Virus record (IMG/VR): IMGVR_UViG_3300032323_001214
Span: 185,607-249,606 of that record
Reading direction: 5' to 3' (one strand)
DNA: 64,000 bases
Shown: piece by piece, positions 1-64,000 of the stretch
Numbering within the stretch: the stretch's first letter is position 1
How the letters are laid out: each line of letters starts with the position of its first letter
The notes under the pieces: generated by a model
The model's database searches: none
Told to the model about the DNA's origin: nothing
What the model saw: only the letters and a program-made list of their open reading frames with translations
Made by a program: the position numbers and the translations under genes

Positions 1-30
1 ATTTGATACAGTAGCAAACTTACTAAAATA

Positions 31-57
31 AAAAAAGCGACTTAGGTCGCTTTTTTT
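31..57. terminator. Bidirectional intrinsic terminator hairpin
   Basis: A-tract, AGCGAC-TTAG-GTCGCT, T-tract; overlaps the stop of the minus-strand NUDIX gene. Confidence 0.8.
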
Positions 58-458
58 GTTAATGTGTTTAATTTATCTTGTACTACATCAAAATTAACTG
101 TACTGAATAATCCCGGATGTAATGGTTTGGGATATTGATTTCCACCCACCCAAGCATACCCGCAATGTTCTTCATTTAGTGTTGGTGTAAATTCTTCTGA
201 TACTTCACAGAAGAAAGTATGGTATGTAAATGTGTGATTTACAAATTTTTGTATGGGAATCAACTTAGCTTTCTTTGGAAAATATCCAATTTCTTCTTCA
301 CATTCTCTAGCAATTCCCTCAAGTAGTGTTTCATCTGATTCTATTTTACCACCTGGAATTCCCCAATTGCCCGGGTTCTTATTATCAGTTCGTAGTAAGT
401 AAAGGTAACGTTCTGTTTTTTTCGAATAAAAGAAAACACCACCGGACGTATTGTTCAT
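42..458 (-). CDS. NUDIX hydrolase
   Basis: Nudix box GGKIESDETLLEGIARECEEEIG (GX5EX7REUXEEXG). Confidence 0.9.
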   Translation of the reverse strand: MNNTSGGVFFYSKKTERYLYLLRTDNKNPGNWGIPGGKIESDETLLEGIARECEEEIGYFPKKAKLIPIQKFVNHTFTYHTFFCEVSEEFTPTLNEEHCGYAWVGGNQYPKPLHPGLFSTVNFDVVQDKLNTLTKKAT

Positions 459-482
459 TTTTAAATTATAACATTTAGTAAA

Positions 483-1847
483 TTAAATTACAATACTATA
501 ATCACCCTGTCCATACCAACCTTCCCAACTCTTCATCCAAATACCTTCAGTATATCGATACTGCACGTTAGTAGATAAATTAGTCACATATTGTATGTCT
601 GATAAATTAAAACTGTCAAATGCCACAGACCACGCACCTGAACTATATTCGATGATATCGTTTGCATTGGCTACCAGATCACCCCATGCAGTAGTAGTAT
701 CACCCGGACTTCCTATACTCTCAACAATCAAATATCTGCGACCGTTAACTGGTCCGGGTAATCCAGCATTGGGACCAGTAACTAACGGGTTTATCACACC
801 GTCAACCGGATCTAATGTATTTTGTGGTAGTGTGTCTGGATCGATAGTGTATATCAATAATCTATCATCAACTGGATCTGGTACAATAGTACCTACAATC
901 TCAGTATCCATATATGGGTTTTGTAACCATATCTGGCTAATACCGGGTCTTAATGTGCCGTACACGTTCAATAAACTGCTCCAATATAAACTTGTATTGG
1001 GGCTTGGTGGCAAATTCAAATCTTCATTATCAGGGTAAAAATCTTGATTAGCTGGTAATAACTGCAACGTGTTACCTAATAACAATAATTTATAACCATA
1101 TGGTGTAATCTTTTGACGAGTACCTAACAATAAATCATCATCTTGTATATCAGTGAGTGCTGTACCTCTGAATATACTTGCAATAATCTTTTGAATGACA
1201 CCAAACTTTTTAAGTTTAGCTGATGTGCTAATCCATATAGGCATGTAGAATTTCCAAGTTAACACATCGATCGGATTACCTGTGCCTTGTGGAATACTGC
1301 GACTACTGAAAGTTAATCCATCTTGATATACCACACTCAAACTAGTCCAATCAATGAAGTTATCAGTGGATTGAATTTCTAATGAAGGATTGAATAATGT
1401 TCCCAATTGTTCAATCAACTCTAATTTCTGATTGTAATTAGTAGTCCAAAAGTCAACAGTAATACGTAATGTATATGGTACTGGCATTAAACGTTCTACA
1501 GTAAATGCTTGTCCTTGTGTTTGTTCATAGCTTTGTGTATCAGCATTGTAAGCCCTCTGTCTAACGTTTATTCTATCAACAAACGTCGGGTCTTGTGTTC
1601 TTTTTTGATCATACTCTAAACCACTTATGTAGAATGTAATCAGAGGAGCACTTGGTAAGTTACTAGCGGTGTTATCAGCAAGGATAGTACTAGCTTGTCT
1701 ACTACTATCACCATACATAACAGGTACACGAACATAGATATCGTTACCTGCAGGGTCTTTGCCTTTAGTTACTTGCCAGTTGCTAAAGATTTTTGCAAAT
1801 TGAATTAAGAATCTGCGTATTTGATTATCGTAGAAAAATTGTGCCAT
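483..1847 (-). CDS. Tail terminator / sheath stabiliser, T4 gp15-like, with C-terminal extension
   Basis: FYDNQIRRFL...VPVMYG and PVPYTL...Q..EQ....FNP pattern of gp15-like proteins; next to neck gene. Confidence 0.7.
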   Translation of the reverse strand: MAQFFYDNQIRRFLIQFAKIFSNWQVTKGKDPAGNDIYVRVPVMYGDSSRQASTILADNTASNLPSAPLITFYISGLEYDQKRTQDPTFVDRINVRQRAYNADTQSYEQTQGQAFTVERLMPVPYTLRITVDFWTTNYNQKLELIEQLGTLFNPSLEIQSTDNFIDWTSLSVVYQDGLTFSSRSIPQGTGNPIDVLTWKFYMPIWISTSAKLKKFGVIQKIIASIFRGTALTDIQDDDLLLGTRQKITPYGYKLLLLGNTLQLLPANQDFYPDNEDLNLPPSPNTSLYWSSLLNVYGTLRPGISQIWLQNPYMDTEIVGTIVPDPVDDRLLIYTIDPDTLPQNTLDPVDGVINPLVTGPNAGLPGPVNGRRYLIVESIGSPGDTTTAWGDLVANANDIIEYSSGAWSVAFDSFNLSDIQYVTNLSTNVQYRYTEGIWMKSWEGWYGQGDYSIVI

Positions 1848-1850
1848 GTG

Positions 1851-3560
1851 TTAAGTTACCGGTGGTATTGGGTCTGGTGCTATTGTTAATATTGAAGACA
1901 ACGGTTGTGCTTGTGTAGTCGTAGTGCCGTCTGTCAATACAGTAACATTACTGTTATTTATGAAGCTAGAAGTCTGTGACAAATCTCCTGACGTAAATCC
2001 AGTCTGCGTTCTTACATTTTCTGATATACGAACCCACAGTCTTCCGTCCCAGCGATATAATATATTAGGAAGATAATCAATCCGTAAGAAGTAATCACCC
2101 ACTTGAGGATTTTGCGGGAACACTATACCTGCCCCTGTAGGTAATCCGTTAGGAGCAGTACCGTCACCATCTAAATATCCCATTGTATAACCGAATGTTC
2201 TAGGTGTACTACGTGCGATAAATTGGTATGCCGGATCACAGTCTGCTCTAAAGTCCATTTGAGTAGAAATAGTTCCAGTGAAACCTGGCAATTCTGGATT
2301 TTGGTCTGCTGTAGCATAAGTATTATCCGCAGTACCATATGGACCAGTTATTGCGCCTAGTGAATTGACAACTAGTACTCTGTCTCCCTCAACAGGGCCC
2401 GAGCCAGTACCTATTCTAGTGGGCGCCAGTTGCATTGTTTCTAAATTTATTGACTGATATGATTGTAGTTCTGGTATCCCAGTATCTGCTGTCATATCCC
2501 AAATGCTCATTGCAACTTCTCTGCTAATTCTAATAGCCGGGCTAGGATTTTTATAGTTTGGATTACGCATCATTACGACCGTGCCCACAGCCGGAATAGG
2601 CGCGCCACTTGAACTAATATTGATATTGATAGGAGGAGCAGGCTGATTGTACTTTCCTGACAACTCAGTATTAGTTTCATATTCTCCGTAAGTAGGTACT
2701 ACATATAAATTAGAACGATCATAACCTGCTTTAGGAACAAGGCGCCTGGCTTCTTCTAGAATTGCATTATTGACTTGTATATTTTTATTATAGGTTGCCA
2801 TAATATCTTTGAGATTCTGATTTGGATCGAGTTCCCAATAAGTATCATCAGGCGGCGCTATACCTATAGGTACTTCAATTTTACTAGTATAGTTTTTATC
2901 ACCATAGCTAATAACATAACCCGGCGGATATGTTTTAGTACTATCCCATAATCCTAAATAATTATCTTGGTTAATGGGTTCTTGTAATATCTGGCTAAAT
3001 TCTTGACTATCAACTAATGGCTCGCATTTAATACGCCACAAGTGTGGATACCATGTTTGACTAAAACCTTCACTTGCATAATTCGAATCAGTAACTTGAT
3101 AAAATCGTTTTAATGCAACCGGAATAGTATCTCTTAATGGATTGTAATCGACCAAGTGAGGTAATTCTAATACATCGCCTACCATTAGTTTACGACCCAT
3201 TATATCAATCATATCATTATAGTGAACCACTATGAAAATAATATCATTATTTAAAAATAATCCAAACTGTGATAAATCAAAATCTAAATTCTGTACATTA
3301 TAATGTCCGCGCAAACGGTAAATATTCGTATCGTATACTCTATCCCTATTTTCTAAAAATAACAAATCTTGAATATTTTCAGGTCGCAATACATCATACT
3401 GCGGTTGAGTATAATCCACTGACGGAGTAGCTGCACTAGGACCTAAATATTTGTGAATATATAAATCCGTCCCACCTACAGTTAATTGCTCCGATATTGT
3501 TCTATCGAAGAAACGATAATCGTTTTGTTTATTTGGACGGTATAAGGATAATCTTGGCAT
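1851..3560 (-). CDS. Neck / head-closure protein, T4 gp14-like, enlarged
   Basis: LSQFGLFL, GDVLELPHL and W..KCE motifs; late promoter upstream; clusters with gp13/gp15-like genes. Confidence 0.65.
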   Translation of the reverse strand: MPRLSLYRPNKQNDYRFFDRTISEQLTVGGTDLYIHKYLGPSAATPSVDYTQPQYDVLRPENIQDLLFLENRDRVYDTNIYRLRGHYNVQNLDFDLSQFGLFLNNDIIFIVVHYNDMIDIMGRKLMVGDVLELPHLVDYNPLRDTIPVALKRFYQVTDSNYASEGFSQTWYPHLWRIKCEPLVDSQEFSQILQEPINQDNYLGLWDSTKTYPPGYVISYGDKNYTSKIEVPIGIAPPDDTYWELDPNQNLKDIMATYNKNIQVNNAILEEARRLVPKAGYDRSNLYVVPTYGEYETNTELSGKYNQPAPPININISSSGAPIPAVGTVVMMRNPNYKNPSPAIRISREVAMSIWDMTADTGIPELQSYQSINLETMQLAPTRIGTGSGPVEGDRVLVVNSLGAITGPYGTADNTYATADQNPELPGFTGTISTQMDFRADCDPAYQFIARSTPRTFGYTMGYLDGDGTAPNGLPTGAGIVFPQNPQVGDYFLRIDYLPNILYRWDGRLWVRISENVRTQTGFTSGDLSQTSSFINNSNVTVLTDGTTTTQAQPLSSILTIAPDPIPPVT

Positions 3561-3565
3561 AATAG

Positions 3566-3573
3566 TATTTATC
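3566..3573 (-). promoter_or_regulatory. Late promoter box GATAAATA
   Basis: TATTTATC on + strand, 5 nt upstream of the neck gene ATG. Confidence 0.7.
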
Positions 3574-3600
3574 GCAATGTACTTTGGTTAAATACCGCGG

Positions 3601-3629
3601 TTGACAATAAATATGGGCTGTGTTATAAT
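3601..3629 (+). promoter_or_regulatory. Sigma70-type early promoter
   Basis: TTGACA-17 nt-TATAAT with TG extended -10. Confidence 0.9.
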
Positions 3630-3656
3630 GACTAAATCATAGTAAAGGAGTGCCTG

Positions 3657-4814
3657 ATGGCAACACGTAAACGCAATTCAGAAGACCACAGTCAAGTTAA
3701 AGCATTGAATCCACGTGATGTGGATGTGCAATATTACGGTGAAGAACCGTTGTTTGTACTACAACCAGACGAAGATAGACGTAGGGTCGCACTAATGCGT
3801 TCGTTCACTTGGTACAATCGTTTCTATGGCAAGAAAGATGCTAAAGAACTTATGTGCCAATTTCTTGATTTGAATGGCAGACCCAATGACGCAAAAATTA
3901 TGCGTAAGATTCACGAAAATGAATTTTTAATGACATTGTGCTGGCTTGCCCGTATGAAATTGCGTGGACTTTCACTAACCGAGCATGAAGAACTAACACT
4001 TGAAAATGAGATCGGACGGTTGTTGAAGATTGTACACAAACCTGAAGAAATTAAGGTGGAGATTGATACACCTGCAAGACCTAATATTCAGGATATTTTG
4101 CGTGATAAAGCAAAAGATGCTGCCGGTGAACTTGAAGGAATGTTTGATGAATTTATTCTCAATGGCAAATCAAGCTTAAAAACAATGGATGTAGTTGCAA
4201 AGTTTAATGTCATGCCACAGCATATCAGTTTGATTACTGATATTTGGAAAAGGAAACAAAGCGAATTTGAAGAATTGCAAAAAGGGCTTGATAAGCAATT
4301 GAATGAAGGCTATAATCATTTGACAAAAATTCAAGTGCGTAATATCATCAAATACATTGAAAATGTATTGGCTGATTTGAATGCATATATTTCAGTTAAG
4401 AAAGCCTCCAAAGCTCCTCGTCAACGTAAAGCAGTACCCGTTGAAAAGATTGTGGCTAAGCTTAAGTATCTGAAAACATTTAAGGATACTATTACTAAAC
4501 TTGATTTGATTAGTATCAGTCCTGTGAAACTACATGGTGCAAGTGAAGCATGGGTTTATGATACTGCAAAACGCAAATTGCATCACTATATTGCCGATGA
4601 CTACAGTAAAGCATTTACTGTTAAAGGTAATACATTGCTAGGATTTGACACAACAAAGTCAGAGATTAAAACATTGCGTAAACCCGCAGAACAATTGAAA
4701 GAAGTAATGGGTAGCAAACCGGCCGCTCGTAAATATTTCAATGATATTAAAGCAGTCGCTACAACACCAAACGGCCGCTTCAATGAAGGTATGATTATTT
4801 TGAAAGCATTTTAA
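3657..4814 (+). CDS. Hypothetical phage protein (early)
   Basis: 385-aa ORF with AAGGAG SD, downstream of a consensus promoter. Confidence 0.75.
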   Translation: MATRKRNSEDHSQVKALNPRDVDVQYYGEEPLFVLQPDEDRRRVALMRSFTWYNRFYGKKDAKELMCQFLDLNGRPNDAKIMRKIHENEFLMTLCWLARMKLRGLSLTEHEELTLENEIGRLLKIVHKPEEIKVEIDTPARPNIQDILRDKAKDAAGELEGMFDEFILNGKSSLKTMDVVAKFNVMPQHISLITDIWKRKQSEFEELQKGLDKQLNEGYNHLTKIQVRNIIKYIENVLADLNAYISVKKASKAPRQRKAVPVEKIVAKLKYLKTFKDTITKLDLISISPVKLHGASEAWVYDTAKRKLHHYIADDYSKAFTVKGNTLLGFDTTKSEIKTLRKPAEQLKEVMGSKPAARKYFNDIKAVATTPNGRFNEGMIILKAF

Positions 4815-5233
4815 TGAGTAATATTGATTTAAACAAATACAAAAATTTTGTAGAAGCTGTAACAAGCAAAGCAAGTAATGACTTGACTACATTTATGAAC
4901 CGTTGTGATGAACTTGACGGTAATGACGGGGGTCCTGATATCAACGTTCCACTATTGCTTACGGCTTGTCTAGGATTAGCGGCTGAAGGTGGCGAGTTTA
5001 TCGAAGTGCCCAAAAAGATGTTTTTTCAGGGTAAACCACTGACAGAAGCTGAGGTCTTTCACTTGAAACGTGAACTCGGTGATGTTATGTGGTATTGGAT
5101 TAATGCTTGTCGTGCATTGAATCTTGATCCTAATGAAGTAATTGATGAGAATGTGCGTAAACTAGAAAGTCGATATCCCGGTGGCAGTTTCGATGCTCAT
5201 TATAGTGAGAATCGAAAAAAAGGTGATATATGA
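4814..5233 (+). CDS. mazG: MazG-like nucleotide pyrophosphohydrolase
   Basis: GLAAEGGEF.E..KK and KRELGDVMWY motifs; NVRKLESRYP. Confidence 0.85.
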   Translation: MSNIDLNKYKNFVEAVTSKASNDLTTFMNRCDELDGNDGGPDINVPLLLTACLGLAAEGGEFIEVPKKMFFQGKPLTEAEVFHLKRELGDVMWYWINACRALNLDPNEVIDENVRKLESRYPGGSFDAHYSENRKKGDI

Positions 5234-6102
5234 AGGGTCAAAAAATAGTTTTTTCATCTTTGGGAAACACTCAGTACCCTCATTTTAACTATGAAGAATA
5301 CGGGGTAAAGGGATTTGGTAAATTGCGATCCCCTATCATTTCTATGGATCAGTATATTGATCATAGTCAAGATACCGAACTACACATTGAATGTTGTAAA
5401 GGACTTGCACTAACAAATGATTATAAGATGGGAATGGTATATGGTGATTTAATACCTGAGGAAGAAGCAAAGCACAATAATCATACTAGCTGGACAAATA
5501 CATTAAATAATCTTGAAAAAATTGACCCAACCGGAATCCATCACAAAGCATTACTCGAAGTCGCTGAAAGAGCGGGACCTGGTAAAGAAATGCAAGCAAT
5601 GTATAAGTATGCTTATTTTGCTTTAGGTTCAGTCATACCTTGGTTTTTTGCCTGCTACTTAAAGCAAGGTGGGTTCAGTGATAAGAGCAAAGGTAATGAA
5701 AACTGGACACCTGCCGCGGCATATTTTCCTAAATTACTTAAATATATCGAAACGTTACCCTTTAAGGAAATAGGAAGAATAATGTTTTTTACAACCTATC
5801 CTAAATCAGGGGTTGCAGTACACAGAGATAGTATAGTTACAGAGCACAAGGATCATAATATAAACTTGTTTTTTGATGGTGGCTGGAGACCTAGTTTTAT
5901 ATGGGACGAAAAAACTAAAGAAAAACATTATCTTGCGTCTGGCTCTCGCAGTTATTTCTTTAATAATAGAGATTATCACGGTGTAGATCCTGAACCAGTT
6001 TTTAGATATACCTTGAGAATTGATGGAACCTTTACTGATGAAATGTGTGAGAAATTGAATCTTGAGGATGGTTATACTTGGAAATGGTCATATGAAGAAT
6101 GA
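5230..6102 (+). CDS. Putative Fe(II)/2-oxoglutarate oxygenase (AspH-like jelly-roll)
   Basis: HRD ... YHGV ... R facial-triad pattern in the C-terminal half. Confidence 0.55.
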   Translation: MKGQKIVFSSLGNTQYPHFNYEEYGVKGFGKLRSPIISMDQYIDHSQDTELHIECCKGLALTNDYKMGMVYGDLIPEEEAKHNNHTSWTNTLNNLEKIDPTGIHHKALLEVAERAGPGKEMQAMYKYAYFALGSVIPWFFACYLKQGGFSDKSKGNENWTPAAAYFPKLLKYIETLPFKEIGRIMFFTTYPKSGVAVHRDSIVTEHKDHNINLFFDGGWRPSFIWDEKTKEKHYLASGSRSYFFNNRDYHGVDPEPVFRYTLRIDGTFTDEMCEKLNLEDGYTWKWSYEE

Positions 6103-6113
6103 TTTTGTTTCCC

Positions 6114-6121
6114 GATAAATA
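6114..6121 (+). promoter_or_regulatory. Late promoter box GATAAATA
   Basis: Recurrent octamer upstream of structural genes, analogous to T4 TATAAATA. Confidence 0.75.
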
Positions 6122-6139
6122 CATTATCAGGAAACTAAT

Positions 6140-6943
6140 ATGACAACAGCGACAAATCAAACAGCAAGTGTTCTTGCAACGCCGTCAGGCCTTACACTAG
6201 ACGAATTAAAACAAGCAATCTTTAACAATGTAAGATTACGTCTAGGTGATGGTATAATTGATTTAGAATTAGACCCTCAACATTATGAGGCAGCATATAA
6301 CTATGCTATCAAAATATATCGTCAAAGAGCACAAAATGCTACCTCGGAATCGTACACCTTATTTACGGTGGAAAAGAACGTAGATACATATACATTACCT
6401 CAAGAGTTTATTAACGTTAGGTGTCTATATAGAAGAACTGTTGGTTTAGAGACCGGTCCTGGCTCAAGTAGTTTCGACCCATTTTCAAGTGCTATTCTTA
6501 ATACATACCTATTAAATTATAATGTAGCCGGAGGATTAGCAACATATGACTTTTATGCAGGTTATGTTGAACTATCAGCTAGAATGTTTGGCGGATACTT
6601 AACCTACACTTTTGATCCTGTTACAAAAGTCATGCGTATCGTAAGAGACTTTAAAGGTAGCGGAGAGAAGGTTTTAATTTGGGCTGATGTACAAAAACCA
6701 GAATCAGTTTTGTTACAAGATCCGGGTTCGGGTGTTTGGATAGGTGATTGGATTTATGCTACTCTAAAAGGTATTATAGGTGAGGCCCGTGAAAAGTTTG
6801 CTACTATTGCAGGACCTGGTGGCGGCACTAGTTTGAACGGTTCAGCTATGAAGGCAGAATCAAAAGCACTTCAAGAAGGACTTATTGAAGAATTAAAACG
6901 ATATATTGATTATTCACAGCCTCTAACTTGGGTTCAGGGATAA
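6140..6943 (+). CDS. Neck protein, T4 gp13-like
   Basis: RLGDGIIDLEL N-terminus and KF..I.GPGGG.SLNG C-terminus typical of gp13. Confidence 0.8.
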   Translation: MTTATNQTASVLATPSGLTLDELKQAIFNNVRLRLGDGIIDLELDPQHYEAAYNYAIKIYRQRAQNATSESYTLFTVEKNVDTYTLPQEFINVRCLYRRTVGLETGPGSSSFDPFSSAILNTYLLNYNVAGGLATYDFYAGYVELSARMFGGYLTYTFDPVTKVMRIVRDFKGSGEKVLIWADVQKPESVLLQDPGSGVWIGDWIYATLKGIIGEAREKFATIAGPGGGTSLNGSAMKAESKALQEGLIEELKRYIDYSQPLTWVQG

Positions 6944-6944
6944 A

Positions 6945-7328
6945 ATGAAGATTAGCGAATTACTAGAATCGTACAGAGATACAACATTACCTTTAGGTAA
7001 GTATAGAGGCCCATACGATCCTAGGACAATGCAACATTATTCTGATGAACATATCGATTCATCCGAGTTAACTGATATTGTCGAAGAACTAATAGACGAC
7101 GGCTACGAGCCAGAAGTTGTGAGAATGGATCCAAAAAATCTCACTGCAACACAAGACTGGTTAAGTGATTATGGTAGTGATGAAGCAATGTTCCCTGAGT
7201 ACACAGACAGACCAGTGGTTCTGAGAGATGGTCAGCATTTCTATATACTAGATGGGCATCATAGAGTAGCATCAGCATTAAAAGCTAACAAACCGGTAAC
7301 TGTCTATCTGTTTAACGAATTAGATTGA
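6945..7328 (+). CDS. ParB/Srx-like domain protein with MKISELLE leader
   Basis: L.ATQ and P.V...G..YILDGHHR motifs. Confidence 0.7.
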   Translation: MKISELLESYRDTTLPLGKYRGPYDPRTMQHYSDEHIDSSELTDIVEELIDDGYEPEVVRMDPKNLTATQDWLSDYGSDEAMFPEYTDRPVVLRDGQHFYILDGHHRVASALKANKPVTVYLFNELD

Positions 7329-7387
7329 ACCTTATAGCTTTTCTTTTTCACACTCCTGTAGTATACTAAGTACTACGGGAGTTTTTT

Positions 7388-8020
7388 ATGATTATAGGAA
7401 TTACGGGACTAATTTCGAGCGGTAAAGATACAATCGCTGATTATCTTTGCACATTTCATGGATTTAAACGATTGAGTTTTGCGGCTAGTCTTAAAGATGC
7501 AGTGTCAAGTGTATTTGGTTGGGATAGAGAATTATTAGAAGGCTCTACTAAAACTAGCAGAGAATGGCGGGAACAAACTGACTCTTGGTGGAGTACACGT
7601 TTGCAAATGGAAATCACACCTAGGCGTGTTCTGCAATACTGGGGTACAGAAGTGTTCAGAAATCACTTTCATACTGATATCTGGGTTGCAAGTGTAGAGA
7701 ACAAACTACGTCAAAGTACCGATAATATTGTCATCACTGATTGTCGTTTTGCCAATGAAGTTAATGCTATTAAACGAGTAGGTGGAATCACTGCAAGAGT
7801 TGAGCGGGGAAATAAACCCGAGTGGTATGATGCGGCAGTTTCGTTTAACAAAGGTGAATTTGGAAATATGACTTGGTCTTTAAGCAAGTCTAAATTAGAT
7901 AAATTGGGTGTTCATGCTAGCGAATACTCAAGTGTGGGCTTGTCCTACGATCATTATATCGACAATAACAAAACTATTGATGACTTACATAAACAAGTTG
8001 AATCAATAATCAACTTGTAA
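7388..8020 (+). CDS. Deoxynucleoside monophosphate kinase (T4 gp1-like)
   Basis: IIGITGLISSGKDT P-loop, SFA..LK, TPR..LQ.WGTE, ITDCRF.NE, H.SE. Confidence 0.9.
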   Translation: MIIGITGLISSGKDTIADYLCTFHGFKRLSFAASLKDAVSSVFGWDRELLEGSTKTSREWREQTDSWWSTRLQMEITPRRVLQYWGTEVFRNHFHTDIWVASVENKLRQSTDNIVITDCRFANEVNAIKRVGGITARVERGNKPEWYDAAVSFNKGEFGNMTWSLSKSKLDKLGVHASEYSSVGLSYDHYIDNNKTIDDLHKQVESIINL

Positions 8021-8350
8021 ATCCCCACGTTTCCAAGTAACTTCTTTCTTTTTAACAACTTCAACACAGTTAAGACATATACTACGTAGGTTAGTCATCT
8101 TACAGTTATCTAGATCACCGTCTATATGATATACTGTAATTTGACTAGACAATGTGCTATGAAATCCACATAAATCACATGTGGATTTTTTTTTGTATCC
8201 CGCAGTTTTCCATCTAGGACTTCTGGGTTTTAGTTTTTTCTTTTTACGACCACATTCATCACACATACTACGATAGTGTGTTACACCTTCACGGATATAA
8301 TTCACTGCACATTGATTTTTTCCACATGTTGAACAGATAGGTCTTGGCAT
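8003..8350 (-). CDS. Small Zn-binding HNH-like protein
   Basis: Multiple CxxC pairs and HIDGDLDNC...NL.SICLNC. Confidence 0.6.
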   Translation of the reverse strand: MPRPICSTCGKNQCAVNYIREGVTHYRSMCDECGRKKKKLKPRSPRWKTAGYKKKSTCDLCGFHSTLSSQITVYHIDGDLDNCKMTNLRSICLNCVEVVKKKEVTWKRGDLQVDY

Positions 8351-8407
8351 CTATTATTTAGTAGGGACCTTCGAAGGTACGCTAAACCAGTCTTTTTTGA
8401 TTTTTTT

Positions 8408-8415
8408 ACTAAATA
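8408..8415 (+). promoter_or_regulatory. Late promoter box variant ACTAAATA
   Basis: Upstream of tail sheath; a divergent copy lies at 8355-8362 on the minus strand. Confidence 0.6.
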
Positions 8416-8471
8416 ATAATATGCATTTTTAGGTGGTAAACCTCATAATTTTACAATAAAGGAAAAATAAA

Positions 8472-11400
8472 ATGGCACTAACATCTCCAGGCGTAGAAGT
8501 AACGATTACAGACCAAAGTCAGTATTTACCCGCGCCTACAAATTCCGTCCCTCTTGTAGTATTAGCAACAGCACAAAATAAAGCCGATGCTAGTGGTACA
8601 GGGGTTGCAGCCGCTACAACAGCAGCGAATGCAAATAAATTATATCAAGTAACAAGTCAACGTGATCTAGTAAACCTGTACGGTACACCATTCTTCTATA
8701 CAACAGCAAATGGTACACCAATTCAAGGATATGAACTAAACGAATATGGACTATTAGCCGCATACAGCTTGTTGGGAGTTACAAATCGTTGTTACGTTTT
8801 ACGTGCTGATATCGATTTAGCAAGTTTAGTGGGTCAAACAGGACGTCCGACTGGATTACCCGCAAATAATACATATTGGTTAGATACTACTACCTCTACA
8901 TGGGGTATCTATGAATTTAACGCAACTACTGGCGACTTTACGTTACAAACACCTATTGTTATAACTGATGCTAATGATTTGTTAAGTGGCGTTCCTTTAG
9001 CAAGTATCGGTAATATTGGTGATTATGCAGTTGATGCGACACAAATTACCACAGACCCTACAGATACTAGTCGAACATATTGGTATAAAAGTTCTAATAA
9101 CGCTTGGATAATTTTAGGTGCAGGAGACTGGAGAAGAGATATACCTACAGTACAAGGTTCAACATCTAATCCTACTTTAACTACAGGCGAGTCATTTACT
9201 ATAAATGTATCAGATGCATGGTCTACCGTTGTTGTTGTACCTTCAGCTCCTAATAATACTGTAGAAGGTATTGCTAGTGTAATTAATACACCTAACTTTT
9301 CAACTATAAGTGCTGAAGTGCGTAATGGAAAATTATGTCTATTTAGTAATCAATTATTGAGCACACCAGCGTCTATCACATTATCAGAAACATCTGGTAC
9401 ACCATTGGCAGATATGGGTATTAGTACAGGTATTTACTACCAACCAGTATTGCAATATGGCACTAGTGCTCAAATGCCATTATGGACATCAAGTCAAACA
9501 TTTCCTAGACCAACAGGATCTGTATGGATTAAAGTTGGTGCAGCTGGTAATGGATTGAATCCAAAAATATCTCGTTTCAATTCAACCACAGCAGCGTGGC
9601 AATTAAAGAACACTACATTGAGTACATCAGACTGGACTATGACAAGTCAGTTAGATTCAAGTGGTGGTCAAGCTATTCCTGCAGGATCAATATATGGTCA
9701 ATATTCCTATGACGGTACAACAAGCAGTTCTCCGTTGTATTTTTGGGAAAGAATTGCAACTGGACCAACTATTATTACTGGCAGCGCTACATCACCTGCA
9801 TTCAATAGTGGTCCATACTATATGAATGTATTTGTCAGTATACCCGGTTCAACTACAGTGAGCAGTGCGTATAATTTCACATTAGCAGATAACACAGATG
9901 CTATTGATTTTGTAACAGCATGGGCAGCAACAGGTATTCCATATACAACGGCAGCAGTTAACTCTGACGGTGCGATTGTGTTGACTCACACTGAAGGCGG
10001 TGAAATTCTTTTAGATGATACTGTAAATTCATCATTTGTTTCAACAGGTGTGTCTAGCGGACTAGTAACTACTGCTGGTTTTAATATTGGTGTTACTACG
10101 GGTGTAAAATTTGGACCTTCAGTAACCGCAACTTTTACTTCTGCACCACAAACCACGACAACTGGAGTTGGTAGTGGGGCAACATTTAATATAATTTCAC
10201 GATTGAACACGTACATTTTGGGTGGGACAGCTAATCGTGGTGTAACCAGTGGTGGTAGTGGATATGTTGTTGGTGACGCCATAGTTATTGCAGGTACTAG
10301 CTTAGGCGGAACAAGCCCAGCAAATAACTTAGAGGTAAGAGTAACAGCAGTTTCATCTGGTGCAGTAACAGCAGTTACTCTAACAGATGTTGATAGTCAA
10401 CCTAATTCAAAATTCATGACTCAATTGAGTAATTGGGTAGAATTCACATACGAATCAAATGAAGGTGAGCCTGCAGTTGAACCAGTTGATAATACAAATT
10501 GGTTCTGGAGCGTTACTAATCAAGTTGACATTATGGTTCAAAAAGGTAACGCATGGATTGGTTATAGAAATACAGCATATGATTCATCTGGTTTCCCTGC
10601 TGCTAGTGGATCAAATACTACTGATCCAAACGGTCCTATAATCTCGGCAACTGCTCCAACAACGCAAAGCGATGGTACTTCATTGACATACGGTGATATT
10701 TGGATTGATACTACCGACCTAGAAAACTACCCAGTTATATATCGCTGGCAGTTGTCAAGTGGTGTAGATCAGTGGGTGTTAATTAACAATACTGATCAAG
10801 TTAGTTCCACAGGTGTACTGTTTGCAGATGCACGTTGGGCTACATCAGGTTCAGTAAACGTTACAGACGATCCTATTCCAACAATCGTGAGTTTATTGTC
10901 AAGTAACTATCTTGACTTAGACGCACCTAGTCCAACTCTATATCCTCAAGGTATGTTACTGTTTAATACACGCCGTTCAGGTTATAACGTTAAACAATTC
11001 CGCACTAACTATTTTAATGCAACAAGTTTCCCCGGTGAGTCATTGCCTAATGAGACAAATGCATGGGTAACAGTAAGTGGTAATCAGTCAGACGGTTCTC
11101 CTTATATGGGCCGCAAAGCACAACGTGCTATGGTAGTACAAGCATTACGTTCATCAATTGACACTAATACTGCAATTCGTGATGAAGATAACTTCTTCAA
11201 CTTGATGGCATCACCTAACTATCCAGAAATGCAACCTAACATGATTGTATTGAATGCTGATCGCGGTGAAACAGCTTACATTATTGGTGATACCCCAATG
11301 GGTCTACCTGATAATGCAACTGACATTCAAGCATGGGCAAATAATGATGCAGGTGCAACAAGCACAGGTGAAGATGGTCTAGTGACACGTAACACTTATT

Positions 11401-12050
11401 TAGGTCTATTCTATCCAAGTGGTATCGCTAATGACTTGTCAGGTAACGAAGTTGCGGTGCCGGCTTCACATATGATGCTACGCACATTCTTACGTAATGA
11501 CACTATCGCTTATCCTTGGTTAGCGGCTGCAGGTACACGTAGAGGTACAATTGACAATGCATTGAACATTGGTTATCTAGATCGTACAACAGGTGAATTC
11601 CAGACAATTAAAACACGTTTAGGTATTCGTGATGTTCTATACGTTAACTTCATTAACCCACTAGTGTTCTTCAGTGGTGTAGGTTTGTTGAACTATGGCA
11701 ACAAGACAAGTTTCAACTCTAGCTCTGCATTAGACAGAACCAACGTTGCACGACTAATTGCTTATATTCGTAGACAGTTAACATTGGCAGCACGTCCGTT
11801 TGTATTCGAACCTAATGATTCGTTAACAAGACAAGAAATTGCTGGTGTTGTTGAAACATTATTAGTTGACCTAGTTGCAAAACGTGGTATCTACGATTAT
11901 CTAGTAGTTTGTGATGATTCAAACAACACACCTGCTAGAATTGATAGAAATGAACTTTGGATTGATGTTGCAGTTGAGCCAGTTAAGGCTGCTGAATTCA
12001 TTTACATCCCCGTTCGTGTTCTAAACACAGGAGAATTATCTGGAGCATAA
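8472..12050 (+). CDS. Contractile tail sheath protein (gp18-like) with large insertions
   Basis: N-terminal LTSPGVEV; C-terminal PWLAAAG..RG, LDR.NV.RL, FEPND, V.CD..NNTP..ID.NE....P.KA.EFIY. Confidence 0.95.
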   Translation: MALTSPGVEVTITDQSQYLPAPTNSVPLVVLATAQNKADASGTGVAAATTAANANKLYQVTSQRDLVNLYGTPFFYTTANGTPIQGYELNEYGLLAAYSLLGVTNRCYVLRADIDLASLVGQTGRPTGLPANNTYWLDTTTSTWGIYEFNATTGDFTLQTPIVITDANDLLSGVPLASIGNIGDYAVDATQITTDPTDTSRTYWYKSSNNAWIILGAGDWRRDIPTVQGSTSNPTLTTGESFTINVSDAWSTVVVVPSAPNNTVEGIASVINTPNFSTISAEVRNGKLCLFSNQLLSTPASITLSETSGTPLADMGISTGIYYQPVLQYGTSAQMPLWTSSQTFPRPTGSVWIKVGAAGNGLNPKISRFNSTTAAWQLKNTTLSTSDWTMTSQLDSSGGQAIPAGSIYGQYSYDGTTSSSPLYFWERIATGPTIITGSATSPAFNSGPYYMNVFVSIPGSTTVSSAYNFTLADNTDAIDFVTAWAATGIPYTTAAVNSDGAIVLTHTEGGEILLDDTVNSSFVSTGVSSGLVTTAGFNIGVTTGVKFGPSVTATFTSAPQTTTTGVGSGATFNIISRLNTYILGGTANRGVTSGGSGYVVGDAIVIAGTSLGGTSPANNLEVRVTAVSSGAVTAVTLTDVDSQPNSKFMTQLSNWVEFTYESNEGEPAVEPVDNTNWFWSVTNQVDIMVQKGNAWIGYRNTAYDSSGFPAASGSNTTDPNGPIISATAPTTQSDGTSLTYGDIWIDTTDLENYPVIYRWQLSSGVDQWVLINNTDQVSSTGVLFADARWATSGSVNVTDDPIPTIVSLLSSNYLDLDAPSPTLYPQGMLLFNTRRSGYNVKQFRTNYFNATSFPGESLPNETNAWVTVSGNQSDGSPYMGRKAQRAMVVQALRSSIDTNTAIRDEDNFFNLMASPNYPEMQPNMIVLNADRGETAYIIGDTPMGLPDNATDIQAWANNDAGATSTGEDGLVTRNTYLGLFYPSGIANDLSGNEVAVPASHMMLRTFLRNDTIAYPWLAAAGTRRGTIDNALNIGYLDRTTGEFQTIKTRLGIRDVLYVNFINPLVFFSGVGLLNYGNKTSFNSSSALDRTNVARLIAYIRRQLTLAARPFVFEPNDSLTRQEIAGVVETLLVDLVAKRGIYDYLVVCDDSNNTPARIDRNELWIDVAVEPVKAAEFIYIPVRVLNTGELSGA

Positions 12051-12051
12051 A

Positions 12052-12075
12052 TTGATACCCCTTCGGGGGTATCAA
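12052..12075 (+). terminator. UUCG-tetraloop hairpin between sheath and tube genes (terminator or stabiliser)
   Basis: TTGATACCCC-TTCG-GGGGTATCAA perfect 10-bp stem; no U-tract. Confidence 0.6.
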
Positions 12076-12081
12076 GCGAAA

Positions 12082-12089
12082 GATAAATA
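12082..12089 (+). promoter_or_regulatory. Late promoter box GATAAATA
   Basis: Upstream of tail tube gene and its AGGAG SD. Confidence 0.75.
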
Positions 12090-12111
12090 AAGATAATAGG
12101 AGAAATATAAA

Positions 12112-12756
12112 ATGGCAACAGCCTCACAATCATTGTTCAACATGACCGTAGCGTCAGATAACGCTGGTGGAAATCAGGGCTTGTTAATGCCCAAACTACA
12201 ATATAGATTTAGAGTTAATTTTTTAAATTTAGGTATTGGTCAAACTATCGAACTTACTAAACAGGTCGTTGACATTTCACGTCCTCAAGTAAGTTTTGGT
12301 GAAATCACATTACCAGTTTACAACTCTACTATGTATTTGGCAGGTCGTCACGAGTGGCAACCATTGACAGTTAACATCAGAGATGATGCAGGTGGACAGG
12401 TTTCAAAACTAGTAGGTCAACAATTGCAGAAGCAATTAGACTTTGTTGAGCAAGCATCAGCGGCTACTGGTCAAGATTATAAGTTCCAAACAAACATCGA
12501 AATTTTAGACGGTGGTAACGGCACTGCTGTTCCTACTGTACTAGAAACATGGGAATGCTACGGATGTTTCATTCAACAAGCAAACTATAATACATTGAAT
12601 TATGGAACAAATGATGTTGTTACAATTTCGTTGACATTACGATATGACAATGCAATTCAATCTCCATTAAGTTCTGGTGTTGGAACATCTGTTGGTCGTG
12701 CATTATCTGGATCAACAGGCTTGACTACAGGTATTGGCTCTAACCAGAACGTATAA
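12112..12756 (+). CDS. Tail tube protein (gp19-like)
   Basis: Directly follows sheath; RFRV.F, YLAGR..W..L, W..YGCF, L.YD pattern. Confidence 0.85.
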   Translation: MATASQSLFNMTVASDNAGGNQGLLMPKLQYRFRVNFLNLGIGQTIELTKQVVDISRPQVSFGEITLPVYNSTMYLAGRHEWQPLTVNIRDDAGGQVSKLVGQQLQKQLDFVEQASAATGQDYKFQTNIEILDGGNGTAVPTVLETWECYGCFIQQANYNTLNYGTNDVVTISLTLRYDNAIQSPLSSGVGTSVGRALSGSTGLTTGIGSNQNV

Positions 12757-12767
12757 GTTATTAACTT

Positions 12768-13967
12768 ATGAGTTTAGGTAACTGGGGAGTAAACCAATTA
12801 CGTGACGCTGCCGGAGCATTCTTCGGCAGCGATTACCTACGTGATTACACACATGCTAGTAAAACGTTTAGACCTAATTCATACCAATATGCACCTAAGT
12901 TTAAGTTTTTATTTCATGTATATTTTGAAATAAATGAAAATGCGTATTCAAAGGGTTTATCTACTGGTGCAAATTTTGGTCTTGCTGTAAAACAAGTAAA
13001 ATTACCTAGTTACACTTTTACTACACATGAAATGAATCAGTACAATAGAAAGCGTATTGTACAAACTAAAATTAAATATGATCCCATTGATATTAATTTC
13101 CACGATGATAACGGAAATTTAATTAGGGATATGTGGTATAACTATTACACATACTATTATAAAGACGCAACTAAGCCTATTACTCTCAATGCCGGAAGAC
13201 AAACATTGTCGGATGAAGAGATTGTTGCAAGAAATAATACAACAAACTATAATGAGCGAAACATATATAAACCATCAATCACTGGTGATGATGATTGGGG
13301 ATATATTGGAGAAACATCAAAAACTGTTCAAACTAATACACAAGCTGCCATAGGCGCTACTAAAGTACCCTTCTTTAAAAATATTACTGTATTTGGCTTT
13401 AATCAACATAATTTTGTAGCATACACATTAATTAATCCTATCATCACCAACTTTAGTCATGATACATACGACTATGCTCAGGGTAATGGTACTATGGAAA
13501 ATCAAATGACGATTGACTATGAAACCGTAAAATATTTTGACGGCGCTATTGATGGTAGAGCACCCGGTAATATTGTCAAAGGATTTGGCAATGAAGCCAA
13601 TTATGATAGAACTCCTAGTCCTATTGCAAGAGCCGGTTCACAAGGTACTATATTAGGTCAAGGCGGTTTAGTTGATAGTGTGGGTGGGTTTGTTAAAGAT
13701 TTAACAGATGGAAATATTTTAAGCGCAATACAAAAGGGTGGTGTTACTTATAACACGTTTAAAAACATTAATTTAAGACAACTTGCTAAATCAGAAGTTA
13801 TTGCGGCTGCAACAAATTCAATACAACAGACACCTAATAGGAATTTAAACTTTCAGTTTCCTGCATTTGGGCAAACAACAAACTTATTTGGTACTGCTGG
13901 TGCACCCAATAGTTCTAAACAGAACCCTACTGTTATCATAAATAATATACCGGGTAATGGAGTATAA
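12768..13967 (+). CDS. Tail-tube-like baseplate protein (gp48/gp54-like)
   Basis: VK.VKLPSY, NQYNRKR, I.FHDD, MTIDYE tube-fold pattern; follows tube gene. Confidence 0.6.
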   Translation: MSLGNWGVNQLRDAAGAFFGSDYLRDYTHASKTFRPNSYQYAPKFKFLFHVYFEINENAYSKGLSTGANFGLAVKQVKLPSYTFTTHEMNQYNRKRIVQTKIKYDPIDINFHDDNGNLIRDMWYNYYTYYYKDATKPITLNAGRQTLSDEEIVARNNTTNYNERNIYKPSITGDDDWGYIGETSKTVQTNTQAAIGATKVPFFKNITVFGFNQHNFVAYTLINPIITNFSHDTYDYAQGNGTMENQMTIDYETVKYFDGAIDGRAPGNIVKGFGNEANYDRTPSPIARAGSQGTILGQGGLVDSVGGFVKDLTDGNILSAIQKGGVTYNTFKNINLRQLAKSEVIAAATNSIQQTPNRNLNFQFPAFGQTTNLFGTAGAPNSSKQNPTVIINNIPGNGV

Positions 13968-13968
13968 C

Positions 13969-14331
13969 ATGGCAATAAGTATAGATAACAATTTAAATTC
14001 ATTAGATCAAACAGTAAGAATCTTTGATAACTTTTATAATTTTAATTTAGTAGTACCCTCTAATCAGTATGATATTGTGCGTTCATATTTTGTTGAAACG
14101 TGTGATACTAAAACAATTGCAGATAATTTTACAACATTCTTTTTTAAAATTGCGCAAGATACAGGTATACCTGCTACCACATTGTTAGAAAGCATTCAAG
14201 GTCAAACTAAACTTGACATGAATAGAACTATCGCTTATTACTTGAATAGTTTTAAATCTAAGTCTGCACTATATGGTATCAGCTTTATACCACAGCCCAA
14301 TCTTCCAGTCGCACGTAACATAGTGCTTTAA
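13969..14331 (+). CDS. Hypothetical virion-associated protein
   Basis: ORF in tail operon; start taken at the ATG after GGAG. Confidence 0.65.
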   Translation: MAISIDNNLNSLDQTVRIFDNFYNFNLVVPSNQYDIVRSYFVETCDTKTIADNFTTFFFKIAQDTGIPATTLLESIQGQTKLDMNRTIAYYLNSFKSKSALYGISFIPQPNLPVARNIVL

Positions 14332-14334
14332 TAT

Positions 14335-14781
14335 ATGGCTAAGTGGGCACAAGGTAATTTCACTCCATCTAACCCACAGAAATATGTAGGTAAGCACACA
14401 CCTAGATATCGTTCAGGCTGGGAGTTGACCTTTATGCAATTTTGTGATAATAACAAACATATTATGTACTGGGCTAGTGAAGCTATAGCTATACCTTATA
14501 AAAACCCCTTTACAGGAAAACCTACTAGATATATACCTGATTTCTTTGTAGTATATCAAAACAAGTACGGTAAACAAATAGCAGAAGTAGTAGAGATTAA
14601 ACCTAAAAAACAAAGTATCATTGAAAGCAAAGTAGCAAACGCCAAAGATAGAATGGTAGTAGCATTAAATCATGCTAAATGGCAGGCTGCAATGGCCTAC
14701 TGTAAAAGTCAAGGATATACTTTTCGTGTGTTGACGGAGGAAGATATTTTTTACAATGGAAAACCAAAGAATAAAAGATAA
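14335..14781 (+). CDS. Head completion nuclease, T4 gp4-like (TnsA-like fold)
   Basis: YRSGWE..FM..CD, W.SE...IPY, Y.PDF, EIKP..Q, N.AKW.AA, F.V.TE. Confidence 0.9.
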   Translation: MAKWAQGNFTPSNPQKYVGKHTPRYRSGWELTFMQFCDNNKHIMYWASEAIAIPYKNPFTGKPTRYIPDFFVVYQNKYGKQIAEVVEIKPKKQSIIESKVANAKDRMVVALNHAKWQAAMAYCKSQGYTFRVLTEEDIFYNGKPKNKR

Positions 14782-14848
14782 ATAAAAGTGTAGTTCGCGG
14801 ACCTGAGAAATCCCAACTACTCTAATGCCGAGGAGGGCACCAGCAATG
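14777..14848 (+). ncRNA. Candidate structured leader RNA, copy A (late box, two stems)
   Basis: GTAGTT/AACTAC stem with CGC/C internal loop and GGA/TCC inner stem, TCTAA linker, TGCC/GGCA hairpin around GAGGAG; homologous to 38711-38780. Confidence 0.6.
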
Positions 14849-15544
14849 ATATTTATCAATAACAAATATACCACGTGGTATAATTCTATAATCAATAAAG
14901 CCAAAGATAGAACAATTAACGGCTACACAGAAAAACATCACATTATACCCAGTTCATTGGGCGGAAGTAATGGCACCGATAATTTGGTAAAATTAACACC
15001 TAGAGAACATTTTGTTTGTCATTTATTATTAACTAAGATGACAACATGTAATGCTAGGTACAAAATGAATTTTGCTCTATATATGTTGGCAAACATTAAA
15101 AACATAGGTGAAGGTAGATATATTCCTAATAGTAGAATGTACGATTTGGCTAGAAGATTATATAAAGAAACATTAGACAATTATTGGACAGATAAAAAAC
15201 GAAAAGAACATGCAGACAAAATAAGACCAACATCTGTGGGTAGAAAACTAAAAGAATCGTCAAAAGAAAAACTTAGGAATAAAGAATGGACAGAAAAAGC
15301 ACTTAAAAATCGCCTCAACAACTGTTTAAAATCAGCAGCAGCCAGAAAAGGTTCTAAATGGTCTGACGACCGCAAGGAACAAAAGTTTGAACAATATATA
15401 GAAAAAAACAAGCATCTATTTCCTCAAGTGTTCTCCTTATCTGACTCAGGTATTAACACACGACAAATATCTATCAAACTACAAATTTCATGGGATAGAG
15501 TAAAATACATTTTGGACAACAGAGACCGAATAAATAACATATGA
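14846..15544 (+). CDS. Free-standing HNH homing endonuclease
   Basis: EKHHIIP.SLGGSN...NLV.LTPREHFVCHLLL motif; basic C-terminal DNA-binding region. Confidence 0.85.
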   Translation: MIFINNKYTTWYNSIINKAKDRTINGYTEKHHIIPSSLGGSNGTDNLVKLTPREHFVCHLLLTKMTTCNARYKMNFALYMLANIKNIGEGRYIPNSRMYDLARRLYKETLDNYWTDKKRKEHADKIRPTSVGRKLKESSKEKLRNKEWTEKALKNRLNNCLKSAAARKGSKWSDDRKEQKFEQYIEKNKHLFPQVFSLSDSGINTRQISIKLQISWDRVKYILDNRDRINNI

Positions 15545-16026
15545 CCAAAAAACTACAAGAACTGTTTGAAATGCCACTATCTGAAGATGAGATGGGGTTG
15601 ACTGTGCCTATTCCTGCTGACGCACAAGAAATAACAACTGATGCATTGACCAATCTAGAAAAGATTGAGAACGCATTACCGCAAGTTCGTGGATTAGAAT
15701 CAGCAGACATTGAGATGGATGGATTAGCTGACTTAGCTACCAACAGTTATAAAGACCTTATGGAATTGGGTATGCAAGTAGATAGTAGATTTAGTAGCGA
15801 AATATTTGGTGTCGCTGGTACTATGCTGGGACATGCTATCACAGCAAAGACTGCTAAATTAAACAAAAAGTTAAAGATGATTGAATTACAACTTAAAAAA
15901 GCTACATTAGATCAAAAAAATATGGCTAAAACAGAAGAAATTGAAGCCACTCCTTTGGGAGAAGGTAAGAGTTTAGACCGTAATGAGTTGCTTAAGATGT
16001 TGGCAGCTAAAACAGATGATAAATGA
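15541..16026 (+). CDS. Hypothetical protein, possibly terminase small subunit-like
   Basis: Helical acidic 161-aa protein after gp4-like gene; function inferred from size and context only. Confidence 0.4.
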   Translation: MTKKLQELFEMPLSEDEMGLTVPIPADAQEITTDALTNLEKIENALPQVRGLESADIEMDGLADLATNSYKDLMELGMQVDSRFSSEIFGVAGTMLGHAITAKTAKLNKKLKMIELQLKKATLDQKNMAKTEEIEATPLGEGKSLDRNELLKMLAAKTDDK

Positions 16027-16051
16027 TAAATACAGAATACAGGAATAAGAA

Positions 16052-16672
16052 ATGAAGAGCCTAAAACAATACATTGCAGAAAGTGTACATACTTACAATT
16101 ACACTATCAAAATTGCTGGTGACGTGGATAAGAACTGGTTGGACATGTTTAAGTATAATCTTAACAAGTTTGATCCTATACGTATCAGTGAGCCTACAAA
16201 AACACCTATTCAAAAAGATCCATATGGATTTCCTAATTTAGCAAATCAGGCTATAACTATCATTAAGGCAGACTTTCGCTATCCAGCTACAGAGCCAATG
16301 ATTCAGCAGATTGCTCAATTACTAGGTTATAATGTAGATATGGTCAGAGTAATCAGTACAAAGTATGATGACAGTATAAACAGCGAAGTCGAAGGCTATG
16401 CTAATCAAATGAAAAATAGTCCAGTTCTTACACATGAAGAAATGGAAGAACAACCAGGAGCTAAAGAAGCTTCTAAAGCATATGGTGATAGTTATTTGAA
16501 TAGTATTAAGGATCAAACTAAAGATAGTAAGATCAATATTCCTTATGAAGCCAAGAAGACTCCGGATGCGTTTGACCCCTTCAAAATCATTCCACAAGAT
16601 CAAGCTGGTGCCAAAAGTCCAATGAGCACTATAATAAGACAGCCTAAGCCTGCAACTGGCGCAAGTAAATAA
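16052..16672 (+). CDS. Putative head internal protein (MKSLKQYIAE leader)
   Basis: N-terminus resembles T4 capsid-targeting sequence MKTYQEFIAE; late box at 16025-16032. Confidence 0.6.
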   Translation: MKSLKQYIAESVHTYNYTIKIAGDVDKNWLDMFKYNLNKFDPIRISEPTKTPIQKDPYGFPNLANQAITIIKADFRYPATEPMIQQIAQLLGYNVDMVRVISTKYDDSINSEVEGYANQMKNSPVLTHEEMEEQPGAKEASKAYGDSYLNSIKDQTKDSKINIPYEAKKTPDAFDPFKIIPQDQAGAKSPMSTIIRQPKPATGASK

Positions 16673-16688
16673 TTAAAAGGAACACAAA

Positions 16689-19298
16689 ATGGATTTCAAA
16701 AGTTTATTATCACAACTAGACCAGTTGAACGAAGCAGAAAGTACAGTACATAAAGGTACGTATGGTACAAGTTATGGCAAAGAAGATGTTCGTGACCAGT
16801 ATGGTCATAAAATCGGCAAACAAGATAAAGGCGCTGAAACGAAAAAAGATGCACCTAAGAAAGGTCGCGGCCGCCCTAAGAAAGGTGCTGATGATTCCGG
16901 TGAAGTTAAGAGTTATGACTTCAGTGCATTTGGTATTAACAAAGGCAAAGATGTTAAATTACCAGCACATGACAAAAAGAAAACTACTAAACATAGTTTG
17001 AAAGAATATCTTGACCAATTAGAAAGTGCATTGAACGAAGCTGAACAGATTCAAATCAAACCAGCAAGTCAAATGCCTAAAAAGCCTGGTCAAACATCAC
17101 AGCCTGGTCAACAACAAGGTCAGCAAGCACAGAACACACACGTTATTTCCCAGGGTGATAAGACATTAGGTACAGTTAATAACCCACAATTAGCACAACA
17201 GATTAAACAATCTATTGGCAAAGGTGAAATGACTTTGATGCCTGACCAACAAATGAAAGAAGGCGCTGGATACGATGGTTCAGAGCCATTGGATCTCAGC
17301 AAGAATCCATCTGTTAAGGATGTGTTCAAACGTGCTTTGTATATCTATGATTTCGAAGGCTACGGCAACAACATGGACTACAGCGAAGATGATGCTATTG
17401 ACCAGTATGTTGCTAAAAACTTTGGTCTAGATGTACTGGATCAATTGACTAATGCAAGAACTCAAAGTTACTTTGGTAGAGCCGACGGCAAAGGACCCGG
17501 CGGTGGTGGCAGAACTAGCAACCTAGGCACATCCAGTGCTCCAGGTGGTAACTTCCGCACAACTAAGGCTGGTGTAATGAACAAGCAAGATGCTAAGACC
17601 ATGAAAAGTCGTGTAGCTGACAGATTAGGACGTCACCCTGAACCAAATTTACCAGAAGGAGATATCGGTAAACATAACAATGCCACTACAGGTTTTGATG
17701 CATTAGTTAAAAAACTAACACCTAAATATGGTGTTGAAGCCGCAAAGCGTATTGCTGGTGCTCAGTTAAAGAAAATACGTGAAGCAGATATGCCACCTAA
17801 TGATAGTTTAGCTAGTCCGTTGTCTTTAGAAGAGGGCAAGAAGACTATTAAGAAAGATGACAAAGCTGAAAAAGCTGGTAAAAAAGTTACTAAAGACTTA
17901 GAATACGATATGAATCATAAAGGTAAAGATGATGCTAAAGCTGAAAAAGCTGGCAAAAAAGTTACTAAAGACATTGAGTATGATGAGAAGAAAAAAGTCA
18001 AAGAAGATAAAAAGCCTGACGCAAACAAAAATGGTATTCCTGACTATGCTGAAGACGGCAAAGGCAAAAACGATTTGAAGAAAAAGAAAGTTAAAGAAGG
18101 TATGGATCATAGACTAAAGGCAGCCCGCCATATGGGTAAAGCACATGCTCTTACTAAAGAAGGCTATAATTGCCGTTACGATGACATGGAAGAATCAAGA
18201 CAATATCATGAAGGCTACAAAGAAGGTCTAGATGAGTGCTATGGTCAAATGCCAGTACAAGGTTATGTTGGTGAAGCAAATCCTCCAGCAACAGTTCCTG
18301 GCATGGCAAATCAAGCTATGCGTGAGCCTGCTATGGAAGACGATATGTACGAAATGGATAAGACCGCGTACATGAAGCAACAAGCAATGAAGACTCCAGG
18401 TGACACATTTAAGGCATTTGGTCAAACTTTCAAAGATAAAGAAGTATTAGAAAGTCCATTCGCTTTTGAAGCATTAGAGCAACAACTAAATGCATTACTA
18501 GAAAGTAAAGAAGAAGTTGCTGAAGGCATGACTGTTTCTATCAGTAAAGGTCAACAAGGTTCACCTGATTCAGTAACTGTATCAGCACAAGACAGTGAAG
18601 CCGATCAGTTGTTATCAGTAATCAAGCAAGCCGGTTTAGGCTTGTTTGGTGGCGAAGAAACAAATGGTTATGGTGCCACACAAGGTGATGCCCCACAACA
18701 TGGTGGTTTAGATGTTGTTGGTGACCATGACGGTATGATGGCATTGATTAAGAAAGTTACAGGCGGCGAAGCAGGTAACGGCGACTACGCTGACGAAGAA
18801 GGTCATGACGACCATGATCATAATGAGCCATGTGAAACATGCGGTTCTAGTGATTGCGGATGCGATGATAAAGAAATGGTTGGTGAAGTAGAATCAGAAG
18901 ACCAAATGGAATATGAAGTCGCTGAAGAAATCGATCCTAATAACAGCGACGAAGCGAATGAAGTCAACAGTGACGCTGTTCGTGATGCTGCTCTTGCAAC
19001 TGCTGCCAGCACAAACGAAGAAGAAATTCATGAAGACGAGGCTGAAGCTGAAGCAGAAAATGCTGAAGTTGATTTGAATGAGTGGGCTAATGACGCCGGT
19101 AAAAACGGCACAGACACATCATTTGAACAAGATATTGACTTTATGACTAAAGTTATTTCTGGTGGATTGAACAAGCAGAAGTCTACAGGACAATCTACGA
19201 TCCCAGTAGTATCAACTCAATTAAATCGTTTAGGCAATCCTATGCAAGAATCAGTTGATTTGCTTCACGATTGGAAGAAACTAAGCGGTATTAAGTAA
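16689..19298 (+). CDS. Large acidic modular protein, putative prohead core / internal polyprotein
   Basis: Many [ILVM]xE sites (LNE, LKE, VKE, VAE, LEE); duplicated KDD.KAEKAGKKVTKD.EYD; low-complexity linkers. Confidence 0.55.
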   Translation: MDFKSLLSQLDQLNEAESTVHKGTYGTSYGKEDVRDQYGHKIGKQDKGAETKKDAPKKGRGRPKKGADDSGEVKSYDFSAFGINKGKDVKLPAHDKKKTTKHSLKEYLDQLESALNEAEQIQIKPASQMPKKPGQTSQPGQQQGQQAQNTHVISQGDKTLGTVNNPQLAQQIKQSIGKGEMTLMPDQQMKEGAGYDGSEPLDLSKNPSVKDVFKRALYIYDFEGYGNNMDYSEDDAIDQYVAKNFGLDVLDQLTNARTQSYFGRADGKGPGGGGRTSNLGTSSAPGGNFRTTKAGVMNKQDAKTMKSRVADRLGRHPEPNLPEGDIGKHNNATTGFDALVKKLTPKYGVEAAKRIAGAQLKKIREADMPPNDSLASPLSLEEGKKTIKKDDKAEKAGKKVTKDLEYDMNHKGKDDAKAEKAGKKVTKDIEYDEKKKVKEDKKPDANKNGIPDYAEDGKGKNDLKKKKVKEGMDHRLKAARHMGKAHALTKEGYNCRYDDMEESRQYHEGYKEGLDECYGQMPVQGYVGEANPPATVPGMANQAMREPAMEDDMYEMDKTAYMKQQAMKTPGDTFKAFGQTFKDKEVLESPFAFEALEQQLNALLESKEEVAEGMTVSISKGQQGSPDSVTVSAQDSEADQLLSVIKQAGLGLFGGEETNGYGATQGDAPQHGGLDVVGDHDGMMALIKKVTGGEAGNGDYADEEGHDDHDHNEPCETCGSSDCGCDDKEMVGEVESEDQMEYEVAEEIDPNNSDEANEVNSDAVRDAALATAASTNEEEIHEDEAEAEAENAEVDLNEWANDAGKNGTDTSFEQDIDFMTKVISGGLNKQKSTGQSTIPVVSTQLNRLGNPMQESVDLLHDWKKLSGIK

Positions 19299-19311
19299 TA
19301 TTATACTGTAT

Positions 19312-19340
19312 AAAATACCCGACTAGTCGGGTATTTTTTT
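19312..19340 (+). terminator. Intrinsic terminator
   Basis: AAAATACCCGA-CTAG-TCGGGTATTTTTTT. Confidence 0.85.
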
Positions 19341-19390
19341 GGCTATCGCCTTTGTAAAAAGAACGATAAATACTAGATAAGGTGATTTTT

Positions 19391-19954
19391 ATGTTTTATG
19401 TATATGCGTATTTGAGAGAAGATGGTAGTCCTTATTACATAGGAAAAGGAAAGAACAATCGTGCTTGGAAAAAAGGGAAGGGAGAAATCTCCCCACCTAA
19501 AGATATTTCTATGATAGTTATCATGGAAACTGGTTTGTCTGAATTGGGCGCACTAGCTATAGAAAGAAGAATGATTAAGTGGTATGGTAGAAAAGATTTA
19601 GGAACAGGAATTCTTCATAATAAGACAGAAGGCGGTGACGGAGTTTCAGGTGCTCGACAAACAAAAGAACATATACAAAAGCGTATAATTTCAAGTAAAG
19701 GAAAACCGATGGGCATGACGGGCAAGAAACATACAGCAGAATCCAATCACAAAAGAAGTGTTGCTATGTTAGGAAAAAATATCGGGCCACAATCAGCAGA
19801 ACACCGCCTTGCTAGTGGGTTAGCTAAAAGGGGAATGAAATATAAACCACAAGAAATTCTACAATGTTCTTATTGTAATAAATTAGGTGGCGCCGCAAAT
19901 ATGAAAAGATATCATATGGAAAATTGTAAATTAATAAAAGAGGAATATGTATGA
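19391..19954 (+). CDS. GIY-YIG homing endonuclease with NUMOD3-like repeats
   Basis: [20 protein letters not shown]..., N.T.GGDG; GKKHT.E motif; late box at 19365-19372. Confidence 0.85.
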
Positions 19955-22923
19955 GCCAACAAAATATTGACTTTGGTACATTTCCTGATGATCCTGATGC
20001 CGATGCTATAAGAACAGCGTTTCAAAAAGTACAGAATAATTTCAGTGAATTATACACAGTTACATCGGATTCATCAGTAACGTCAGTAAACAGATCCTCA
20101 GGTTCTGGAATAACAGTTAACGCTCCTACGGGAAATGTAGTAGTTAGTGCAAACGTGTATAGGGTAGAAGTTTCTACATCTACACTAAGTATAGGTATAG
20201 GTGCAAACAATTTGCCATCCCCTGCACTATATACGTCCGGTTCACAAACACTAGTTATTGACTTACCGGCTAATATTACAACAAATAATCTTACAACTAT
20301 AGGTAATGCAAATATCGGTGGATATGCAAATGTGTTAGGTAATGTCACTGGTGGTAATTTAAACACAAGTGGTGTAGTGTCTGCTACAGGTAACATAACT
20401 GGTGGTAATTTAAACACAAGTGGTGTCGTGTCTGCTATTGGTAATATTACTGGCGGAAACCTAACAACCGTCGGGGCATTAAGTGTGACCGGTAACGCTA
20501 ACGTAGGAAACATAGGTGCTACTACTGGTGTATTTACAGGAAATATAACTTCTCTTAATGCAAATTTGGGCAATTCTGTATCAGCAAACTATTTTGTAGG
20601 TGATGGTAGTTTATTAACAAACGTCATCCCTACTGCAGGCCCTGTAATTTCAAATGGTACAAGTTATGTTAATGTGGCAACATCCGGTGGCAATATTGTA
20701 TCTAATGTTGCAGGAGCTACAATTTTAACGTTATCTGCATCTGGTTCAAATTTAACAGGCTATTCCAATGTAACAGGTAATATATCTGCATCCAATGCAA
20801 GCTTGGGTAATTCAGTAACTGCAAATTATTTTTTAGGAAATCTTTATGGTGCAGCCAACACTGCGGCAACGGTAACGTCGGCTACACAATCTAATATAAC
20901 AAGCGTTGGTACATTAACATCATTAGGTGTTAATGGAACTATTACTGCTGTTGCCGTCACTGCTAATACAGGTATATTTACTGGTAATGGTAGTGGATTG
21001 AGTGCAATAGCAGGTGCTAATGTTTTGGGGTTTGTTTCAAACGCTAATGTTGCTAATACTGCATATGCTGTAGCAGGTGCTAACGTTAGTGGTCAAGTAG
21101 GCTTTGCCGCAACAGCGAATGCTGTAGCAGGAGCCAATGTAAGTGGTGAAGTAAGCTTTGCCGCAACAGCGAATGCTGTAGCAGGAGCCAATGTAAGTGG
21201 TACTGTTGCTAATGCATCCCATTCAGCTACTGCAAACACTGTAACAACTGCGGCACAACCCAACATCACTAGTACAGGCACATTAATAAGTCTAGATGTT
21301 ACCGGAAACGTAACTGCGGGTAATATATATGCTAACGCAGGTACTATTGGTGCTAATCTGTTAACAGGTACATTAACAACTAATATCCAACCAAACATTA
21401 CACAAGTAGGAACACTAGTAGCACTAAACGTTACCGGTAATGCTGTAGTAGGAAATGTATATGCAAATAGTGGTACTATACAAGCAAACAATTTTGTAGG
21501 TAATGGTGCTGGACTAACAAATATATCAGTGAGTGCGGGAAGTTATATTGAAAACGGCAGTAGCAATATTTCTATTTCTGCGAATAGTAATGCATCATTT
21601 AATATTGCAGGTAACGCAAATGTTATGGTAGTTACTGATACTGGTGCAAACATTAATGGTTATGCTAATGTGTCAGGGAATATTACCGCAGGTAATGTAA
21701 CTGCTACTGGATTAACAGGCGCACTAATAACATCAACTCAATCTAATGTAACATCACTGGGCACACTAACTGGTTTAACAGTAAATGGTATAAGTAATCT
21801 AGGTCCTAATAGCAACGTCACCATTACAGGTGGCGTAGCAAATGCATTCTTGAAAACCAATGGTAGTGGAAGTTTGTCATGGGATACTGCTACATTAGTA
21901 CCGGCTCAAGGGTCCAATACACAAGTTATATTCAATGATGGTGGTTCTACATATGCTGGAAATGCAAATCTAGCATTCAATAAGACAACTGGTGCATTAA
22001 CAGTAGGTGGAAACGTAAACGCAGGAAATGTATCAGGCGGAAATACGGTTACCGCAAACTTTTTACAAGGTGTAATAACCACTGCTTCACAACCCAATAT
22101 AACTGAAGTAGGTTCATTGGGTTATTTAATTGTGTCAGGTAACTTAAATGCAGGCAATATAGTTGGTAATGGTAGTAATCTAACTGAATTGAATGCAAAT
22201 AATATATCAAGTGGTACCTTAGCACAAGCAAGACTTGCAAATAGTTCTCTTACTATTAATGGTTCTAGTATATCATTGGGTGGTTCCGGTACTGTAACCG
22301 CTAACACTACTCAAACATTGACTCTAGGTTCATTCTTAACTGGGACAAGTTTCAACGGTGGCACCGCAGTAACAGCCGCTGTAGATGCTACATCGGCAAA
22401 TACAGCAAGTAAAGTTGTTGCACGTGATTCAAGTGGTAACTTTAGTGCAGGTACAATTACAGCAACATTAAGTGGTGCGGCAACAAGTGCTACTACGGCG
22501 GGTACTGTAACAACAGCAGCACAACCTAACATTACTAGTGTTGGCACTCTATCAAGTTTAGCAGTAACCGGTAACGTTACAATGGCTAATAGTGTTGCAT
22601 CAACATTTACCATAACAGGTGTTACTACAGGTATTACTGCGGCTGGCACTGTTCAAGCAAACGCAACTGCCTTGACTAGAGCAATGAACGTTGTATCAAC
22701 TGTACCATCAGGTACTGGTGTAATATTACCTACAGCAGTTGCAGGTATGGTGGTCTACATTACAAATACTAATGCAAACAGTGTATTCGTTTACCCAGGA
22801 TCAGGTGCACAAATCAATTTGTTAGGAACTAACAATGCGTTCTCTCTTACTTCAAACGCAACAATAACATTTATAGCGCCTACAACAACTCAATGGTACA
22901 CACCAAGTGCCACATATGTATAA
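19951..22923 (+). CDS. Tail fibre / baseplate-associated fibrous protein
   Basis: IDFGT.PDD..D.IR.AF.K...NF.ELY N-terminus; G/N/T/A-rich repeats; repeated [11 protein letters not shown] motif. Confidence 0.75.
20350..20451 (+). repeat. 51-nt in-frame tandem repeat ([17 protein letters not shown])
   Basis: Two near-identical copies. Confidence 0.85.
21101..21201 (+). repeat. 54-nt period in-frame tandem repeat ([15 protein letters not shown])
   Basis: Identical 47-nt blocks at 21101-21147 and 21155-21201; degenerate copies upstream. Confidence 0.9.
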
Positions 22924-22932
22924 GGAAATCAA

Positions 22933-23556
22933 ATGGTAACTATAGAATTATTAACAGCAATATGCCCAAAGACAAAACGCTCTATCTTAGAGGGTTATAT
23001 TGAGCCACTAAACACAGTAGCAGAATACTATGAGATGTTTGAGAATCCACGTAGAGTCGCAGGTTTCTTAGCACAGATTGCACACGAAAGCGGTGGCTTT
23101 ACTGCTGTAGTTGAAAATTTAAACTACAGTGCTAAAGGATTACTGGGAACATTTAAAAAATACTTTCCTACAGAAGAACTAGCAAAACAATATGAACGCA
23201 AACCAGAAATGATTGCAAATCGTGTTTATGCCAATCGTATGAAGAATGGTGATGAGAATAGTGGTGATGGATTTAGATTTAGAGGCCGTGGATTAATTCA
23301 ATTGACCGGTCGTGATAACTATACACGTTTTGCAGAAGCATTAGATATGAGTATTGAAGATACTGTAAAATATCTAGAAACACCAAATGGTGCTGTTGCT
23401 AGTGCTGGTTGGTTCTGGGACAACAATAAACTAAATCAGTTCTGTGATAAGGATGATTTTATTACATTAACAAAACGTATTAATGGCGGTACAATTGGTT
23501 TAGCAGATAGACAACATCATTATCACTTGGCATTACAACAATTAGGCGCACACTAA
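22933..23556 (+). CDS. Glycoside hydrolase family 19 lysin
   Basis: FLAQIAHESGG, ENLNYS, GDG.RFRGRGLIQLTGRDNY, TKRINGG. Confidence 0.9.
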   Translation: MVTIELLTAICPKTKRSILEGYIEPLNTVAEYYEMFENPRRVAGFLAQIAHESGGFTAVVENLNYSAKGLLGTFKKYFPTEELAKQYERKPEMIANRVYANRMKNGDENSGDGFRFRGRGLIQLTGRDNYTRFAEALDMSIEDTVKYLETPNGAVASAGWFWDNNKLNQFCDKDDFITLTKRINGGTIGLADRQHHYHLALQQLGAH

Positions 23557-23557
23557 T

Positions 23558-26050
23558 ATGGCACAACCGATTTGGAACACCTCAGCAGGAAGTTTAGGTT
23601 CGTATCCTAGTCAAATAGCAATGGCTATTCAATTATCTGCTTCTGCGGTATTACCGGCAACATCGGTGCAATATGCTTTGTTAAGCGGTACACTTCCTTC
23701 TGGTATATCAATTGATTCTGAAGGACTTATATACGGAACGCCAACGTTAGTAACACAAGACACAGTAACAACATTCACTGTGCGAGTTACTGATAATCTA
23801 TCTAACATACGTGATAGAACATTTTCTATTAATGTGTCCGGAACTGCTATTCCCCAATTTGTGACCCCAGAAGGCAATATATTAACAACACAGGATAGCA
23901 TCTGGATAGATTTACCTATTGCATACTCGAATCCAGAATCATCGAACCCAGTTATAATTGAAGTTCGTGAAGGAACATTACCACCGGGTTTAGAAATTAA
24001 TGAAGAGGGTATAATTAGGGGTTATGCACAGCCACCTTTAGTTAACATTACATTAAGCCCGGTTACAACAAATGCAACATTAACTCAGAGTGGAACTAAT
24101 TTAATTACATGTACTAGTACTAATTCTTTTACAGTAGGTAGACCTGTTGTATTTTCAGGTGCCACTTTTGGTGATATTGCAGAAGGAACTACCTACTATA
24201 TTAAAACAATAAACAGTACAACTACATTTACTATTACAACAACTCAAAATGGTTCAGTATTTCCTTTAGTGAATGCATCAGGATCTATGGGTGTAACATT
24301 ACCTGCAATATCTCAAGGTGCCCCTACTATCAGAACATATTCATTTACACTGAGACTATTCAGTCCGTTGGGTAGCGATATTGCATCATATTCAATGACT
24401 GTAGTAAATCAAAACACACCGGTGGGTCAAGGCGGCCCGGGCAAGTTACAAAATACTAGAATACCTACTATTTTAAATACAAGACCATTGACTTATAATC
24501 TCAATGATACTGATCCATACTATGGATATTATATTTTACCACCAGTGAGTCCTACAGTTAGCGCACCATTAGGGACATTCATAAGTGGTGATTATTTTGC
24601 ATTTAAAGTAATCGGTTATGACTTTGATGGTAATGTCTTATCTTATTCTTTTTCAGGCTTACCAAGTGAACTTACAGGTGATATTAATACTGGCTGGATT
24701 ACCGGCACTCCCACATTGACTACTCCTGGCATTAGCAATTATAGTTTTAGAGTTACTGTTTGGAAAGCAAGTAACCCTACTATTACTACACAGAATTTTA
24801 ATTTCACTTTTAATCTAAGCAAAGAAATAACAGGTAATATTATTTGGAACACCTTATCTGACTTGGGAACTATATTTAACGGTACTATTAGTACATTAGG
24901 TGTGAGTGCCACGTCCGATGTTCCTTTATCGTATAGAATCACTAGTGGGGCGTTGCCTCCTAATCTTACATTACTAGAAAATGGTCAAGTAACAGGACGT
25001 GTTGCAGACCAACCCACATCAACATTTTTAGAACAAAATGACTCTACTGAATTTACTTTTACTATACAAGCGTATTCGAATGAATATCCAATAGTGGAAT
25101 CTAGTAAAACATTTACACTAACTGTGTTGCAGGAATATAGTCAGCCTACGGATACATTATATATTAAAGCGACACCTAGTATATCTGATAGACAGTTACT
25201 AGAAACATTGTTATTGAACAACACAATCATTCCGGAAAATTATTTGTTCAGACCAAATGATGTGTATTTTGGAAAAGCTACAAGTGTTGTATATGAACAT
25301 GCATACGGTATATATTCTAATTCAATACAAGAATATCTATTAGCAGTTACACAAAATCACTATTGGAGAAATATCACATTAGGTGAAATTAAAACTGCTG
25401 TAGCAAAAAACAGTGCTGGAGAAATTGTGTACGAAGTAGTATACAGTGAAGTTATAGACAATTTAGTTAATCCTGCAGGTACAAGTGTGAGTCAAGAGAT
25501 TGTCTGGCCGCGTGATATTGATTTAAATTTAGGTCCATGGTATACAAGTATAACTGACATTTATACAAGTTATGCGAATGTATTAGGACAAGAGTACTAT
25601 ACTAGTTTGAGTTCAGGTACCGCTAGATATCTATACCCAAACAGTTTATTCAATATGCGTAATCGGGTAGCACAAGTATTGGGTCAAGAGTTTGACAGCA
25701 GATTATTACCATTGTGGATGACAAGCCAGCAAAGTAATGGTAGCACATTGGGTTACACACAAGCTTGGGTAATTGCATATACAAAACCAGGATATGCTGA
25801 AACTATTAAGAACAATATTAATACACTTTGGGTAGACCAATTTGGTAATAATTATAGACTAAATCAAATTAATTTCAACATCGATAGATTTACTGTAGAC
25901 AAGAGTGCAACATATAACTATGATACAAACACTCAACCAGCATCTTGGACTGGATTACCTAGCGGTACACCTGTCCCCTCTCCATTGGATAGTAAAGATT
26001 TCTATGTGTTATTCCCGAGACAAACAATTTTACCCGACGAGTCTCAGTAA
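23558..26050 (+). CDS. Structural protein with putative Ig-like (He_PIG) repeats, baseplate-associated
   Basis: Repeated SG.LPPGL.....G.I.G.P modules. Confidence 0.65.
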   Translation: MAQPIWNTSAGSLGSYPSQIAMAIQLSASAVLPATSVQYALLSGTLPSGISIDSEGLIYGTPTLVTQDTVTTFTVRVTDNLSNIRDRTFSINVSGTAIPQFVTPEGNILTTQDSIWIDLPIAYSNPESSNPVIIEVREGTLPPGLEINEEGIIRGYAQPPLVNITLSPVTTNATLTQSGTNLITCTSTNSFTVGRPVVFSGATFGDIAEGTTYYIKTINSTTTFTITTTQNGSVFPLVNASGSMGVTLPAISQGAPTIRTYSFTLRLFSPLGSDIASYSMTVVNQNTPVGQGGPGKLQNTRIPTILNTRPLTYNLNDTDPYYGYYILPPVSPTVSAPLGTFISGDYFAFKVIGYDFDGNVLSYSFSGLPSELTGDINTGWITGTPTLTTPGISNYSFRVTVWKASNPTITTQNFNFTFNLSKEITGNIIWNTLSDLGTIFNGTISTLGVSATSDVPLSYRITSGALPPNLTLLENGQVTGRVADQPTSTFLEQNDSTEFTFTIQAYSNEYPIVESSKTFTLTVLQEYSQPTDTLYIKATPSISDRQLLETLLLNNTIIPENYLFRPNDVYFGKATSVVYEHAYGIYSNSIQEYLLAVTQNHYWRNITLGEIKTAVAKNSAGEIVYEVVYSEVIDNLVNPAGTSVSQEIVWPRDIDLNLGPWYTSITDIYTSYANVLGQEYYTSLSSGTARYLYPNSLFNMRNRVAQVLGQEFDSRLLPLWMTSQQSNGSTLGYTQAWVIAYTKPGYAETIKNNINTLWVDQFGNNYRLNQINFNIDRFTVDKSATYNYDTNTQPASWTGLPSGTPVPSPLDSKDFYVLFPRQTILPDESQ

Positions 26051-26079
26051 TACTAAATATATGACGGAACATTAAAAAT

Positions 26080-28533
26080 ATGACAAGCGCAATAAACACA
26101 AACGGAATTAATGTAAACTATCCAGTACCCGGAGTTAATAATAACTCACAGGGTTTTAGAGATAATTTTACTGCCATCAGAACTAACTTAAACACTACTG
26201 CTACTGAGATAACAGACTTGCAAAATAAAGTTGTCGTCAAGCAAGCACTAGATGGTACTGTGATTAATAATGATATGGCTAATGCAGTCATTAGCAACGC
26301 AGTAACACGCAGTTTTAGGGCAAGTACTTATAATTTGGGTAACGCACTAAGTGGTACCGTATTAGTAGATGTATCATTGGGTGATGTACAATACGGAACT
26401 ATTGCTGGTAATACGATATTATCATTCGGTGGCTGGGCACCTAGTGGCACACAAAGTTCACTTGAACTAGTATTAGGATTTTCCAATGCACAAGCAGTAG
26501 TTAGTTTCCCCACTACCGTAATAAACAACGCAGATTATGGTTCTACTACTATCGAGAATTATAGTTCTGGTGGAAGCTTTTTAACAGTAACTGTACCATA
26601 CGGAGTCACACAACTAGGTTTTGATTTGTCCACTCTTGATTGCGGTAATTCAATTTATATTGCACCAACAAATCGTCCTAGACAATCAACACAGATATTC
26701 AATCGCACACCTCCGCCAACAGGCCAGCAAGGTGATGTTCAAGGTGCGTTCGCTATTGATCCATTACAAACAGCACAACCAACAACTTGTACTGCGACTG
26801 AAGGTACGTTTGAAATAATTACATGTAATAGTACCGCAGGTTTCTACTTAGATATGCCTATTGTATTTACTGGAAACGTGTTCGGTGGTATTACTGCTGG
26901 TACAACATATTATGTTAGAGTTATACCTTCAAGTACTACGTTTACTATATCTGCGTCTCCGGGTACTGTTTCAGGACCTAGTGCCGCAGTAAATTTAAGC
27001 ACCGCATCAGGTACAATGATTGCATCGCCGGTGCAATATCTATATGCTTCTACAGGTAATTACAATGGTAACATTGTTAGTAAGACAGCAACTAGTACTA
27101 CAGCTTCTTCAAATACACAAGCTGTAACATCAGTTGCGTCAACTGGTAATTTAATAACAGTTACTAGTACAGCAAATTATGCATTGAATGATCCTATTGT
27201 ATTTTCTGGCACAACGGGCGCACAGAATTCATTCATAACTTTCAACTTAGCAAACACTATTCAAATTAGTAGTGTCGCTGACTTTACAGTAGGTATGCCT
27301 GTCACATTTTTAGGCACTATTTGGGAAGGAAACTTAAATCAGGGAAATACTTTCTATGTGAATACTGTTCAACCTACAGTAACTGCAGGATTGATACAAA
27401 TACAAGGTCAATACACAATTGCAACGGCTGGAACAACTAACTTCACATTATTGGGAGCCGCAAACAATAACGTAGGTACTTCGTTCACTGCTACCGCAAA
27501 CGGATTATACACGTCAGGTAATTTTGTTATAGGACAACCATATACTATTGCTACTTCGGGTACTACTAACTTTGTAGCGTTAGGGTCAGCAAGTAATACT
27601 GCAGGCACCACATTTACGGCTACAGGTACAGGTTTAGTTAGCTCTGGTAGTTTTGTGGTAGGTGCAAGCTATACTATTGTTACTCCCGGCACAACAGATT
27701 TTACGTTATTAGGAGCCTCAAATAGTTTAGCAAATACAACATTTACGGCTACTGGAAACGGATTAATAACTGCAGGTAGTTTTGTGACTACAAAATCATA
27801 TACTATTGTTAGTGCAGGGTCAACTAACTTCACATTAATTGGAGCTGCTAATAACAATCCAGGCACTACTTTTGTTGCAACAGGGGCAGGTACTGGTACT
27901 GGAACTGCTAATCAAGGAAATGGTACAGCGGCACAAGGAACTGGAACTGCTGTACAAGGAACTGGCACAGCAGTGGCATCTGGTCAATTCACTGTAGCAA
28001 GTACTTACGGTGGTGCAAATATTGATTTAGCAGGCAATGTTAGTGGTACGCCAATGGTAGTTAGATATGGCGGCGTAATGTCAACTTATGCTAATGGTAA
28101 TATTACTAGTAATATTATATCAGGTACTACTTACTATGTTCAAAGCATTGCGTCAGGTACTACACTCACTATCTCTGCTACACCAGATGGTGCACCAATT
28201 CAATTGTTTAATGCTACTGGTCCAGCGTCAGGTCCTCAGTCTATGAATGCCACTGTGACAACAAATTTTACCATTACTGTCAACAATACTAATTCGTTAG
28301 TAGTGAATGATGCTATCATCTTTACTGGAAACGTATTTGGTAATATAACTGCAAATGTTCCATACTATATAAGTAGCATTGACACTGGAAATTCACAAAT
28401 AACGATATCAAGTACACGTTACAATGGTATTGCTGGACAAATTAAACCTTTAACTACAGCTAGTGGTTCTATGACTGCAAACAGCATTCAGGGAACTAAT
28501 ATTTGGAAAAGATTACCACTCAACAGTTGGTAA
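26080..28533 (+). CDS. Tail fibre / appendage protein
   Basis: YPVPG.NN.SQGFRDNF N-terminus, beta-rich repeats, W.R..L..W C-terminus; late box at 26052-26059. Confidence 0.7.
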   Translation: MTSAINTNGINVNYPVPGVNNNSQGFRDNFTAIRTNLNTTATEITDLQNKVVVKQALDGTVINNDMANAVISNAVTRSFRASTYNLGNALSGTVLVDVSLGDVQYGTIAGNTILSFGGWAPSGTQSSLELVLGFSNAQAVVSFPTTVINNADYGSTTIENYSSGGSFLTVTVPYGVTQLGFDLSTLDCGNSIYIAPTNRPRQSTQIFNRTPPPTGQQGDVQGAFAIDPLQTAQPTTCTATEGTFEIITCNSTAGFYLDMPIVFTGNVFGGITAGTTYYVRVIPSSTTFTISASPGTVSGPSAAVNLSTASGTMIASPVQYLYASTGNYNGNIVSKTATSTTASSNTQAVTSVASTGNLITVTSTANYALNDPIVFSGTTGAQNSFITFNLANTIQISSVADFTVGMPVTFLGTIWEGNLNQGNTFYVNTVQPTVTAGLIQIQGQYTIATAGTTNFTLLGAANNNVGTSFTATANGLYTSGNFVIGQPYTIATSGTTNFVALGSASNTAGTTFTATGTGLVSSGSFVVGASYTIVTPGTTDFTLLGASNSLANTTFTATGNGLITAGSFVTTKSYTIVSAGSTNFTLIGAANNNPGTTFVATGAGTGTGTANQGNGTAAQGTGTAVQGTGTAVASGQFTVASTYGGANIDLAGNVSGTPMVVRYGGVMSTYANGNITSNIISGTTYYVQSIASGTTLTISATPDGAPIQLFNATGPASGPQSMNATVTTNFTITVNNTNSLVVNDAIIFTGNVFGNITANVPYYISSIDTGNSQITISSTRYNGIAGQIKPLTTASGSMTANSIQGTNIWKRLPLNSW
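27385..27900 (+). repeat. Four ~43-aa tandem repeats (YTIxTxGTTxFxLLGAxxNxxGTTFTATG)
   Basis: Visible in the translation of 26080-28533. Confidence 0.8.
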
Positions 28534-28546
28534 ATAAATACATTGG

Positions 28547-28777
28547 ATGGAACATCCTTTTATTAACGATTTATCTGATAAGTCACTTGAAGATTTGCAA
28601 AATGCTATCAGTGACTTAATGGGTAAACTCAACTTTGCACATAGAACCGGCAACGGAGCACTCATTCATCAACTCTATATGGTTATTGATAGCTATAAGA
28701 AAGAGTATAACAAAAAGATGGATGAGTTAATTGCCAAACAAAATATGAGCAACAAAATTAACATTCAAAAAGACTAA
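28547..28777 (+). CDS. Hypothetical protein
   Basis: 76-aa helical ORF after AATAAATA box. Confidence 0.7.
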   Translation: MEHPFINDLSDKSLEDLQNAISDLMGKLNFAHRTGNGALIHQLYMVIDSYKKEYNKKMDELIAKQNMSNKINIQKD

Positions 28778-28778
28778 C

Positions 28779-29378
28779 ATGGCAACTAGAATCCAACGTG
28801 ACTTCACATTCCAAGCAGGCGTATATTTTCAAGAACAATTTTATATGAACGTATATGACATGACATTATCAATGTCAGTTGAAACAGATAATTTATATGA
28901 ACAAAATATTGCTATTAATAGAATCAAATGTTTTTTGGCTGAATGTTTAGAGAACAGCATATTTGTACAAGATAGTGAGAAAAAGGTCATTGACAAATAT
29001 CGTGCGGCCGATCTGAAAGTATCATCACTACCAGAAGAACCATATGATCAAATTATATGTTTGGCATTGATATGCAAATTAAATGCAATTCTTGAAGGTA
29101 GATTAGTTGTCGATGAAATTGAATTTGGATCAGAATTAAGTGACGAAGTTAGATTCACACACTATATTGATGACTCAATTGGACCTTTTGAAAAAGAAGG
29201 CTGGTGGCGTGATTCAGGTACATCTATAAATGACTTCAACAAACTTAATAAAAAAGACAAAATTGTTAAGCTAGTAAAGAATGGGAATAGTGATTGGGCC
29301 GAATTTGGTTTATTGTGGAAAGATAAATCAAAAAAGGACACACCCGAAATTATCTTTACCACAGATATTGACAAGTAA
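28779..29378 (+). CDS. Hypothetical protein
   Basis: 199-aa ORF, tightly packed in operon. Confidence 0.7.
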   Translation: MATRIQRDFTFQAGVYFQEQFYMNVYDMTLSMSVETDNLYEQNIAINRIKCFLAECLENSIFVQDSEKKVIDKYRAADLKVSSLPEEPYDQIICLALICKLNAILEGRLVVDEIEFGSELSDEVRFTHYIDDSIGPFEKEGWWRDSGTSINDFNKLNKKDKIVKLVKNGNSDWAEFGLLWKDKSKKDTPEIIFTTDIDK

Positions 29379-29396
29379 CAATTTACATGTCATAAT
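29368..29396 (+). promoter_or_regulatory. Sigma70-type promoter
   Basis: TTGACA-17 nt-CATAAT with TG extension. Confidence 0.75.
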
Positions 29397-29402
29397 GTAC
29401 AA

Positions 29403-29912
29403 ATGAAGACTGATTTGTACGGGCAACTTATTTTCACAGAACAAGACCTATGTGATTTATATATGTGCGATCCCACACGCACAATGAAGAATACCCTTGT
29501 GGAAACAGCAATAGAATTCAACGGATTCTTATCACTAGAAAACCTACCCGAACTTAAAACATACCAATCACCTAACTTGTCTATTGAGGACTTTGACCAA
29601 ATCAATCAAGACAAATGGTTAATGCCCAAAGAATATTATGACTTAGATATTGCTAAATGGGTACTAGATCAATGCCAGGGTGAAGCTGAACTACAACGTG
29701 CAGGTGATGAACTATTAAAATTTCATGATCGGGGAATATTTACTTTATTAAAGTATCTAAAATATCTAGTAGATACTATGCGCAAACATAATATAGTTTG
29801 GGGAGTAGGAAGAGGATCAAGCGTAGCAAGTTTTGTATTGTTTTTGATCGGTATTCATCGTATAAATAGTTTGTACTATGGTCTTTCCATAGATGAATTT
29901 TTAAAGGATTAA
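29403..29912 (+). CDS. Stand-alone fragment of DNA polymerase III alpha (DnaE)
   Basis: R..EL......YL.YLVD.MR..N.VWGVGRGSSVASFVLFLIGIH matches the DnaE GxGRGS region. Confidence 0.75.
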   Translation: MKTDLYGQLIFTEQDLCDLYMCDPTRTMKNTLVETAIEFNGFLSLENLPELKTYQSPNLSIEDFDQINQDKWLMPKEYYDLDIAKWVLDQCQGEAELQRAGDELLKFHDRGIFTLLKYLKYLVDTMRKHNIVWGVGRGSSVASFVLFLIGIHRINSLYYGLSIDEFLKD

Positions 29913-29915
29913 ATA

Positions 29916-30275
29916 ATGGCTAAATTTAGAACAGCAATGGGAAAAGTAGTTGACATGGCTGCATTGCAGTCACGTAATGAAAAAGTAAGAGCAGTTGGTA
30001 ACATGAAAGTAAACGCCCGCGGTGATACAATCGATGGTTACGGGAGAGTTATCAAACCTGTTACTACCAAAGTAAACGAAGCATATGCTAACACAGTAGG
30101 CAACAGATCATCCCACCAACTCAGATCAAAAAATAAACCAGAACCGGATAAGCCTAAAATTGATATCAGTGAATTGACCGAAATAGAAAAAGAATTAGAA
30201 GCATCATTTGAAGAAGATGCCGAAATCGAAGAAATCAAAGCACAAGAAACCAAAACAAAATCTACAAAAAAATAA
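29916..30275 (+). CDS. Hypothetical protein
   Basis: 119-aa ORF with SD. Confidence 0.7.
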   Translation: MAKFRTAMGKVVDMAALQSRNEKVRAVGNMKVNARGDTIDGYGRVIKPVTTKVNEAYANTVGNRSSHQLRSKNKPEPDKPKIDISELTEIEKELEASFEEDAEIEEIKAQETKTKSTKK

Positions 30276-30643
30276 TGAGCAAACCAGCATTTTCACCAAC
30301 AAAAGTTAATAAATTAACATATTTTAAGGATCATATCATTGTAAGTGATATGAAGTTTGAGGAACGTATCACTCAAGGTGGTATTATCTTAATGGACGAT
30401 GACAAGAAAAGTTCTGGCATCCGTCCCCGTTGGGCAAAGATATATGGACTAGGTCCTGATGTAAAAGATCCTGACTTACAAATCGGTAAGTATATTCTTA
30501 TCAGTCATGGACGTTGGACACGCGGTATTACAGTTGAAACGCCAGTGGGTAAAGTCACGTTGCGCAAAGTAGATCCTAATGATATACTACTTGTATCGGA
30601 CGAACCGATGGAAGATGAAACAATGAGTGATAAGGTATATTAA
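30275..30643 (+). CDS. groES: GroES-like co-chaperonin
   Basis: D.IIV...EERITQGGIIL mobile loop, GLGP, IG..IL, DILLV. Confidence 0.75.
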   Translation: MSKPAFSPTKVNKLTYFKDHIIVSDMKFEERITQGGIILMDDDKKSSGIRPRWAKIYGLGPDVKDPDLQIGKYILISHGRWTRGITVETPVGKVTLRKVDPNDILLVSDEPMEDETMSDKVY

Positions 30644-30957
30644 TGAAATGGTTTTATAGATGGTTGGATAATAAAATTCAAAATTCTCGATATGAGGAAG
30701 ATGATGGACCTGCAACACTGAACAGTGTTCGCCCTAAAAGTCGTAGAGGAATAACAACAGTAAGAGAAAGTGATGACTTTGCAAGCGAGCCAATACAATT
30801 TAGAATGTATAAGGCAGCAGGTGGCTGGGCAATTGAGTTTAGACAATATGATAACAGAAATGATAGAATAGATACATCATTATATGTTGTCAGTGATGAA
30901 GAAGAACTTGGTAAACATATTTCACAAATTATTACTATGGAAGCGTTAAGGCGATGA
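30643..30957 (+). CDS. Hypothetical protein
   Basis: 104-aa ORF coupled to neighbours. Confidence 0.65.
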   Translation: MKWFYRWLDNKIQNSRYEEDDGPATLNSVRPKSRRGITTVRESDDFASEPIQFRMYKAAGGWAIEFRQYDNRNDRIDTSLYVVSDEEELGKHISQIITMEALRR

Positions 30958-31883
30958 AGAATCAACTCTGGGTAGAAAAGTATCGTCCAGAAACAGTAGC
31001 AGACTATGTGTTTGTTGACGATAGGCAAAAGCAACAAGTAGAGGGTTGGATTAAGGATGAGTCTATCCCACACTTGCTATTATCAGGTGATCCGGGTACT
31101 GGTAAAACAACTCTTGCAAAAATACTAATTCATGAACTTGGTGTTGAAGAATATGATGTGCTAGAAATCAATGCTTCACGTGAGAATAGCGTTGACGTTG
31201 TTCGTAACAAGATTGTTAACTTTGTACAAACAATGCCCTTTGGTAACTTCAAAATTGTATTACTTGACGAAGCTGATTACTTGACACCAGCAGGTCAGGC
31301 TGCATTGCGTAATGATATGGAAGCATATCACATGACTGCACGATTCATCTTAACTTGTAACTATCAGCATAGAATCATTCCTGCATTGAAGTCACGATGC
31401 CATGAATTTCATATTACAAAAACAGATAAAACAGAGTTCACTGCGAGAGCGGCAACTGTGTTGGTAAATCAAAATGTTGATTTTGATTTAGATGTATTGG
31501 ATAATTATGTACGTGCTACATATCCAGACTTGCGTAAGTGTTTGAATCAATTGCAAGTTAATAGTAGCACTGGTAAACTTCTTGCACCACAAAGTGTGGG
31601 TTCTGGCGAAGATGAGATATTAGTTGAAGCGGTAAACTTATTCAAGAATGGTAAAATCCTTGAAGGAAGACAACAGTTAATGCAATATCTTGCACTTTAT
31701 CCTACACGCTTAGAAGATACCTATCGCTGGATGTATGAGAACTTAGATTTATGGGGAAGTACTCCTGAAAAGAGAGATGCTAGTATTATTATCATTCGTA
31801 ACGGAATGGCTAATCTAAGTCTTGTGGGAATTCCTGAGATTAGTTTGGCAGCAACTTTAGTAGAATTGACAAGTGAATTATGA
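30954..31883 (+). CDS. Clamp loader AAA+ subunit (gp44 / RFC-small-like)
   Basis: LWVEKYRP, GDPGTGKTT, EINAS, LLDEAD, ALKSRC. Confidence 0.95.
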   Translation: MKNQLWVEKYRPETVADYVFVDDRQKQQVEGWIKDESIPHLLLSGDPGTGKTTLAKILIHELGVEEYDVLEINASRENSVDVVRNKIVNFVQTMPFGNFKIVLLDEADYLTPAGQAALRNDMEAYHMTARFILTCNYQHRIIPALKSRCHEFHITKTDKTEFTARAATVLVNQNVDFDLDVLDNYVRATYPDLRKCLNQLQVNSSTGKLLAPQSVGSGEDEILVEAVNLFKNGKILEGRQQLMQYLALYPTRLEDTYRWMYENLDLWGSTPEKRDASIIIIRNGMANLSLVGIPEISLAATLVELTSEL

Positions 31884-32152
31884 GATATTTATTAATTACT
31901 TTTATGAGAAAGCCCGGGGGGCAGATTGATGAACAAGTTACTATTAGTAAACGTGTTAAAACCAGTGATTTACAAACAGTAAACGTGATCATAGACTACG
32001 CCAAAAAAACAGTTGACAAATGTGTCATTGAAGGTAAGGTAGTTGACACTGATTTTGATAGAATGAATGATTACTATAAAAAGATTTATCCTAATCTTAT
32101 TCAGCAATTAGAAAAAAATTCAACAATCGAAGCCAAAGCAAATGGGGCCTAA
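31880..32152 (+). CDS. Hypothetical protein
   Basis: 90-aa ORF, ATGA overlap. Confidence 0.65.
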   Translation: MRYLLITFMRKPGGQIDEQVTISKRVKTSDLQTVNVIIDYAKKTVDKCVIEGKVVDTDFDRMNDYYKKIYPNLIQQLEKNSTIEAKANGA

Positions 32153-32164
32153 GCCCCATTTTTT
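32141..32164. terminator. Bidirectional terminator between convergent genes
   Basis: AATGGGGC-CTAA-GCCCCATT-TTTT. Confidence 0.8.
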
Positions 32165-32975
32165 ATGCGTATAACTTAAGCACATGCTCAATGATTTTAT
32201 GTCGTTGAACATCTTTCAGTTCAAAGTAGCATAATTGCAACCCTGGGATCACCCCCTTCCTCAATCGATTTTGCAAGTCTAGTAGCCCATTGTCGGCTGT
32301 TTTTCTATCGGTTTGTTCAATGTCACCGGTAATTACAATCTTACTGTTGACTCCGATCCTAGTCATAATCATTTTGAGTTGACCGGGTGTTGCATTTTGT
32401 GCCTCATCTAATACTATCCAACTATTCTTAAAGTTTCTACCTCTACAGAATGCTAGGGGGGCAATTTCTACTATCTGTTCTTCTAGCATATGGGTAATCT
32501 CTGCTGTTGTATAATATTCACGTAGTACGTCCAGCAACGGTCTCGTCCATGGTTCCATTTTTTGATTAATGTCTCCTGGTAAGAATCCATGCTTTTCATC
32601 ATCCACTCCTACAGCAGGTCTAGTCAATATGATTCTATCACACTCCCCTGATCTCATAGCTTTAATTGCAGCCTGCATTGCTAGATAAGTTTTACCCGTA
32701 CCTGCAGGACCAGTGATTACCACAATATCAGTGGAATCATCAAGTAAGGCCATGATATATTTTTCTTGATTTAGGGATTTTGGAACAAGTTCAACAGGTC
32801 TTTTGTTTACCTTATGTTCCCGATGTGCTGAAAAATCTATTGTTTTTGACTCATGTGTGTAAAAAGTTTGTTCAGATTGTCTTTTTGTGTGTGAAAAACG
32901 TGTGTCTGGTGTACGTAATGCGCTAGTTTTTCTTTTGCTCAAGTTAATTCTCCTTTGTAGAGCGTGAGTGCTCAT
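32163..32975 (-). CDS. phoH: PhoH-family ATPase
   Basis: GPAGTGKTYLA, LTRPAV, GFLPGD, RGRNF, LDEAQN, TRIG..SK.VITGD..Q.D. Confidence 0.95.
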   Translation of the reverse strand: MSTHALQRRINLSKRKTSALRTPDTRFSHTKRQSEQTFYTHESKTIDFSAHREHKVNKRPVELVPKSLNQEKYIMALLDDSTDIVVITGPAGTGKTYLAMQAAIKAMRSGECDRIILTRPAVGVDDEKHGFLPGDINQKMEPWTRPLLDVLREYYTTAEITHMLEEQIVEIAPLAFCRGRNFKNSWIVLDEAQNATPGQLKMIMTRIGVNSKIVITGDIEQTDRKTADNGLLDLQNRLRKGVIPGLQLCYFELKDVQRHKIIEHVLKLYA

Positions 32976-33113
32976 AACACTCAGAGATATTTAAGGTGAA
33001 ATATACCCTATATAGTAGTAGAGTTATTATGTAATGTTTGTGCATAAATATTAGGCTCTGCTTATTATTTTTACAAACTACACAATCGTTTGTAAAATGA
33101 TAAATACTTTATC

Positions 33114-33719
33114 ATGGATATAAAAACAGCAGACAAATTTTTTCAAGACGTAGACTACGTTAGCATCATTGATACCGTTAAGGGTATTATGACTAGCGAT
33201 GGTTCTATGGCTACTTTACTTGATTACGAGCGTGTCCTAGACGAAGCAGATGTATATGCTTATAAGAACTGGGAATTAGGCGAACTCGTACAAGGACCAG
33301 ACGTAAAGAGATATACCGTATCATGTATCTTTATGTGGCCTTACAAACTAATGCCCGACCCTAGAGCTTGTAAAAGATTAGCTTCTATAGGATGCAAAAT
33401 TAAGTTTAAAAAAACTCACATCAAAGTACCAGTGGAAGTATTAGATTATGAAGATTTTGTTCCGGGCACACGTTATCCTAAGATGGCAAAAAGACACATA
33501 TGGCTTGTATACATTGAAATGCCTAAGGAATTAATGGATGAAATTCGTGAAGGTTCAATTGATTTAGCCGACCAAACTATTGACTTAGAAGAATTAAGTG
33601 ACTCATATGAAGAAGACTTAGATCAAGAAGATATCAAAGATGATGAATCTGCGGGAACAGATAATTCATCTGGTACAGGGTTAGGAGCCCCGGCATTAGG
33701 CACAACACCGGTAGCATAA
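33114..33719 (+). CDS. Hypothetical late protein
   Basis: 201-aa ORF 7 nt after GATAAATA (33099-33106). Confidence 0.7.
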   Translation: MDIKTADKFFQDVDYVSIIDTVKGIMTSDGSMATLLDYERVLDEADVYAYKNWELGELVQGPDVKRYTVSCIFMWPYKLMPDPRACKRLASIGCKIKFKKTHIKVPVEVLDYEDFVPGTRYPKMAKRHIWLVYIEMPKELMDEIREGSIDLADQTIDLEELSDSYEEDLDQEDIKDDESAGTDNSSGTGLGAPALGTTPVA

Positions 33720-33720
33720 T

Positions 33721-34263
33721 ATGACAAAGATACTTAATGAAGGTTTAGACTATCACGACTTAGAAGGACAAGTTGATCCAACTGTAACTGTGGATGAGTA
33801 TGCCGCGCACATGGGCAAAGATAGTGAAATTGTAACGTTGGCCTTTGTAACTCACAGTGAAGCTGCAGGTAATGATTTGGCTGATTGGTTCGAGCGTGGT
33901 TATGATTATGTACTTGATGCTGAAGTAAGCGACGGTGAAGTTAGCCCGGGAAAATATTTAGTATTTGTAGAAATGAATCGTAGAAGCACTGTACCTGAAA
34001 GAATTATTGAGCTTATTACTGATTTAGAAACGTTAACCGATTTACCACTCAAAGATTGGACAATCACTATTGATGATGAAGAATACGAAACCGATGAATC
34101 TATTCTAAAACAAAAAATCACTATAAGTCCGCACGAATATCGTAAAGACAAAGAAAAAGAAGAAGAATTAAATGAGATGCGAGAAATCGCAGGCTTATCA
34201 ACCAAACCTATTCATCAACAAGATGAGTATATAAGAAAAATAAAATCAATGGCAGGATTATAA
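33721..34263 (+). CDS. Hypothetical protein, possible head-associated (MTKILNEG leader)
   Basis: Acidic; N-terminal LNE; C-terminal I..MAGL. Confidence 0.65.
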   Translation: MTKILNEGLDYHDLEGQVDPTVTVDEYAAHMGKDSEIVTLAFVTHSEAAGNDLADWFERGYDYVLDAEVSDGEVSPGKYLVFVEMNRRSTVPERIIELITDLETLTDLPLKDWTITIDDEEYETDESILKQKITISPHEYRKDKEKEEELNEMREIAGLSTKPIHQQDEYIRKIKSMAGL

Positions 34264-34265
34264 GC

Positions 34266-34886
34266 ATGGCAACTATATTACCTAAGAAAGCTGGTTTCGA
34301 ACAACCAATGGCACTAGATGACGATCATCATGCGGTTTTAGCCGCAGACCCGTCGATACAACAATTCCCTCAGGGTAGTAATTATGGGAGTAACAATGGT
34401 TTCAACTCACCATCAAGCGGGTCTTCAGCATTTGGCTCATCTTCAGCAGGAGGATTCGGTTCATCCAGTTCATTTGGTTCATCAGGATCGTTCTCAAGTC
34501 CAAACTTCAATCAACAATCAAGTTCAGGATTTGGCAGCACACAAAACGTTAATCAATCAAGTGGAAGTCAACCAGTTCTCACAGGAGCAGCACCAACAAA
34601 TGCCGCAAGTGGGGCAGATGTATTAGTAGCCAATGACAACACAGATTGGATAAACAAAAAATGGCGTCCTGCAATGGGCTGGTTGTACATGATAACCTGC
34701 TTCTTTGATTTTGTAGTATTTCCTATTCTTTGGTCACTATTACAGGCAATGAGCAAAGGTACTGTCACAAGTCAATGGCAACCACTAACATTACAAGGTG
34801 CTGGTCTTTACCACATAGCTATGGGTGCAGTTCTTGGTATCGCCGCATATGGTCGTACTAAAGAAAAGATTGAGGGTAAGTCATAA
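34266..34886 (+). CDS. Holin-like membrane protein with Ser/Gly-rich N-terminus
   Basis: WRPAMGWLYM...DFVVFP and GAVLGIAAYGRT.EK, pattern of 3TM GTA-type holins. Confidence 0.6.
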   Translation: MATILPKKAGFEQPMALDDDHHAVLAADPSIQQFPQGSNYGSNNGFNSPSSGSSAFGSSSAGGFGSSSSFGSSGSFSSPNFNQQSSSGFGSTQNVNQSSGSQPVLTGAAPTNAASGADVLVANDNTDWINKKWRPAMGWLYMITCFFDFVVFPILWSLLQAMSKGTVTSQWQPLTLQGAGLYHIAMGAVLGIAAYGRTKEKIEGKS

Positions 34887-34887
34887 T

Positions 34888-34916
34888 TTGACAACTAACA
34901 CACAAAGTGTTATAAT
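34888..34916 (+). promoter_or_regulatory. Sigma70-type promoter
   Basis: TTGACA-17 nt-TATAAT with TG extension. Confidence 0.9.
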
Positions 34917-34922
34917 CATTGC

Positions 34923-35711
34923 ATGAACCATTATCAGACATTGGGGGTAGCTAAAAATGCTACCCCTGATGAAATCAAAAAAGCATATCGCAAATTAGCA
35001 AGTCAACATCACCCTGATAAAGGTGGAGACACCTCGACATTTCAAAAAATAGAAGAAGCATATCGTATTCTTTCTGACCCAAATCAACGTCAACAATACG
35101 ACAACCCTCAATCACAATTTCAAGGGTTCGGTGGTGATCCAAACTTTAACGGAGTTAATCTAGGGGACTTGTTCGCACAGATGTTTGGTCATGCAGGGCA
35201 TCCTCAACACAGGCCACAGCAACCCCATGTGTTTAGAACAGTGATACACATAACATTAGAACAAGCTTTTAATGGAGATACCCAAAATGTAAGACTACAA
35301 ACTCCAATGGGTACTCATGCAATAAATGTCAGTGTTCCCAAAGGTATACAGGATGGTGGACAAGTTCGGTATGAAAAGGTCATTGATGGAGCATCATTGA
35401 TGGTTGAATTCAGGATTCAACCGCATTTGAAATATGATAGAAAGCTTAATGATTTATATGCCAATCATTCTATTTCGGTATTGGATTTGATTGTAGGTAC
35501 TACTTTCGAATTTACTACATTATCTGGAAAAACCCTAGAGGTAAAAGTACCACCAAAAACGCAACCATTTATGCAATTAAAAATAGCAGGTCAAGGAATG
35601 CCTATTAATGGTACTACACAGTATGGAGACCAAATAATATTGCTAAAACCCTTCGTACCTGATATTATCAATACTGAAATAACTGAAAGCATTTTGCGTT
35701 CTAAACTATAA
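34923..35711 (+). CDS. dnaJ: DnaJ-class co-chaperone (J domain plus C-terminal domain, no Zn finger)
   Basis: Y.TLGV...A...EIKKAYRKLA..HHPDKGG; G/F region; G.GMP. Confidence 0.9.
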   Translation: MNHYQTLGVAKNATPDEIKKAYRKLASQHHPDKGGDTSTFQKIEEAYRILSDPNQRQQYDNPQSQFQGFGGDPNFNGVNLGDLFAQMFGHAGHPQHRPQQPHVFRTVIHITLEQAFNGDTQNVRLQTPMGTHAINVSVPKGIQDGGQVRYEKVIDGASLMVEFRIQPHLKYDRKLNDLYANHSISVLDLIVGTTFEFTTLSGKTLEVKVPPKTQPFMQLKIAGQGMPINGTTQYGDQIILLKPFVPDIINTEITESILRSKL

Positions 35712-35738
35712 TAAATATTTTTTTTACAAGGAAACAGC

Positions 35739-38006
35739 GTGAACAATTCACCCGAAATCGAAAGCATCATTGAAGAAGCCATTATTCAGGCAAAAGAGCG
35801 CAGACACCAGTATGTAACTATAGAGCATCTGTTACTGTCATTAATTACACATACTCCTTTCAAAAAATGTTTGGATGGTTTTGGTGCAGATACTGAAAAT
35901 TTAATTAAAGAAGTTGGTGCTTACCTAGATAGTCTACATGCAATTGTAGACAAAACATCTGAGGAAGTTCAACCAAGAAAAACTAATTCACTTGAGCGCA
36001 CAATGAATCGTAGCGTTACTCAGGTGTTGTTTACTGGGCGTAGACAAGTTACTACTATAGACCTGTATCTAAGTATTTCAAGCGAAGGTAATAGCCACGC
36101 ACATTACTATTTGCTAAAATATGGAATTAACAAATCTGAATTTGTTCAGCATTGGCAAAGACATTATAAGGGTGCAGAATTCACTGCTAAGTTATCTGAT
36201 AGCCAAGCTGACGAAATCCTCGAAGAATATACAACAAACTTAACACAACTTGCACGACAGGGCAAACTAGAACCGTTGATCGGTCGTAGTGTTGAAATTG
36301 ATGACATTGTTAATGTATTGGCTAAACGATTTAAGAGTAACGTATTGATGGTTGGTGATCCGGGCGTTGGTAAAACTGCTATTGCAGAAGGTATCGCACA
36401 AAAGATTGTCAATGCAGATGTACCTGAATTCTTAAATGACCATGAAGTCTATAGTCTTGAAGTAGGTGCTCTACTTGCAGGATCAAAATATCGCGGCGAC
36501 TTTGAAGAAAAAGTAAAACAAGTCATTGATGCATTGAATACCAAGAAGAAAGCTATCCTATTCATTGATGAAGCTCACACTATGCAGGGTGCAGGCTCTA
36601 GTAATACTGGTGGACCTGACTTTGCAAATATGATTAAGCCTGCAATTACTAAAGGTACATTGAAAGTTATCGCAAGTACAACTTGGGAAGAATTCTATGA
36701 GTCTTTTGAAAAGGATCGTGCATTGATGCGTAGATTCTATAAAATCTCTATTGATGAACCATCAAATGAAACTACTCAAAGAATCCTTAAAGGCTTGAGC
36801 ACACGTTTAAATGACTTCCATGACGTTAACATCACTGACGAAGCTATTGCATCTGCTGTAGAAAACGCTGCCCGTTACATTCACGATAGAAAGAATCCTG
36901 ATAAGAGTATTGATTTACTTGATGCAGCTTGTGCAAAGCAACGTGTTGCTGGTAATAAAGGAATAGACATTACTAAAGATTTGATCCATGAACAAGTAGA
37001 AAGATACACTGGTGTACCTGCTGACAAACTCAATGGTGATAATTTTTCTCGCATTAATGACCTTGAGTTGAACATCAAGGGGAAATTATATGGTCAAGAT
37101 GAAACAATTGAACAAGTTCTTGAAAGAGTATATGTAAGTTTTGCTGGGATTGGCAATGATAATAAGCCAACTGCTAGCTTTATCTTCTTGGGCCCAACAG
37201 GTACAGGTAAAACAGAATTGGCTAAGTTGTTGAGTAAGAACCTTGACATGCCATTGCTCAAGTACGACATGTCAGAATACGGTGAAAAGCATTCGGTGTC
37301 TAGCTTGATCGGTCCACCCCCTGGTTATGTTGGCTTCGGAGACAGTCAAGTTGGCGGTGGTAGATTGATTAGCGATTTGAGCAAGAATCCTCACAGTATC
37401 TTGTTGTTTGACGAAGTTGAAAAAGCACACCCTGATATCTTTAACATCTTCTTGCAAATGCTTGATGAAGGTCGCATTACAGGATCTAACGGAAAAGAAG
37501 TTAACTGTAAAAATACTATCATTATTATGACTAGTAATTTAGGTTCCAGTGATAGCGAAAGAAACAATATTGGTTTTGGTAATCAAGAAAAAACAGGTGA
37601 AGATGATAAAGCAATTAAAGAATTCTTCAAACCTGAATTCAGAAACCGTGTTGATTTAATTTGTAAATTCAAGAAACTTGATTTGTTGGCTATTAAAAAG
37701 ATTGTAGTCAAGTTCACTGAGGAACTTAAGAAAACACTGATGGACAAACATAATATTAGTTTGAACCTTACTGAGCCGGTAATAGAATACCTAGCTGAGA
37801 ATGGTTATGATAATAAAATGGGAGCACGTCCACTTGCTCGTAAAATTGATGAAATGATTCGAGTTCCTATCTCAAAGAAGATTCTTTTCGAACGCATAAA
37901 AAATGCAACTATCAATGTTACATTAGTAGACGATAAAATCGAGTTTAATTCGGTGCAAAAGCAAACAGCGAGAGTAGGCGAAGATGGGATTATTGAAATC
38001 AGTTGA
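35739..38006 (+). CDS. clpA: ClpA-like Clp ATPase (two AAA+ domains)
   Basis: GDPGVGKT, FIDEAH, GPTGTGKTE, DMSEY, PPGYVG, FDEVEKAH, IGF ClpP-docking loop, MGARP. Confidence 0.9.
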   Translation: MNNSPEIESIIEEAIIQAKERRHQYVTIEHLLLSLITHTPFKKCLDGFGADTENLIKEVGAYLDSLHAIVDKTSEEVQPRKTNSLERTMNRSVTQVLFTGRRQVTTIDLYLSISSEGNSHAHYYLLKYGINKSEFVQHWQRHYKGAEFTAKLSDSQADEILEEYTTNLTQLARQGKLEPLIGRSVEIDDIVNVLAKRFKSNVLMVGDPGVGKTAIAEGIAQKIVNADVPEFLNDHEVYSLEVGALLAGSKYRGDFEEKVKQVIDALNTKKKAILFIDEAHTMQGAGSSNTGGPDFANMIKPAITKGTLKVIASTTWEEFYESFEKDRALMRRFYKISIDEPSNETTQRILKGLSTRLNDFHDVNITDEAIASAVENAARYIHDRKNPDKSIDLLDAACAKQRVAGNKGIDITKDLIHEQVERYTGVPADKLNGDNFSRINDLELNIKGKLYGQDETIEQVLERVYVSFAGIGNDNKPTASFIFLGPTGTGKTELAKLLSKNLDMPLLKYDMSEYGEKHSVSSLIGPPPGYVGFGDSQVGGGRLISDLSKNPHSILLFDEVEKAHPDIFNIFLQMLDEGRITGSNGKEVNCKNTIIIMTSNLGSSDSERNNIGFGNQEKTGEDDKAIKEFFKPEFRNRVDLICKFKKLDLLAIKKIVVKFTEELKKTLMDKHNISLNLTEPVIEYLAENGYDNKMGARPLARKIDEMIRVPISKKILFERIKNATINVTLVDDKIEFNSVQKQTARVGEDGIIEIS

Positions 38007-38697
38007 TAATGTTCCCGGTATTGATTACTATGAATATCGGGACGAAGATTATTATAACAAGTACACTTTCAGAGTTCGTTTTACACTACCGGGAGCACGA
38101 TACACCTGGTATTGTAAAACCCCTGAAGACCTTGATAAACGTATTTCTTATTCTAATATTCGTCCTCAGGATAGAAATGTTGTGCTTACTAAACAGCAAA
38201 TCATCAAAAATTTTATTGCATGGAGAAACTTAAGGCGTAGGGAAAAAACTGCTACTATTCGTGTAGAACATAATACAGTAGCTGTTTTCAGCAATGATTT
38301 GCAAATGCTTAAGGATCTTGAAAAAATTGATCCTACATTAGAGTATGATTATACTCAGGTTCAGAAAGCAGAATATTCTGGTACAAAACATTTTGTCAAT
38401 GAACCTAAATATAAGTTTAGAATTTATTTGAAATCTAGGCGAGTAACTACTGATTTTGCTAAAGATTTATTGGATTTAATTAACAGAACTCCTGCATTAT
38501 ATCCTAGTGATGCTCTTAAAATTTGGTTGAAGGCAGCATCTAAACAAGGAAGTCAATCCAATTGGCGGTATCGTTACTGTAGTTCTAGTTATTCTATCAA
38601 CTATAATGACGAGTCTACTCTGAGTTATCTAGCATTAATGCATGGTGATATGCTTGGAAAACGTTATAAATTAGAAAAGCGTCCCGATCCTATCTAA
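37984..38697 (+). CDS. Hypothetical protein
   Basis: 237-aa ORF overlapping the clpA end. Confidence 0.7.
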   Translation: MGLLKSVDNVPGIDYYEYRDEDYYNKYTFRVRFTLPGARYTWYCKTPEDLDKRISYSNIRPQDRNVVLTKQQIIKNFIAWRNLRRREKTATIRVEHNTVAVFSNDLQMLKDLEKIDPTLEYDYTQVQKAEYSGTKHFVNEPKYKFRIYLKSRRVTTDFAKDLLDLINRTPALYPSDALKIWLKAASKQGSQSNWRYRYCSSSYSINYNDESTLSYLALMHGDMLGKRYKLEKRPDPI

Positions 38698-38710
38698 AAT
38701 GATAAATGCT

Positions 38711-38780
38711 GATAAATAAGTGTGAGTCGCGGCGCTACCAACGCCCACTCACTCTAATGCTACAAGGAGCAATCAGCATG
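38711..38780 (+). ncRNA. Candidate structured leader RNA, copy B
   Basis: GTGAGT/ACTCAC stem, CGC/C loop, GGCG/CGCC inner stem, TCTAA, TGCT/AGCA hairpin over the SD; covaries with 14777-14848. Confidence 0.6.
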
Positions 38781-39311
38781 AATATTTATAACAAATCTAA
38801 TCCTCCCTCAGGATTCTACGTATATGCCTACATAAGAGAAGATGGTACACCATACTATATCGGTAAAGGTATAGGTGATAGAGCATGGTATAAGTCGCCC
38901 ACTGAAATAGGCAAGCCTGCGGACCACAGCCGAATTATAATTATTGAGCAAAATCTTACTGAGTTAGGGTCATTAGCCATAGAACGCCAATTAATACGAT
39001 GGTATGGACGTAAAGATTTGGATACAGGAATACTACGAAATCTAACTGACGGTGGTGATGGAACTAGTGGGAACAAAAGAAGTGTTGAAACAATAGAAAA
39101 AATGAGAAGATCAATGCTTGGAAAAAATACCGGACCCCAATCATTGGAACATAAAACTAATGCCGCAAATGCCAGACGAGGTGTAAAACAAAGCCAAAAA
39201 CACATCCAAGCGAGGGTCAATGCTTGTAAAGGTAAACCCAGATCAGATGAAGTAAAGCTAAAAATTAGTATGAGTAAGACCGGTGTAAAAAGAAGCCAAA
39301 CTATGAAATAA
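38778..39311 (+). CDS. GIY-YIG homing endonuclease (paralogue of 19391-19954)
   Basis: FYVYAYIREDGTPYYIGKG ... WYGRKDL.TGIL.N.TDGGDG; NUMOD3-like repeats. Confidence 0.85.
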   Translation: MNIYNKSNPPSGFYVYAYIREDGTPYYIGKGIGDRAWYKSPTEIGKPADHSRIIIIEQNLTELGSLAIERQLIRWYGRKDLDTGILRNLTDGGDGTSGNKRSVETIEKMRRSMLGKNTGPQSLEHKTNAANARRGVKQSQKHIQARVNACKGKPRSDEVKLKISMSKTGVKRSQTMK

Positions 39312-39341
39312 TTAGATAAATACATTATCTAAGGAAATAAA

Positions 39342-39506
39342 ATGGCTAAAATCATTTCAGAAAATATAGTAATAACATTCAGTAAAATCGTCAAAGATAG
39401 CGAAGAAGGTAGTTCTGTCGCTTCCGCCGACGTTCAGGCAGCTTTAGAACAAGTAGCACAAGAATTAGTAGGTGATACAGTAGTTGTTGAGGTTGTTAAA
39501 GCATGA
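39342..39506 (+). CDS. 54-aa hypothetical protein (not in ORF track)
   Basis: AAGGA SD, late box 39315-39322, MAKIISENIVITFSKIVK...VEVVKA; ATGA overlap with next gene. Confidence 0.75.
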   Translation: MAKIISENIVITFSKIVKDSEEGSSVASADVQAALEQVAQELVGDTVVVEVVKA

Positions 39507-39889
39507 GCCAAACTACAACATTAATACTATTGCCACAGACCACATATGATGGTGGTTCAAACAGTAATGTATATACAGTTACTGGTAATAGTCAGCCGGC
39601 TGCCGCATATTACTTAGGTAATAAAGGTTTGCAAACTGTTAATATTAATTTAACAGAAGTTACTGGTAACATTGAGATTGAAGCAAGTTTAGCAACTACG
39701 CCTAGCAATAGTGATTGGTTTAAGGTATATGAATTAGTAGCCAATGTAAATGCTCCTGCAAACTCTGCTCCTTTGATTGCAAGCAATGCAAGTATATATA
39801 CCAATATAGAAGGCAATTTTGTTTATATAAGAGCAAAAGTTAAAGATTTTGGTCATGGTATTGTTAATTTTGTAAAGTTAAGTTATTAA
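39503..39889 (+). CDS. Beta-rich structural protein (hypothetical)
   Basis: G.I.IEASL...P...DWF and GNFVYIRA jelly-roll-like pattern. Confidence 0.6.
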   Translation: MSQTTTLILLPQTTYDGGSNSNVYTVTGNSQPAAAYYLGNKGLQTVNINLTEVTGNIEIEASLATTPSNSDWFKVYELVANVNAPANSAPLIASNASIYTNIEGNFVYIRAKVKDFGHGIVNFVKLSY

Positions 39890-39901
39890 GAGGAAAATAA
39901 A

Positions 39902-40423
39902 ATGAGTCCGGATCTTTTTAGAAAATATATAGATATTATAAATGAAAATGCAGTAGACATTACTCAAATTGCTAGTCAGTTAAAATTCTTACCAACAAAA
40001 AAGCAACCAAAGCAATATAAATTTGTTAAAGATGGGGTTCCTGGTAAAATGCCAGCAATGACTTATACTGTTTCAGCACAAGAACAACCTGTAGTTACTA
40101 TTACTAGTGATGGTAAAGAAACACAGAACGTTGCGGCTACAAACGATATTATTATGTCAGGGCCTAGTAGAGAAAATTATGTAGTTAAGGGTGCTAAATT
40201 TCCTAAACTATATGATGGTAATATGGGTGGTGTAGTCATTCCGGAACAAAGTCCTCGACTGGTAGCATTGTATACGGGTCAACAACCTATTACGTTTACT
40301 GCTCCTTGGGGAGAAAGTATGATAATGAAGCCAGGTGATTATTTAGTTAAAGACGGGGATGCTGGTTATTATCGTGTAGCAAAAGCTGAATACGAACAAA
40401 CCTACAATCCTCCGGGAAAATAA
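39902..40423 (+). CDS. PGDYG-like protein with IINE leader
   Basis: T..G.E, APWGE.M..KPGDYLV, F/Y..TY motifs. Confidence 0.6.
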   Translation: MSPDLFRKYIDIINENAVDITQIASQLKFLPTKKQPKQYKFVKDGVPGKMPAMTYTVSAQEQPVVTITSDGKETQNVAATNDIIMSGPSRENYVVKGAKFPKLYDGNMGGVVIPEQSPRLVALYTGQQPITFTAPWGESMIMKPGDYLVKDGDAGYYRVAKAEYEQTYNPPGK

Positions 40424-40424
40424 A

Positions 40425-41549
40425 ATGAAAAAGATTGTCATTATGCCGGGAGGCTTTCATCCTTTTCATGCAGGACATATGGCATTATACAATTCTGCTA
40501 AAAAAGCATTTCCTGATGCGGATGTGTATGTTGCTGCCTCTGATTATCAAAAAGATCGTCCATTCCCCTTTGCACTAAAAGAAAAATTAGCAAGGATCGC
40601 TGGGGTAGACGCTGGTCATTTTGTGCAAGTTAAAAGTCCATTTGAAGCAAGTGAAATAACTAGTAAATATGACCCTGATAATACTGTATTGATTTTTGTA
40701 AAAAGTCAAAAGAATGCTAAGAATGGTCCTGATCCTGAAGGTCCGTTTCCCGCAGAAGTTGATCCTACTACGGGTAAATTACCGCTAGTTACTAGAGGTC
40801 CTAGGAAAGGACAACCGGTAAGTAATAGATTGCAGTATTACAAAGGTAATGAAGATAACTTGCAGCCTATGAGTAAACACTCATATTTGGCTTATCTGCC
40901 TACAGTTGAGTTTGGACCTGGAATTACCAGTGCTAGTCAGATTCGTAAAGCATGGCCTACATTAAATGACAAACGCAAGACAGCAATGGTCATGAGTTTA
41001 TATCCAGCTGCTCAAAAGAATCAAAAACTTGCCGCTAACATCGTTGCTATGCTAGATCAGGTAATGGGTGTACAGCAAGATGTGGACGAGGCTAAGAAAA
41101 AGAGAAAGAAAAAATCTTCAAGATCAATGGGGGGCTATTTCTTCCCCGGCTATGCCTATTACGGTGGTAGCGGTGAATACGGAGATGGCGGAGGCGGTGG
41201 AGAAAGTGTGGAAGAAGGCTCTCAGTCAAAGGATGAGCTAATATGGACATTGAACAATTTTGACTATTACACTGACAACGGTAGTATTTATGTAAATGAT
41301 AACGGTGATAAGATTGCTCGTATCGGTTCTAATTGGAAACATCAAAGTGGTAAGATGGGTAGTGGAGCAGAAGAATTGAGTGCTTTTTTGAGTTCACTGC
41401 AAGAGGTGAACGAAGGCTTTGGAATCAACTATCCAGGCACATACGAACAAGAAAACAATATGTTCAAAGGTCAAGGCCAAAGACGTGTCGGAGACTTGAC
41501 TAATGAAACTAGTTTGTCCGAAAGCTTGGATTATCTAGAAGAAAAATAA
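40425..41549 (+). CDS. HIGH-family nucleotidyltransferase domain fused to small modules
   Basis: PGGFHPFHAGH and SASQIR; C-terminal modules bounded by VDE, VEE, VNE. Confidence 0.7.
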   Translation: MKKIVIMPGGFHPFHAGHMALYNSAKKAFPDADVYVAASDYQKDRPFPFALKEKLARIAGVDAGHFVQVKSPFEASEITSKYDPDNTVLIFVKSQKNAKNGPDPEGPFPAEVDPTTGKLPLVTRGPRKGQPVSNRLQYYKGNEDNLQPMSKHSYLAYLPTVEFGPGITSASQIRKAWPTLNDKRKTAMVMSLYPAAQKNQKLAANIVAMLDQVMGVQQDVDEAKKKRKKKSSRSMGGYFFPGYAYYGGSGEYGDGGGGGESVEEGSQSKDELIWTLNNFDYYTDNGSIYVNDNGDKIARIGSNWKHQSGKMGSGAEELSAFLSSLQEVNEGFGINYPGTYEQENNMFKGQGQRRVGDLTNETSLSESLDYLEEK

Positions 41550-41599
41550 TTTGACCCCTCTTAATTAGTGTAAATATTTACATCATTTAAGAGGACCAA

Positions 41600-42523
41600 A
41601 TGGCAACTAAAAAAACAACCACTAAAGCAACTAAAGCTACTACAGAAAAAACAGTACCAGTAGAAAAGGTACAGGAGATTGCGCAACAGGCAGCACAAAA
41701 TACACCTGAAGCACCTGCTGCAGGAACAGTTCAAGTTAATGTAGATTTTTTGCGCACTACTAAAGTACACATAGCAATGCCATGTTATGGCGGTATGCTA
41801 ACAGAATCAACATTCATGAGTTTCATCAAGTGGGCAAACACAGCCCGTCAGCTTGGTATCGATTGGACGTTAGAAACAATGGTCAATGAGTCATTGATTA
41901 GTCGTGCTCGTAACACACTAACTGCAAAGTTCTTGGACATGAAAGACGCAACTCACTTGTTCTTTGTTGACGCAGACATTGGATGGGAGCCATGGCACTT
42001 GTTAGTATTATTGAATCGTGATGTTGATGTTATCGGTGGACTATACCCAATGAAAACTATGCCCATCAAGTGGGTAGTTAACGGCTTTGAAGGTGCAGAA
42101 GAAGGACCAGATGGTCTACAAGAAGTATCTAAAGCAGGTACAGGTTTCTTGTTGATGAAGAAGCATGTATTTGAAAAGATGAATAGTCATCCTGCAGTTA
42201 AGCAGTATAAGAACGACATTGGATTAGATCCAAAGTATGACCAACACTTGAAGACTTACTTTGATACAGCAGTTCGCCAGAATCGTTACTACAGTGAAGA
42301 TTGGACATTCTGTGAAAACTGGCGTGACATGGGCGGTAAGATTTGGGTTGATAAACGTGTATTGTTGCGTCACTCAGGATCATATGTATTCTGCCAAGAA
42401 AATCAGCAGTACTTGATTGACAACATTGGACCAATGTATGTTAGAGAACAAGAAGCTAAGGCAGCGGCCGCTGCTCAAATCACACCCGGACCAGACGGTA
42501 ATGTGACATTGAAAGTCTCTTAA
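41600..42523 (+). CDS. GT-A fold glycosyltransferase
   Basis: IAMPCYGG, ESLISRARN, FFVDADIGW (DxD), GTGFLL, SEDW.FC. Confidence 0.75.
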   Translation: MATKKTTTKATKATTEKTVPVEKVQEIAQQAAQNTPEAPAAGTVQVNVDFLRTTKVHIAMPCYGGMLTESTFMSFIKWANTARQLGIDWTLETMVNESLISRARNTLTAKFLDMKDATHLFFVDADIGWEPWHLLVLLNRDVDVIGGLYPMKTMPIKWVVNGFEGAEEGPDGLQEVSKAGTGFLLMKKHVFEKMNSHPAVKQYKNDIGLDPKYDQHLKTYFDTAVRQNRYYSEDWTFCENWRDMGGKIWVDKRVLLRHSGSYVFCQENQQYLIDNIGPMYVREQEAKAAAAAQITPGPDGNVTLKVS

Positions 42524-42528
42524 AAACA

Positions 42529-42550
42529 AGGCCCCGAAAGGGGCTTTTTT
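42529..42550 (+). terminator. Intrinsic terminator
   Basis: GCCCC-GAAA-GGGGC followed by TTTTTT. Confidence 0.9.
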
Positions 42551-42586
42551 AATGGCTATACTAAATACACTAAAGGGAGATCAACT

Positions 42587-42679
42587 ATGTCCTGGTTCAA
42601 GCACAAGCCCCCAAAATATCCTCCATACAGAGAACCCGTCAAAGAACAAATTCCACAAAACAATCAGCCTAGTAAGTAA
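42587..42679 (+). CDS. 30-aa Pro-rich peptide (not in ORF track)
   Basis: Own ACTAAATA box (42560-42567) and AGGGAG SD; MSWFKHKPPKYPPYREPVKEQIPQNNQPSK. Confidence 0.5.
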   Translation: MSWFKHKPPKYPPYREPVKEQIPQNNQPSK

Positions 42680-42696
42680 GTATTGATAAATACTTA

Positions 42697-44427
42697 ATGA
42701 ACCTAAAAGAGCTAAATTCCTTCAAAATATCCGACGCCGTCACTTTCCATGACAAACTCAACCACAAGTTGTGGAATGGTACTAAGTTACGCCCAGAAGT
42801 CAAACAACAACTAGAAGCAATTGCAGATGATTTTCTGCAAGAGATGGGAATCCATGAGTTAGATGTGAGAGATATTACTATTTCAGGAAGTAATGCTGCA
42901 TATAGTTATACCGATCATAGTGATTTGGATTTGCATATATTAGTGAATGTAAATGATTTGCCTAGTAGTGATGTATATAAAGAATTGTTTCAAGCAAAAA
43001 AGACAATATATAATGATACACACAACATAACCATACGCAAAGTTCCGGTTGAATTATATGTACAAGACGCAAGTGAACCAGTTGTAAGTTTGGGGGAGTA
43101 CAGCATAAAAAATGATAGCTGGATTAAGATTCCTACAAAGCGTAGAAGCAACTTTGATCAAAATGCCACCAAAGCAAAATATAATAAGTTATTAGATATT
43201 GTTGAACGAGCAATAGAATCAAACAATTTAAACAAAATTCAAAAAGTATTAAAGAAGATTAAACAATATCGTCAAGCTGGTTTAGATAAAGGTGGCGAAT
43301 TTGGTCCTGAGAATCTAGCATATAAAGCACTACGTAGTCAGGGCTATATTACTAAACTGTACGATTTGCGTGATAAACTACACAGCAATCGTTTAAGCAT
43401 TGAAGGTATGTATTCTAATATGGATGAAGATTATGATCCCAATGGTCCTCCTCCTGGCCCTGAGTTCAAGCCTACAATGCCAGCTGGTACTGTCAAAGTA
43501 GATGTAAGTGATGTATATGACTGGTACAAGTTAGGTCAACATATTAGTAATATGAAAGGTCTAGGCAAACACGATTTTGGTAGTGGACCCCCTAGTACTA
43601 TATTGTCATTTGGTGACGAAGATACTGAACACAAATATATTGACGCATTACAGAAAACGGGCTTAACAACTACTGATATTGATCCAGTCGATCCTAAACA
43701 ACCTAAAGGTATGAAGCGCCAGAAAGTTGACCCTACATACAATGTTAACGAAACATTTAATAAACCTTATTCAATAACATGGGAAAAAAGTGAGTACGGC
43801 GATTACGATGCTCTGGCCACACTAGAAGATGGCACACACCTAAGCATAATGTTTGAGCACACTACTCCCTACGAAGTTGCTGTTTCTTTTTGGAGAAACA
43901 ACAGTCAAGAAGTCACAGGCGAAGGTGATGCACAACGAGTATTTGCTACAGTATTGTCTGCTATTCAACAGTTTTTAAAACAAGAGCAGCCGGCAAATAT
44001 AACTTTCTCAGCAGTGAAAGCAGATGATCCATCGGGCAGCAGATCCAAGCTTTACGACAAACTAGTTCAGCGTTATGCTAGCGCATGGGGATATCAGTCT
44101 CGCAGTTTTGACCATGATGACAAAGTAGAATTTGAATTATCTAAAATAAACAAGAATGTAAAAGAAGATGAAACAATGCAATATGCGGCTGAAAAAACAC
44201 CGCCAACAAATACATACGGTGGTTTAAGAGATAACCAATATCGAGGCAGTATCTCAGAAGCCTCAGGATACATTCCTAGCGAAAAAGAGAAAAATGACCC
44301 GCGTTTTAAGACGGCATTAACAGTAGATGTTAAGCCAGATAGTATAAAAAAGAACGCAAAAGCTTTTAGCTGGCTCACAGATAGAGCGGGCATTCCACCA
44401 ACATTAAAAGCTAGCGGCAAATTCTGA
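42697..44427 (+). CDS. Pol-beta-superfamily nucleotidyltransferase fused to several small modules
   Basis: ISGSNA.Y.Y...SDLDLH (GS..DxD) and VELYVQD; downstream modules bounded by MDE, VNE, VKE, ISE. Confidence 0.75.
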   Translation: MNLKELNSFKISDAVTFHDKLNHKLWNGTKLRPEVKQQLEAIADDFLQEMGIHELDVRDITISGSNAAYSYTDHSDLDLHILVNVNDLPSSDVYKELFQAKKTIYNDTHNITIRKVPVELYVQDASEPVVSLGEYSIKNDSWIKIPTKRRSNFDQNATKAKYNKLLDIVERAIESNNLNKIQKVLKKIKQYRQAGLDKGGEFGPENLAYKALRSQGYITKLYDLRDKLHSNRLSIEGMYSNMDEDYDPNGPPPGPEFKPTMPAGTVKVDVSDVYDWYKLGQHISNMKGLGKHDFGSGPPSTILSFGDEDTEHKYIDALQKTGLTTTDIDPVDPKQPKGMKRQKVDPTYNVNETFNKPYSITWEKSEYGDYDALATLEDGTHLSIMFEHTTPYEVAVSFWRNNSQEVTGEGDAQRVFATVLSAIQQFLKQEQPANITFSAVKADDPSGSRSKLYDKLVQRYASAWGYQSRSFDHDDKVEFELSKINKNVKEDETMQYAAEKTPPTNTYGGLRDNQYRGSISEASGYIPSEKEKNDPRFKTALTVDVKPDSIKKNAKAFSWLTDRAGIPPTLKASGKF

Positions 44428-44470
44428 TTGAGTAGTATTTTGATAAATACTATATCAAACGGAATTCATT

Positions 44471-45754
44471 ATGAAAATCACACAAATCATCAGCGAAACT
44501 ACTGCGGGCTGTGTTGCTACAGTAGCAATGCCAATGGGCGAAACACAAAAGCGTCCTAAAGTTTCAGGACTAGAGCCAGCGGACAAAGTAATGTTCGGTA
44601 AGTCAAAGAAAAAAGGACCCTATGGAAACAGCCTTAGCGAGGGCAAAATGAAAGACTTGTCTATGGATTTACGAGCAAGCAAAGATGGTTTATCTGATAT
44701 CGACTTTAAAAAGAAGTATGGAAAGACCAAAGAAGAAATGCGTAAATTAATGCAAGATGCACGTAAAGAACAAAAAGTTAATGAAGATGAACTAAGCGAA
44801 CAGGATCTAATACTAGTTCCCGGTCAAGGTCGTAAAATGAAAACTGGTTTCGTGCCACATGGTAAAAGTCGTCTTGACCATGAAGTTGAGATGGCTCGTA
44901 GTGATTTATTCAGTGCCGCACAAAATGCTCAAAAAGTCTATTCGATGATTAAACACACAAGTGAGGAAGAGGGTCTTGAAGGCTGGGTACAAGAAAAGAT
45001 TATCAAAGCCAATGATTACTTAAACACTATCCGTGAATACTTAGAAGGTAAGCAAGTGCAAGGTATGGCGGAAGACATGACACGCAGAGGATTCTTGCGC
45101 GGTCTCGGAGCCGCAGCAGCAGGGGCAGCTGGTATTGGTGCTGCCGGTAATGCTCAAGGTAAAGTGACCTTTGATAAAGACGGTAATCCAATAAAACCAC
45201 CAGACTGGAAGAACTTTCAGGGTTCAGCACCGGCTCAGGGTGCAAAGCCACTACCTGCAGATAATACTGCATCATCAACTGGTTCTGCTTCAGCCTCTTC
45301 TCAGACAGCTAGCGCAGGAAGCTCTCCTAGTTCTGCATCAAGAGCAGCCGCTAATCAAGCCAGTGCCGCGGCAGAAAAGATTAGATATACCAATCCTAAA
45401 TTTAATCAAGAATACGAGCGAATTGAAAAATTCTATCAACAAACTAAATCAAGCATATTGAATAACAAAAGATACAGTCCTAACCCTGATATTGCTAAAC
45501 GACAACACGCTGAATTTGTGAAAATGTTGATAGCAGCAGATACTGAATTTGCTCAAAAGACCAATGAGTTGATGAAAGAATACAGCCGCCTAAAAGAACA
45601 CGGCGTGGCGGAAGGTGCCAAAGTAGATAGAATGATTAAGCACATTACTAAATCTGAAAAGAAATTAGGCAAGAGTAAAGATGAAGCTGAGAACATAGCC
45701 TGGGCGACTGCTAATAAACGTGGCATGTTAGACAACAAGAACAAGAAAGCGTGA
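44471..45754 (+). CDS. Modular putative head polyprotein (MKITQIISE leader)
   Basis: Late box 44442-44449; modules separated by LSE, VNE, GMAE, GVAE. Confidence 0.7.
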   Translation: MKITQIISETTAGCVATVAMPMGETQKRPKVSGLEPADKVMFGKSKKKGPYGNSLSEGKMKDLSMDLRASKDGLSDIDFKKKYGKTKEEMRKLMQDARKEQKVNEDELSEQDLILVPGQGRKMKTGFVPHGKSRLDHEVEMARSDLFSAAQNAQKVYSMIKHTSEEEGLEGWVQEKIIKANDYLNTIREYLEGKQVQGMAEDMTRRGFLRGLGAAAAGAAGIGAAGNAQGKVTFDKDGNPIKPPDWKNFQGSAPAQGAKPLPADNTASSTGSASASSQTASAGSSPSSASRAAANQASAAAEKIRYTNPKFNQEYERIEKFYQQTKSSILNNKRYSPNPDIAKRQHAEFVKMLIAADTEFAQKTNELMKEYSRLKEHGVAEGAKVDRMIKHITKSEKKLGKSKDEAENIAWATANKRGMLDNKNKKA

Positions 45755-47443
45755 TATGAGCAATATTCTAAAAGGTTTAAATGAAAGGTATTTTAGTCGT
45801 GATGATCAAGACCAACAGAATGCCATGGATACACGCCGTAGAAGCGATTTGAGTGGCGAACGAAATGCTGGTCTTAATGAACCAGATGAATTACCTACTA
45901 TACCTCAACAAAGTCGCAATGGCGTTTATGAATACGATGTACCTACTGGTCAAGAAAAAATAGCACAAGAATTAGGATTACAACTGCATAAAGGTCATTG
46001 GTTCTCTCGTGTCCCGGTTCAAAAAGCAAATTTTCAATTTGGTCGTCCTCAATTTCATGAGATTCCAGCAAAAAATGTATATGAAGCAGAACAGGATTAC
46101 GGTCCTGAGTATCAAGATAAAGTAAAGCGTCTAGGTCAGATGGCTAAACAAGGTGAGCGTAAAACTGTTTGGGATCCTGTCAAGCGTGTGTACAAGACTG
46201 TTCCAGTAAATCCAGCTAAACAGCAAGGTGTGGCGGAAGAACAATTAGATGAAAAGTGCTGGGACACTCACAAGCAAGTTGGAATGAAAAACAAGGGCGG
46301 CAGAATGGTGCCTAACTGTGTTCCAAAAGAAAGCGTTGGGGAAGAGCAAGATATTACTGAAGAAAAATGTCCACACTGCGGTGGACCAATGTTCAGTGAA
46401 ATGATTATGAACGAGAAGAAAGATGCTTGCTACTACAAAGTTAAGAGCCGTTATAAAGTATGGCCAAGTGCTTATGCCAGTGGTGCATTAGTTAAGTGTC
46501 GTAAGAGTGGAGCAGACAGTTGGGGCGATGGTGGCAAGAAGAATGAAAGTTCTATACTAGAAGGTATTGAACAAGTAGATGAGAACTTACACAAGTGGTT
46601 CAAAGAGAAGTGGGTTCGTTTTGGTCCCGATGGTAAGATTCGTGGTGACTGTGCTAGAGGTGATGATAGTGAAGGTAAGCCAAAGTGTTTGCCACAAAGT
46701 AAAGCACACAGTCTAGGTAAGAAGGGTCGTGCAAGTGCTGCCTCACGTAAGCGCAGAGAAGATCCTAATCCAGAACGCCACGGTAAAGCAATCAATGTTA
46801 ACACTAAGAAAAAGTCAAATGAAGGTGTGGCGGAAGGCTCTACTTTTCCTGGCTCACTGAGTGGTCGTGAATGGTCAAAAGTTGGTAGACAAATAAAGTC
46901 ATCTCAGGGTCGTGATAGCAGTGTTACAAGTCCACATCAACGAAAAGATTGGTACAATCCAAAAGATCCAAGAAGTAGCAAACAGCAAAAATTGGACTAT
47001 TTAAAATCTATGAAGGCAAAGCAAGGTGTGGCGGAAGACCAACTTGATGAGATTAGTTCTACCACTGCAAAAAATGTATACAACAAGAGAGAACAAGAAC
47101 ACAAAGACCTAATGAACAAGACTTATGGCAATGCTCAAGATCCACAAGTTCGACAAGCTCAACAAAAACTTGCAAAAGCCGCAAAGTCCTATTTCAATCG
47201 TGGTGCCAAAAAAGGCGTAGAGGAAAGTTATGATTTGGACGCCTTCTCCGGGGTCAAGTTTCTTAATCCAGAGACAGGTAAAATGGGATCATTCTACTAT
47301 TGGTCTTCAATGGAAGGTAAGAACGAGGCGTACTCTATGATTACTAATAAAAAATTGGTGCCGGCCCACAATGACGGGACACCAATGACTTGGGATGAAT
47401 ACAAACAGGCTCTAGATGGTGGTAATCAAAGTGTGGCGGAAGA
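45059..47443 (+). repeat. Dispersed in-frame junction repeat, consensus CAAGGTGTGGCGGAAG
   Basis: [GA]TGGCGGAAG at 45065, 45605, 46230, 46827, 47028, 47433; degenerate copies near 41076, 41202, 41400, 46329, 47211. Confidence 0.85.
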
Positions 47444-47576
47444 ACAACTAGACGAAAAGTGGTCAACGAAATATAAAGACAGTATCAACTGTAGTAATCC
47501 TAAAGGATTTAGCCAAAAAGCACATTGTGCTGGTAAACAGAAAAATGAAAGTGCTGTTATGAAAGGTCTTAAATAA
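45756..47576 (+). CDS. Modular putative head polyprotein (MSNILKGLNE leader)
   Basis: About ten short modules (CW...PNCV, CPHCGG, KKDACY...WPSAYASG, LHKWFKEKW, KWS.KYK.SINC) separated by VAE/LDE/VDE. Confidence 0.7.
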   Translation: MSNILKGLNERYFSRDDQDQQNAMDTRRRSDLSGERNAGLNEPDELPTIPQQSRNGVYEYDVPTGQEKIAQELGLQLHKGHWFSRVPVQKANFQFGRPQFHEIPAKNVYEAEQDYGPEYQDKVKRLGQMAKQGERKTVWDPVKRVYKTVPVNPAKQQGVAEEQLDEKCWDTHKQVGMKNKGGRMVPNCVPKESVGEEQDITEEKCPHCGGPMFSEMIMNEKKDACYYKVKSRYKVWPSAYASGALVKCRKSGADSWGDGGKKNESSILEGIEQVDENLHKWFKEKWVRFGPDGKIRGDCARGDDSEGKPKCLPQSKAHSLGKKGRASAASRKRREDPNPERHGKAINVNTKKKSNEGVAEGSTFPGSLSGREWSKVGRQIKSSQGRDSSVTSPHQRKDWYNPKDPRSSKQQKLDYLKSMKAKQGVAEDQLDEISSTTAKNVYNKREQEHKDLMNKTYGNAQDPQVRQAQQKLAKAAKSYFNRGAKKGVEESYDLDAFSGVKFLNPETGKMGSFYYWSSMEGKNEAYSMITNKKLVPAHNDGTPMTWDEYKQALDGGNQSVAEEQLDEKWSTKYKDSINCSNPKGFSQKAHCAGKQKNESAVMKGLK

Positions 47577-47619
47577 TGAGAGACTATGATTTTTATTGGA
47601 ACTTAAAAGGATACCCCAG

Positions 47620-48066
47620 ATGATATTAGCAGACGCATTGAAAACATTACTAGCTACTAGTTATGCATTCGTAATTAAAACTCAAAACTTTCATTGGAAT
47701 GTTGAAGGGCCAGACTTCCCTCAGTACCATGAATTCTTAGGTAATTTATACGAAGAAGTATATGGTAATGCTATTGACCAAACAGCAGAATTGATTCGTC
47801 AATTAGATAGTTATACACCCGGATCTATTAGTAGATTTGCAGAGTTAAGCCAGATACCAGATCAGATTAAAATTCCACGTGCTGAACTAATGATGGCAGA
47901 ATTGTATGATGATAATCAAAAGATTTTACAAATGTGGAAAGAATCATTTCATATAGCAGAACAAGCTGATGAACAAGGTATAGCTGATTTTATAGCAAGC
48001 CGCATTGACGCACATGGCAAACATGGATGGATGTTGCGTAGTATTTTGAAGAAAGCTCGGGCATAA
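47620..48066 (+). CDS. dps: Dps / ferritin-like DNA protection protein
   Basis: NFHWNVEGPDF..YHEF...LYEE....D..AE.IR; H.KH.WML. Confidence 0.9.
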   Translation: MILADALKTLLATSYAFVIKTQNFHWNVEGPDFPQYHEFLGNLYEEVYGNAIDQTAELIRQLDSYTPGSISRFAELSQIPDQIKIPRAELMMAELYDDNQKILQMWKESFHIAEQADEQGIADFIASRIDAHGKHGWMLRSILKKARA

Positions 48067-48082
48067 ATTTAGAGCAAACCGA

Positions 48083-48190
48083 ACCCACCTTAGGGCCGGT
48101 GTCGCTATCGGTTAGAGCGCAAGCTCAGGCGTCAAAGGGGAGGCTGCTGCCCCATATATGAGTTACGCCAGACTCTATATAAAGTGAGCA
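48083..48190 (+). ncRNA. Candidate orphan structured RNA (multi-stem, pseudoknot)
   Basis: GC-rich intergenic island with four hairpins, a GNRA loop and complementarity between single-stranded segments and loops. Confidence 0.5.
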
Positions 48191-48206
48191 TTTATTTTAG
48201 AACATT

Positions 48207-48641
48207 ATGAAAAAAATTATAACAACAATTATGTTAGCACTCGCAACTACTGCATATGCACAAAAGGCTCCTCAGGGTGTAACATATGACGCAAATATAT
48301 TGAGAGTTAGTGATGGTGACACAATTGTAATCGCAGCTCCATTCTTACCACAACCTTTGAAACCAGAACTAGCTATTCGTATATACGGGGTTGATACTCC
48401 TGAAAAAGGATTTAGAGCAAAATGTCCTGCTGAAGATGCTAAAGGACAAGCTGCAAGTAAATTCACAAAAGATGCAGTAGCAGCCGCACAAAAACGCCAA
48501 GTAATACTATATGCATGGGATAAGTTTGGTGGGCGAGTATTAGGTGATATATTATTAAATGGACAAAGCCTTCGCACTATGTTGATTCAAAATGGATTTG
48601 CACGTGAATATTTTGGTGATGCAAAACAAAGTTGGTGCTAA
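48207..48641 (+). CDS. Thermonuclease (SNase-like) with signal peptide
   Basis: V.DGDT, IRIYGVDTPE, DKFGGRVLG, L..G.AR; N-terminal signal ending AYA. Confidence 0.9.
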   Translation: MKKIITTIMLALATTAYAQKAPQGVTYDANILRVSDGDTIVIAAPFLPQPLKPELAIRIYGVDTPEKGFRAKCPAEDAKGQAASKFTKDAVAAAQKRQVILYAWDKFGGRVLGDILLNGQSLRTMLIQNGFAREYFGDAKQSWC

Positions 48642-48676
48642 AAGATAAATATAGTATAAAAGCAACTTTTAATTAA

Positions 48677-49252
48677 ATGAGATTTAACGAAATACTATCA
48701 GAATCAGCAGTAAAACAACTAGCAAAAAAATTGCCTAGTTTAGAAAAACACGACTATAATACCATTGATAAACTAATGAAAACAGTAGCTAAACAACATA
48801 GTATCACTGGTAAAGCACTGCATGACCTTTTTGTTAAAAAATATAATAAAACTCCCGACGACTGGATTAAAAATAAATTAGATGAGAGCAACGTTGATAC
48901 AGAATTACAACAGGAAGTTGATAAATTCTGTAAATGGGCATGTAACAAACTATCTATTAAAGACGAACCCCATATTGAGTTGAGTATGGATACTGAAGAA
49001 GCGCAAACTAATCATCATACCGGCGGACACATAATGGGTGATGATAAGATTTGGGTGTATGCTAAAAATCGTAATTTAGTAGATATATTACGCACAGTAT
49101 TTCACGAATTGGTTCATGTTCGTCAGGGCGAACTAGATATGATTAATCCGGGTGATAGTTATCCGGGCAGTCCAATTGAGGTGATGGCTGACGCCTTGGC
49201 TGGTAAATATATCAAAATTTATGGTGAAAAGAACCATCATATCTTTCAATAA
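48677..49252 (+). CDS. Zincin-like metallopeptidase domain protein (MRFNEILSE leader)
   Basis: RTVFHELVHVRQ (HExxH) plus downstream E..A; late box 48644-48651. Confidence 0.7.
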   Translation: MRFNEILSESAVKQLAKKLPSLEKHDYNTIDKLMKTVAKQHSITGKALHDLFVKKYNKTPDDWIKNKLDESNVDTELQQEVDKFCKWACNKLSIKDEPHIELSMDTEEAQTNHHTGGHIMGDDKIWVYAKNRNLVDILRTVFHELVHVRQGELDMINPGDSYPGSPIEVMADALAGKYIKIYGEKNHHIFQ

Positions 49253-49278
49253 TAAACGATCTATGCTATAATGCATAG

Positions 49279-49875
49279 ATGATTAAACTCACTGTTCCCC
49301 TACCCAAACAAATCACAGTCGCATGTAGCGGTGGCGTAGATAGTATGGCAGTCGTTGACTTTCTTAAACGAAAGCACGAAGTAACGATTGCATATTTTAA
49401 TCATAGAACAGAACATGGTGAAAAAGCTGCCGAGTTTGTTTCTAGGTATTGCAGTGACAATAATATTGTTATGTTATATGGGTCACCTCGAAGAATGCGT
49501 GGTTCAAAAGAATCAATAGAAGAATACTGGCGTAGAGAACGCTATACTTTCCTTGAGGAATTGGGCCCAGTCATTACATGTCATCACTTAGACGATTGTG
49601 TTGAAACATATATTTGGTCAAGTTTACATGGCACACCCAAAGTTATTCCATTAACTCGCAACAACATATTACGCCCATTTTTAACTACTCGCAAAAGTGA
49701 ATTTATTCGTTGGTGTGAGCAACATAATGTTCCCTGGATCGAAGATGATTCAAACAAGAACACCAAATACACAAGAAATTATATTCGCAATGAAATGATG
49801 CCACATGTACTGAAAGTAAATCCGGGCATTCATACTTTGGTCAAAAAGATTGTAGAAGGTAAACAAAATACTTGA
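49279..49875 (+). CDS. tilS: TilS-like PP-loop ATPase (tRNA lysidine synthetase N-terminal domain only)
   Basis: ACSGGVDSM, R..RY, HHLDD..ET, RPFL, W.ED.SN....Y.RN.IR. Confidence 0.75.
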   Translation: MIKLTVPLPKQITVACSGGVDSMAVVDFLKRKHEVTIAYFNHRTEHGEKAAEFVSRYCSDNNIVMLYGSPRRMRGSKESIEEYWRRERYTFLEELGPVITCHHLDDCVETYIWSSLHGTPKVIPLTRNNILRPFLTTRKSEFIRWCEQHNVPWIEDDSNKNTKYTRNYIRNEMMPHVLKVNPGIHTLVKKIVEGKQNT

Positions 49876-49900
49876 CTTTTCTACGCAGTACAAGTACACT
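49872..49900 (+). promoter_or_regulatory. Sigma70-type promoter
   Basis: TTGACT-17 nt-TACACT upstream of the replication genes. Confidence 0.65.
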
Positions 49901-49923
49901 AACTAATTATTTAAGGAGAACCT

Positions 49924-50190
49924 ATGTCAGATTACAACAGAACCTTTAATGGTGACGCAAAAATTAAACTAACACAATTAGTCAATGAGGGTATGACAAT
50001 CCTACATGAGATTGACACATTAAATGGTGGATTAAACGATACTATTAAAGCGGTTGCAGAAGAACTTGAAATCAAGGCTTCTACACTAAAGAAAGCAATT
50101 AAGATTGCACATAAAGCAAGTTTGGGTCAAACTAACAAAGACCACGATGAACTCAACACTATCTTGGAAACAGTCGGCAAAACTCTATGA
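49924..50190 (+). CDS. Small helical DNA-binding protein (DsbA/GapR-like, tentative)
   Basis: 88-aa all-helical pattern L.D.IKAVAEEL.I....LKKAI; immediately before the polymerase. Confidence 0.5.
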   Translation: MSDYNRTFNGDAKIKLTQLVNEGMTILHEIDTLNGGLNDTIKAVAEELEIKASTLKKAIKIAHKASLGQTNKDHDELNTILETVGKTL

Positions 50191-52904
50191 GTTATGTTGA
50201 TGCTATTCACAGTAGGGATGAAGACCGTATCTACGTTGTAGAACGGGACACTAACGGCAAGCGTCAATACAAAGAATATCCTACTAACTACGTATTATAC
50301 TACCCTGACCCTAAGGGTAAACATCGTAGCATCTATGGTGAACCAGTTAGTCGTTTCAGTACACGCAAACGACAAGAGTTTGAAAAAGAAAAGCGTATTC
50401 ATTCTGGCAAGAAATTGTATGAGAGTGATATCAACGTAGTCTTTCGTTGCCTAAGCGAAAACTATCTTAAAGTCGATGCACCTAAACTTCACACTTGTTT
50501 CTTTGACATTGAAGTAGACTTTGATCCTGATAAAGGATTCAGTCCTACTAGCGATCCGTTCAATCCTGTTACAGCTATCAGTTGTTATTTAGATTGGCTT
50601 GATCAGTGTGTTACTCTAGTCATTGCTCCCAAGCATATGACACCAGAGACTGCCAATGAGATTGTAAATGAATTTGAAAACACAATGCTTTTCAAAACTG
50701 AGAAGGAAATGTTTGACGTTTTCTTTCAACTCATTGAAGATGCTGATGTATTGACTGGCTGGAACTCAGAGGGCTATGATATTCCCTATATGGTCAATCG
50801 TGTTACTAGAGTAATGAGTAAGGATGACACACGCAAGTTCTGCTTGATGGGTCAACTACCTAAAGCTAGAGAATACGAACGATTTGGTAAGAGTGAAACA
50901 ACTTATGACTTAGTAGGTCGTATTCACTTGGACTATCTACAATTGTACAAAAAGTATAACTATGAATCACGCCACAGTTATAAACTAGATTCTATCGGCG
51001 AGATGGAAGTTGGTGAAAACAAAACACAATATGAAGGTACTCTTGACCAGTTGTATAACAAAGACTTTAAAAAGTTCATTGAATACAACAGACAAGATAC
51101 TATGTTGTTGGTAAAGATTCATAACAAACTTAAGTTTTTAGAATTAGCTAATCAACTTGCACATGAGAACACAGTACTGCTCCCAACAGTTATGGGTTCA
51201 GTGGCAATGATTGAGATGGCAATTTTTAATGAGGCTCACGAACGTGGGTTAGTTGTTCCAGATAAAAAACGAAAGGTTGAAAATGAAGAAGAAGTCCAGC
51301 AGGCAGCAGGTGCCTTCGTTGCTACTCCGAAACGCGGTATGCACGAATGGGTCGGTGCAGTTGACATCAACTCGCTCTATCCCTCGGTTATTCGTGCCCT
51401 CAACATGGGAGGAGAAACAATCGTTGCACAAGTTAGACAGACCCTCACAGACCAGTACATGAAAGACAAAGGCTTACGCCTTGCTATGGAAAAGAAACGC
51501 TACAAAGATGGCGATGACGATGTTACTGGTGCTATCTTATGGGAAGGTTTGTTTAGTTGTTTAGAATACACAGCAATCATGTCACAAGAACGTGGCACAA
51601 TACTATGGGTAGACTATGAAGATGGTCGCAGTGTAGAAATGAGTGCGGCAGAAATATGGAAGATGATCTTTGATAGTCATAAGCCTTATATGCTAAGTGC
51701 TAATGGCACAATCTTTACTTATGAAAAAGAAGGTGTTGTTCCCGGTCTACTAACTCGTTGGTATACAGAACGTAAAAGTATTCAGAAACAAGCAAAAGAA
51801 GCGTATGGTACTGATATGTATGAGTACTATGATAAACGACAACTTGTTCGTAAGATTTTATTGAACTCTGCATATGGCGCACTGTTGAACGAACATTGTC
51901 GTTTCTATGATAAGCGTATAGGTCAAAGTGTTACATTGAGTGGTCGTCAGATTGTTAAACATATGATGAGTCAAATCAATCAAACTGTTGCAGGTGAGTA
52001 CACCCATGAAGGCGAAGCTATCGTATATGGGGACACTGACTCCTGTTATTTCTCTGCATATACTACACTAAAGCCGCAAATCGATAAGGGTGAATTACAC
52101 TGGGATAAAGATTTGTGCATTGGTTTATACGATAGTATTGCTGACGAAGCTAATAACAGTTTTCCACAATTCATGGAGAAGGCATTTCATGCTCCTCGCA
52201 AGAACGGTGAGATCATCAAAGCTGGTAGAGAACTGATCGGTGATCGTGCCATCTTTATCACTAAAAAGCGTTACGCTATTAACATTTTTGATAAAGAAGG
52301 TAAACGTAAGGACAAAGAAGGACAGCTAGGTGATATCAAAGCTATGGGTCTTGACTTGAAACGTGCAGATACACCTAAATATGTACAAGAGTTTTTATTG
52401 AATGTATTGAGCATGGTCATTCAGCAAGGTAAGGGTCGTGACGAAGTTATCGAGGCAATTAAAGACTTTAAACGTATCTTAACAGCACAAGACAGCTGGA
52501 CTAAAGGTTCTCCTAAGGGTGTAAACAAACTCACATACTATGGTGACTTAGAATCTAAGAGTGCAACAGGTCGTGCTAACATGCCCGGTCACGTTCGTGC
52601 GGCATTGAACTATAATTACTTGCGCAGAGTAAATGGAGATCAATATAGTCAAAAGATTATTGATGGTATGAAGGTTATTGTTTGTAAACTTAAATCTAAC
52701 GCATTGGGTTTTACAAGCATTGCTTATCCCGTTGATGAACTTAGATTACCAAAATGGTTTATAGAGTTACCATTCGATGATGCTGAAATGGAAAAGACAT
52801 TGGTCGATGAAAAAATTGATAACTTGTTGGGTGTACTAGGATGGGATATTCGTAGTAGTACAGATACTAACAGTACGTTTGATGATTTATTTAGTTTCGG
52901 TTAA
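50187..52904 (+). CDS. Family B DNA polymerase with 3'-5' exonuclease (gp43-like)
   Basis: FDIEVD, WNS.GYD, YN..D exonuclease motifs; DINSLYPS, K..LNS.YG, YGDTDS, KKRY. Confidence 0.97.
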   Translation: MSYVDAIHSRDEDRIYVVERDTNGKRQYKEYPTNYVLYYPDPKGKHRSIYGEPVSRFSTRKRQEFEKEKRIHSGKKLYESDINVVFRCLSENYLKVDAPKLHTCFFDIEVDFDPDKGFSPTSDPFNPVTAISCYLDWLDQCVTLVIAPKHMTPETANEIVNEFENTMLFKTEKEMFDVFFQLIEDADVLTGWNSEGYDIPYMVNRVTRVMSKDDTRKFCLMGQLPKAREYERFGKSETTYDLVGRIHLDYLQLYKKYNYESRHSYKLDSIGEMEVGENKTQYEGTLDQLYNKDFKKFIEYNRQDTMLLVKIHNKLKFLELANQLAHENTVLLPTVMGSVAMIEMAIFNEAHERGLVVPDKKRKVENEEEVQQAAGAFVATPKRGMHEWVGAVDINSLYPSVIRALNMGGETIVAQVRQTLTDQYMKDKGLRLAMEKKRYKDGDDDVTGAILWEGLFSCLEYTAIMSQERGTILWVDYEDGRSVEMSAAEIWKMIFDSHKPYMLSANGTIFTYEKEGVVPGLLTRWYTERKSIQKQAKEAYGTDMYEYYDKRQLVRKILLNSAYGALLNEHCRFYDKRIGQSVTLSGRQIVKHMMSQINQTVAGEYTHEGEAIVYGDTDSCYFSAYTTLKPQIDKGELHWDKDLCIGLYDSIADEANNSFPQFMEKAFHAPRKNGEIIKAGRELIGDRAIFITKKRYAINIFDKEGKRKDKEGQLGDIKAMGLDLKRADTPKYVQEFLLNVLSMVIQQGKGRDEVIEAIKDFKRILTAQDSWTKGSPKGVNKLTYYGDLESKSATGRANMPGHVRAALNYNYLRRVNGDQYSQKIIDGMKVIVCKLKSNALGFTSIAYPVDELRLPKWFIELPFDDAEMEKTLVDEKIDNLLGVLGWDIRSSTDTNSTFDDLFSFG

Positions 52905-52911
52905 ATTGATA

Positions 52912-52940
52912 TTGACATACGCAATAAACCCCATTATAAT
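52912..52940 (+). promoter_or_regulatory. Sigma70-type promoter
   Basis: TTGACA-17 nt-TATAAT. Confidence 0.9.
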
Positions 52941-52981
52941 ACACACTATAACTACCTAAATAGTTCTAACAAAGGAAAAAC

Positions 52982-53713
52982 ATGAAAGATTATTTACAAG
53001 ATTTAATTCAACACACACAGGGTCTAGGTAATGTAGACTTGATTAAAGTCACTGGCACTGACCAAGAAACACAAATCAATGCAATCGCAGACGACAAATC
53101 TGTTATTGTAAGCGGTATTCTTGCGAGTCCTATCTCTGACTTCATTGGAGTATTTGGTATGCCTAACCTAGGCAAATTAAAAACTATTATAGGATTTGAT
53201 GATTACGACAAGGATGCTAAGATTAGCGTTGCTACTTCTAACAGAGATGGGGTAGATGTTCCTACTACGATTCACTTTGAAACTAAAGACGGTTCATTTG
53301 TTAATGACTATCGACTAATGAGCAAAGCAATTGTTGAAGAAAAAGTCAAAACCGTTACTTTCAAGGGAACAACATGGAATGTTGAATTTGAACCTACTAT
53401 TGCAGGCATTCAACGACTAAAGAAGCAAGCAAGTGCTAACAGTGAACAAGATCATTTTACAATGACTACTGTTAACGGTGACTTGAAGATTAACTTTGGT
53501 GACCCAAGTACTCACAGTGGTAACTTTGTATTTCACCCAACCGTCACTGGTTCGTTGAGTAAAACATGGAACTGGCCCGTTAAAGTATTCCTAGCTATTA
53601 TGGATCTGCCAGGTGATAAAACTGTGCGTGTTGCTGATGCAGGTGCAACTGAAATTACAGTTAACAGTGGTCTAGCAACATATCGTTATTTGCTTCCGGC
53701 TAATTCAAAATGA
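52982..53713 (+). CDS. Sliding clamp (gp45 / PCNA-like)
   Basis: 243 aa alternating beta/alpha pattern, C-terminal YLLPA, adjacent to PolB; clamp loader present in window. Confidence 0.6.
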   Translation: MKDYLQDLIQHTQGLGNVDLIKVTGTDQETQINAIADDKSVIVSGILASPISDFIGVFGMPNLGKLKTIIGFDDYDKDAKISVATSNRDGVDVPTTIHFETKDGSFVNDYRLMSKAIVEEKVKTVTFKGTTWNVEFEPTIAGIQRLKKQASANSEQDHFTMTTVNGDLKINFGDPSTHSGNFVFHPTVTGSLSKTWNWPVKVFLAIMDLPGDKTVRVADAGATEITVNSGLATYRYLLPANSK

Positions 53714-54078
53714 TTGATTATATCGTTGGTGGTGAGTACCTAAATGTTACTAGTAACAAAGGTGCTCAACCTTATATCAATATGTCTAGCAATCAGCCTA
53801 TGGTAGGAGCATTAAGTTATGATCCTAGTATTGGGCAGATGAAGGTCTACGATGGTAACAGCTGGATGAGTCTTGGAGGTGGTAGTGCTACTGTCAATAT
53901 GAGTCCAAACGCTATCACTATTCTCAAGTGGGCTGAAAAGAAAATGCTAGAAGAAGCTGAACGTGAACGATTAGCAGAAACTAATCCTACTATCAGAGAC
54001 TTAATGGATCAGATTAAGCAAAAAGAAGAACAAATCAAAATTGTTCAAACATTAATAAAAGAAGAAGAAAAAGTTTAA
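53710..54078 (+). CDS. Hypothetical protein
   Basis: 122-aa ORF coupled to neighbours. Confidence 0.7.
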   Translation: MIDYIVGGEYLNVTSNKGAQPYINMSSNQPMVGALSYDPSIGQMKVYDGNSWMSLGGGSATVNMSPNAITILKWAEKKMLEEAERERLAETNPTIRDLMDQIKQKEEQIKIVQTLIKEEEKV

Positions 54079-55670
54079 TGGAACAAGTAAATCTATCAGC
54101 AAGTCACAATGACGATTGGGCATTGTTCTTACCAGCAGTCAGTAGTTTTTATATCTCCGGCTTAGGTAAGCAACGTAAAGGCGAACAATATTTTGATCCT
54201 GCACGTATTCCTGCAAAGTTTAATGGTGATGTAGAGAAACTAAACTTTCTTAATAGTAAGGAAGGTCTCTACTATTACAAGTGGGGATTGTACAGTGCTG
54301 GTCATGCTAACTTAGATACAACAGTTAATGATCCTAGTGAGAGTATCATTAGAGAACGTGAAGCTGGCACATTTATGTTGGGTGACAGTGGTGGATTTCA
54401 GATTCTTAAAGGTCAATGGCCAGCTGATTGGAAAGATCCTAACTGCCCACGTGCTATGGTAAAACGTAAAGCGGTGTTAAACTGGATGGACACATACATG
54501 GATTATGGTATGTGTTTAGATATCCCATCACAATCATTGAGTACGTTTCATATGAAGGATCCTAAAACCATAGAAAAGGATTCAGAGGGTAAACCAATAC
54601 CCGGCACTGGTAAAAGTCTTCATGGCATCAGTACGATTGAAGAAGCTATTGCCGCTACACATATTAATAACGAATACTTTATTAAGAACCGTAATGGCAA
54701 ATGCAAGTTCTTAAATGTGTTGCAAGGTCGTAATCACACACAAAGTGATGACTGGTATGAAGAAATGAAGAAGTATTGTGATCCAAATATCTACCCAGAT
54801 AATCATTTTAATGGTTGGGCATTCGGTGGACAAAACAAGATTGACGTACACTTGATGTTGCGTAGACTTGTTGACATTATCCACGACGGATTGTTAGTTG
54901 AAGGCAAGCATGATTTGGTTCACTGTTTGGGTGTATCTATCTTAGAGTATGCTGTACTCTTCACCGACATTCAAAAAGCTATTCGCAAATATCATAACCC
55001 AAAACTTAAAATCACATTTGACTGTGCAAGCCCATTCTTTAGTGCGGCTAAAGGTCTAGCATACTTTAACAACAGTATTGAACACGATAAGAAATGGTCA
55101 TACAGTATGGAAAAGACTGCTGAGAAAAAGAGTTATGCCAACGATAATCGTAAGTACAGTGATGGGGTATTAGCTGATGGTATACACAAAATATTTACCG
55201 ATAGTCCTGTAACTGACCTTATGACCATGAAGGACCTTTGCTATCGCGGTCAAGGATTCATCGGTCAACATGGTAAAGAAACAAAGACTAGTTGGGATAC
55301 ATTAAGTTATACACTAGTACAAAGTCACAATGTTTACACTCACTTAAGTGCTGTACAAGAAGCCAATCGTAAATATGAACAAGGTATCATGCCAAAAATG
55401 GTTATGAATCAGTTTGATGACGAACATTTCGGTGAAATTGTAGATAAGATATTTGCACAAAAAGATAGACAAAAGAGTATATCTATGATAGAATCTCATA
55501 GTAGCTTCTGGATGCAAATGAAATCAGGTAGTCAAGGTTTCAGTGGTAAAAAAGCAATGAATGCTATGACTATGTTTGACCAATTATTTGATATAAACAC
55601 AGATGAATCGGAAGTTGATGAAATCATTGAAGATAGTGACGATGAGATTTCCAAAGTACTAGGAGAATAA
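54078..55670 (+). CDS. TGT-fold transglycosylase, DpdA-like (7-deazaguanine insertion)
   Basis: LGDSGGFQ, MCLDIP, VLQG, GWAFGG, HCLG, TFDCASP, HN motifs of the TGT/DpdA superfamily; folE and queD nearby. Confidence 0.75.
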   Translation: MEQVNLSASHNDDWALFLPAVSSFYISGLGKQRKGEQYFDPARIPAKFNGDVEKLNFLNSKEGLYYYKWGLYSAGHANLDTTVNDPSESIIREREAGTFMLGDSGGFQILKGQWPADWKDPNCPRAMVKRKAVLNWMDTYMDYGMCLDIPSQSLSTFHMKDPKTIEKDSEGKPIPGTGKSLHGISTIEEAIAATHINNEYFIKNRNGKCKFLNVLQGRNHTQSDDWYEEMKKYCDPNIYPDNHFNGWAFGGQNKIDVHLMLRRLVDIIHDGLLVEGKHDLVHCLGVSILEYAVLFTDIQKAIRKYHNPKLKITFDCASPFFSAAKGLAYFNNSIEHDKKWSYSMEKTAEKKSYANDNRKYSDGVLADGIHKIFTDSPVTDLMTMKDLCYRGQGFIGQHGKETKTSWDTLSYTLVQSHNVYTHLSAVQEANRKYEQGIMPKMVMNQFDDEHFGEIVDKIFAQKDRQKSISMIESHSSFWMQMKSGSQGFSGKKAMNAMTMFDQLFDINTDESEVDEIIEDSDDEISKVLGE

Positions 55671-55671
55671 T

Positions 55672-55884
55672 ATGCCATATGAACAACGTATAAAGATATT
55701 AGAAGAATCGCATAGACTAGTTGATAATCAATTGTTCCAATTAGAGAAGTCAGGTAGCAAAGATTCTGCTAAAATAAAATCTCTACAAGAAATAAAAGAA
55801 AAGTACCTAAGCGAACTACGTGTCTTGCGTAGGGCGCAATGGGATCATGACCACGAAACAGTTAACTTTGATGACGACCGATGA
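55672..55884 (+). CDS. Small coiled-coil protein
   Basis: 70 aa; L.E.H..VD..L..LE pattern; AGGAG SD. Confidence 0.65.
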   Translation: MPYEQRIKILEESHRLVDNQLFQLEKSGSKDSAKIKSLQEIKEKYLSELRVLRRAQWDHDHETVNFDDDR

Positions 55885-56336
55885 ACGAACAACACAATCA
55901 AGCAATTACGGAAAAACGAGTACGCATTAAGCATCATGCCAAGCGTATGATTTTTGTTACATTTCAAAAAGAGGGTATTCATATGTACCCAGCAGCGGCA
56001 ACAGATCCAGCACTTGCAACGGGTGATGAATATGATGTTAGCTTTTTAGGAACTCCACATCGCCATATCTTTCACTTTAACGTGGCGATTGAAGTATTTC
56101 ACAACGACAGGGATATTGAATTCATTCAATTTAAACGCTGGTTAGAGAATCTCTATAAAGGCGGTACACTTGAATTGAATTACAAGAGTTGTGAAATGAT
56201 TAGTGATGACCTCTATGAAGTTATTGCTACTCGCTATCCCGATCGTAACATTGAAATCACTGTCTCAGAAGATAATGAGAACGGTGCAACGATTTATTAC
56301 AACACAACCAAACCTTATCAACAACTAGCTATTTAA
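55881..56336 (+). CDS. QueD-like T-fold protein (second copy, divergent)
   Basis: EGIH.YP, HRHIFHF, DRDIEF, SCEMI, V.ED.ENG: His/His/Glu layout of the PTPS/QueD fold. Confidence 0.55.
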   Translation: MNEQHNQAITEKRVRIKHHAKRMIFVTFQKEGIHMYPAAATDPALATGDEYDVSFLGTPHRHIFHFNVAIEVFHNDRDIEFIQFKRWLENLYKGGTLELNYKSCEMISDDLYEVIATRYPDRNIEITVSEDNENGATIYYNTTKPYQQLAI

Positions 56337-56348
56337 AGGATTATTAAA

Positions 56349-56558
56349 ATGGCAAAACAACAATTTCAACCTAACCCACGCCTCCGTCAAATTTTTGAAG
56401 ACTTGGAAAAGTATCTTGCATTCTGTCAAGACTTTGGTTATAAATTTGACGAAGCAGAAATGTACAACATGCGTAGTTACGTGTATCGTCAATATAATAA
56501 ATTTGCAACTGGCAAGGGTGCAAAAGATCAATGGGCAGAACTACTTGCACGACCATGA
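56349..56558 (+). CDS. Hypothetical protein
   Basis: 69-aa ORF with AAGGA SD. Confidence 0.7.
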   Translation: MAKQQFQPNPRLRQIFEDLEKYLAFCQDFGYKFDEAEMYNMRSYVYRQYNKFATGKGAKDQWAELLARP

Positions 56559-57742
56559 GAAAATTATATTACATGGGTCTTGAACCCTACAAAGCAAGAT
56601 ATACTCTACAACTGCAAGAGTGGAATGTAGAAGTTTTCAAGCGTAGGAAAATCAAGTATGTAGTTGTACCCGGTGAGACACTAAGTAACGATCAAGCGAT
56701 TGTTACTGGGCAAGTATTAGATGCACATGGTCGTTCATATTTCGGTATGAGTCAAATGATGAATCTAGTTAAGATGATGAAAGCAGGGGAAGTTACCAGT
56801 GAAGATGTTATCTATTTTGAAGACATGTTTCAACCGGGCTTTGAAAGTTTGCCTTATATTCTTAATCAAGTTAGTGAAACACATCGCCCTAAAATATATG
56901 TCCGCTGTCTTGCGCAGTCAATCGATCCTGATGACTTTGTTCACGTTTGGGGGATGGCCAAGTGGATGGGTTCCTACGAGAAGATGGTCTGCGAAGCTGT
57001 TAGCCAGAGTGGTGGTGCGATCCTCGCGACTAATGAAGAAATGGTCATGAACATGAAGATTGCAGGTTGGGATGTACCAATCTACAATATCAGTGGTTTA
57101 GCATTTGGTAAGAGCGAAGTAATGAATAGAGTAAATAAAATTATTCCATTCCATGATCGCAAAAACCGAGTGGTATTTTCAGCACGATGGGATCAAGAAA
57201 AACAACCAGACTTCTATATGGATGTTATTGAGGGCTGGAATAAACGGCACCCAAACAACAATGTAGAATTTTGTATTTGCAGTGGTGCTAAACTACGTAG
57301 CAATAACGACAGTTACATGAAACGCACACATAATCTAGTTGAACGTGATCTATTGCGTATCTATGAGGATCTAGAAAAAGATGACTATTATGATATTGTC
57401 AATAATAGCCGTGTTGTGTTTAACTGTGCTTTACAAGATTGGGTGTCAAACACAGTATCAGAAGCAGATGCTCTTGGATGTAATGTATTGTATCCGGCGT
57501 ATCGTAGCTTCCCTGAAACGTTTGCTAACGATCCGGAAAGATTATACATTCCATGGTCTGTAACAGATGCATTGGATAAACTTGAAAAGTTATTGAAGAA
57601 ACCCCATACTGATATCGGAAAAATAAGTGATTACAACAACGGTACAATTGATCGTATTGTTGATATCCTTCAAGGCAATGGACAGAGTATGTTGAGAATG
57701 TCCACTGACTATAGAAAACATACTCGCAATTCTAAATTTTAA
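56555..57742 (+). CDS. GT-B fold glycosyltransferase
   Basis: ARWDQEKQP and QDWVSNTVSEA.ALGC..L.P...SFPE (GT4-like C-terminal motif). Confidence 0.75.
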   Translation: MRKLYYMGLEPYKARYTLQLQEWNVEVFKRRKIKYVVVPGETLSNDQAIVTGQVLDAHGRSYFGMSQMMNLVKMMKAGEVTSEDVIYFEDMFQPGFESLPYILNQVSETHRPKIYVRCLAQSIDPDDFVHVWGMAKWMGSYEKMVCEAVSQSGGAILATNEEMVMNMKIAGWDVPIYNISGLAFGKSEVMNRVNKIIPFHDRKNRVVFSARWDQEKQPDFYMDVIEGWNKRHPNNNVEFCICSGAKLRSNNDSYMKRTHNLVERDLLRIYEDLEKDDYYDIVNNSRVVFNCALQDWVSNTVSEADALGCNVLYPAYRSFPETFANDPERLYIPWSVTDALDKLEKLLKKPHTDIGKISDYNNGTIDRIVDILQGNGQSMLRMSTDYRKHTRNSKF

Positions 57743-57751
57743 GGAGAAAAT

Positions 57752-57946
57752 ATGAGCGCACATAATGATATTGAAACAAGTTTGGCAACATACAATGCTG
57801 AGAATGATAAGTTTAACAAAGGTAATGCGGCAGCAGGTACACGTGCCCGTAAAGCATTAGCAGAACTAGCAAAAGCAGTTAAAGCACGCCGTAATGAAAT
57901 TACAGCAGAAAAAGCCGCACGTGCAGAAGCAAAAACTAAGGCTTAA
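57752..57946 (+). CDS. Histone H1-like Hc1-type nucleoid protein
   Basis: KGNAAAGTRARKAL.EL....K..R.EI. Confidence 0.7.
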   Translation: MSAHNDIETSLATYNAENDKFNKGNAAAGTRARKALAELAKAVKARRNEITAEKAARAEAKTKA

Positions 57947-57948
57947 TC

Positions 57949-58191
57949 ATGGCTCGCAAGAAGATTCAACTTGGAGAAGTGATCTCATTGCCTACATCAA
58001 TAGAAAAGGGTAGTCACTTAACTGTGACTACCTTTCCTGATGGTCGCACTGAATTAAAATGGGATGATGAAGCACTGCTTAGTGAAGTAAGAAATGCTAT
58101 ACTAAAAGCAGAAAGTGTTATGCCCGTGACGAATGAAGTCAAGCCTGCAGTTAAGGCTAAATCAAAAAAATCAGTTACTAAATCAAAGTGA
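57949..58191 (+). CDS. Hypothetical protein
   Basis: 80-aa ORF in operon. Confidence 0.6.
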   Translation: MARKKIQLGEVISLPTSIEKGSHLTVTTFPDGRTELKWDDEALLSEVRNAILKAESVMPVTNEVKPAVKAKSKKSVTKSK

Positions 58192-58256
58192 TAAATACTT
58201 GTGCTACACAACGGTAGCACAATGTCAAAACAAAACCATCACAAAGGAAGGTTATC
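58190..58256 (+). promoter_or_regulatory. Late box plus hairpin leader of folE
   Basis: GATAAATA then GTGCTAC-ACAACG-GTAGCAC stem-loop. Confidence 0.5.
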
Positions 58257-58943
58257 ATGAGTTATAATAAAACAAAAACAGACCCAGAGTTGGGCAAACA
58301 AGTTCACTTACATTTATTGAACATGGGTGTAGAAACACCTATCGATGACACAATTTATTTGGGTGATCGCAAAGAAAGAATTGAAAAGATTGAAGGTCAT
58401 TTCAAAGCCATCATGGAAACAATGGGTCTTGATTTGTCCGATGATAGTCTAATTGAGACACCTAAACGTGTTGCTAAGATGTATATCAATGAAATCTTTT
58501 GGGGGCTTGACTATGAAGCGTTCCCTAAATGTACAACAGTTGACAACAAGATGCAATACAATGAAATGGTTGTAGAGCGTAATGTTAATGTTCAATCTAA
58601 CTGCGAACATCATTTTGTAGTCATTGACGGATTGGCTACTGTAGCTTATGTCCCTAAACAAAAAGTTTTAGGGCTTAGTAAGATTAACCGTATTGTAGAA
58701 TATTTCAGTAAGAGACCTCAAATTCAGGAACGCTTAACAGAGCAAATATTTCACACCTTACAGTTCATCCTTGATACAGAAGATGTTGCAGTTATGATTG
58801 ATGCACAACACTATTGTGTTAAGAGTCGTGGTGTAGAAGATACGGGTAGTAGCACAGTTACTTGTCGCTTAGGTGGCGGATTCAAAACAGATCCTGCGGC
58901 ACGTGCAGAGTTCTTGCAGATTGCCAACAAAGGCTGCAAATGA
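58257..58943 (+). CDS. folE: GTP cyclohydrolase I
   Basis: ETPKRVAKMY, SNCEHHF, GLSKINR, RPQIQERLT, HYCV.SRG. Confidence 0.97.
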   Translation: MSYNKTKTDPELGKQVHLHLLNMGVETPIDDTIYLGDRKERIEKIEGHFKAIMETMGLDLSDDSLIETPKRVAKMYINEIFWGLDYEAFPKCTTVDNKMQYNEMVVERNVNVQSNCEHHFVVIDGLATVAYVPKQKVLGLSKINRIVEYFSKRPQIQERLTEQIFHTLQFILDTEDVAVMIDAQHYCVKSRGVEDTGSSTVTCRLGGGFKTDPAARAEFLQIANKGCK

Positions 58944-59071
58944 GTACTATACTTATTCTAGTTATAGTAGCTGTTATTGTGATTAGACTTAATCGTTTAC
59001 TTCCAAAGAGTAGTTGTACAGGTGATTGTAATCAAGGACGCAACTGTGACTGCAAATACAAACAACCTTAA
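58940..59071 (+). CDS. 43-aa membrane-anchored Cys-rich peptide
   Basis: Hydrophobic N-terminus then CTGDCNQGRNCDC; ATGA overlap with folE stop. Confidence 0.6.
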   Translation: MSTILILVIVAVIVIRLNRLLPKSSCTGDCNQGRNCDCKYKQP

Positions 59072-59072
59072 C

Positions 59073-59312
59073 ATGACAGCCAACGAGGCTAGGGCATTCA
59101 TTCGTAAAGTAATGGGCCCTACTCGAAGAATATTAGAAGGTAATGAGCGTGAACATATGCTTACTGTGTTCAGTTTAGTAGAGCCTATTAATGTTAGCAA
59201 CAACCAAAGGTCATTCACTGAAGAATATGAACATGCAGGTAAGAAATATGATGTTCATTATTTTGAAGACGAGACAATAGTAGAGGAAATATTGCCAGAT
59301 GATTTTCAATAG
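59073..59312 (+). CDS. Hypothetical protein
   Basis: MTANEARAFIRK start right after the previous stop. Confidence 0.6.
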   Translation: MTANEARAFIRKVMGPTRRILEGNEREHMLTVFSLVEPINVSNNQRSFTEEYEHAGKKYDVHYFEDETIVEEILPDDFQ

Positions 59313-59766
59313 GATTAAAGAATTAAAACATCAAGGGCTAAGAATAGGTATAACTTTTAGTCAATTTGATTTATTACACGCAGGACATGTCGCAATGCTT
59401 AGTGAAGCTAAGAATCATTGCGACTATCTCATTTGTGGATTACAAAACAATGCTAGTTGGGATCGTCCTGAAAAGAATGCACCTATTCAAAGTATTGTAG
59501 AAAGACAAATTAGTTTATCTGCCGTTCGATTTGTAGATGAAATCATTATATACAACACAGAGAAGGATCTAGAAGATATTCTACTTACACTTCCAGTTGA
59601 TGTTCGTATACTAGGGGTAGAGTATATGGAAAAAGATTTTACGGGTCGTGCTATCTGTGAGAAGCGAGGTGTTGAATTAGTATTCAACGGACGTGACCAC
59701 AGTTTTAGTAGTTCAAGTCTACGCAAACGTGTAGCAGAAGCTGAACAAAATAAAAGGATACAGTGA
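59299..59766 (+). CDS. Cytidylyltransferase (TagD-like)
   Basis: FDLLHAGH, ER...L.A.RFVDE, R.H.FSSS.LR. Confidence 0.85.
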   Translation: MIFNRIKELKHQGLRIGITFSQFDLLHAGHVAMLSEAKNHCDYLICGLQNNASWDRPEKNAPIQSIVERQISLSAVRFVDEIIIYNTEKDLEDILLTLPVDVRILGVEYMEKDFTGRAICEKRGVELVFNGRDHSFSSSSLRKRVAEAEQNKRIQ

Positions 59767-60065
59767 TGAACAGCTATGATGACTTTCTGAATAGGTTTAG
59801 AGTTCGAAACGTACAAGTATCACGAGACTATGATTACAAAAATTTCAACTATAATTATAATCAGACTGCAAGTTATTACGCTGACCGTGAAGAACTTATC
59901 GATATGCAACTTTCACGAGATGGGTTTGAACAATTGGTCAATGTAGACCGTGAGTATGATTTACTAACCCAAAACCAGCGTGATGAAGCATGGATGCGTA
60001 GACAATACCCGGCGATCAAAGAAGCGTATGAAAAATATTTAATGTTATTGGAGTTATACAGATGA
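59763..60065 (+). CDS. Hypothetical protein
   Basis: 100-aa ORF, coupled. Confidence 0.65.
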   Translation: MMNSYDDFLNRFRVRNVQVSRDYDYKNFNYNYNQTASYYADREELIDMQLSRDGFEQLVNVDREYDLLTQNQRDEAWMRRQYPAIKEAYEKYLMLLELYR

Positions 60066-60853
60066 AACGAATTTTAATTATGGGCTTGCCGGGTGCAGGC
60101 AAAACTTATCTAGCACAACATGTACTAGAACATTTACAAAACGAAAAGAAAAAAGTGGGTTGGCTCAATGCCGATGATGTTCGTAAAAAATACAACGACT
60201 GGGATTTTACTGAAGCAGGACGCATACGTCAAAGTTTACGTATGCGTGAACTAGCAGATGCAATGACCGAGTATGATTATGTTATCTGTGACTTTGTTGC
60301 ACCATTAGTTGAAATGCGTAATAACTTCAAGGCAGATTGGACTGTATGGGTTGACACTATCGACAAAGGTCGATACGAAGATACCAACAAAGCCTTTATT
60401 CCACCAGAAGTCTATGATTTCAGAATCACAGAACAACACGGTGAAAAGTGGGGAGAGTTTATTGCTGCACACATTTTAGATGATAGACGCAGACCAGTAT
60501 TTGATTGGAAAAAAGAAACTGTTCAAATGCTAGGTCGTTGGCAACCATGGCATCAAGGACATCGTAAGTTGTTTGAACGTGCTATTGCTAAAACTGGGCA
60601 AGTTGTTATTCAAATCCGTGACTGTCAAGGATGGCAAGGAAGTAATCCATTTGCTATAGAACAAGTAAAGAATTTTATCAAACGTGATTTAGATATGTTA
60701 TATCAAGGTCAGTATGAGATTCAAATTGTTCCAAATATAGTAAATATTACATATGGACGTGATGTTGGATACAAGATTGAACAAGAAGTGTTTGATGATG
60801 CTACACATAGTATTAGTGCTACCAAAATTCGAAAACAACTGGGGATGCAATGA
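60062..60853 (+). CDS. Adenylylsulfate-kinase-like domain fused to HIGH-family nucleotidyltransferase
   Basis: GLPGAGKT, LNADDVR...DF...GR.RQ..R (CysC-like); GRWQPWHQGH and SISATKIR. Confidence 0.7.
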   Translation: MKRILIMGLPGAGKTYLAQHVLEHLQNEKKKVGWLNADDVRKKYNDWDFTEAGRIRQSLRMRELADAMTEYDYVICDFVAPLVEMRNNFKADWTVWVDTIDKGRYEDTNKAFIPPEVYDFRITEQHGEKWGEFIAAHILDDRRRPVFDWKKETVQMLGRWQPWHQGHRKLFERAIAKTGQVVIQIRDCQGWQGSNPFAIEQVKNFIKRDLDMLYQGQYEIQIVPNIVNITYGRDVGYKIEQEVFDDATHSISATKIRKQLGMQ

Positions 60854-61608
60854 TTGCTCATAGAATCTGTATTATTTGTTTACCTAGAACAGGTAGTCAG
60901 TTATGTGAACAATTAGCTAGTGAGGTAACCTCAGGAATTCAATTGGGTGAGTATTTTGAAAATTGGAATCGTAGCGAATACGTTATACATAATGATAATA
61001 TAAAATTAAAAAATTTTGTGAGTATAGCGTCAAGATTTAAATTGTTTGAAAATTTTCAGGAAAGACTTGATTTATTAAAAAACACAGATATAAATCAGCC
61101 ACTAACTCTGAGAATATTTTTAATGGATCATTATGATAAAACTACATTATCTAATATAATAATAGAACTAAAAAATATAGGTTTTGAATTTATCACATTG
61201 ACAAGAGATATAAAAGAACAATTACTAAGTTACATGATTGCCCGCACATATGAACAAAATATGCAAAATGTGTTTGATATTAATAGCGAAATAAATAAAC
61301 CTGTACATATTAATCTTAATCATTTGAATAGCGTGTTAAATCAAATTTATGTTAGTCATCTGTTATGGGAAAAAAATCTGTCTATACTATTACAAAATAT
61401 TGAATACCAAAAAGTAAAATATGAATCTATCTATTCGGACATGGAAAAAATCTATAATACAAAATTCAAATATTTGGGAGAAAAATCTATAAAAACTGAT
61501 CCATTTGATTTAATTACCAATAAAGAAGAAGTTATGCGTTTTTTATCAAATAAAATAAGCGGTCTTGGCGTCATTCCCGCTTTACAAACTCTGCCGCCTG
61601 TGCTATAA
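60850..61608 (+). CDS. Sulfotransferase-like protein
   Basis: LPRTGS 5'-PSB-like loop, E.F, I.LTR....Q.LS, V.YE; very AT-rich. Confidence 0.55.
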   Translation: MIAHRICIICLPRTGSQLCEQLASEVTSGIQLGEYFENWNRSEYVIHNDNIKLKNFVSIASRFKLFENFQERLDLLKNTDINQPLTLRIFLMDHYDKTTLSNIIIELKNIGFEFITLTRDIKEQLLSYMIARTYEQNMQNVFDINSEINKPVHINLNHLNSVLNQIYVSHLLWEKNLSILLQNIEYQKVKYESIYSDMEKIYNTKFKYLGEKSIKTDPFDLITNKEEVMRFLSNKISGLGVIPALQTLPPVL

Positions 61609-61620
61609 TTAACATAGGAG
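61557..61620 (+). ncRNA. Candidate preQ1-I-like riboswitch / structured leader of queD
   Basis: AAGCGG/CCGCTT stem, 14-nt loop, A-rich linker, loop GGCG complementary to downstream CGCC, CCTGTG/CATAGG hairpin over the SD. Confidence 0.45.
61581..61609 (+). promoter_or_regulatory. Possible sigma70-type promoter overlapping the queD leader
   Basis: TTTACA-17 nt-TATAAT with TG extension. Confidence 0.55.
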
Positions 61621-61626
61621 AAAAAC

Positions 61627-62154
61627 ATGGCAAAATATCTTTCAACAAAAACTTACGGTAACGACAGGGGTCTGAGTTGCTGTTTTAGACAATGGCGAAG
61701 TACACATAGTCATTGCAGTTTGTTACATGGATACTCAATTGGTATCAAACTAATCTTTGAATCAGAAACACTAGACGACCGCAACTGGGTTATGGACTTT
61801 GGTGGACTCAAAGCATTTAAAGAATGGGCTGATTGGCAATTCGATCACACAATGGTCATCGCTAAAGATGATCCTGAGCGTGGTACGTTTATAGAACTAA
61901 ACAAAATACAAGGCGGCTTCAAAAACATGGGAATTATTGATCTACGTATTGTAGATGGCGTAGGATGTGAAAAATTTGCAGAACTAGTTTACAAAACTAT
62001 GAATGAAATCTTGGGTGCATACCAAGCAGGTATAGGTTGGATACATCCAGATGGTAGAATCTTTGAAGCACGTTATCCAGTGGGACAAGGTGTTCACCTA
62101 CGTTCAGCAGAAGTGTTTGAACATGCTGGTAACTCAGCAGTTTACGAAGGATAA
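61627..62154 (+). CDS. queD: 6-carboxytetrahydropterin synthase
   Basis: SHCSLLHGYS, WVMDFGGLK, FDH, CE.FAE, V.EH..NSA.Y. Confidence 0.9.
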   Translation: MAKYLSTKTYGNDRGLSCCFRQWRSTHSHCSLLHGYSIGIKLIFESETLDDRNWVMDFGGLKAFKEWADWQFDHTMVIAKDDPERGTFIELNKIQGGFKNMGIIDLRIVDGVGCEKFAELVYKTMNEILGAYQAGIGWIHPDGRIFEARYPVGQGVHLRSAEVFEHAGNSAVYEG

Positions 62155-62155
62155 T

Positions 62156-62812
62156 ATGTTAGAAACAATTTGCGACACACTAGTTGAAGCATACAGACGC
62201 AACTGGATAACCAGTCGTGATGGCAATGTAAGTATTCGTCATCACGACCGTGATCACTTTTATATCACACCTAGTGGCGTCCGTAAGCAAACTATGCAAC
62301 CTGATCAGTTCAAGAAGATCAGCATTGACAAAAGTATACACAGTGGCTTTGGTTCTGCCGCTTTTAACTATAGCTGGCAAGACTTGCCGTATACCGATAT
62401 CAGTGCTAATCTAAAGCCTAGTGGAGAGATTCCATTGCATTTTGGACTTCAGCGTGAAATGGGTCAACATAAAAACGATGTTCGTGTAGTGGTACACTTG
62501 CATCCTACTTACTGTGTTGCCGCTATGCATCGCGGTATTGAATTGAGCAGTCTTGCCAATGACTTTCCTGAACTTAGTCGCTACACAAAAGTAGCGCCTA
62601 ACGTAGGAGATGTACCACCTATAAGTCAAGAACTTGCCGATCGGTGTCATGAAAATCTACAGTTAGATGATTGCGGTAATGTTAAATATGATATTGTCGG
62701 TATCAAGGGTCACGGAGTAGTTGCTATTGATACTAGTCCATGGCGAGCCTTTGAACATATTGAACGATTAGAACATATTTGTCAAATTGTATTGGCATCA
62801 GGAAAATATTAA
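62156..62812 (+). CDS. Class II aldolase / adducin family protein
   Basis: DGNVSIR, ITPSG, PSGE..LH, VVHLHP, GHGVVA. Confidence 0.9.
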   Translation: MLETICDTLVEAYRRNWITSRDGNVSIRHHDRDHFYITPSGVRKQTMQPDQFKKISIDKSIHSGFGSAAFNYSWQDLPYTDISANLKPSGEIPLHFGLQREMGQHKNDVRVVVHLHPTYCVAAMHRGIELSSLANDFPELSRYTKVAPNVGDVPPISQELADRCHENLQLDDCGNVKYDIVGIKGHGVVAIDTSPWRAFEHIERLEHICQIVLASGKY

Positions 62813-62822
62813 GGAGAAAATT

Positions 62823-63512
62823 ATGATTGAAACAACTTATGAAAATGGAACGTCATATCGTTCTGCTAGTGAACTTAATTCAGCAATGGGTCGTGTCTAC
62901 GGGCATATGAGCCTTGCTGTTATTGTATCAATGTTTGTCAGTTACTTTGTGGGAACTAGCCCAGAGTTGCTGGCATTCTTTTTTACAGGCGTTATGAAGT
63001 GGATTGTGATATTTGCACCACTAGCGGCGATCTTTGGTGTTAGCTATGTACTAGGCAATAATCCCAGTAAGAGTGTAGCACAGTTATGCCTGCATGGATT
63101 TGCAGCATTGATGGGATTGAGTTTTGCTACAATATTTGCCATATTCAATATGGGCAGTATAGTTAGTGCATTTATGGGTGCTGCTATCTTGTTTGCTATA
63201 ATGAGTGTATATGGATACTTTACTAAACAAAGTTTAGACAGTGTTGGCAAGTTTATGTTTGTAGGATTAATTGCTATCATTATTGCCAGTATTGTTAACA
63301 TCTTTATTGGTAGTACTGTAATGCAAATGGTCATTAGTGCATTAGCTATTATTATCTTCCTTGGACTAACAGCTTATGATACGCAAAAGATTCGAGAAGA
63401 ACTCAGTGTAGAAGCCAGTGATGTTGCTGAAGTCCGTGGCGCACTAACATTGTATATGGACTTTATCAACTTGTTCATTAACCTGTTACAACTTTTTGGC
63501 GATAGAAAATAA
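62823..63512 (+). CDS. Bax inhibitor-1 / YccA family membrane protein
   Basis: Seven hydrophobic segments; LTAYDTQKI and AL.LY.DFINLF..LL. Confidence 0.9.
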   Translation: MIETTYENGTSYRSASELNSAMGRVYGHMSLAVIVSMFVSYFVGTSPELLAFFFTGVMKWIVIFAPLAAIFGVSYVLGNNPSKSVAQLCLHGFAALMGLSFATIFAIFNMGSIVSAFMGAAILFAIMSVYGYFTKQSLDSVGKFMFVGLIAIIIASIVNIFIGSTVMQMVISALAIIIFLGLTAYDTQKIREELSVEASDVAEVRGALTLYMDFINLFINLLQLFGDRK

Positions 63513-64000
63513 TGAGTTTTTTAGTAGCAAATTTACCACCAGTAAAATGCTTTGTTCGTAGAGAATTTTTGTATGACTTTGAAAAAGGTCACGGCGAACT
63601 TGAACCTTGCTGGTGGATATCAATAAAATCTCAACGTAGCCAAGCATTTCGTATTGAATCGTATTTAAATCAATATGGTGCATTATATGACAAACTGCCA
63701 TTACACGCATATTGTTGGAAACCCATAGAAGGTGATCCGTATCCTCTAGACTTTTTACAACTATGGAACAGTATGTCTTATGATATCACTGTAATTAAAA
63801 AAGCAATGATTGCTAACATGAGATGTAAAATTAAAATGAAGGATGGATCTTGGTTAGAAGGTGAATATCTTTTTACTGTTGATTCTGCACATCCAGATTT
63901 TAATACAATAGATTGCGGTCATAGTGAAGACGTCGAGGATCACAAAAGTTTTAACTTTATCAAATGTGACAATGGGCAATTTGCCGCACAACCAAATAAC
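63512..64000 (+). CDS. Hypothetical phage protein, truncated by window end
   Basis: Open frame MSFLVANLPPVKCFVRREFL...GQFAAQPNN to the window end. Confidence 0.7.
   Translation, partial: MSFLVANLPPVKCFVRREFLYDFEKGHGELEPCWWISIKSQRSQAFRIESYLNQYGALYDKLPLHAYCWKPIEGDPYPLDFLQLWNSMSYDITVIKKAMIANMRCKIKMKDGSWLEGEYLFTVDSAHPDFNTIDCGHSEDVEDHKSFNFIKCDNGQFAAQPNN

Follow-up and report, generated by a model that had tools for sequence, protein, structure and literature searches.

T4-like N-terminal leaders on late genes of an uncultivated jumbo phage related to PA5oct

Introduction

The question raised by this locus is whether a set of late phage genes shares a short N-terminal leader of the T4 CTS type, and whether the proteins behind it, enzymes among them, would travel in the phage head. 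The window, i.e. the whole stretch of 64,000 nucleotides analysed here, makes up the final 64 kb of an IMG/VR contig (249.6 kb) that belongs to an uncultivated jumbo phage of the 350-kb class, a relative of the PA5oct/Rak2 jumbo phages. An earlier note had grouped nine genes of the window into one family of T4-like leaders with enzyme cargo. All nine N-termini that it quoted are present exactly, in the following genes (named below by their start positions):

6945..7328, + strand: 127-aa putative ParB/Srx-fold protein, leader MKISELLE, an 8-residue leader variant
16052..16672, + strand: 206-aa orthologue of a conserved virion protein, T4-like MKSLKQYIAE (10 residues), plausible variant
16689..19298, + strand: 869-aa protein, MDFKSLLSQLDQLNE, leader unsupported
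33721..34263, + strand: 180-aa protein, MTKILNE..., plausible variant
39902..40423, + strand: 173-aa PGDYG-like protein, MSPDLFRKYIDIINE, leader unsupported
42697..44427, + strand: 576-aa protein, N-terminal pol-beta-type nucleotidyltransferase (NTase) with C-terminal modules, no canonical leader
44471..45754, + strand: 427-aa protein, canonical leader MKITQIISE (nt 44471-44497)
45756..47576, + strand: 606-aa basic modular protein, leader MSNILKGLNE (nt 45756-45785), second leader type
48677..49252, + strand: 191-aa protein, mini-zincin, canonical leader MRFNEILSE (nt 48677-48703)

Results

A T4-type head module on the same contig

Pfam profiles matched a portal (Portal_T4, PF07230, E 7e-104), a prohead protease of the gp21 family (Peptidase_S77, E 5.7e-28) and a capsid protein (Gp23, PF07068, E 6e-98), the genes of which form one T4-type head module on this contig. 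The capsid protein carries LLE7, LLE19, ILE34 and LSE43, all N-terminal of the start of the Gp23 profile (residue 54). No protein of the genome is denser in [LI]xE than the 369-aa one whose gene lies between those of the protease and the capsid protein (5.4 per 100 aa; median 0.99); its PA5oct orthologue is missing from the MS detections, while the neighbours were detected. A 77-aa core protein adjoining the portal starts with MKLFEMFE, an 8-residue leader variant. The window also encodes DnaJ and a ClpA-like ATPase (34923 and 35739).

Definition of the leader

The genome-wide scan of N-termini gave different answers for the two definitions of the motif that were used. A bare [LI]xE in the first 16 residues occurs in 45/257 genes versus 12.3% of internal 16-residue windows, and the loose motif, in which all that is asked of a short leader is a final [LI]xE, is scarcely more than chance. 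The stricter, T4-derived core [EQ][FILYVM][ILV]xE, ending at residue 7-13, was found in 5 of the 257 genes versus 0.88 expected (p 0.002) and in 31/602 genes of related contigs versus 2.9 expected (p 6e-22), with K or R at position 2 in all 5 and all 31, respectively. Across the clade the terminal Glu is residue 9 in 34/36 leaders, and directly after Glu9 the information content of the alignment drops to background. The leader codons vary synonymously and the flanking DNA is unconserved on both sides, upstream included. The canonical leader, M-[RK]-[AI]-x-E-[FIL]-[ILV]-x-E, is thus a real, discrete feature of nine residues, of fixed length and at the protein level.

The two strongest leaders of the genome (MRAKEFITE and MRANEFVSE) both lie outside the window. 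Leader scores in a complete relative are bimodal, about 10 of 444 genes being positive, 7 of them clustered. A pattern scan of IMG/VR yielded at least 98 matches in at least 80 loci; among the matches listed, 96/98 start open reading frames of at least 60 aa. With a PSSM of the clade leaders (null: internal 8-mers) the fit to the canonical 9-mer was strong only in 44471 and 48677, marginal in 6945 and 16052, and absent in 16689, 33721, 39902, 42697 and 45756. The nine-gene family proposed in the earlier note consists of two canonical members, the four plausible variants 6945, 16052, 45756 and 33721, and three genes, 42697, 39902 and 16689, for which a leader is unsupported. A similar division applies to the proposed enzyme cargo: the zincin has a canonical leader and the putative ParB/Srx protein a variant one, and the MNLKE of the nucleotidyltransferase is part of the enzyme domain.

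Canonical members and late-type boxes

The leader of 44471 scored 17.0 bits (p~0 against internal 8-mers). Its pattern M[KR]I.QII.E is kept in the orthologues, the conserved segment TTAGCVATVA follows, and a GVAE junction is found at residue 378. The leader of 48677 scored 12.8 bits; behind it come an N-domain of helices and, at the C-terminus, a mini-zincin whose HELVH occupies residues 143-147 (nt 49103-49117). Ten homologues keep both HExxH and GSPxE, including the Glu of the latter, without change. The AF2 model (pLDDT 81.5) has minigluzincins, Wss1, SPRTN and IrrE as best Foldseek neighbours, at E values of only 0.04-1, and a sequence search of the PDB gave no match. By its motifs and its model, 48677 has the HExxH, the third ligand and the predicted fold of a zincin metallopeptidase.

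Both genes lie behind a box that the earlier note had linked to most of the leader genes:

44442..44449, + strand: late-promoter-like box GATAAATA; further copies at 6114, 12082, 16025, 33099, 39315, 42685 and 48644

The enrichment of these boxes was confirmed: the window holds 14, versus 5.2 ± 2.2 in shuffles, none of which reached 14, and 12 of the 14 are on the coding strand. Genome-wide, most of them precede the start of a structural gene by 17-28 nt; the distance is 22 nt for 44471 and 26 nt for 48677. All 14 canonical-leader genes of the source genome and the complete relative G001 are in operons behind late-type boxes, and a sigma70-like promoter precedes none of the 14, both according to a crude classification of late and early promoters.

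Variant leaders

Four further genes are plausible carriers of variant leaders. Gene 45756 starts 2 nt past the stop of 44471, in one late operon. Its homologues have MSNILKG[LI] and a nearby [LI]xE in common, followed by unrelated sequence, and its modules are parted by [GS]VAE-(E/D)QLDE junctions (residues 158-166, 357-360, 424-432 and 559-567). The leader of 6945 scored 5.1 bits (p~0.003). This gene is directly behind a neck-protein gene in a GATAAATA operon; the protein contains DGHHR at residues 103-107 (nt 7251-7265) and matches ParBc_2 and DUF1015, both below the cut-off. The Atlas model of 6945 (pTM 0.63) matches a ParB/Sulfiredoxin cluster with a TM of 0.64. MRIKELTE, the N-terminus of g131403, is an 8-residue variant as in 6945; the ART-like character of g131403 is a lead only.

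Genes 16052 and 33721 are probable members of the tagged set. Gene 16052, with GATAAATA 20 nt upstream, scored just 2.8 bits. [YF]-I-x-E is present at residues 7-10 in 42/42 distinct orthologue N-termini listed (at least 80 blastp matches), P2 being variable; the PA5oct orthologue, EST35_0202, was detected in virions by MS, yet lacks the E. Orthologues of 33721 conserve [IL][NK]E[GS]L, though its distance from the Met varies between 5 and 9 residues, and the protein matches phrog_13138 ('virion structural protein', E 5.6e-21). The PA5oct orthologue EST35_0296 is missing from the virion MS data, in which the adjoining EST35_0295 was detected.

Genes without a supported leader

Three quoted genes lack support as leader genes. 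In 42697, MNLKE falls within MxLKEL, the conserved start of the enzyme domain (15 homologues). The protein has the NTase motif GS-x10-DLD (residues 64-78, nt 42886-42930), and the 15 homologues show little or no change in SGSNAAYSYTxHSDLDLH and VELYVQD. With the downstream acidic residue included, these motifs are those of a pol-beta nucleotidyltransferase, as predicted earlier from the sequence; profile matches were weak (MTPAP-like; PDB 2rff, a putative nucleotidyltransferase, E 0.044). A junction-type ISE at residue 521 is followed by a basic tail module of ~55 aa (ASGYIPSEK...), and a likeness to the PA5oct virion protein EST35_0349 covers residues 406-470. Cyanophages and Lak phages have stand-alone homologues, which carry no structural annotation. 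Gene 16689 does not fit the leader model and belongs to a tail-proximal block, with a gp4-like head-closure gene on one side and tail-fibre-like genes on the other; its orthologues keep L-[NS]-E at residues 13-15, and Pfam, PHROG and NCBIfam searches gave no match. The N-terminus of 39902 is outside the 40 best-scoring ones under the leader model. Its PGDYG match was below threshold, and no homologue was found in the related loci compared or in G001.

In these three genes the N-terminal [LI]xE is somewhat more probably a coincidence, or part of a folded domain, than a leader. The background of [LI]xE is 12% per 16 residues, the 45 genes noted above have one, and the three PSSM scores are at or below the null; moreover, MxLKEL is the first helix of the NTase family, a helix conserved also in a paralogue lacking MxLKEL. 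Against coincidence, all three genes are in late operons adjoining canonical members, and 42697 contains the EST35_0349-like module and, in relatives, is fused to the zincin. Given this module and these fusions, 42697 may be packaged by another route.

Cargo and module junctions

Among the IMG/VR matches listed, 92 complete leader proteins fall into 22 mutually unrelated cargo families. The largest (51/92) is a conserved protein of ~130 aa without an enzyme domain. The cargo is diverse in its Pfam and PHROG matches; the Pfam domains behind the leader include GH19, ADP-ribosyltransferase, ParB_N, Amidoligase_2 and DUF6934; an ADPrib_exo_Tox-domain protein with a canonical leader was found in IMG/VR, as was ParB_N cargo behind a canonical leader elsewhere in that collection. 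The net charge per 100 aa was +2.5 for leader cargo versus −1.1 for other proteins (p 1.6e-6).

Modules that follow a leader in one phage are embedded in longer proteins of others, and these served as a test of the junctions: [LIVM]xE directly precedes the equivalent module start in 19/31 distinct internal contexts, compared with 3/263 for leaderless genes (p 5e-19). Three relatives (L033, L038 and L051) have one large protein with several enzyme domains, zincin included. In the relatives' proteins of 1462-1603 aa, which are headed by the NTase, the 48677-type zincin domain is combined with NTase and amidoligase domains, and one protein has a deaminase.

Comparison with T4 and with PA5oct virions

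The T4 CTS and its processing by gp21 have been described (PMC3012670, PMC9026906). When the PSSM, built from the clade only, was applied to 152 T4 ORFs (50-150 kb), the top five were gp24, IPIII, IPII, gp2 and Alt, with gp22 and gp21 also within the top ten; the T4 CTS (MKTYQEFIAE) itself scores 9.0 bits. Its P5-P1 core, E-F-I-x-E, is identical in the clade leader. As in T4 IPI, IPII and IPIII, a short N-terminal propeptide ending in [LI]xE is found on otherwise unrelated, basic, late proteins, and the genome has a gp21-family protease and a gp22/gp23-type prohead. Unlike the T4 CTS of ten residues, the clade leader has nine, with [RK]-[AI] at positions 2-3, which is one residue shorter than the T4 propeptide range (about 10-19 residues). 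The lineage also differs from that of the T4 internal proteins, being a ~350-kb jumbo phage related to PA5oct/Rak2, and the cargo is far larger (up to >1000 aa) and modular, enzymes and polyprotein junctions being part of it. Besides the nine-residue leader, the sequences show one or more other putative classes (MSNILKGL..E). The arrangement of an enzyme behind a short N-terminal peptide resembles T4 Alt, a packaged ADP-ribosyltransferase processed by gp21, by analogy with which the enzymes here may be head-carried. Those in the window are a zincin and a putative ParB/Srx protein, unlike Alt, and no ART.

In PA5oct only two genes reach a PSSM score of 5 or more. Both encode virion proteins detected by MS, one of them a small protein adjoining the portal. 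This support is thin (2/93 MS-detected proteins versus 0/355 others, p 0.04); a rank test of the scores over all genes was not significant. EST35_0150, which has a canonical leader, is encoded between the portal and scaffold genes.

Discussion

The central idea, that T4-like leaders cut by a gp21-type protease stand on varied cargo including enzymes, is well supported by the comparative evidence. We consider it likely that the clade uses the nine-residue N-terminal propeptide as a prohead-core tag of the T4 CTS type, that the S77 protease cuts it and that the cargo is ejected with the DNA. Tagged proteins made late would enter the scaffolding core, and the protease would cut after the terminal Glu, a [L/I/V]-x-E specificity being assumed from T4. 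The freed, mostly basic cargo would then stay with the DNA in the head and enter the host at infection. The protease motif of the leader appears also to part modules within the longer multi-domain cargo proteins, and since [LIVM]xE stands at the module joints, delivery could be as single tagged modules or as diced polyproteins. The T4-like tag on late genes therefore predicts which phage products, enzymes among them, probably enter the host along with the DNA. We infer packaging, cleavage, retention in the head, injection and effector or anti-defence roles from these comparisons.

The leader could instead be a prohead-protease propeptide on assembly or structural parts that are degraded, expelled or retained in the capsid and are not injected effectors. 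T4 gp67, gp68 and gp24 are core, scaffold or decoration proteins; the leader model also picks up T4 gp24, gp22 and gp21, EST35_0150 has the portal and scaffold genes of PA5oct as its neighbours, and the largest leader family and the 16052 orthologues (at least 80 loci) are conserved, the former without an enzyme domain. What makes this distinctly unlikely for the set is that the cargo, modular and hypervariable, consists in part of enzymes (zincin, GH19, ADP-ribosyltransferase, ParB, amidoligase, deaminase), and that it is basic and shuffled between phages, which is the pattern of the injected T4 IP and Alt proteins and differs from that of conserved parts used in assembly. We regard it as very improbable that the motif has a role outside the head, as an element of translation or of the mRNA, a hotspot of recombination at which modules are shuffled, a tag for the phage's Clp/DnaJ chaperones or a secretion or membrane signal. 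The phage-encoded DnaJ and ClpA-like ATPase would suit such a role; modules are clearly shuffled at leader boundaries, and conserved CTS-coding DNA could help recombination. The DNA evidence speaks against this, with synonymous codon variation and both flanks unconserved, and a start-codon-linked element makes no sense because [LIVM]xE is also found at internal junctions. The leader is, in addition, charged and too short for a membrane or Sec signal, and the motif fits the gp21 cleavage logic and recognises the targeted T4 proteins.

With the leader read as a prohead-core tag, two other systems invite comparison. In phiKZ and SPN3US many inner-body and ejection proteins are packed into the head, and a gp21-related protease cuts after Glu at redundant sites (PMC9026906). 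The present phage is likewise a jumbo phage with many head proteins predicted to be protease-trimmed, known here from the genes; it differs in its gp23-type capsid protein and in its predicted [LIV]xE sites, the sites of phiKZ and SPN3US being S/A/G-x-E and their propeptides long. To our knowledge no short common tag has been described for phiKZ or SPN3US. The polyvalent proteins encoded by phages and conjugative elements (Iyer et al. 2017, as cited in PMC7824862) are, as far as that citation describes them, similar to the relatives' proteins in being large multi-enzyme arrays, with a zincin-like metallopeptidase among the domains, whose predicted fate is entry into the host together with the DNA. 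Compared with that description, the arrays here differ in that [LIVM]xE junctions are the points of splitting or fusion, and in their link to a T4-type CTS and a prohead protease; separate genes encode the domains in the window, the zincin being a tagged gene of its own.

Conservation of the tag appears to extend from T4 to a distant lineage of jumbo phages. If it works as in T4, nine residues would suffice to predict from sequence the head-carried, DNA-delivered proteins of an uncultivated jumbo phage. T4 IPI* and Alt, which are anti-restriction and host-takeover factors, came from such a pool of head-delivered proteins. The tag stands on a large repertoire in which modules and enzymes are shuffled, the [LIVM]xE joints would be a simple rule for building and processing this repertoire, and the leader is a candidate for a ready-made packaging tag in the engineering of PA5oct-type phages.

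Internal Tat-like signals

A Tat-like signal, RRGFLRGLGAAAAGAAG, is internal in 44471 (residues ~200-233, nt 45068-45169) and preceded by MAE. It has the motif S/T-R-R-x-F-L-K and an uncharged h-region, and scored 18.6 bits with TAT_signal (Pfam cut-off 22.7) and 16.2 with TIGR01409 (cut-off 16.7). As encoded, the signal lies inside the protein, at residue 205, and not at the N-terminus; it would become N-terminal only after cutting at the preceding MAE. A mid-protein signal of this type, RRGFLxGxG(A)n...AxA, is present in seven proteins of the clade including 44471, and an [LIVM]xE site ends 2-4 residues ahead of it in 7/7. Head maturation might thus unmask an N-terminal Tat signal, the injected fragment then being exported by the host Tat system to the periplasm, a reading we hold to be tentative and rather doubtful. 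Were it true, cleavage by the prohead protease would create new targeting signals on packaged cargo, and effectors would be delivered in two steps, from capsid to cytoplasm and from there to the periplasm; Tat re-export of injected proteins is a testable idea. In three of the seven proteins a GH19 muramidase domain is annotated after the Tat-type signal.

The head module and its cleavage-type sites

The source contig, an IMG/VR virus contig (249.6 kb; completeness estimated at 67%) of which the window covers bases 185,607–249,606, encodes a major capsid protein with 63–66% identity to its counterparts in Pseudomonas phage PA5oct, Vibrio phage 2.275.O and coliphages of the 121Q/Rak2 type. No phage record similar at the DNA level was found when 6 kb of the window were compared with a phage collection by megablast. 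A head module of T4 type lies on the minus strand of the same contig, upstream of the window, and holds the following genes (g, contig coordinate outside the window).

Portal, minus strand, PF07230
77-aa protein, minus strand, adjoining the portal; N-terminus MKLFEMFE
270-aa acidic scaffold-like protein, minus strand
Prohead protease of the gp21 family, minus strand; Peptidase_S77, E 5.7e-28
g56343–56969, homing-endonuclease-like ORF between the prohead protease and scaffold genes; sub-threshold NUMOD3 match (scanned)
369-aa protein, minus strand, between the protease and capsid genes
Capsid protein of the Gp23 family, minus strand, E 6e-98

The capsid protein carries four [LI]xE sites (LLE7, LLE19, ILE34 and LSE43), all ahead of the start of the Gp23 profile at residue 54. 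The density of such sites in the 369-aa protein is the maximum of the genome (5.4 per 100 aa versus a median of 0.99), and its PA5oct orthologue is the sole gene of the head module that was undetected by virion mass spectrometry; both would be expected if the protein were a scaffold that is cut up and leaves the head. Given the T4-type module, the protease and the cleavage-type sites, the T4 paradigm on which the earlier note drew, that is, a capsid-targeting sequence (CTS) cut by gp21 with propeptides of 7–65 residues (PMC3012670, PMC9026906), is applicable in principle.

Definition of the leader

Nine genes, named here by their starts in the window, had been proposed to carry T4-like capsid-targeting leaders, with enzymes among the cargo, and all nine quoted N-termini were found as stated. 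The motif as originally drawn, [LI]xE near the start, is weak: 45 of 257 genes have it within their first 16 residues, versus 12.3% of internal windows. It was therefore replaced by a core fixed a priori from the T4 CTS (E/Q at P5, a hydrophobic residue at P4, I/L/V at P3 and E at P1, ending at residue 7–13) and by a score matrix (PSSM). The core was present at 5 N-termini of this genome versus 0.88 expected (p 0.002), with K/R at position 2 in 5/5. With the 42697 protein as query, 39 related loci were collected from IMG/VR; there it was found in 31 of 602 distinct genes versus 2.9 expected (p 6e-22), again with K/R at position 2 in all.

The length of the leader is fixed, the glutamate being residue 9 in 34 of the 36 Glu-anchored leaders, with the consensus M-[RK]-[AI]-x-E-[FIL]-[ILV]-x-E. 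Positions 1–3 are conserved though absent from the search pattern, and the information content of these leaders is at background from P1', the residue after the terminal glutamate, onward. Leader codons vary synonymously and the flanking DNA is unconserved on both sides, so that selection on the leader acts at the peptide level; on the same two grounds, an origin at the DNA level, as a recombination or translation element, was rejected.

The best canonical leaders of the genome, MRAKEFITE and MRANEFVSE, are located 37 kb upstream of the window. In G001, a complete relative of 352 kb with a 96% identical capsid protein, PSSM scores are bimodal: about 10 of 444 genes score 8.8 bits or more, the next scores 4.3, and seven of the high-scoring genes cluster in the region syntenic with window 42–49 kb. 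A degenerate DNA pattern of the leader retrieved at least 120 stretches from IMG/VR. Among the matches listed (98, in 80 loci), 96 begin ORFs of at least 60 aa, 89 of these ORFs without an upstream in-frame ATG, and 22 unrelated cargo families account for the 92 complete proteins. Compared with other proteins, mature cargo is significantly more basic (+2.5 versus −1.1 net charge per 100 aa, p 1.6e-6); T4 internal proteins are basic too. In the part of the journal literature that was searched, no paper was found that describes CTS-type tags for phages of the PA5oct/Rak2 type or for uncultivated jumbo phages related to them.

The T4 control and the module junctions

The PSSM, trained on the uncultivated clade only, was applied to 152 T4 ORFs (50–150 kb of NC_000866). 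The top five were gp24 (MAKINELLRE), IPIII and IPII (MKTYQEFIAE), gp2 (MAIFQIINE) and Alt (MELITELFDE), with the scaffold gp22 and the protease gp21 within the top ten; IPI, with its 19-residue propeptide, was missed. Except for gp2, these high-scoring proteins are T4 head or core proteins processed by gp21 (PMC9026906; NC_000866 record). T4 gp2 (gene 2, L151:26061–26885 in the T4 stretch analysed), whose N-terminus MAIFQIINE places it fourth among the 152 ORFs, between the internal proteins and Alt, is annotated in the NC_000866 record as the DNA-end protector of injected DNA.

Modules that stand alone behind a leader in one phage are often part of longer proteins in another, and the three residues before the equivalent of the first mature residue were read; leaderless genes whose N-termini map inside other proteins served as control. 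[LIVM]xE directly precedes the module in 19 of 31 distinct internal contexts versus 3 of 263 for leaderless genes (p 5e-19). The junction MRAREFITE|NFADG, for instance, becomes VDE|, LNE|, VAE|, IEE| or VGE|NFADG in six different proteins, and M..EF.TE|DWQKV becomes LDE| or LSE|DWQKV in longer proteins. Residues 165–271 of a 527-aa protein, with QGVAED-type linkers on either side, share 75% identity with the g131403 module (MRIKELTE...). From this equivalence of leader ends and internal junctions, the glutamate of the leader marks the same kind of boundary, as one common [LIV]xE-specific protease would produce. Together, the T4 control and the junction test appear to tie the leader to gp21-type processing, and a corresponding specificity of the S77 enzyme is what we infer.

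The predicted roles of the leader are targeting, cleavage, retention and ejection of the proteins that carry it. Codon variation, the T4 control and the junction rule make it unlikely that the leader serves a purpose outside the head. Some of the proteins with the tag may serve in assembly and not as effectors: T4 gp24, gp22 and gp21 score with the leader model too, and a conserved small protein makes up the largest tagged family.

A linker of the type (Q)GVAE[GED], often followed by QLDE, recurs between modules. The related loci contain 22 copies of G[VI]AE versus 6 expected, all of them in proteins of the hypervariable region, and one gene ends exactly in ...QGVAEGR. Two basic C-terminal tail modules of about 55 aa, ASGYIPSEKxKNDPRF... 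and NFADG[KR]NP..., recur in many proteins of the same region, each copy directly preceded by [LIV]xE; they might be a second packaging or DNA-binding element.

Window 46227–46253, 46824–46835, 47025–47051 and 47430–47456, (Q)GVAE[GED] linkers inside 45756–47576; also at residue 378 of 44471
Window 44257–44427, C-terminal tail module, residues 521–576 of 42697; also in related loci

Late boxes and virion proteins

The late-promoter-like box GATAAATA is enriched in the window (14 versus 5.2 expected) and, genome-wide, lies mostly 17–28 nt upstream of structural-gene starts. The placement of the listed genes behind or downstream of such boxes was confirmed: 16052, 42697, 44471 and 48677 have their own, and the remaining ones are downstream in the same operons. 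In this genome and G001, all 14 canonical-leader genes are in operons with a late box as the nearest promoter-like element (p 0.016, with a crude promoter classifier); by the same crude classifier, a sigma70-like promoter was nearest for none of the 14. Only 5 nt separate the end of the box of 42697 (window 42685–42699) from the ATG; if the spacing is as in T4, transcription would begin on the start codon or next to it and yield a leaderless mRNA, unless the box serves otherwise.

The virion proteome of PA5oct was taken as 93 MS-detected proteins, per the deposited annotation. Only two PA5oct genes have a leader score of at least 5, EST35_0150, which adjoins the portal, and EST35_0238, and both are MS-detected; the virion proteins also include a relative of a 42697 module. 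Regular-expression tests on this proteome were borderline (p 0.07, 0.012 and 0.11), and a PSSM rank test of MS-positive versus MS-negative PA5oct proteins was not significant.

Leaders of the listed genes

Canonical leaders are present in 44471 (17.0 bits) and 48677 (12.8 bits). For four further genes the proposal holds in part. The N-terminus of 6945 is an 8-residue variant, MKISELLE (5.1 bits), of a type common to the portal-adjacent 77-aa protein and g131403. The T4-like 10-mer of 16052, MKSLKQYIAE, belongs to a conserved orthologue without a conservation cliff; I-x-E is kept in 42 of 42 distinct N-termini (80 hits) with P2 variable, the PA5oct counterpart is a virion protein without the glutamate, and no similarity to T4 gp2 was found. 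What looks like a second leader class, MSNILKG[LI] with [LI]xE close by, begins 45756, whose homologues share the leader and diverge to unrelated sequence. In 33721, annotated by PHROG as a virion structural protein, [IL][NK]E[GS]L is kept. The other three are better explained by coincidence or by conservation of a domain. MNLKE of 42697 is the conserved beginning of the nucleotidyltransferase domain, and stand-alone homologues in other phages have no structural annotation; 39902 has no homologues in the compared loci and genomes and was not fitted by the leader model; in 16689, LNE at residue 15 is conserved, but the gene is in a tail-proximal block and has no other support.

Cargo enzymes

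Packaging of enzymes had been suggested for a zincin (48677), a ParB/Srx protein (6945) and a nucleotidyltransferase (42697); the idea stands for the zincin, is plausible for 6945 and is unsupported for 42697. HELVH and GSPxE are invariant among homologues of 48677, and the solved folds closest to its confident model (pLDDT 81.5) are those of minimal gluzincins, Wss1/SPRTN and IrrE, at weak E-values. 6945 contains DGHHR, gives sub-threshold matches to ParB-like HMMs and has ParB/Sulfiredoxin proteins as its structural match in the Atlas; the GS-x10-DxD signature in 42697 is that of pol-beta nucleotidyltransferases. When the profiles of the zincin and the nucleotidyltransferase were searched against PDB sequences, no match was significant.

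Behind canonical leaders, the clade carries GH19 muramidases, an ADP-ribosyltransferase (ADPrib_exo_Tox, 9.5e-13), ParB_N, amidoligase, DUF6934 and many unknowns. In relatives, the nucleotidyltransferase heads proteins of 1462–1603 aa that also hold the zincin and an amidoligase. One protein headed by the nucleotidyltransferase has a cytidine-deaminase domain. These multi-enzyme proteins resemble the polyvalent proteins discussed in PMC7824862. Outside the window, g131403–131762 (L003:904–1263) encodes a small leader-bearing module, VLYHATYRPLL...EYHG, and related N-termini (VVYHGT, VVFHYTG) occur behind canonical leaders in relatives. Leads from g131403 to Tpt1/PARP-type ADP-ribosyltransferases are weak (Tpt1, E 0.0035; PARP-bearing Atlas cluster, 0.92), and its AF2 model (pLDDT 40) has no usable fold.

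Internal Tat-like signals

Seven clade proteins of the hypervariable region, including 44471, contain a Tat-type signal in mid-protein, RRGFLxGxG(A)n...AxA, composed of RRGFL, a Gly/Ala-rich uncharged stretch and an AxA-like site; Tat HMM scores are slightly under the curated cut-offs.

Window 45068–45169, residues ~200–233 of 44471
L013:16728–17978, L040:14809–16386 and L014:12169–15006, related loci
L032:11455–13914 and L033:6095–9028, related loci; G001 198995–199861, complete relative

An [LIVM]xE ends 2–4 residues before the Arg pair in 7/7 (VLE-dls, VLE-dlt, VDE-admn, INE-adpa, LSE-id, LEE-mn and MAE-dmt), and cleavage by the prohead protease might unmask the Tat signal on cargo that would be injected. 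In two of the seven, the signal is followed by a GH19 domain, and a third is a member of the same GH19 family. At 22933–23556 the window also holds an endolysin-like GH19 gene that has no leader (phrog_181, 4e-76; orthologue in G001), and relatives have additional GH19 paralogues with leader and Tat-like signal. Because of this separate leaderless gene, the latter are unlikely to be the endolysin and are not simply the lysis enzyme. The gene at 22933–23556 sits between ORFs of ~800–1000 aa, taken as tail-fibre genes by size and position alone.

Other genes of the window

Genes of a 7-deazaguanine (queuosine/archaeosine-type) pathway suggest modified DNA, and homing-endonuclease-like ORFs occur in structural operons.

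58257–58943, match to a PA5oct gene annotated as GTP cyclohydrolase type 1
49279–49875, QueC-like by N-terminal motif; match to a PA5oct gene annotated as tRNA(Ile)-lysidine synthetase
61627–62154, QueD-like from N-terminal sequence only; outside the gene set compared with PA5oct
14825–15544 and 19382–19954, homing-endonuclease-like; GIY-YIG-like, N-terminal sequence only

A dNMP-kinase-like P-loop protein (7388–8020; phrog_139, 5e-48) is encoded between neck and sheath genes, and the PA5oct annotation gives its orthologue, EST35_0194, as a structural protein detected by MS. Between two late blocks, a sigma70-like promoter precedes genes for DnaJ-like and ClpA-like chaperones (34923–38006); PA5oct encodes in addition ClpX, ClpS, ClpP and FtsH.

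Follow-up and report, generated by a model that had tools for sequence, protein, structure and literature searches.

In a 64,000-nucleotide stretch of the IMG/VR virus record IMGVR_UViG_3300032323_001214 (positions 185,607 to 249,606, hereafter the window), two look-alike leaders preceding an HNH and a GIY-YIG-type homing endonuclease gene belong to a very widespread control module of about 100 bases, which sits in front of many unrelated homing endonuclease genes (HEGs) in uncultivated T4-like phages, and whose conserved structure fits a small antisense RNA made from the opposite strand better than a folded mRNA leader. The existence of that RNA is inferred from sequence alone, and the reading is therefore put forward with only moderate confidence. 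Each leader consists of an (N)ATAAATA late-promoter-like motif, a hairpin (P1), a UCUAA linker, a second hairpin (P2) holding the Shine-Dalgarno (SD) sequence, CAGC, the start codon, and an invariant TATTTAT box (Table 1).

Table 1. Features of the two leaders and their surroundings; positions are those of the window.
Position	Strand	Copy or site	Feature
14760..15540	+	A	Whole inserted cassette (780 bp)
14777-14856		A	Extent of copy A
14777..14784	+	A	GATAAATA, late-promoter-like motif for the HNH gene; its complement forms the end of the minus-strand U-tract; the stop codon of the upstream gene (14779-14781) lies inside it
14787..14823	.	A	Hairpin P1: outer pairs 14787-88/14822-23; core GTAGTT/AACTAC 14790-14795/14815-14820; CGC (14796-14798) opposite C (14814); GGA/TCC above; on the minus strand a 13-bp stem with two bulged Gs followed by ACUUUUAUUUAU (predicted intrinsic terminator)
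14821..14844	.	A	Linker TCTAA (14821-14825), P2 TGCC/GGCA (14826-14829/14836-14839) around SD GAGGAG (14830-14835), then CCAGC (CAGC 14841-14844); on the minus strand CUGGUGCC / GGCAUUAG forms an 8-bp 5' hairpin whose loop CUCCUC is the anti-SD
14778..14844	-	A	Predicted cis-antisense RNA of about 67 nt; start inferred about 6 nt after the minus-strand ATAAATA, end in the U-tract overlapping the sense promoter
14846..15544	+	A	HNH homing endonuclease gene (MIFINNKYT...); start taken as ATG 14846, not the upstream in-frame ATG at 14825 given by automated ORF listing
14850..14856	-	A	TATTTAT box (codons 2-4 of the HNH gene); ATAAATA on the minus strand, predicted promoter of the antisense RNA
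15530-15536		A	ATAAATA recreated by the 3' end of the cassette, 4 nt before the ATG of the downstream gene (15541)
38701-38707		B	GATAAAT, remnant of the native promoter, just upstream of copy B
38711-38789		B	Extent of copy B
38711..38718	+	B	GATAAATA, promoter-like motif
38719..38755	.	B	Hairpin P1: GTGAGT/ACTCAC 38722-38727/38747-38752; CGC opposite C; GGCG/CGCC; on the minus strand a terminator-like stem followed by ACUUAUUUAUC
38753..38777	.	B	TCTAA (38753-38757), P2 TGCT/AGCA with SD AAGGAG, then ATCAGC (CAGC 38774-38777); on the minus strand the 5' hairpin with the anti-SD loop
38712..38777	-	B	Predicted cis-antisense RNA of about 66 nt
38778..39311	+	B	GIY-YIG-type/NUMOD3 homing endonuclease gene (MNIYNKSN...), ATG 38778
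38783..38789	-	B	TATTTAT box; ATAAATA on the minus strand
39315-39323		B	GATAAATAC, which would serve the next gene (ATG 39342)

The observation of the earlier note, that the same leader with three covarying stems stands before two unrelated endonuclease families, is confirmed, and both copies read exactly as it described them. Five pairs change on both sides between the two copies and stay paired, and the downstream ORFs match phrog_655 (HNH; 4.9e-40) and phrog_314/15526 (GIY-YIG-type/NUMOD3). The similarity is far beyond chance, since a covariance-model search of the window with filters off finds only these two sites (92 and 88.5 bits, the next best at 18 bits), whereas the model finds hundreds of copies elsewhere. 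The third endonuclease gene of the window, at 19391, has the promoter motif but no leader. Two points had been missed, namely that the similarity continues past the ATG as the TATTTAT box, in different reading frames in the two copies, and that GATAAATA is a general promoter-like motif of this phage rather than something specific to the leader. In the window ATAAATA occurs 20 times on the plus strand, 16 of them intergenic or at a gene end just upstream of gene starts, against 6 times on the minus strand, and NATAAATA is the late promoter of T4-like cyanophages (PMC2984593). The spacing of an upstream TGTCAA, considered as a -35 element, to ATAAATA varies from 4 to 13 nt.

The family is large. 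Two independent pattern scans of IMG/VR each returned at least 120 loci, 118 of 120 hits in the first being true members, and together they gave at least 167 unique full leaders; of 89 copies anchored on the 3' half, all 89 also carry P1. The absence of further homologues or of significant covariation had been named beforehand as outcomes that would refute the interpretation, and a match to a described Rfam family as one that would remove its novelty, and none of them was found. In Rfam 15 there is no gathering-level hit in the window, only chance-level hits (E above 1) fall on the leader, and in scans of three related loci nothing falls on the leader. Megablast of 2.1 kb and blastn of two leaders against 50,697 deposited phage records gave no match, and a literature search by sequence string returned only irrelevant hits. 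A pattern scan of bacterial and archaeal genomes gave 24 hits, near or below chance, of which only 2 are real, both on short MAG contigs, so the element is not cellular.

The interpretation offered in the earlier note, of a portable cis-regulatory RNA or the end structure of a mobile element with an invariant loop serving as a protein or ligand binding site, is supported only in part. Its claim of portability is strongly supported. The ORFs downstream of the 167 leaders fall into at least 8 N-terminal clusters of HNH and GIY-YIG endonucleases, and leader subtypes show no association with endonuclease family, the same subtype preceding many HEG families. At site A, 74 of 80 relatives have about 24 bp (..GTAACTAAATACTTTT-ATG) in place of the 780-bp cassette, and at this same site some relatives hold an HNH gene and another a GIY-YIG gene behind the same leader. 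The borders of the cassette fall on the TAAATA promoter motif at both sites, with site A being bordered by it on both sides, and TAAATA lies within 60 nt of the HEG stop codon in 24 of 88 cases, against 9% in the background.

These borders and swaps also form the case for a rival reading, considered unlikely, in which the element is an insulator plus recombination joint without any regulatory RNA. In that view, the minus-strand hairpin and U-tract would only stop stray antisense transcription from entering the upstream gene, including transcripts from a TATTTAT box kept for another reason, while the conserved ~100 bp would serve mainly as a homology patch through which HEG ORFs are swapped, for which the PeSL (promoter-early stem-loop) cassettes of T4-like phages provide the precedent (PMC2839356, PMC4122927). 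A pure homology patch, however, would not show compensatory changes or a strand-specific wobble pattern, and would need neither the fixed 5-nt spacing between the box and the first antisense hairpin nor the anti-SD loop. PeSLs are likewise small composites of promoter and stem-loop that repeat through a genome, mark indel borders and act as points of exchange between unrelated ORFs, but they combine an early (sigma-70 type) promoter with a same-strand terminator. Here the motif is of the late type, the sense-strand tail after P1 is UCUAAUGC, which is not a U-tract, the terminator-like hairpin with its U-tract faces the other way, and the cassette is tied to endonuclease genes.

The stems are real and P1 covaries strongly, with a covariation score of 0.307 against 0.106 in shuffles, exceeded in 0 of 500 shuffles. 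The structure is, however, better conserved on the strand opposite to the mRNA, which appears to be the strand of function. Mismatches on the sense strand are A.C, which are G.U wobbles on the minus strand, and in core P1 they number 15 A.C against 0 G.U in one alignment (A2) and 17 against 1 in another (A4). The same 18 pairs are 99.1% paired on the minus strand, with 145 G.U cells, and 90.1% paired on the sense strand, with 3 G.U cells, although related sequences inflate these cell counts and the A.C events in core P1 represent roughly 6-8 independent changes, not 30. Consistent with that, RNAalifold gives -19.1 kcal/mol for the antisense strand and -11.5 for the sense strand, and the antisense minimum free energy is lower in 77 of 88 sequences (p = 6e-14). 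The extended 5' antisense hairpin shows no double compensatory change, but only one-sided A-U to G.U variation. Since G.T is tolerated in DNA hairpins, the asymmetry would also fit a hairpin formed in minus-strand single-stranded DNA, for example a replication or recombination signal, but this very unlikely reading leaves the promoter motif at fixed spacing, the U-tract and the anti-SD loop as coincidences.

Most of the bases that appear unpaired and invariant in the mRNA find partners on the antisense strand. UCUAA and CAGC pair there with each other through an invariant G.U, seen in 87 of 88 sequences, and the middle G of CGC pairs with the lone C (G-C or G.U), which leaves two bulged Gs. 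A ligand or protein pocket formed by the CGC/C loop and the UCUAA linker is therefore not needed, and this reading is considered very unlikely. In its favor, the two C residues flanking the loop purine (the bulged Gs of the minus strand) are invariant even in the sample that did not fix them, and no pairing explains them. Against it, the loop purine varies between G and A without compensation on the sense strand, the apical loop is free in both sequence and length, and there is no Rfam match. The last hairpin, which the earlier note described as holding the SD, holds only half of it in a sense stem of 3-4 bp and is not a stable RBS-sequestering hairpin of the I-TevI type. An alternative pairing (P2') of UGCU with the AGCA in CAGCAUG was rejected, because divergent copies compensate for P2, not P2'.

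On the minus strand P1 is followed by ACUUUUAUUUAU, so that it reads as a predicted intrinsic terminator. The hairpin averages -11.8 kcal/mol there, against -8.7 on the sense strand, and is followed by a mean of 6.4 U in the next 10 nt, although a simple terminator scanner, whose rule needs an ungapped stem while this stem has two bulges, calls nothing at either copy. The spacer is selected to be A-rich on the sense strand; the base after the sense ATAAATA is A in 118 of 167 leaders and C in 3, whereas among other ATAAATA sites C is the commonest base, at 34%. (N)ATAAATA lies 3-5 nt before P1 in all but three of the 88 aligned leaders, and the three copies that lack it still keep AUUUUUGUU after the hairpin, and still keep the box.

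The box is present in 165 of 167 leaders at ATG offsets 5, 4 and 3, and thus in all three reading frames, being fixed relative to CAGC and lying about 5 nt from the first antisense hairpin. Nucleotide-level selection acts on it, in that codon 2 encodes 10 different amino acids, yet 143 of 143 end in T, and the Ile codon is ATT in 139 of 143 cases, against 39% in the background. As the box is ATAAATA on the minus strand, this meets the expectation for an antisense promoter at the level of the motif, its firing being inferred.

The box has a competing explanation in a sense-strand cis-regulatory leader of the T4 I-TevI/mobE type, which is considered an unlikely reading. In this model, the promoter sequence AUAAAUA on read-through transcripts pairs with UAUUUAU just after the AUG (helix P0) and closes a three-way junction that hides the start region, whereas transcripts started at the late promoter lack the 5' arm and are translated, with P1 acting as a 5' stabilizer. 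The pairing appears in the minimum-free-energy fold of both window copies (z = -2.4 and -4.8), and read-through RNAs need 2.35 kcal/mol more than promoter-started RNAs to open positions -12..+12 around the AUG, which holds in 88% of 167 leaders. The sense strand still folds P1 and a short P2, and HEG-less relatives use exactly this logic on an ordinary gene, where GATAAATACUC..GAGUAUUUA covers the SD, so that a sense-strand role is not excluded by the favored antisense reading; the mechanism itself is established for T4 HEGs (PMC2988022). Yet only about 1.1 kcal/mol of the cost is specific, as shuffled upstream sequence gives 1.27 kcal/mol and replacing the box gives 1.20, and the mean P0 pair probability is 0.31. 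Complementarity does not extend beyond the 7-nt motif, the flanking pair being formed in 43% of leaders, about what base frequencies alone would give by our estimate, and cognate against non-cognate duplexes give -7.5 against -6.8 kcal/mol. Three leaders without the sense ATAAATA still keep the box, and the model does not explain the A.C/G.U asymmetry, the U-tract, or the invariant UCUAA and CAGC. P0 was accordingly rejected as the main reason for the box.

The reading favored here is that of a portable control cassette for free-standing HEGs in T4-like environmental myoviruses, built from two convergent late-type promoters. In this model, the sense (N)ATAAATA motif starts the HEG mRNA right at P1, while the box just after the start codon starts a cis-antisense RNA of about 67 nt, which begins with a hairpin whose loop is the anti-SD sequence (CUCCUU) and ends at the complement of P1, which with the following ACUUUUAUUUAU would be an intrinsic terminator overlapping the sense promoter. 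Being fully complementary to the HEG 5' UTR, SD and AUG, the antisense RNA would keep endonuclease translation low, to which head-on transcription may add, and its terminator would keep antisense transcription out of the upstream phage gene. Because the module is self-contained and bordered by the promoter motif, it would recombine freely in front of unrelated endonuclease ORFs and into promoter-bearing intergenic sites. It has to be stressed that while the family, its anatomy, the covariation, the strand asymmetry, the nucleotide-level selection on the box and the insertion borders are shown by the analysis, that both motifs fire, that the antisense RNA exists and that it represses are inferences. 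It also weighs against the model that both promoters are of the same class, which leaves the timing logic of the repression unexplained. In its furthest form, which is tentative and judged somewhat less likely than not, this single module governs free-standing homing endonucleases of many unrelated families across hundreds of uncultivated T4-like phages, moving between endonuclease ORFs and between promoter-bearing intergenic sites, and, as leaders within one genome are near-identical, the antisense RNAs could also act in trans on all endonuclease copies of that genome.

The late-promoter and RBS-sequestering hairpin control of T4-family endonucleases (I-TevI, I-TevII, I-TevIII, segB, Aeh1 mobE; reviewed in PMC2988022) likewise has a late-type TATAAATA-like promoter directly upstream of the endonuclease gene, RNA structure around the translation start, a gene embedded in a co-oriented operon, and the apparent purpose of keeping expression low and late. 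In T4, however, the promoter lies inside a very stable hairpin whose other arm covers the SD, so that only longer transcripts are blocked, and the hairpins are individual to each gene, whereas here the complement of the promoter lies after the AUG, not on the SD, the helix is weak, the conserved stems fit the opposite strand, and one sequence family is shared by at least 8 endonuclease clusters. The antisense RNA CfrI of cyanophage S-PM2 (Millard et al. 2010, as described in PMC2984593) also lies opposite a homing endonuclease gene in a T4-like phage that uses the NATAAATA late promoter, but it is about 225 nt, spans the endonuclease gene and psbA, and has been shown experimentally, while the RNA proposed here is predicted only, covers only the 5' leader, and belongs to a repeated portable module. 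The small cis-antisense RNAs of temperate phages, such as P22 sar against ant and lambda OOP, are RNAs of about 70 nt made from a promoter that faces the target promoter, are complementary to the ribosome binding site of the target, and end at an intrinsic terminator; the phages and promoter classes are unrelated, and those RNAs are single-copy regulators of one gene, not a mobile cassette. Finally, hairpins with TATAAATA and two conserved, complementary motifs precede free-standing GIY-YIG and Vsr-like endonucleases in the "fractured genes" of ocean metagenomes (Dassa et al. 2009, PMC2677866), where they were interpreted as sense-strand RBS-sequestering structures. These may be the same family or a sister family, and the present finding may also reinterpret them, although a link of the present leaders to split-intein fractured genes found no support, as 63 upstream ORF ends examined here show no intein domains.

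In practical terms, the covariance model is a sharp marker for finding free-standing endonuclease genes and their insertion borders in viromes, and the element gives a compact natural cassette for tightly limited expression and a clean test case for assigning the strand of function from G.U/A.C asymmetry. Homing endonucleases are selfish genes, which a phage tolerates only if they are kept quiet, by means that outside T4 are largely unknown. The element would be a common, portable solution used by at least eight endonuclease lineages in a large group of environmental jumbo and T4-like phages, and it would be the first case in which the regulator that travels with the endonuclease is an antisense RNA gene rather than an mRNA hairpin.

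The two leader copies read in the sequence exactly as the earlier note had described them, and its observation is therefore confirmed. From GTGT to TCTAATGC the two copies align without gaps, and five base pairs differ on both sides while remaining paired. The open reading frames behind them encode an HNH endonuclease (phrog_655, 4.9e-40) in the case of copy A and a GIY-YIG-type endonuclease with a NUMOD3 motif (phrog_15526/314) in the case of copy B. Two points were missed in the note, namely that the similarity continues into the coding region as a TATTTAT box, which lies in different reading frames in the two genes, and that the GATAAATA motif is also present in front of ordinary genes. The interpretation offered in the note, that of a portable cis-regulatory RNA or the end structure of a mobile element, shared across endonuclease families, is partly supported, in that the leader is indeed shared among unrelated endonuclease genes, whereas its conserved structure fits the strand opposite to the mRNA better than the mRNA itself.

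Coordinates of the features discussed in the text (window positions unless a locus is named)
Feature	Position	Strand
Copy A, GATAAATA	14777-14784	
Copy A, endonuclease ATG	14846	
Copy A, TATTTAT box	14850-14856	
Copy A, predicted antisense RNA	about 14844 to 14778	-
Copy B, GATAAATA	38711-38718	
Copy B, endonuclease ATG	38778	
Copy B, TATTTAT box	38783-38789	
Copy B, predicted antisense RNA	about 38777 to 38712	-
GATAAATA in front of ordinary genes	12082, 19366	
Site A, inserted segment (780 bp)	14760-15540	
Site A, rewritten end of the upstream TnsA-like gene	14760-14781	
Third endonuclease gene (ATG 19391) with preceding terminator and motif	19316-19954	
ATAAATA 4-7 nt before the ATG of the next gene	15530-15544, 28534-28549, 33100-33116, 42686-42699	
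Promoter-like motif followed by a 9-bp hairpin	58191-58235	
Long in-frame tandem repeats	20337-20438, 21058-21219, 27411-27881	
ClpB/ClpA-like ATPase gene	35739-38006	+
Promoter:anti-promoter hairpin, endonuclease-free relatives of site B	L202:3725-3765, L207:1425-1462	
Three clustered leader-endonuclease cassettes	L086:4734-11615	
Family members on contigs binned as bacterial	L209:2642-2748, L223:1490-1595	
Match to freshwater-2 RNA	L038:3490-3567	-

The window is part of a 249.6-kb viral contig, IMGVR_UViG_3300032323_001214; the retrieved loci L121 and L201 are 100% identical, and the two sites are the same 23,649 bp apart. It encodes tail sheath and tube proteins, a clamp loader, a family-B DNA polymerase, PhoH and a GroES-like protein, and is therefore a distant T4-like myovirus, with no close relative among 50,697 deposited phage records. 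The phage also encodes a full-length ClpB/ClpA-like double-AAA ATPase (AAA_2 2.1e-53, Clp_N, ClpB_D2-small; phrog_4871, 8e-236), as well as two ORFs of 990 and 817 aa which contain long in-frame tandem repeats (51 nt x2, 54 nt x3, 129 nt x4), have no PHROG match and are probably fibre-like proteins.

The ATAAATA motif occurs 20 times on the + strand of the window, and 16 of these occurrences are intergenic or at gene ends, mostly 4-60 nt before gene starts, whereas it occurs six times on the - strand, with one of those preceding a - strand gene. As NATAAATA is the late promoter of T4-like cyanophages (PMC2984593), the motif is treated here, by inference, as the late promoter of this phage. At four places it stands only 4-7 nt before the ATG of the next gene, with no SD, which suggests leaderless or near-leaderless late mRNAs, and the same arrangement is seen in endonuclease-free relatives of the site carrying copy A (site A). 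At another place a late-promoter-like GATAAATAC is followed 2 nt later by a 9-bp hairpin (UUGUGCUAC/GUAGCACAA) that ends at the AUG of the next gene, so that 5'-terminal hairpins may be common on the late mRNAs of this phage. A third endonuclease gene in the window (GIY-YIG-like, with 77% nucleotide identity to the gene of copy B over 56 nt) follows a canonical terminator and a GATAAATAC motif, but has neither the P1/P2 leader (P1 being the first hairpin and P2 the short hairpin around the SD) nor the TATTTAT box.

The two copies belong to a very large family. A scan of IMG/VR with the pattern TCGCGG-N9-13-CCCA-N5-TCTAATGC returned at least 120 hits, and 118 of 120 have the whole architecture. 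A second pattern, anchored only on the 3' half (AAGGAGCAATCAGCATGNNTATTTAT), likewise returned at least 120 hits, and 89 of 89 unique copies carry P1 upstream; in all, 167 unique full leaders were collected. A covariance model (R1) finds only the two copies in the window (92 and 88.5 bits, with the next best site at 18), while in the retrieved loci it finds extra, diverged copies, with some contigs carrying three or more. The leader-endonuclease cassettes cluster, three of them lying in about 6.5 kb of locus L086 and at least four in the 259-kb contig IMGVR_UViG_3300032562_000003 (loci L019, L026 and L030). Of 24 pattern hits in 596 Gb of bacterial and archaeal genomes only two are real, and these lie on short contigs (3.9 and 2.1 kb) binned as Bacteroides/Bacteroidetes MAGs, which is at most a weak hint about the host and may be a binning artefact. 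Searches against Rfam found no family for the leader, and blastn against the deposited phages gave no hit. In one related phage contig (L038), a match to the Rfam freshwater-2 RNA (RF02980, 66 bits, E = 3.5e-08) lies about 2.6 kb from the leader copy. In the 50 nt upstream of the leader promoters in the retrieved loci (e.g. L020, L050, L056 and L067), TGTCAA(G) is enriched about 9-fold (30 of 167) and TATTTA(TC) about 6-fold (30 of 167), with variable spacing to the sense promoter.

Of 96 complete ORFs behind leaders, 88 have 141-321 codons and eight are stubs. Of the 88, 52 match phrog_314, 32 match phrog_655, and others match further endonuclease PHROGs, while Pfam searches detect NUMOD3, HNH_3, HNH, GIY-YIG and SegE domains. 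Their N-terminal 100 residues fall into eight clusters, comprising an HNH cluster of 26, three GIY-YIG-like types of 26, 18 and 12, and four small ones. Each common P1 subtype precedes several of these clusters, and leader and ORF are therefore shuffled against each other.

The cassette is mobile and has defined borders. At site A, 74 of 80 relatives of the upstream gene lack the leader and the endonuclease, and the inserted segment of the window replaces about 24 bp, ..AAGTAACTAAATACTTTT-ATG. The native spacer already holds (C/A)TAAATA 5 nt before the downstream ATG; the cassette brings its own GATAAATA at the left and recreates GAATAAATAACAT-ATG at the right, inside the end of the endonuclease ORF. 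The insertion also rewrote the last codons of the upstream TnsA-like gene, in that relatives with the cassette match residues 1-148 and those without it match 1-143/145, and the stop codon of this gene now lies inside the endonuclease promoter motif. In the relative L133, the same site and left flank carry the leader followed by a GIY-YIG gene instead of the HNH gene. At site B, which carries copy B, endonuclease-free relatives read TAAAATGATAAATACTC..ATG, whereas the window keeps TAAAATGATAAAT, followed by the cassette and then by GATAAATAC before the next gene. Across the family, TAAATA lies within 60 nt of the endonuclease stop in 24 of 88 cases, against 9% in the background. The upstream neighbours are diverse (TnsA-like, PhoH, AhpC, helicases and T4-type terminase), and none shows intein halves.

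On the sense strand, P1 covaries strongly, with six pairs changing on both sides and 135 cells showing double changes, against 37.7 in shuffles, a value exceeded in 0 of 500 shuffles. Its apical loop is free in both sequence and length. P2 is nearly invariant in the first sample, but diverged copies compensate: L133 has ACAUU/AAUGU, L028 has UGAUU/AAUCA, L067 has an A-U, and copy A and L112 have C-G.

The TATTTAT box is selected as nucleotides. It is present in 165 of 167 leaders, at offsets 5, 4 or 3 from the start codon (143, 10 and 11 leaders), and is thus fixed relative to CAGC and not to the reading frame. In the offset-5 class, codon 2 encodes ten different amino acids, yet 143 of 143 end in T; codon 3 is ATT in 139 of 143, where the background Ile usage is ATT 39%, ATA 35% and ATC 26%; and codon 4 is TAT in 136 of 143. 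As the box is the complement of the promoter motif, it could close a helix (P0) on read-through RNA and hide the start, in the manner of the control described for T4. Consistent with that, the fold appears in both window copies, and read-through RNAs cost 2.35 kcal/mol more to open around the AUG. However, shuffled upstream sequence gives 1.27 kcal/mol and a replaced box gives 1.20, so that only about 1.1 kcal/mol is specific, and the mean P0 pair probability is 0.31. In addition, the complementarity does not extend past the 7-nt motif, and three leaders that lack the sense ATAAATA (L017, L033 and L094) still keep the box. The classical T4 arrangement does exist in this phage group on an ordinary gene, as GATAAATACUC..GAGUAUUUA covering the SD; endonuclease-free relatives of site B (L202 and L207) carry GATAAATACTC-taataaaatg-GAGTATTTAcc-ATG, a 9-bp promoter:anti-promoter hairpin over the SD. 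This explanation remains a rival, but it does not explain the box here.

Several lines of evidence place the conserved structure on the other strand. Mismatches in the core of P1 are A.C and not G.U, with 15 against 0 in one alignment (A2) and 17 against 1 in another (A4), and the purine of the CGC loop is A opposite C in 16 copies; on the minus strand these are all G.U wobbles. RNAalifold gives -19.1 kcal/mol for the antisense orientation and -11.5 for the sense orientation, and single-sequence MFEs favour antisense in 77 of 88 sequences (p = 6e-14). On an antisense alignment (A5), 18 predicted pairs are 99.1% paired, against 88.6% in shuffles (0 of 500), with a covariation score of 0.307, whereas the same pairs read on the sense strand are 90.1% paired, and G.U cells number 145 on the antisense strand and 3 on the sense strand. 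The antisense fold also explains the bases which the earlier note had singled out as invariant, among them the internal loop for which it had suggested a protein or ligand binding site. CUG(A/G), the complement of CAGC, pairs with UUAG, the complement of the CUAA in UCUAA, through a G.U present in 87 of 88 sequences; the common T/C polymorphism before CAGC is A-U or G.U there; and the middle base of CGC pairs with the lone C, leaving two bulged Gs. Conserved bulges are a known feature of antisense RNA stems, in which they speed target binding and protect against RNase III.

Read on the minus strand as a predicted antisense gene, the element has the following order: ATAAATA (the box), about 5 nt, a hairpin whose loop is CUCCUU, the anti-SD, one base, the complement of P1, and ACUUUUAUUUAU. 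The last hairpin averages -11.8 kcal/mol, against -8.7 on the sense strand, and is followed by a mean of 6.4 U in 10 nt, although a simple terminator scan, which needs an ungapped stem, does not call it. The base after the sense ATAAATA is A in 118 of 167 leaders and C in 3, while at other ATAAATA sites C is the commonest base, and the leaders that lack the sense promoter still have AUUUUUGUU there. The RNA predicted from sequence alone is 62-78 nt, with a mean of 67.

In the mechanism proposed, two head-on late promoters would lie about 75 bp apart, with the sense RNA starting at P1 and the antisense RNA starting at its anti-SD hairpin. The antisense RNA would pair with the leader, probably starting loop to loop between SD and anti-SD, and would block the SD and the AUG, possibly with RNase III cleavage and promoter interference. 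It has to be kept in mind that, while the anatomy of the element and its signatures of selection are established by the analysis, the firing of the promoters, the existence of the antisense RNA and the repression itself are inferred. The predicted antisense terminator would shield the upstream gene from antisense transcription.

The closest known systems are the late-promoter/hairpin control of endonucleases in T4 (PMC2988022); the hairpins with TATAAATA and two conserved motifs upstream of GIY-YIG and Vsr-like endonucleases in ocean metagenomes (PMC2677866), which may be the same family; the PeSL cassettes (PMC2839356, PMC4122927); and the CfrI antisense RNA opposite an endonuclease gene in S-PM2 (PMC2984593). 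While it is not a member of either as defined, the element would, in this view, work like a cis-antisense regulator and spread like a PeSL.

What the first reader, a model, noticed from the sequence alone, without database searches (positions are those of the whole stretch)
45059..45615. Twin-arginine (Tat) signal peptide buried directly behind a predicted cleavage junction
Seen: after GMAE the protein reads D-MTRRGFLRGLGAAAAGAAGIGAAGNAQG. This matches the Tat consensus [ST]RRxFL with a hydrophobic region and an AxG cleavage-like end, and the module is closed by the next repeat (HGVAE, 45599-45613). Established: Tat signals work only at or near an N-terminus. Inference: either prohead cleavage unmasks the signal so the injected module is exported to the periplasm (e.g. 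superinfection exclusion), or the module is a captured secreted-protein gene, or it is translated from the internal ATG at 45077.
Basis: partly seen in the sequence, partly recalled or inferred. Interest (0 to 1): 0.7.

Follow-up and report, generated by a model that had tools for sequence, protein, structure and literature searches.

The report
Hidden Tat export signal in phage polyprotein
A giant freshwater phage carries a genuine-looking bacterial export (Tat) signal in the middle of a modular protein, always just after a predicted protease cut site, which suggests that the phage pre-packs proteins that are cut free and then sent to the host's periplasm.

Summary
ORF 44471-45754 (427 aa) reads QGMAE, then DMTRRGFLRGLG, a Gly/Ala-rich core and AQG|K. 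The module ends at HGVAE (45599-45613).

It is not chance. A six-frame scan of the whole 249.6 kb phage contig with the curated Tat model TIGR01409 gives one hit, this one (22.2 bits, cut-off 16.7).

The gene belongs to a large family of uncultured jumbo-phage proteins. Each has a short N-terminal leader like the T4 capsid-targeting sequence and a conserved N domain. Then come 0 to n swappable cassettes, each ending in hydrophobic-x-Glu, and a conserved basic tail.

About 30 further RR signals turned up in relatives. All sit 2-5 residues after such a Glu. The cargo differs and includes GH19 and LysM+SLT cell-wall hydrolases. Signal-less copies of this cargo start exactly at the predicted signal-peptidase site. 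The methionine before RR is not conserved, so internal initiation is not the general mechanism.

The phage encodes a T4-type prohead protease, a class that cuts after Glu.

Best reading (about 0.5, inferred): the precursor is targeted to the capsid, cut at the junction and ejected. Host Tat then exports the freed module. No precedent was found in the literature searches. No experiment or proteomic data exist.

The parts
44442..44450 (+). GATAAATAC, a motif like the T4 late promoter, 20 nt upstream of the start codon
   Evidence: ATAAATA is 18-fold enriched in the 60 nt upstream of ORFs in this genome. It precedes this gene and many structural-looking genes, but not the DNA polymerase. That it is a late promoter is inferred from its likeness to T4 TATAAATA.
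44471..45754 (+). ORF of 427 aa: a cassette polyprotein (leader, N domain, one cassette, tail)
   Evidence: More than 1276 homologues were found, with 0 to n cassettes between the N domain and the tail.
44471..44497 (+). Leader MKITQIISE, resembling the T4 capsid-targeting sequence MKTYQEFIAE
   Evidence: T4 IPII and IPIII N-termini were read from NC_000866. Five ORFs of this genome share the leader pattern. The role of the T4 CTS is described in PMC9026906.
44498..45058 (+). Conserved N domain, helical and flexible, with no known fold
   Evidence: 71% mean column identity among the base forms. AlphaFold confidence is low: pLDDT 54.5, pTM 0.23.
45059..45073 (+). Junction 1, QGMAE (CAAGGTATGGCGGAA): predicted cut after Glu201
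   Evidence: Glu is invariant in about 60 sequence variants of the junction.
45074..45160 (+). Tat-type signal peptide, D202 to G230: DMT-RR-GFLRG, a 16-residue Gly/Ala-rich core, A-Q-G
   Evidence: Alignment A1 of 24 such segments has R, R and L invariant.
45161..45325 (+). Start of the mature part (KVTFDKDGN...) and a Ser/Ala-rich linker, predicted disordered
   Evidence: pLDDT under 50. The signal-less paralogues P0124, P0127 and P0128 begin at the equivalent residue, right after a Glu junction.
45326..45598 (+). Conserved three-helix bundle, function unknown
   Evidence: AlphaFold pLDDT about 90, helices at module residues 84-103, 107-129 and 137-176. No significant fold match.
45599..45613 (+). 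Junction 2, HGVAE (CACGGCGTGGCGGAA): predicted cut after Glu381
45614..45754 (+). Conserved basic tail (GAKVDRM...NKNKKA) and stop codon
   Evidence: Invariant columns in A3. The tail is present in nearly all family members.
45756..47576 (+). Adjacent second cassette polyprotein (606 aa) with five Glu junctions
48677..49252 (+). ORF with leader MRFNEILSE and an HExxH motif: an alternative candidate for the processing peptidase

Best explanation
The segment is a real, cleavable Tat-type export signal. It forms the first part of a swappable cargo cassette inside a capsid-targeted polyprotein of a T4-related jumbo phage.

Proposed sequence of events:
1. The 427-aa precursor is made late and taken into the prohead through its 9-residue leader.
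2. The T4-type prohead protease cuts after Glu at the leader and at the two junctions (GMAE|D, GVAE|G). This frees a fragment that begins D-M-T-R-R.
3. The fragment is ejected with the DNA into the next host's cytoplasm.
4. Its now N-terminal twin-arginine signal is recognised by host TatBC. The small three-helix module is exported post-translationally, and signal peptidase I cuts after A-Q-G.

Shown: the sequence features, their conservation, the cassette nature and the presence of the protease gene. Inferred: packaging, cleavage, ejection, export, and what the module does in the periplasm.
For: Signal quality:
- This is the only TIGR01409 hit in the contig, and it is above the cut-off.
- All 24 collected segments hit TIGR01409, and 18 of 24 hit Pfam TAT_signal.
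- RR and L are invariant. The motif is [ST]RRGFL[KR]G, against the consensus S-R-R-x-F-L-K (PMC7317946).
- The core is Gly/Ala-rich (mean Kyte-Doolittle about 1.3, my calculation).
- AxA or AxG sites lie 20-28 residues after RR, mostly followed by K or R.

Separable element:
- Signal-less paralogues start at the predicted mature N-terminus, right behind a Glu junction.

Position rule:
- All 23 distinct RR signals have a Glu 2-4 residues upstream, within an [LIVM]-x-E context.
- Six more architectures from an independent pattern scan obey it, with Glu up to 5 residues upstream.

Cargo that needs the periplasm:
- GH19 follows the signal in G001, G004, L006, L014, L023 and L027.
- LysM+SLT follows it in L102, L105 and L106.
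- G001 and G004 also keep a plain, signal-less GH19 gene, like the one at window 22933-23556.

Protease and targeting:
- Peptidase_S77 scores 97.7 bits in this genome and is present in all four related contigs that are at least 69% complete.
- gp21-type proteases cut after Glu (PMC5694885, PMC9026906).
- The major capsid protein has LLSE|S where T4 gp23 is cut.
- VAE|G and VAE|S occur in the scaffold protein.
- The leader resembles the T4 CTS.
- A late-promoter-like motif lies upstream.
- The N domain of a sister polyprotein matches a PA5oct protein annotated as virion structural.

Cassette nature:
- P0004 (98% identical) lacks the cassette precisely, and P0002 carries another cassette at the same site.
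- A cassette-less allele is seen in run X4.
Against: - There is no direct evidence of cleavage, packaging, ejection or Tat dependence.
- The same three-helix cargo also exists without a signal (P0124, P0127, P0128). Its site of action is therefore not obviously periplasmic.
- RR is replaced by RD in P0126 and by KK in the G003 GH19 orthologue. Strict Tat dependence is therefore not universal.
- Where the leader is followed directly by the signal (L023, L026, L102), the signal is already near the N-terminus. It could work without any cut in the producing cell.
- Pfam TAT_signal is below its gathering score for this copy.
- The benefit of exporting cell-wall hydrolases just after infection is unclear.
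- The host is unknown.
- The AlphaFold-type test with E. coli TatBC gave no answer.
Confidence: 0.5

Rival explanations
1. The module is exported in the producing cell and never passes through the virion. It is either translated on its own from the ATG at 45077, or Tat accepts the uncut precursor with its 200-residue N-terminal extension. Signal peptidase then releases the module and tail into the periplasm, for example for lysis control or superinfection exclusion.
For: - An in-frame ATG lies two codons before RR, with a G-rich stretch at -10 to -6.
- M-T-RR looks like a native N-terminus.
- In L023, L026 and L102 the signal is already within 12 residues of the start.
- Internal Tat signals work in actinobacterial Rieske proteins (PMC7317946).
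Against: - The residue is L, I or V, encoded by TTA, ATA or GTT, in most relatives.
- There is no canonical Shine-Dalgarno sequence at the right spacing.
- The same junction DNA precedes cassettes that have no start codon.
- The strict placement behind a Glu junction would be unexplained.
- No precedent is known to me for Tat export behind a large soluble N-terminal domain.
Confidence: 0.2
2. The mechanism is the same unmasking, but the cut is made by a phage zinc metallopeptidase rather than by the prohead protease. The candidate is the HExxH protein with a CTS-like leader at 48677-49252, which is also the first module of some polyproteins. The cut could then occur after delivery, as proposed for the MPTase of polyvalent proteins.
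For: - The HExxH ORF with the same kind of leader lies 3 kb downstream.
- It is homologous (E 1e-13) to the first module of the L105 polyprotein.
- It has a weak match to a putative metallopeptidase family.
- The MPTase idea is set out in PMC5512222.
Against: - An invariant Glu at P1 and variable, small or acidic P1' residues are the signature of gp21-type proteases, not of zincins (PMC5694885; own knowledge for zincins).
- VAE|G/S also occurs in the scaffold protein.
- The peptidase assignment is weak, below all curated cut-offs.
Confidence: 0.15
3. The RR plus Gly/Ala segment is not an export signal. It is a membrane-active or anchoring element of an ejected protein, either a releasable anchor of the SAR type or a segment that inserts into the inner membrane during genome entry.
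For: - The Gly/Ala-rich, weakly hydrophobic core resembles SAR domains (own knowledge).
- The muralytic cargo in relatives recalls SAR endolysins and the T7 gp16 transglycosylase.
- The KK variant in G003 keeps the hydrophobic core.
- Glycine-zipper-like cassettes occur in the same polyproteins.
Against: - Conservation is strongest at exactly the TatC-recognition motif (S/T-RR-G-F-L-K/R), not in the core.
- AxA-type sites and long flexible linkers follow the core.
- Signal-less copies start at the predicted peptidase site.
- The cargo here is not an enzyme.
Confidence: 0.1
4. The signal is a decaying relic of a captured secreted-protein gene. It is carried along passively in a rapidly shuffling cassette and has no present function.
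For: - The cassette is dispensable: P0004 lacks it, and a cassette-less allele exists in run X4.
- Variants without RR exist.
Against: - RR, F and L are kept across cassettes whose mature parts are unrelated and only 33-60% identical.
- The position rule holds in about 30 cases.
- No stand-alone relative of the mature part exists.
Confidence: 0.05

Closest known systems
T4 internal proteins IPI, IPII, IPIII and Alt (capsid-targeting sequence cargo cut by prohead protease gp21)
   Same: - A short N-terminal leader ending in hydrophobic-x-Glu: MKITQIISE here, MKTYQEFIAE in T4.
- A gp21-type protease in the genome.
- Hypervariable cargo.
- Delivery with the DNA, which is established for T4 (PMC9026906, PMC3012670) and inferred here.
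   Different: - There is no detectable sequence homology to the T4 IPs.
- Several cargo units are strung in one polypeptide, separated by internal junctions.
- One cargo unit carries a second address, the Tat signal. No T4 IP is known to leave the cytoplasm.
Polyvalent proteins of phages and conjugative elements (Iyer, Burroughs, Anand, de Souza, Aravind 2017; PMC5512222)
   Same: - Many unrelated small domains sit in one delivered polypeptide.
- They are proposed to be processed into units with different subcellular targets.
- Lysozyme, ParB-like and metallopeptidase modules occur in relatives (L105).
   Different: - Here the units are separated by a near-invariant junction ending in Glu, conserved even at the DNA level.
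- Processing is most likely by the prohead protease.
- The paper mentions no signal peptide, twin-arginine motif or periplasm.
Bipartite presequences of chloroplast lumen proteins (transit peptide followed by a thylakoid Tat signal)
   Same: The logic is the same. The first address is removed by a processing protease, which exposes a twin-arginine signal, and that signal is removed in turn by a signal peptidase (established knowledge, not tested here).
   Different: This is an analogy only. The organism, the first address (capsid versus chloroplast envelope) and the protease all differ.
Internal Tat signal of actinobacterial Rieske proteins (dual Sec-Tat)
   Same: A twin-arginine signal that is not at the N-terminus of the translation product (PMC7317946).
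   Different: There the upstream part is membrane-inserted by Sec and nothing is cut. Here the upstream part is a soluble 200-residue domain and a cut is predicted.
Secreted and SAR endolysins
   Same: Relatives carry GH19 or SLT enzymes behind a weakly hydrophobic Gly/Ala-rich segment.
   Different: Those signals are N-terminal, Sec-dependent and act in the producing cell. Here the signal is of the Tat type, sits behind a leader or propeptide, and exists alongside an ordinary endolysin.

Membership tests
Tat (twin-arginine) signal peptide | S/T-R-R-x-F-L-K motif | tested here: met
   T-R-R-G-F-L-R at aa 204-210. RR and L are invariant in 24 related segments.
Tat (twin-arginine) signal peptide | Score above the curated threshold of a Tat-signal model | tested here: met
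   TIGR01409 gives 22.2-22.9 bits against 16.7. Pfam PF10518 gives 16.9-18.6 against 22.7, so it is not met for this copy, but it is met in homologous copies.
Tat (twin-arginine) signal peptide | Weakly hydrophobic, Gly-rich h-region followed by an AxA-type signal-peptidase site | tested here: met
   16 residues of G, A, L and I, then A-Q-G|K. Signal-less paralogues begin at the +1 residue. Similar sites occur in most of the 24 segments.
Tat (twin-arginine) signal peptide | Located at the N-terminus of the precursor | tested here: not met
   It starts at residue 202 of 427. It would become N-terminal only after a cut at Glu201, or by initiation at M203.
Tat (twin-arginine) signal peptide | Export depends on TatABC and on the RR pair | not testable with these tools
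   This needs a reporter assay. The complex prediction with E. coli TatBC gave no answer.
T4-type capsid-targeted internal protein | Leader of about 10 residues ending in hydrophobic-x-Glu | tested here: met
   MKITQIISE compared with T4 MKTYQEFIAE. Four more ORFs in the genome share the pattern. This is a resemblance, not a functional test.
T4-type capsid-targeted internal protein | The phage encodes a gp21-type (S77) prohead protease | tested here: met
   PF03420 scores 97.7 bits at G000 57092-57562. It is also found in four related contigs.
T4-type capsid-targeted internal protein | Protein present in virions in a processed form | not testable with these tools
   No cultured relative carries the arrangement, and no proteomic data are available.
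T4-type capsid-targeted internal protein | Sequence homology to a known internal protein | tested here: not met
   tblastn against 50,697 phage records gave no match.
Polyvalent protein (Iyer et al. 2017) | Two to fifteen unrelated domains in one phage polypeptide, with mosaic turnover | tested here: met
   The family carries 0 to more than 6 cassettes between constant ends.
Polyvalent protein (Iyer et al. 2017) | Own processing metallopeptidase domain in the polypeptide | tested here: not met
   This gene has none. An HExxH protein is encoded separately at 48677-49252.
SAR or secreted endolysin | N-terminal signal or anchor directly on a muralytic domain | tested here: not met
   The cargo here is a three-helix bundle with no enzyme match, and the signal is internal. 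The feature holds only partly, in relatives.

The most novel reading that the evidence does not exclude
Jumbo T4-related phages use a two-step address label: a capsid-targeting leader, then a protease-unmasked Tat signal. This would let them deliver ready-made proteins, including cell-wall hydrolases, through the virion and the host cytoplasm into the periplasm of the next host within moments of infection. The cargo would be exchanged as cassettes by recombination at a near-invariant 15-nt junction.
Probability: 0.35. Interest if true: 0.85.

Novelty: new variant of a known kind. Interest (0 to 1): 0.75.

Why it matters
If true, phage-delivered proteins are not confined to the cytoplasm. A virion could seed the periplasm of a freshly infected cell with effectors by borrowing the host Tat pathway. 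Tat is the one export route that takes finished, folded proteins, so it suits cargo that is not being translated.

It would add a compartment to the biology of ejected proteins. It would give a rationale for internal Tat signals. It would also suggest a modular design (leader, Glu junction, Tat signal) for delivering proteins to the periplasm with T4-type packaging vectors.

The near-invariant junction DNA points to a cassette-exchange mechanism that may explain the fast turnover of phage cargo genes.

Tried and rejected
- tblastn of the protein against 50,697 cultured-phage records gave no match.
- The GH19 and LysM-SLT relatives match cultured phages only in their catalytic domains, never in the leader or signal. 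No cultured model was found.
- An exhaustive phmmer search with the cassette gave 15 hits. All but the weakest, which was not inspected, are in polyproteins of the same kind. There was no stand-alone bacterial Tat substrate, so a recent capture of a host gene is not supported.
- Fold searches with the three-helix bundle found nothing significant: PDB best E 1.2, AFDB clusters with TM under 0.4.
- The structure of the base protein came out at low confidence (pLDDT 54.5), so it was not searched.
- A complex prediction of the signal with E. coli TatC and TatB returned no answer, which is evidence neither way.
- The phage has no TatA/B/E gene of its own.
- An exact T4 late promoter, TATAAATA, is not enriched in the window. 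The enriched motif is GATAAATA(C/T).
- Literature searches for GVAE junctions, phage polyprotein cargo, Tat signals in virion proteins and Tat endolysins found no precedent. The polyvalent-protein paper does not mention signal peptides.
- The idea that the junction acts as a Shine-Dalgarno sequence for each cassette was rejected, because most cassettes start with Gly and have no start codon.

Full report
**1. Observation**

The window is the last 64 kb of a 249.6 kb IMG/VR virus contig, estimated 67% complete. Its family-B DNA polymerase is closest to those of jumbo phages of Proteobacteria: Phosso, Atu_ph07, RaK2 and CBB. The runs that hold the sequence are freshwater and lake metagenomes.

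- QGMAE ends at 45073.
- It is followed by D-M-T-R-R-G-F-L-R-G-L-G, a 16-residue Gly/Ala-rich core and A-Q-G|K.
- The module ends with HGVAE at 45599-45613.
- The last 46 residues form a basic tail.

A six-frame scan of the whole contig with the curated Tat-signal model TIGR01409 returns this site and no other. The score is 22.2 bits against a cut-off of 16.7, with E 6.4e-5. Pfam TAT_signal is just under its gathering score for this copy.

**2. What the gene is**

A search of 5.8 billion proteins found more than 1276 relatives. Reading them shows a fixed frame. The frame has a 9-residue leader (MKI[NT]QIISE or MRFTEISE), a conserved N domain of about 190 residues, a junction, and a conserved tail (GAKVDRMVKHI...NKNKK).

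The shortest members, about 245 aa, join the N domain directly to the tail. Others carry one to six or more unrelated cassettes between them. Each cassette ends in a junction such as QGVAE, QGMAE, QGIAE, QGVTE or DVKE. Of 114 members that could be measured, 71 carry an insert of more than 30 residues.

Glu is the last residue in all of about 60 sequence variants of the junction, and the third-last residue is usually V, M, I or L.

P0004 is 98% identical in the frame and lacks the cassette precisely. P0002, at 97%, has a different cassette at the same place. In run X4 a contig joins 45074 directly to the sequence that follows 45613, which is the cassette-less allele.

The genome has two more genes of this kind: the adjacent ORF 45756-47576, and G000 153099-155459. 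The N domain of the latter is 27% identical to a protein of Pseudomonas phage PA5oct annotated as virion structural.

**3. The RR segment recurs and obeys a rule**

Eleven of the 120 listed relatives carry an RR segment. So do nine of the 15 hits of an exhaustive phmmer search with the cassette, eight ORFs in 80 related IMG/VR loci, and six further architectures from an independent pattern scan.

In the alignment of 24 segments, R, R and L are invariant. The motif is [ST/DN]-RR-G-F-L-[KRG]-G-[LIM]-G. This is the published consensus S-R-R-x-F-L-K with the Gly-rich, weakly hydrophobic core typical of Tat signals (PMC7317946). All 24 hit TIGR01409 and 18 hit Pfam TAT_signal. Several pass the Pfam gathering score.

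An AxA or AxG site follows 20-28 residues after RR, mostly with K or R next.

Every one of the 23 distinct segments has a Glu 2-4 residues before RR, in contexts such as GVAE, GVDE, SLEE, DVEE, TVLE, FISE and ELGE, which all fit hydrophobic-x-Glu. The only exception in the scan was a hit in a non-coding frame. The cases follow the same rule, with Glu up to 5 residues before RR.

The mature parts behind the signals are unrelated to one another.

**4. The signal is a separable sub-module**

The mature part of this cassette has homologues only inside polyproteins of the same kind (14 of the 15 hits were read). None is a stand-alone bacterial protein.

Three of these homologues (P0124, P0127, P0128) have no signal. 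In them a Glu junction (NVAE, NLTE) abuts R-[VI]-T-F-D-A-N-G-N. That is exactly the residue predicted to follow the signal-peptidase cut (AQG|KVTFDKDGN) in the window.

The model of the cassette shows a disordered signal and linker, followed by a confident three-helix bundle with pLDDT about 90. The bundle has no significant structural match.

**5. Cargo with a known destination**

In related complete genomes (G001 of 352 kb, and G004) and in loci L006, L014, L023 and L027, the architecture is as follows. A leader (MRATEFI[ST]E) comes first, then a variable propeptide, an [LV]-x-E junction, D-[LM]-S-RR-G-F-L-G-G-L-G...A-Q-A|K, and finally a GH19 muralytic domain.

G001 and G004 also keep an ordinary signal-less GH19 gene, orthologous to window 22933-23556. 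The signal-bearing copy is therefore an extra gene in them.

In L102, L105 and L106 the same kind of signal precedes LysM plus an SLT transglycosylase. In L105 this is the last cassette of a 1068-aa polyprotein with QGVAE junctions.

Enzymes that act on peptidoglycan must reach the periplasm. This is independent support that the segment is an export signal.

**6. Who cuts, and where**

The contig encodes a T4-type prohead protease (Peptidase_S77, 97.7 bits) and a gp23-type capsid protein. The protease is present in all four related contigs that are at least 69% complete.

Proteases of this class in T4, phiKZ, 201phi2-1 and SPN3US all cut C-terminal to Glu at short x-X-E motifs (PMC5694885, PMC9026906).

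The capsid protein has LLSE|S where T4 gp23 is cut (the alignment is my reading). V-A-E|G and V-A-E|S occur twice in the gp22-like scaffold and once in the acidic core protein. The genome-wide frequency is 0.37 per 1000 residues.

The leader resembles the T4 capsid-targeting sequence, which I read from the T4 record: IPII and IPIII MKTYQEFIAE|A, IPI MKTFKEF...ITE|A. Five ORFs of this genome have such leaders.

A motif GATAAATAC, close to the T4 late promoter, lies 20 nt upstream of the gene. The core ATAAATA is 18-fold enriched upstream of ORFs.

Taken together, the most economical reading is a capsid-targeted precursor cut by the prohead protease.

A rival cutter exists. ORF 48677-49252 has the same kind of leader and an HExxH motif. 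It is homologous to the first module of the L105 polyprotein. This recalls the MPTase proposed to process polyvalent proteins (PMC5512222).

**7. Internal initiation**

The ATG at 45077 is real. However, the equivalent residue is L, I or V (codons TTA, ATA, GTT) in most relatives. There is no good Shine-Dalgarno sequence at the usual distance. The same junction DNA precedes cassettes that begin with Gly.

Internal initiation cannot be ruled out for this copy, but it is not what is conserved. M-T-RR does suggest that the signal sub-module originated from the N-terminus of a stand-alone exported protein.

**8. Mechanism proposed and its weak points**

The proposed steps are:
1. The precursor enters the prohead through its leader.
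2. The protease cuts after E9, E201 and E381, and perhaps elsewhere.
3. The fragment D202-E381 is ejected with the DNA.
4. Host TatBC recognises its N-terminal signal.
5. The folded three-helix module is exported and trimmed after G230.

Tat is the logical route for a protein that arrives already made.

Weak points:
- Nothing has been observed experimentally.
- The same cargo exists without a signal.
- RR is RD in P0126 and KK in the G003 GH19 orthologue.
- In L023, L026 and L102 the signal follows the leader directly and could work uncut in the producing cell.
- The benefit of exporting wall hydrolases at the start of infection is unclear.

**9. Comparison with what is known**

The system works like T4 internal proteins (leader, gp21 cut, delivery) and like polyvalent proteins (many units in one delivered polypeptide). 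Its addressing logic mirrors the bipartite presequences of chloroplast lumen proteins.

It is not a sequence member of the T4 IP families. It lacks the in-chain metallopeptidase of polyvalent proteins.

Four full-text searches and a reading of the polyvalent-protein paper found no description of Tat or any signal peptide inside phage-delivered cargo.

I rate it a new variant of a known kind.

Noticed in passing
window 45059-45073, 45599-45613, 46224-46241, 46821-46838, 47022-47039, 47427-47444; loci L005-L084: The junction is conserved at the DNA level. 52 of 74 QGVAE junctions in 27 loci are exactly CAAGGTGTGGCGGAA. Val is GTG in 86% (background 10%) and Ala is GCG in 95% (background 8%). Contig joints in metagenome runs fall on these motifs. 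This suggests a short recombination site for cassette exchange.
   Followed up: partly
window 45756-47576: The adjacent 606-aa ORF is a second cassette polyprotein with five Glu junctions. Its Zn-ribbon and DUF5872-like modules are shared with T4-like cyanophages, where some are annotated as structural proteins.
   Followed up: partly
window 48677-49252: A 191-aa ORF with leader MRFNEILSE and an HExxH motif. It is homologous (E 1e-13) to the first module of a 1068-aa polyprotein in L105 and is a possible processing metallopeptidase.
   Followed up: partly
window 48207-48641: A staphylococcal-nuclease homologue with an ordinary N-terminal Sec-type signal (MKKIITTIMLALATTAYA|Q). The same gene follows the Tat-GH19 gene in G001.
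   Followed up: no
window 16052-16672: A 206-aa ORF whose leader, MKSLKQYIAE, is the closest in this genome to the T4 capsid-targeting sequence. It has the GATAAATAC motif upstream and no family match.
   Followed up: no
G000 153099-155459 (outside the window; L002 3100-5460): A third cassette polyprotein (786 aa). Its N domain matches PA5oct 'virion structural protein'. Four Glu junctions lie in the C-terminal 280 residues.
   Followed up: partly
P0057, P0123, P0125 (relatives): Some cassettes are glycine-zipper-like stretches (repeated GGxxGG with small hydrophobic residues) that look membrane-active.
   Followed up: no
L091 763-1956 (G003): The orthologue of the Tat-GH19 gene in a 364-kb complete relative has W-A-K-K instead of S-R-R before the same Gly/Ala-rich core. 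This is a natural RR to KK variant.
   Followed up: no
window 22933-23556: An ordinary signal-less GH19 endolysin. The signal-bearing GH19 found in relatives was not found in this 67%-complete contig.
   Followed up: yes
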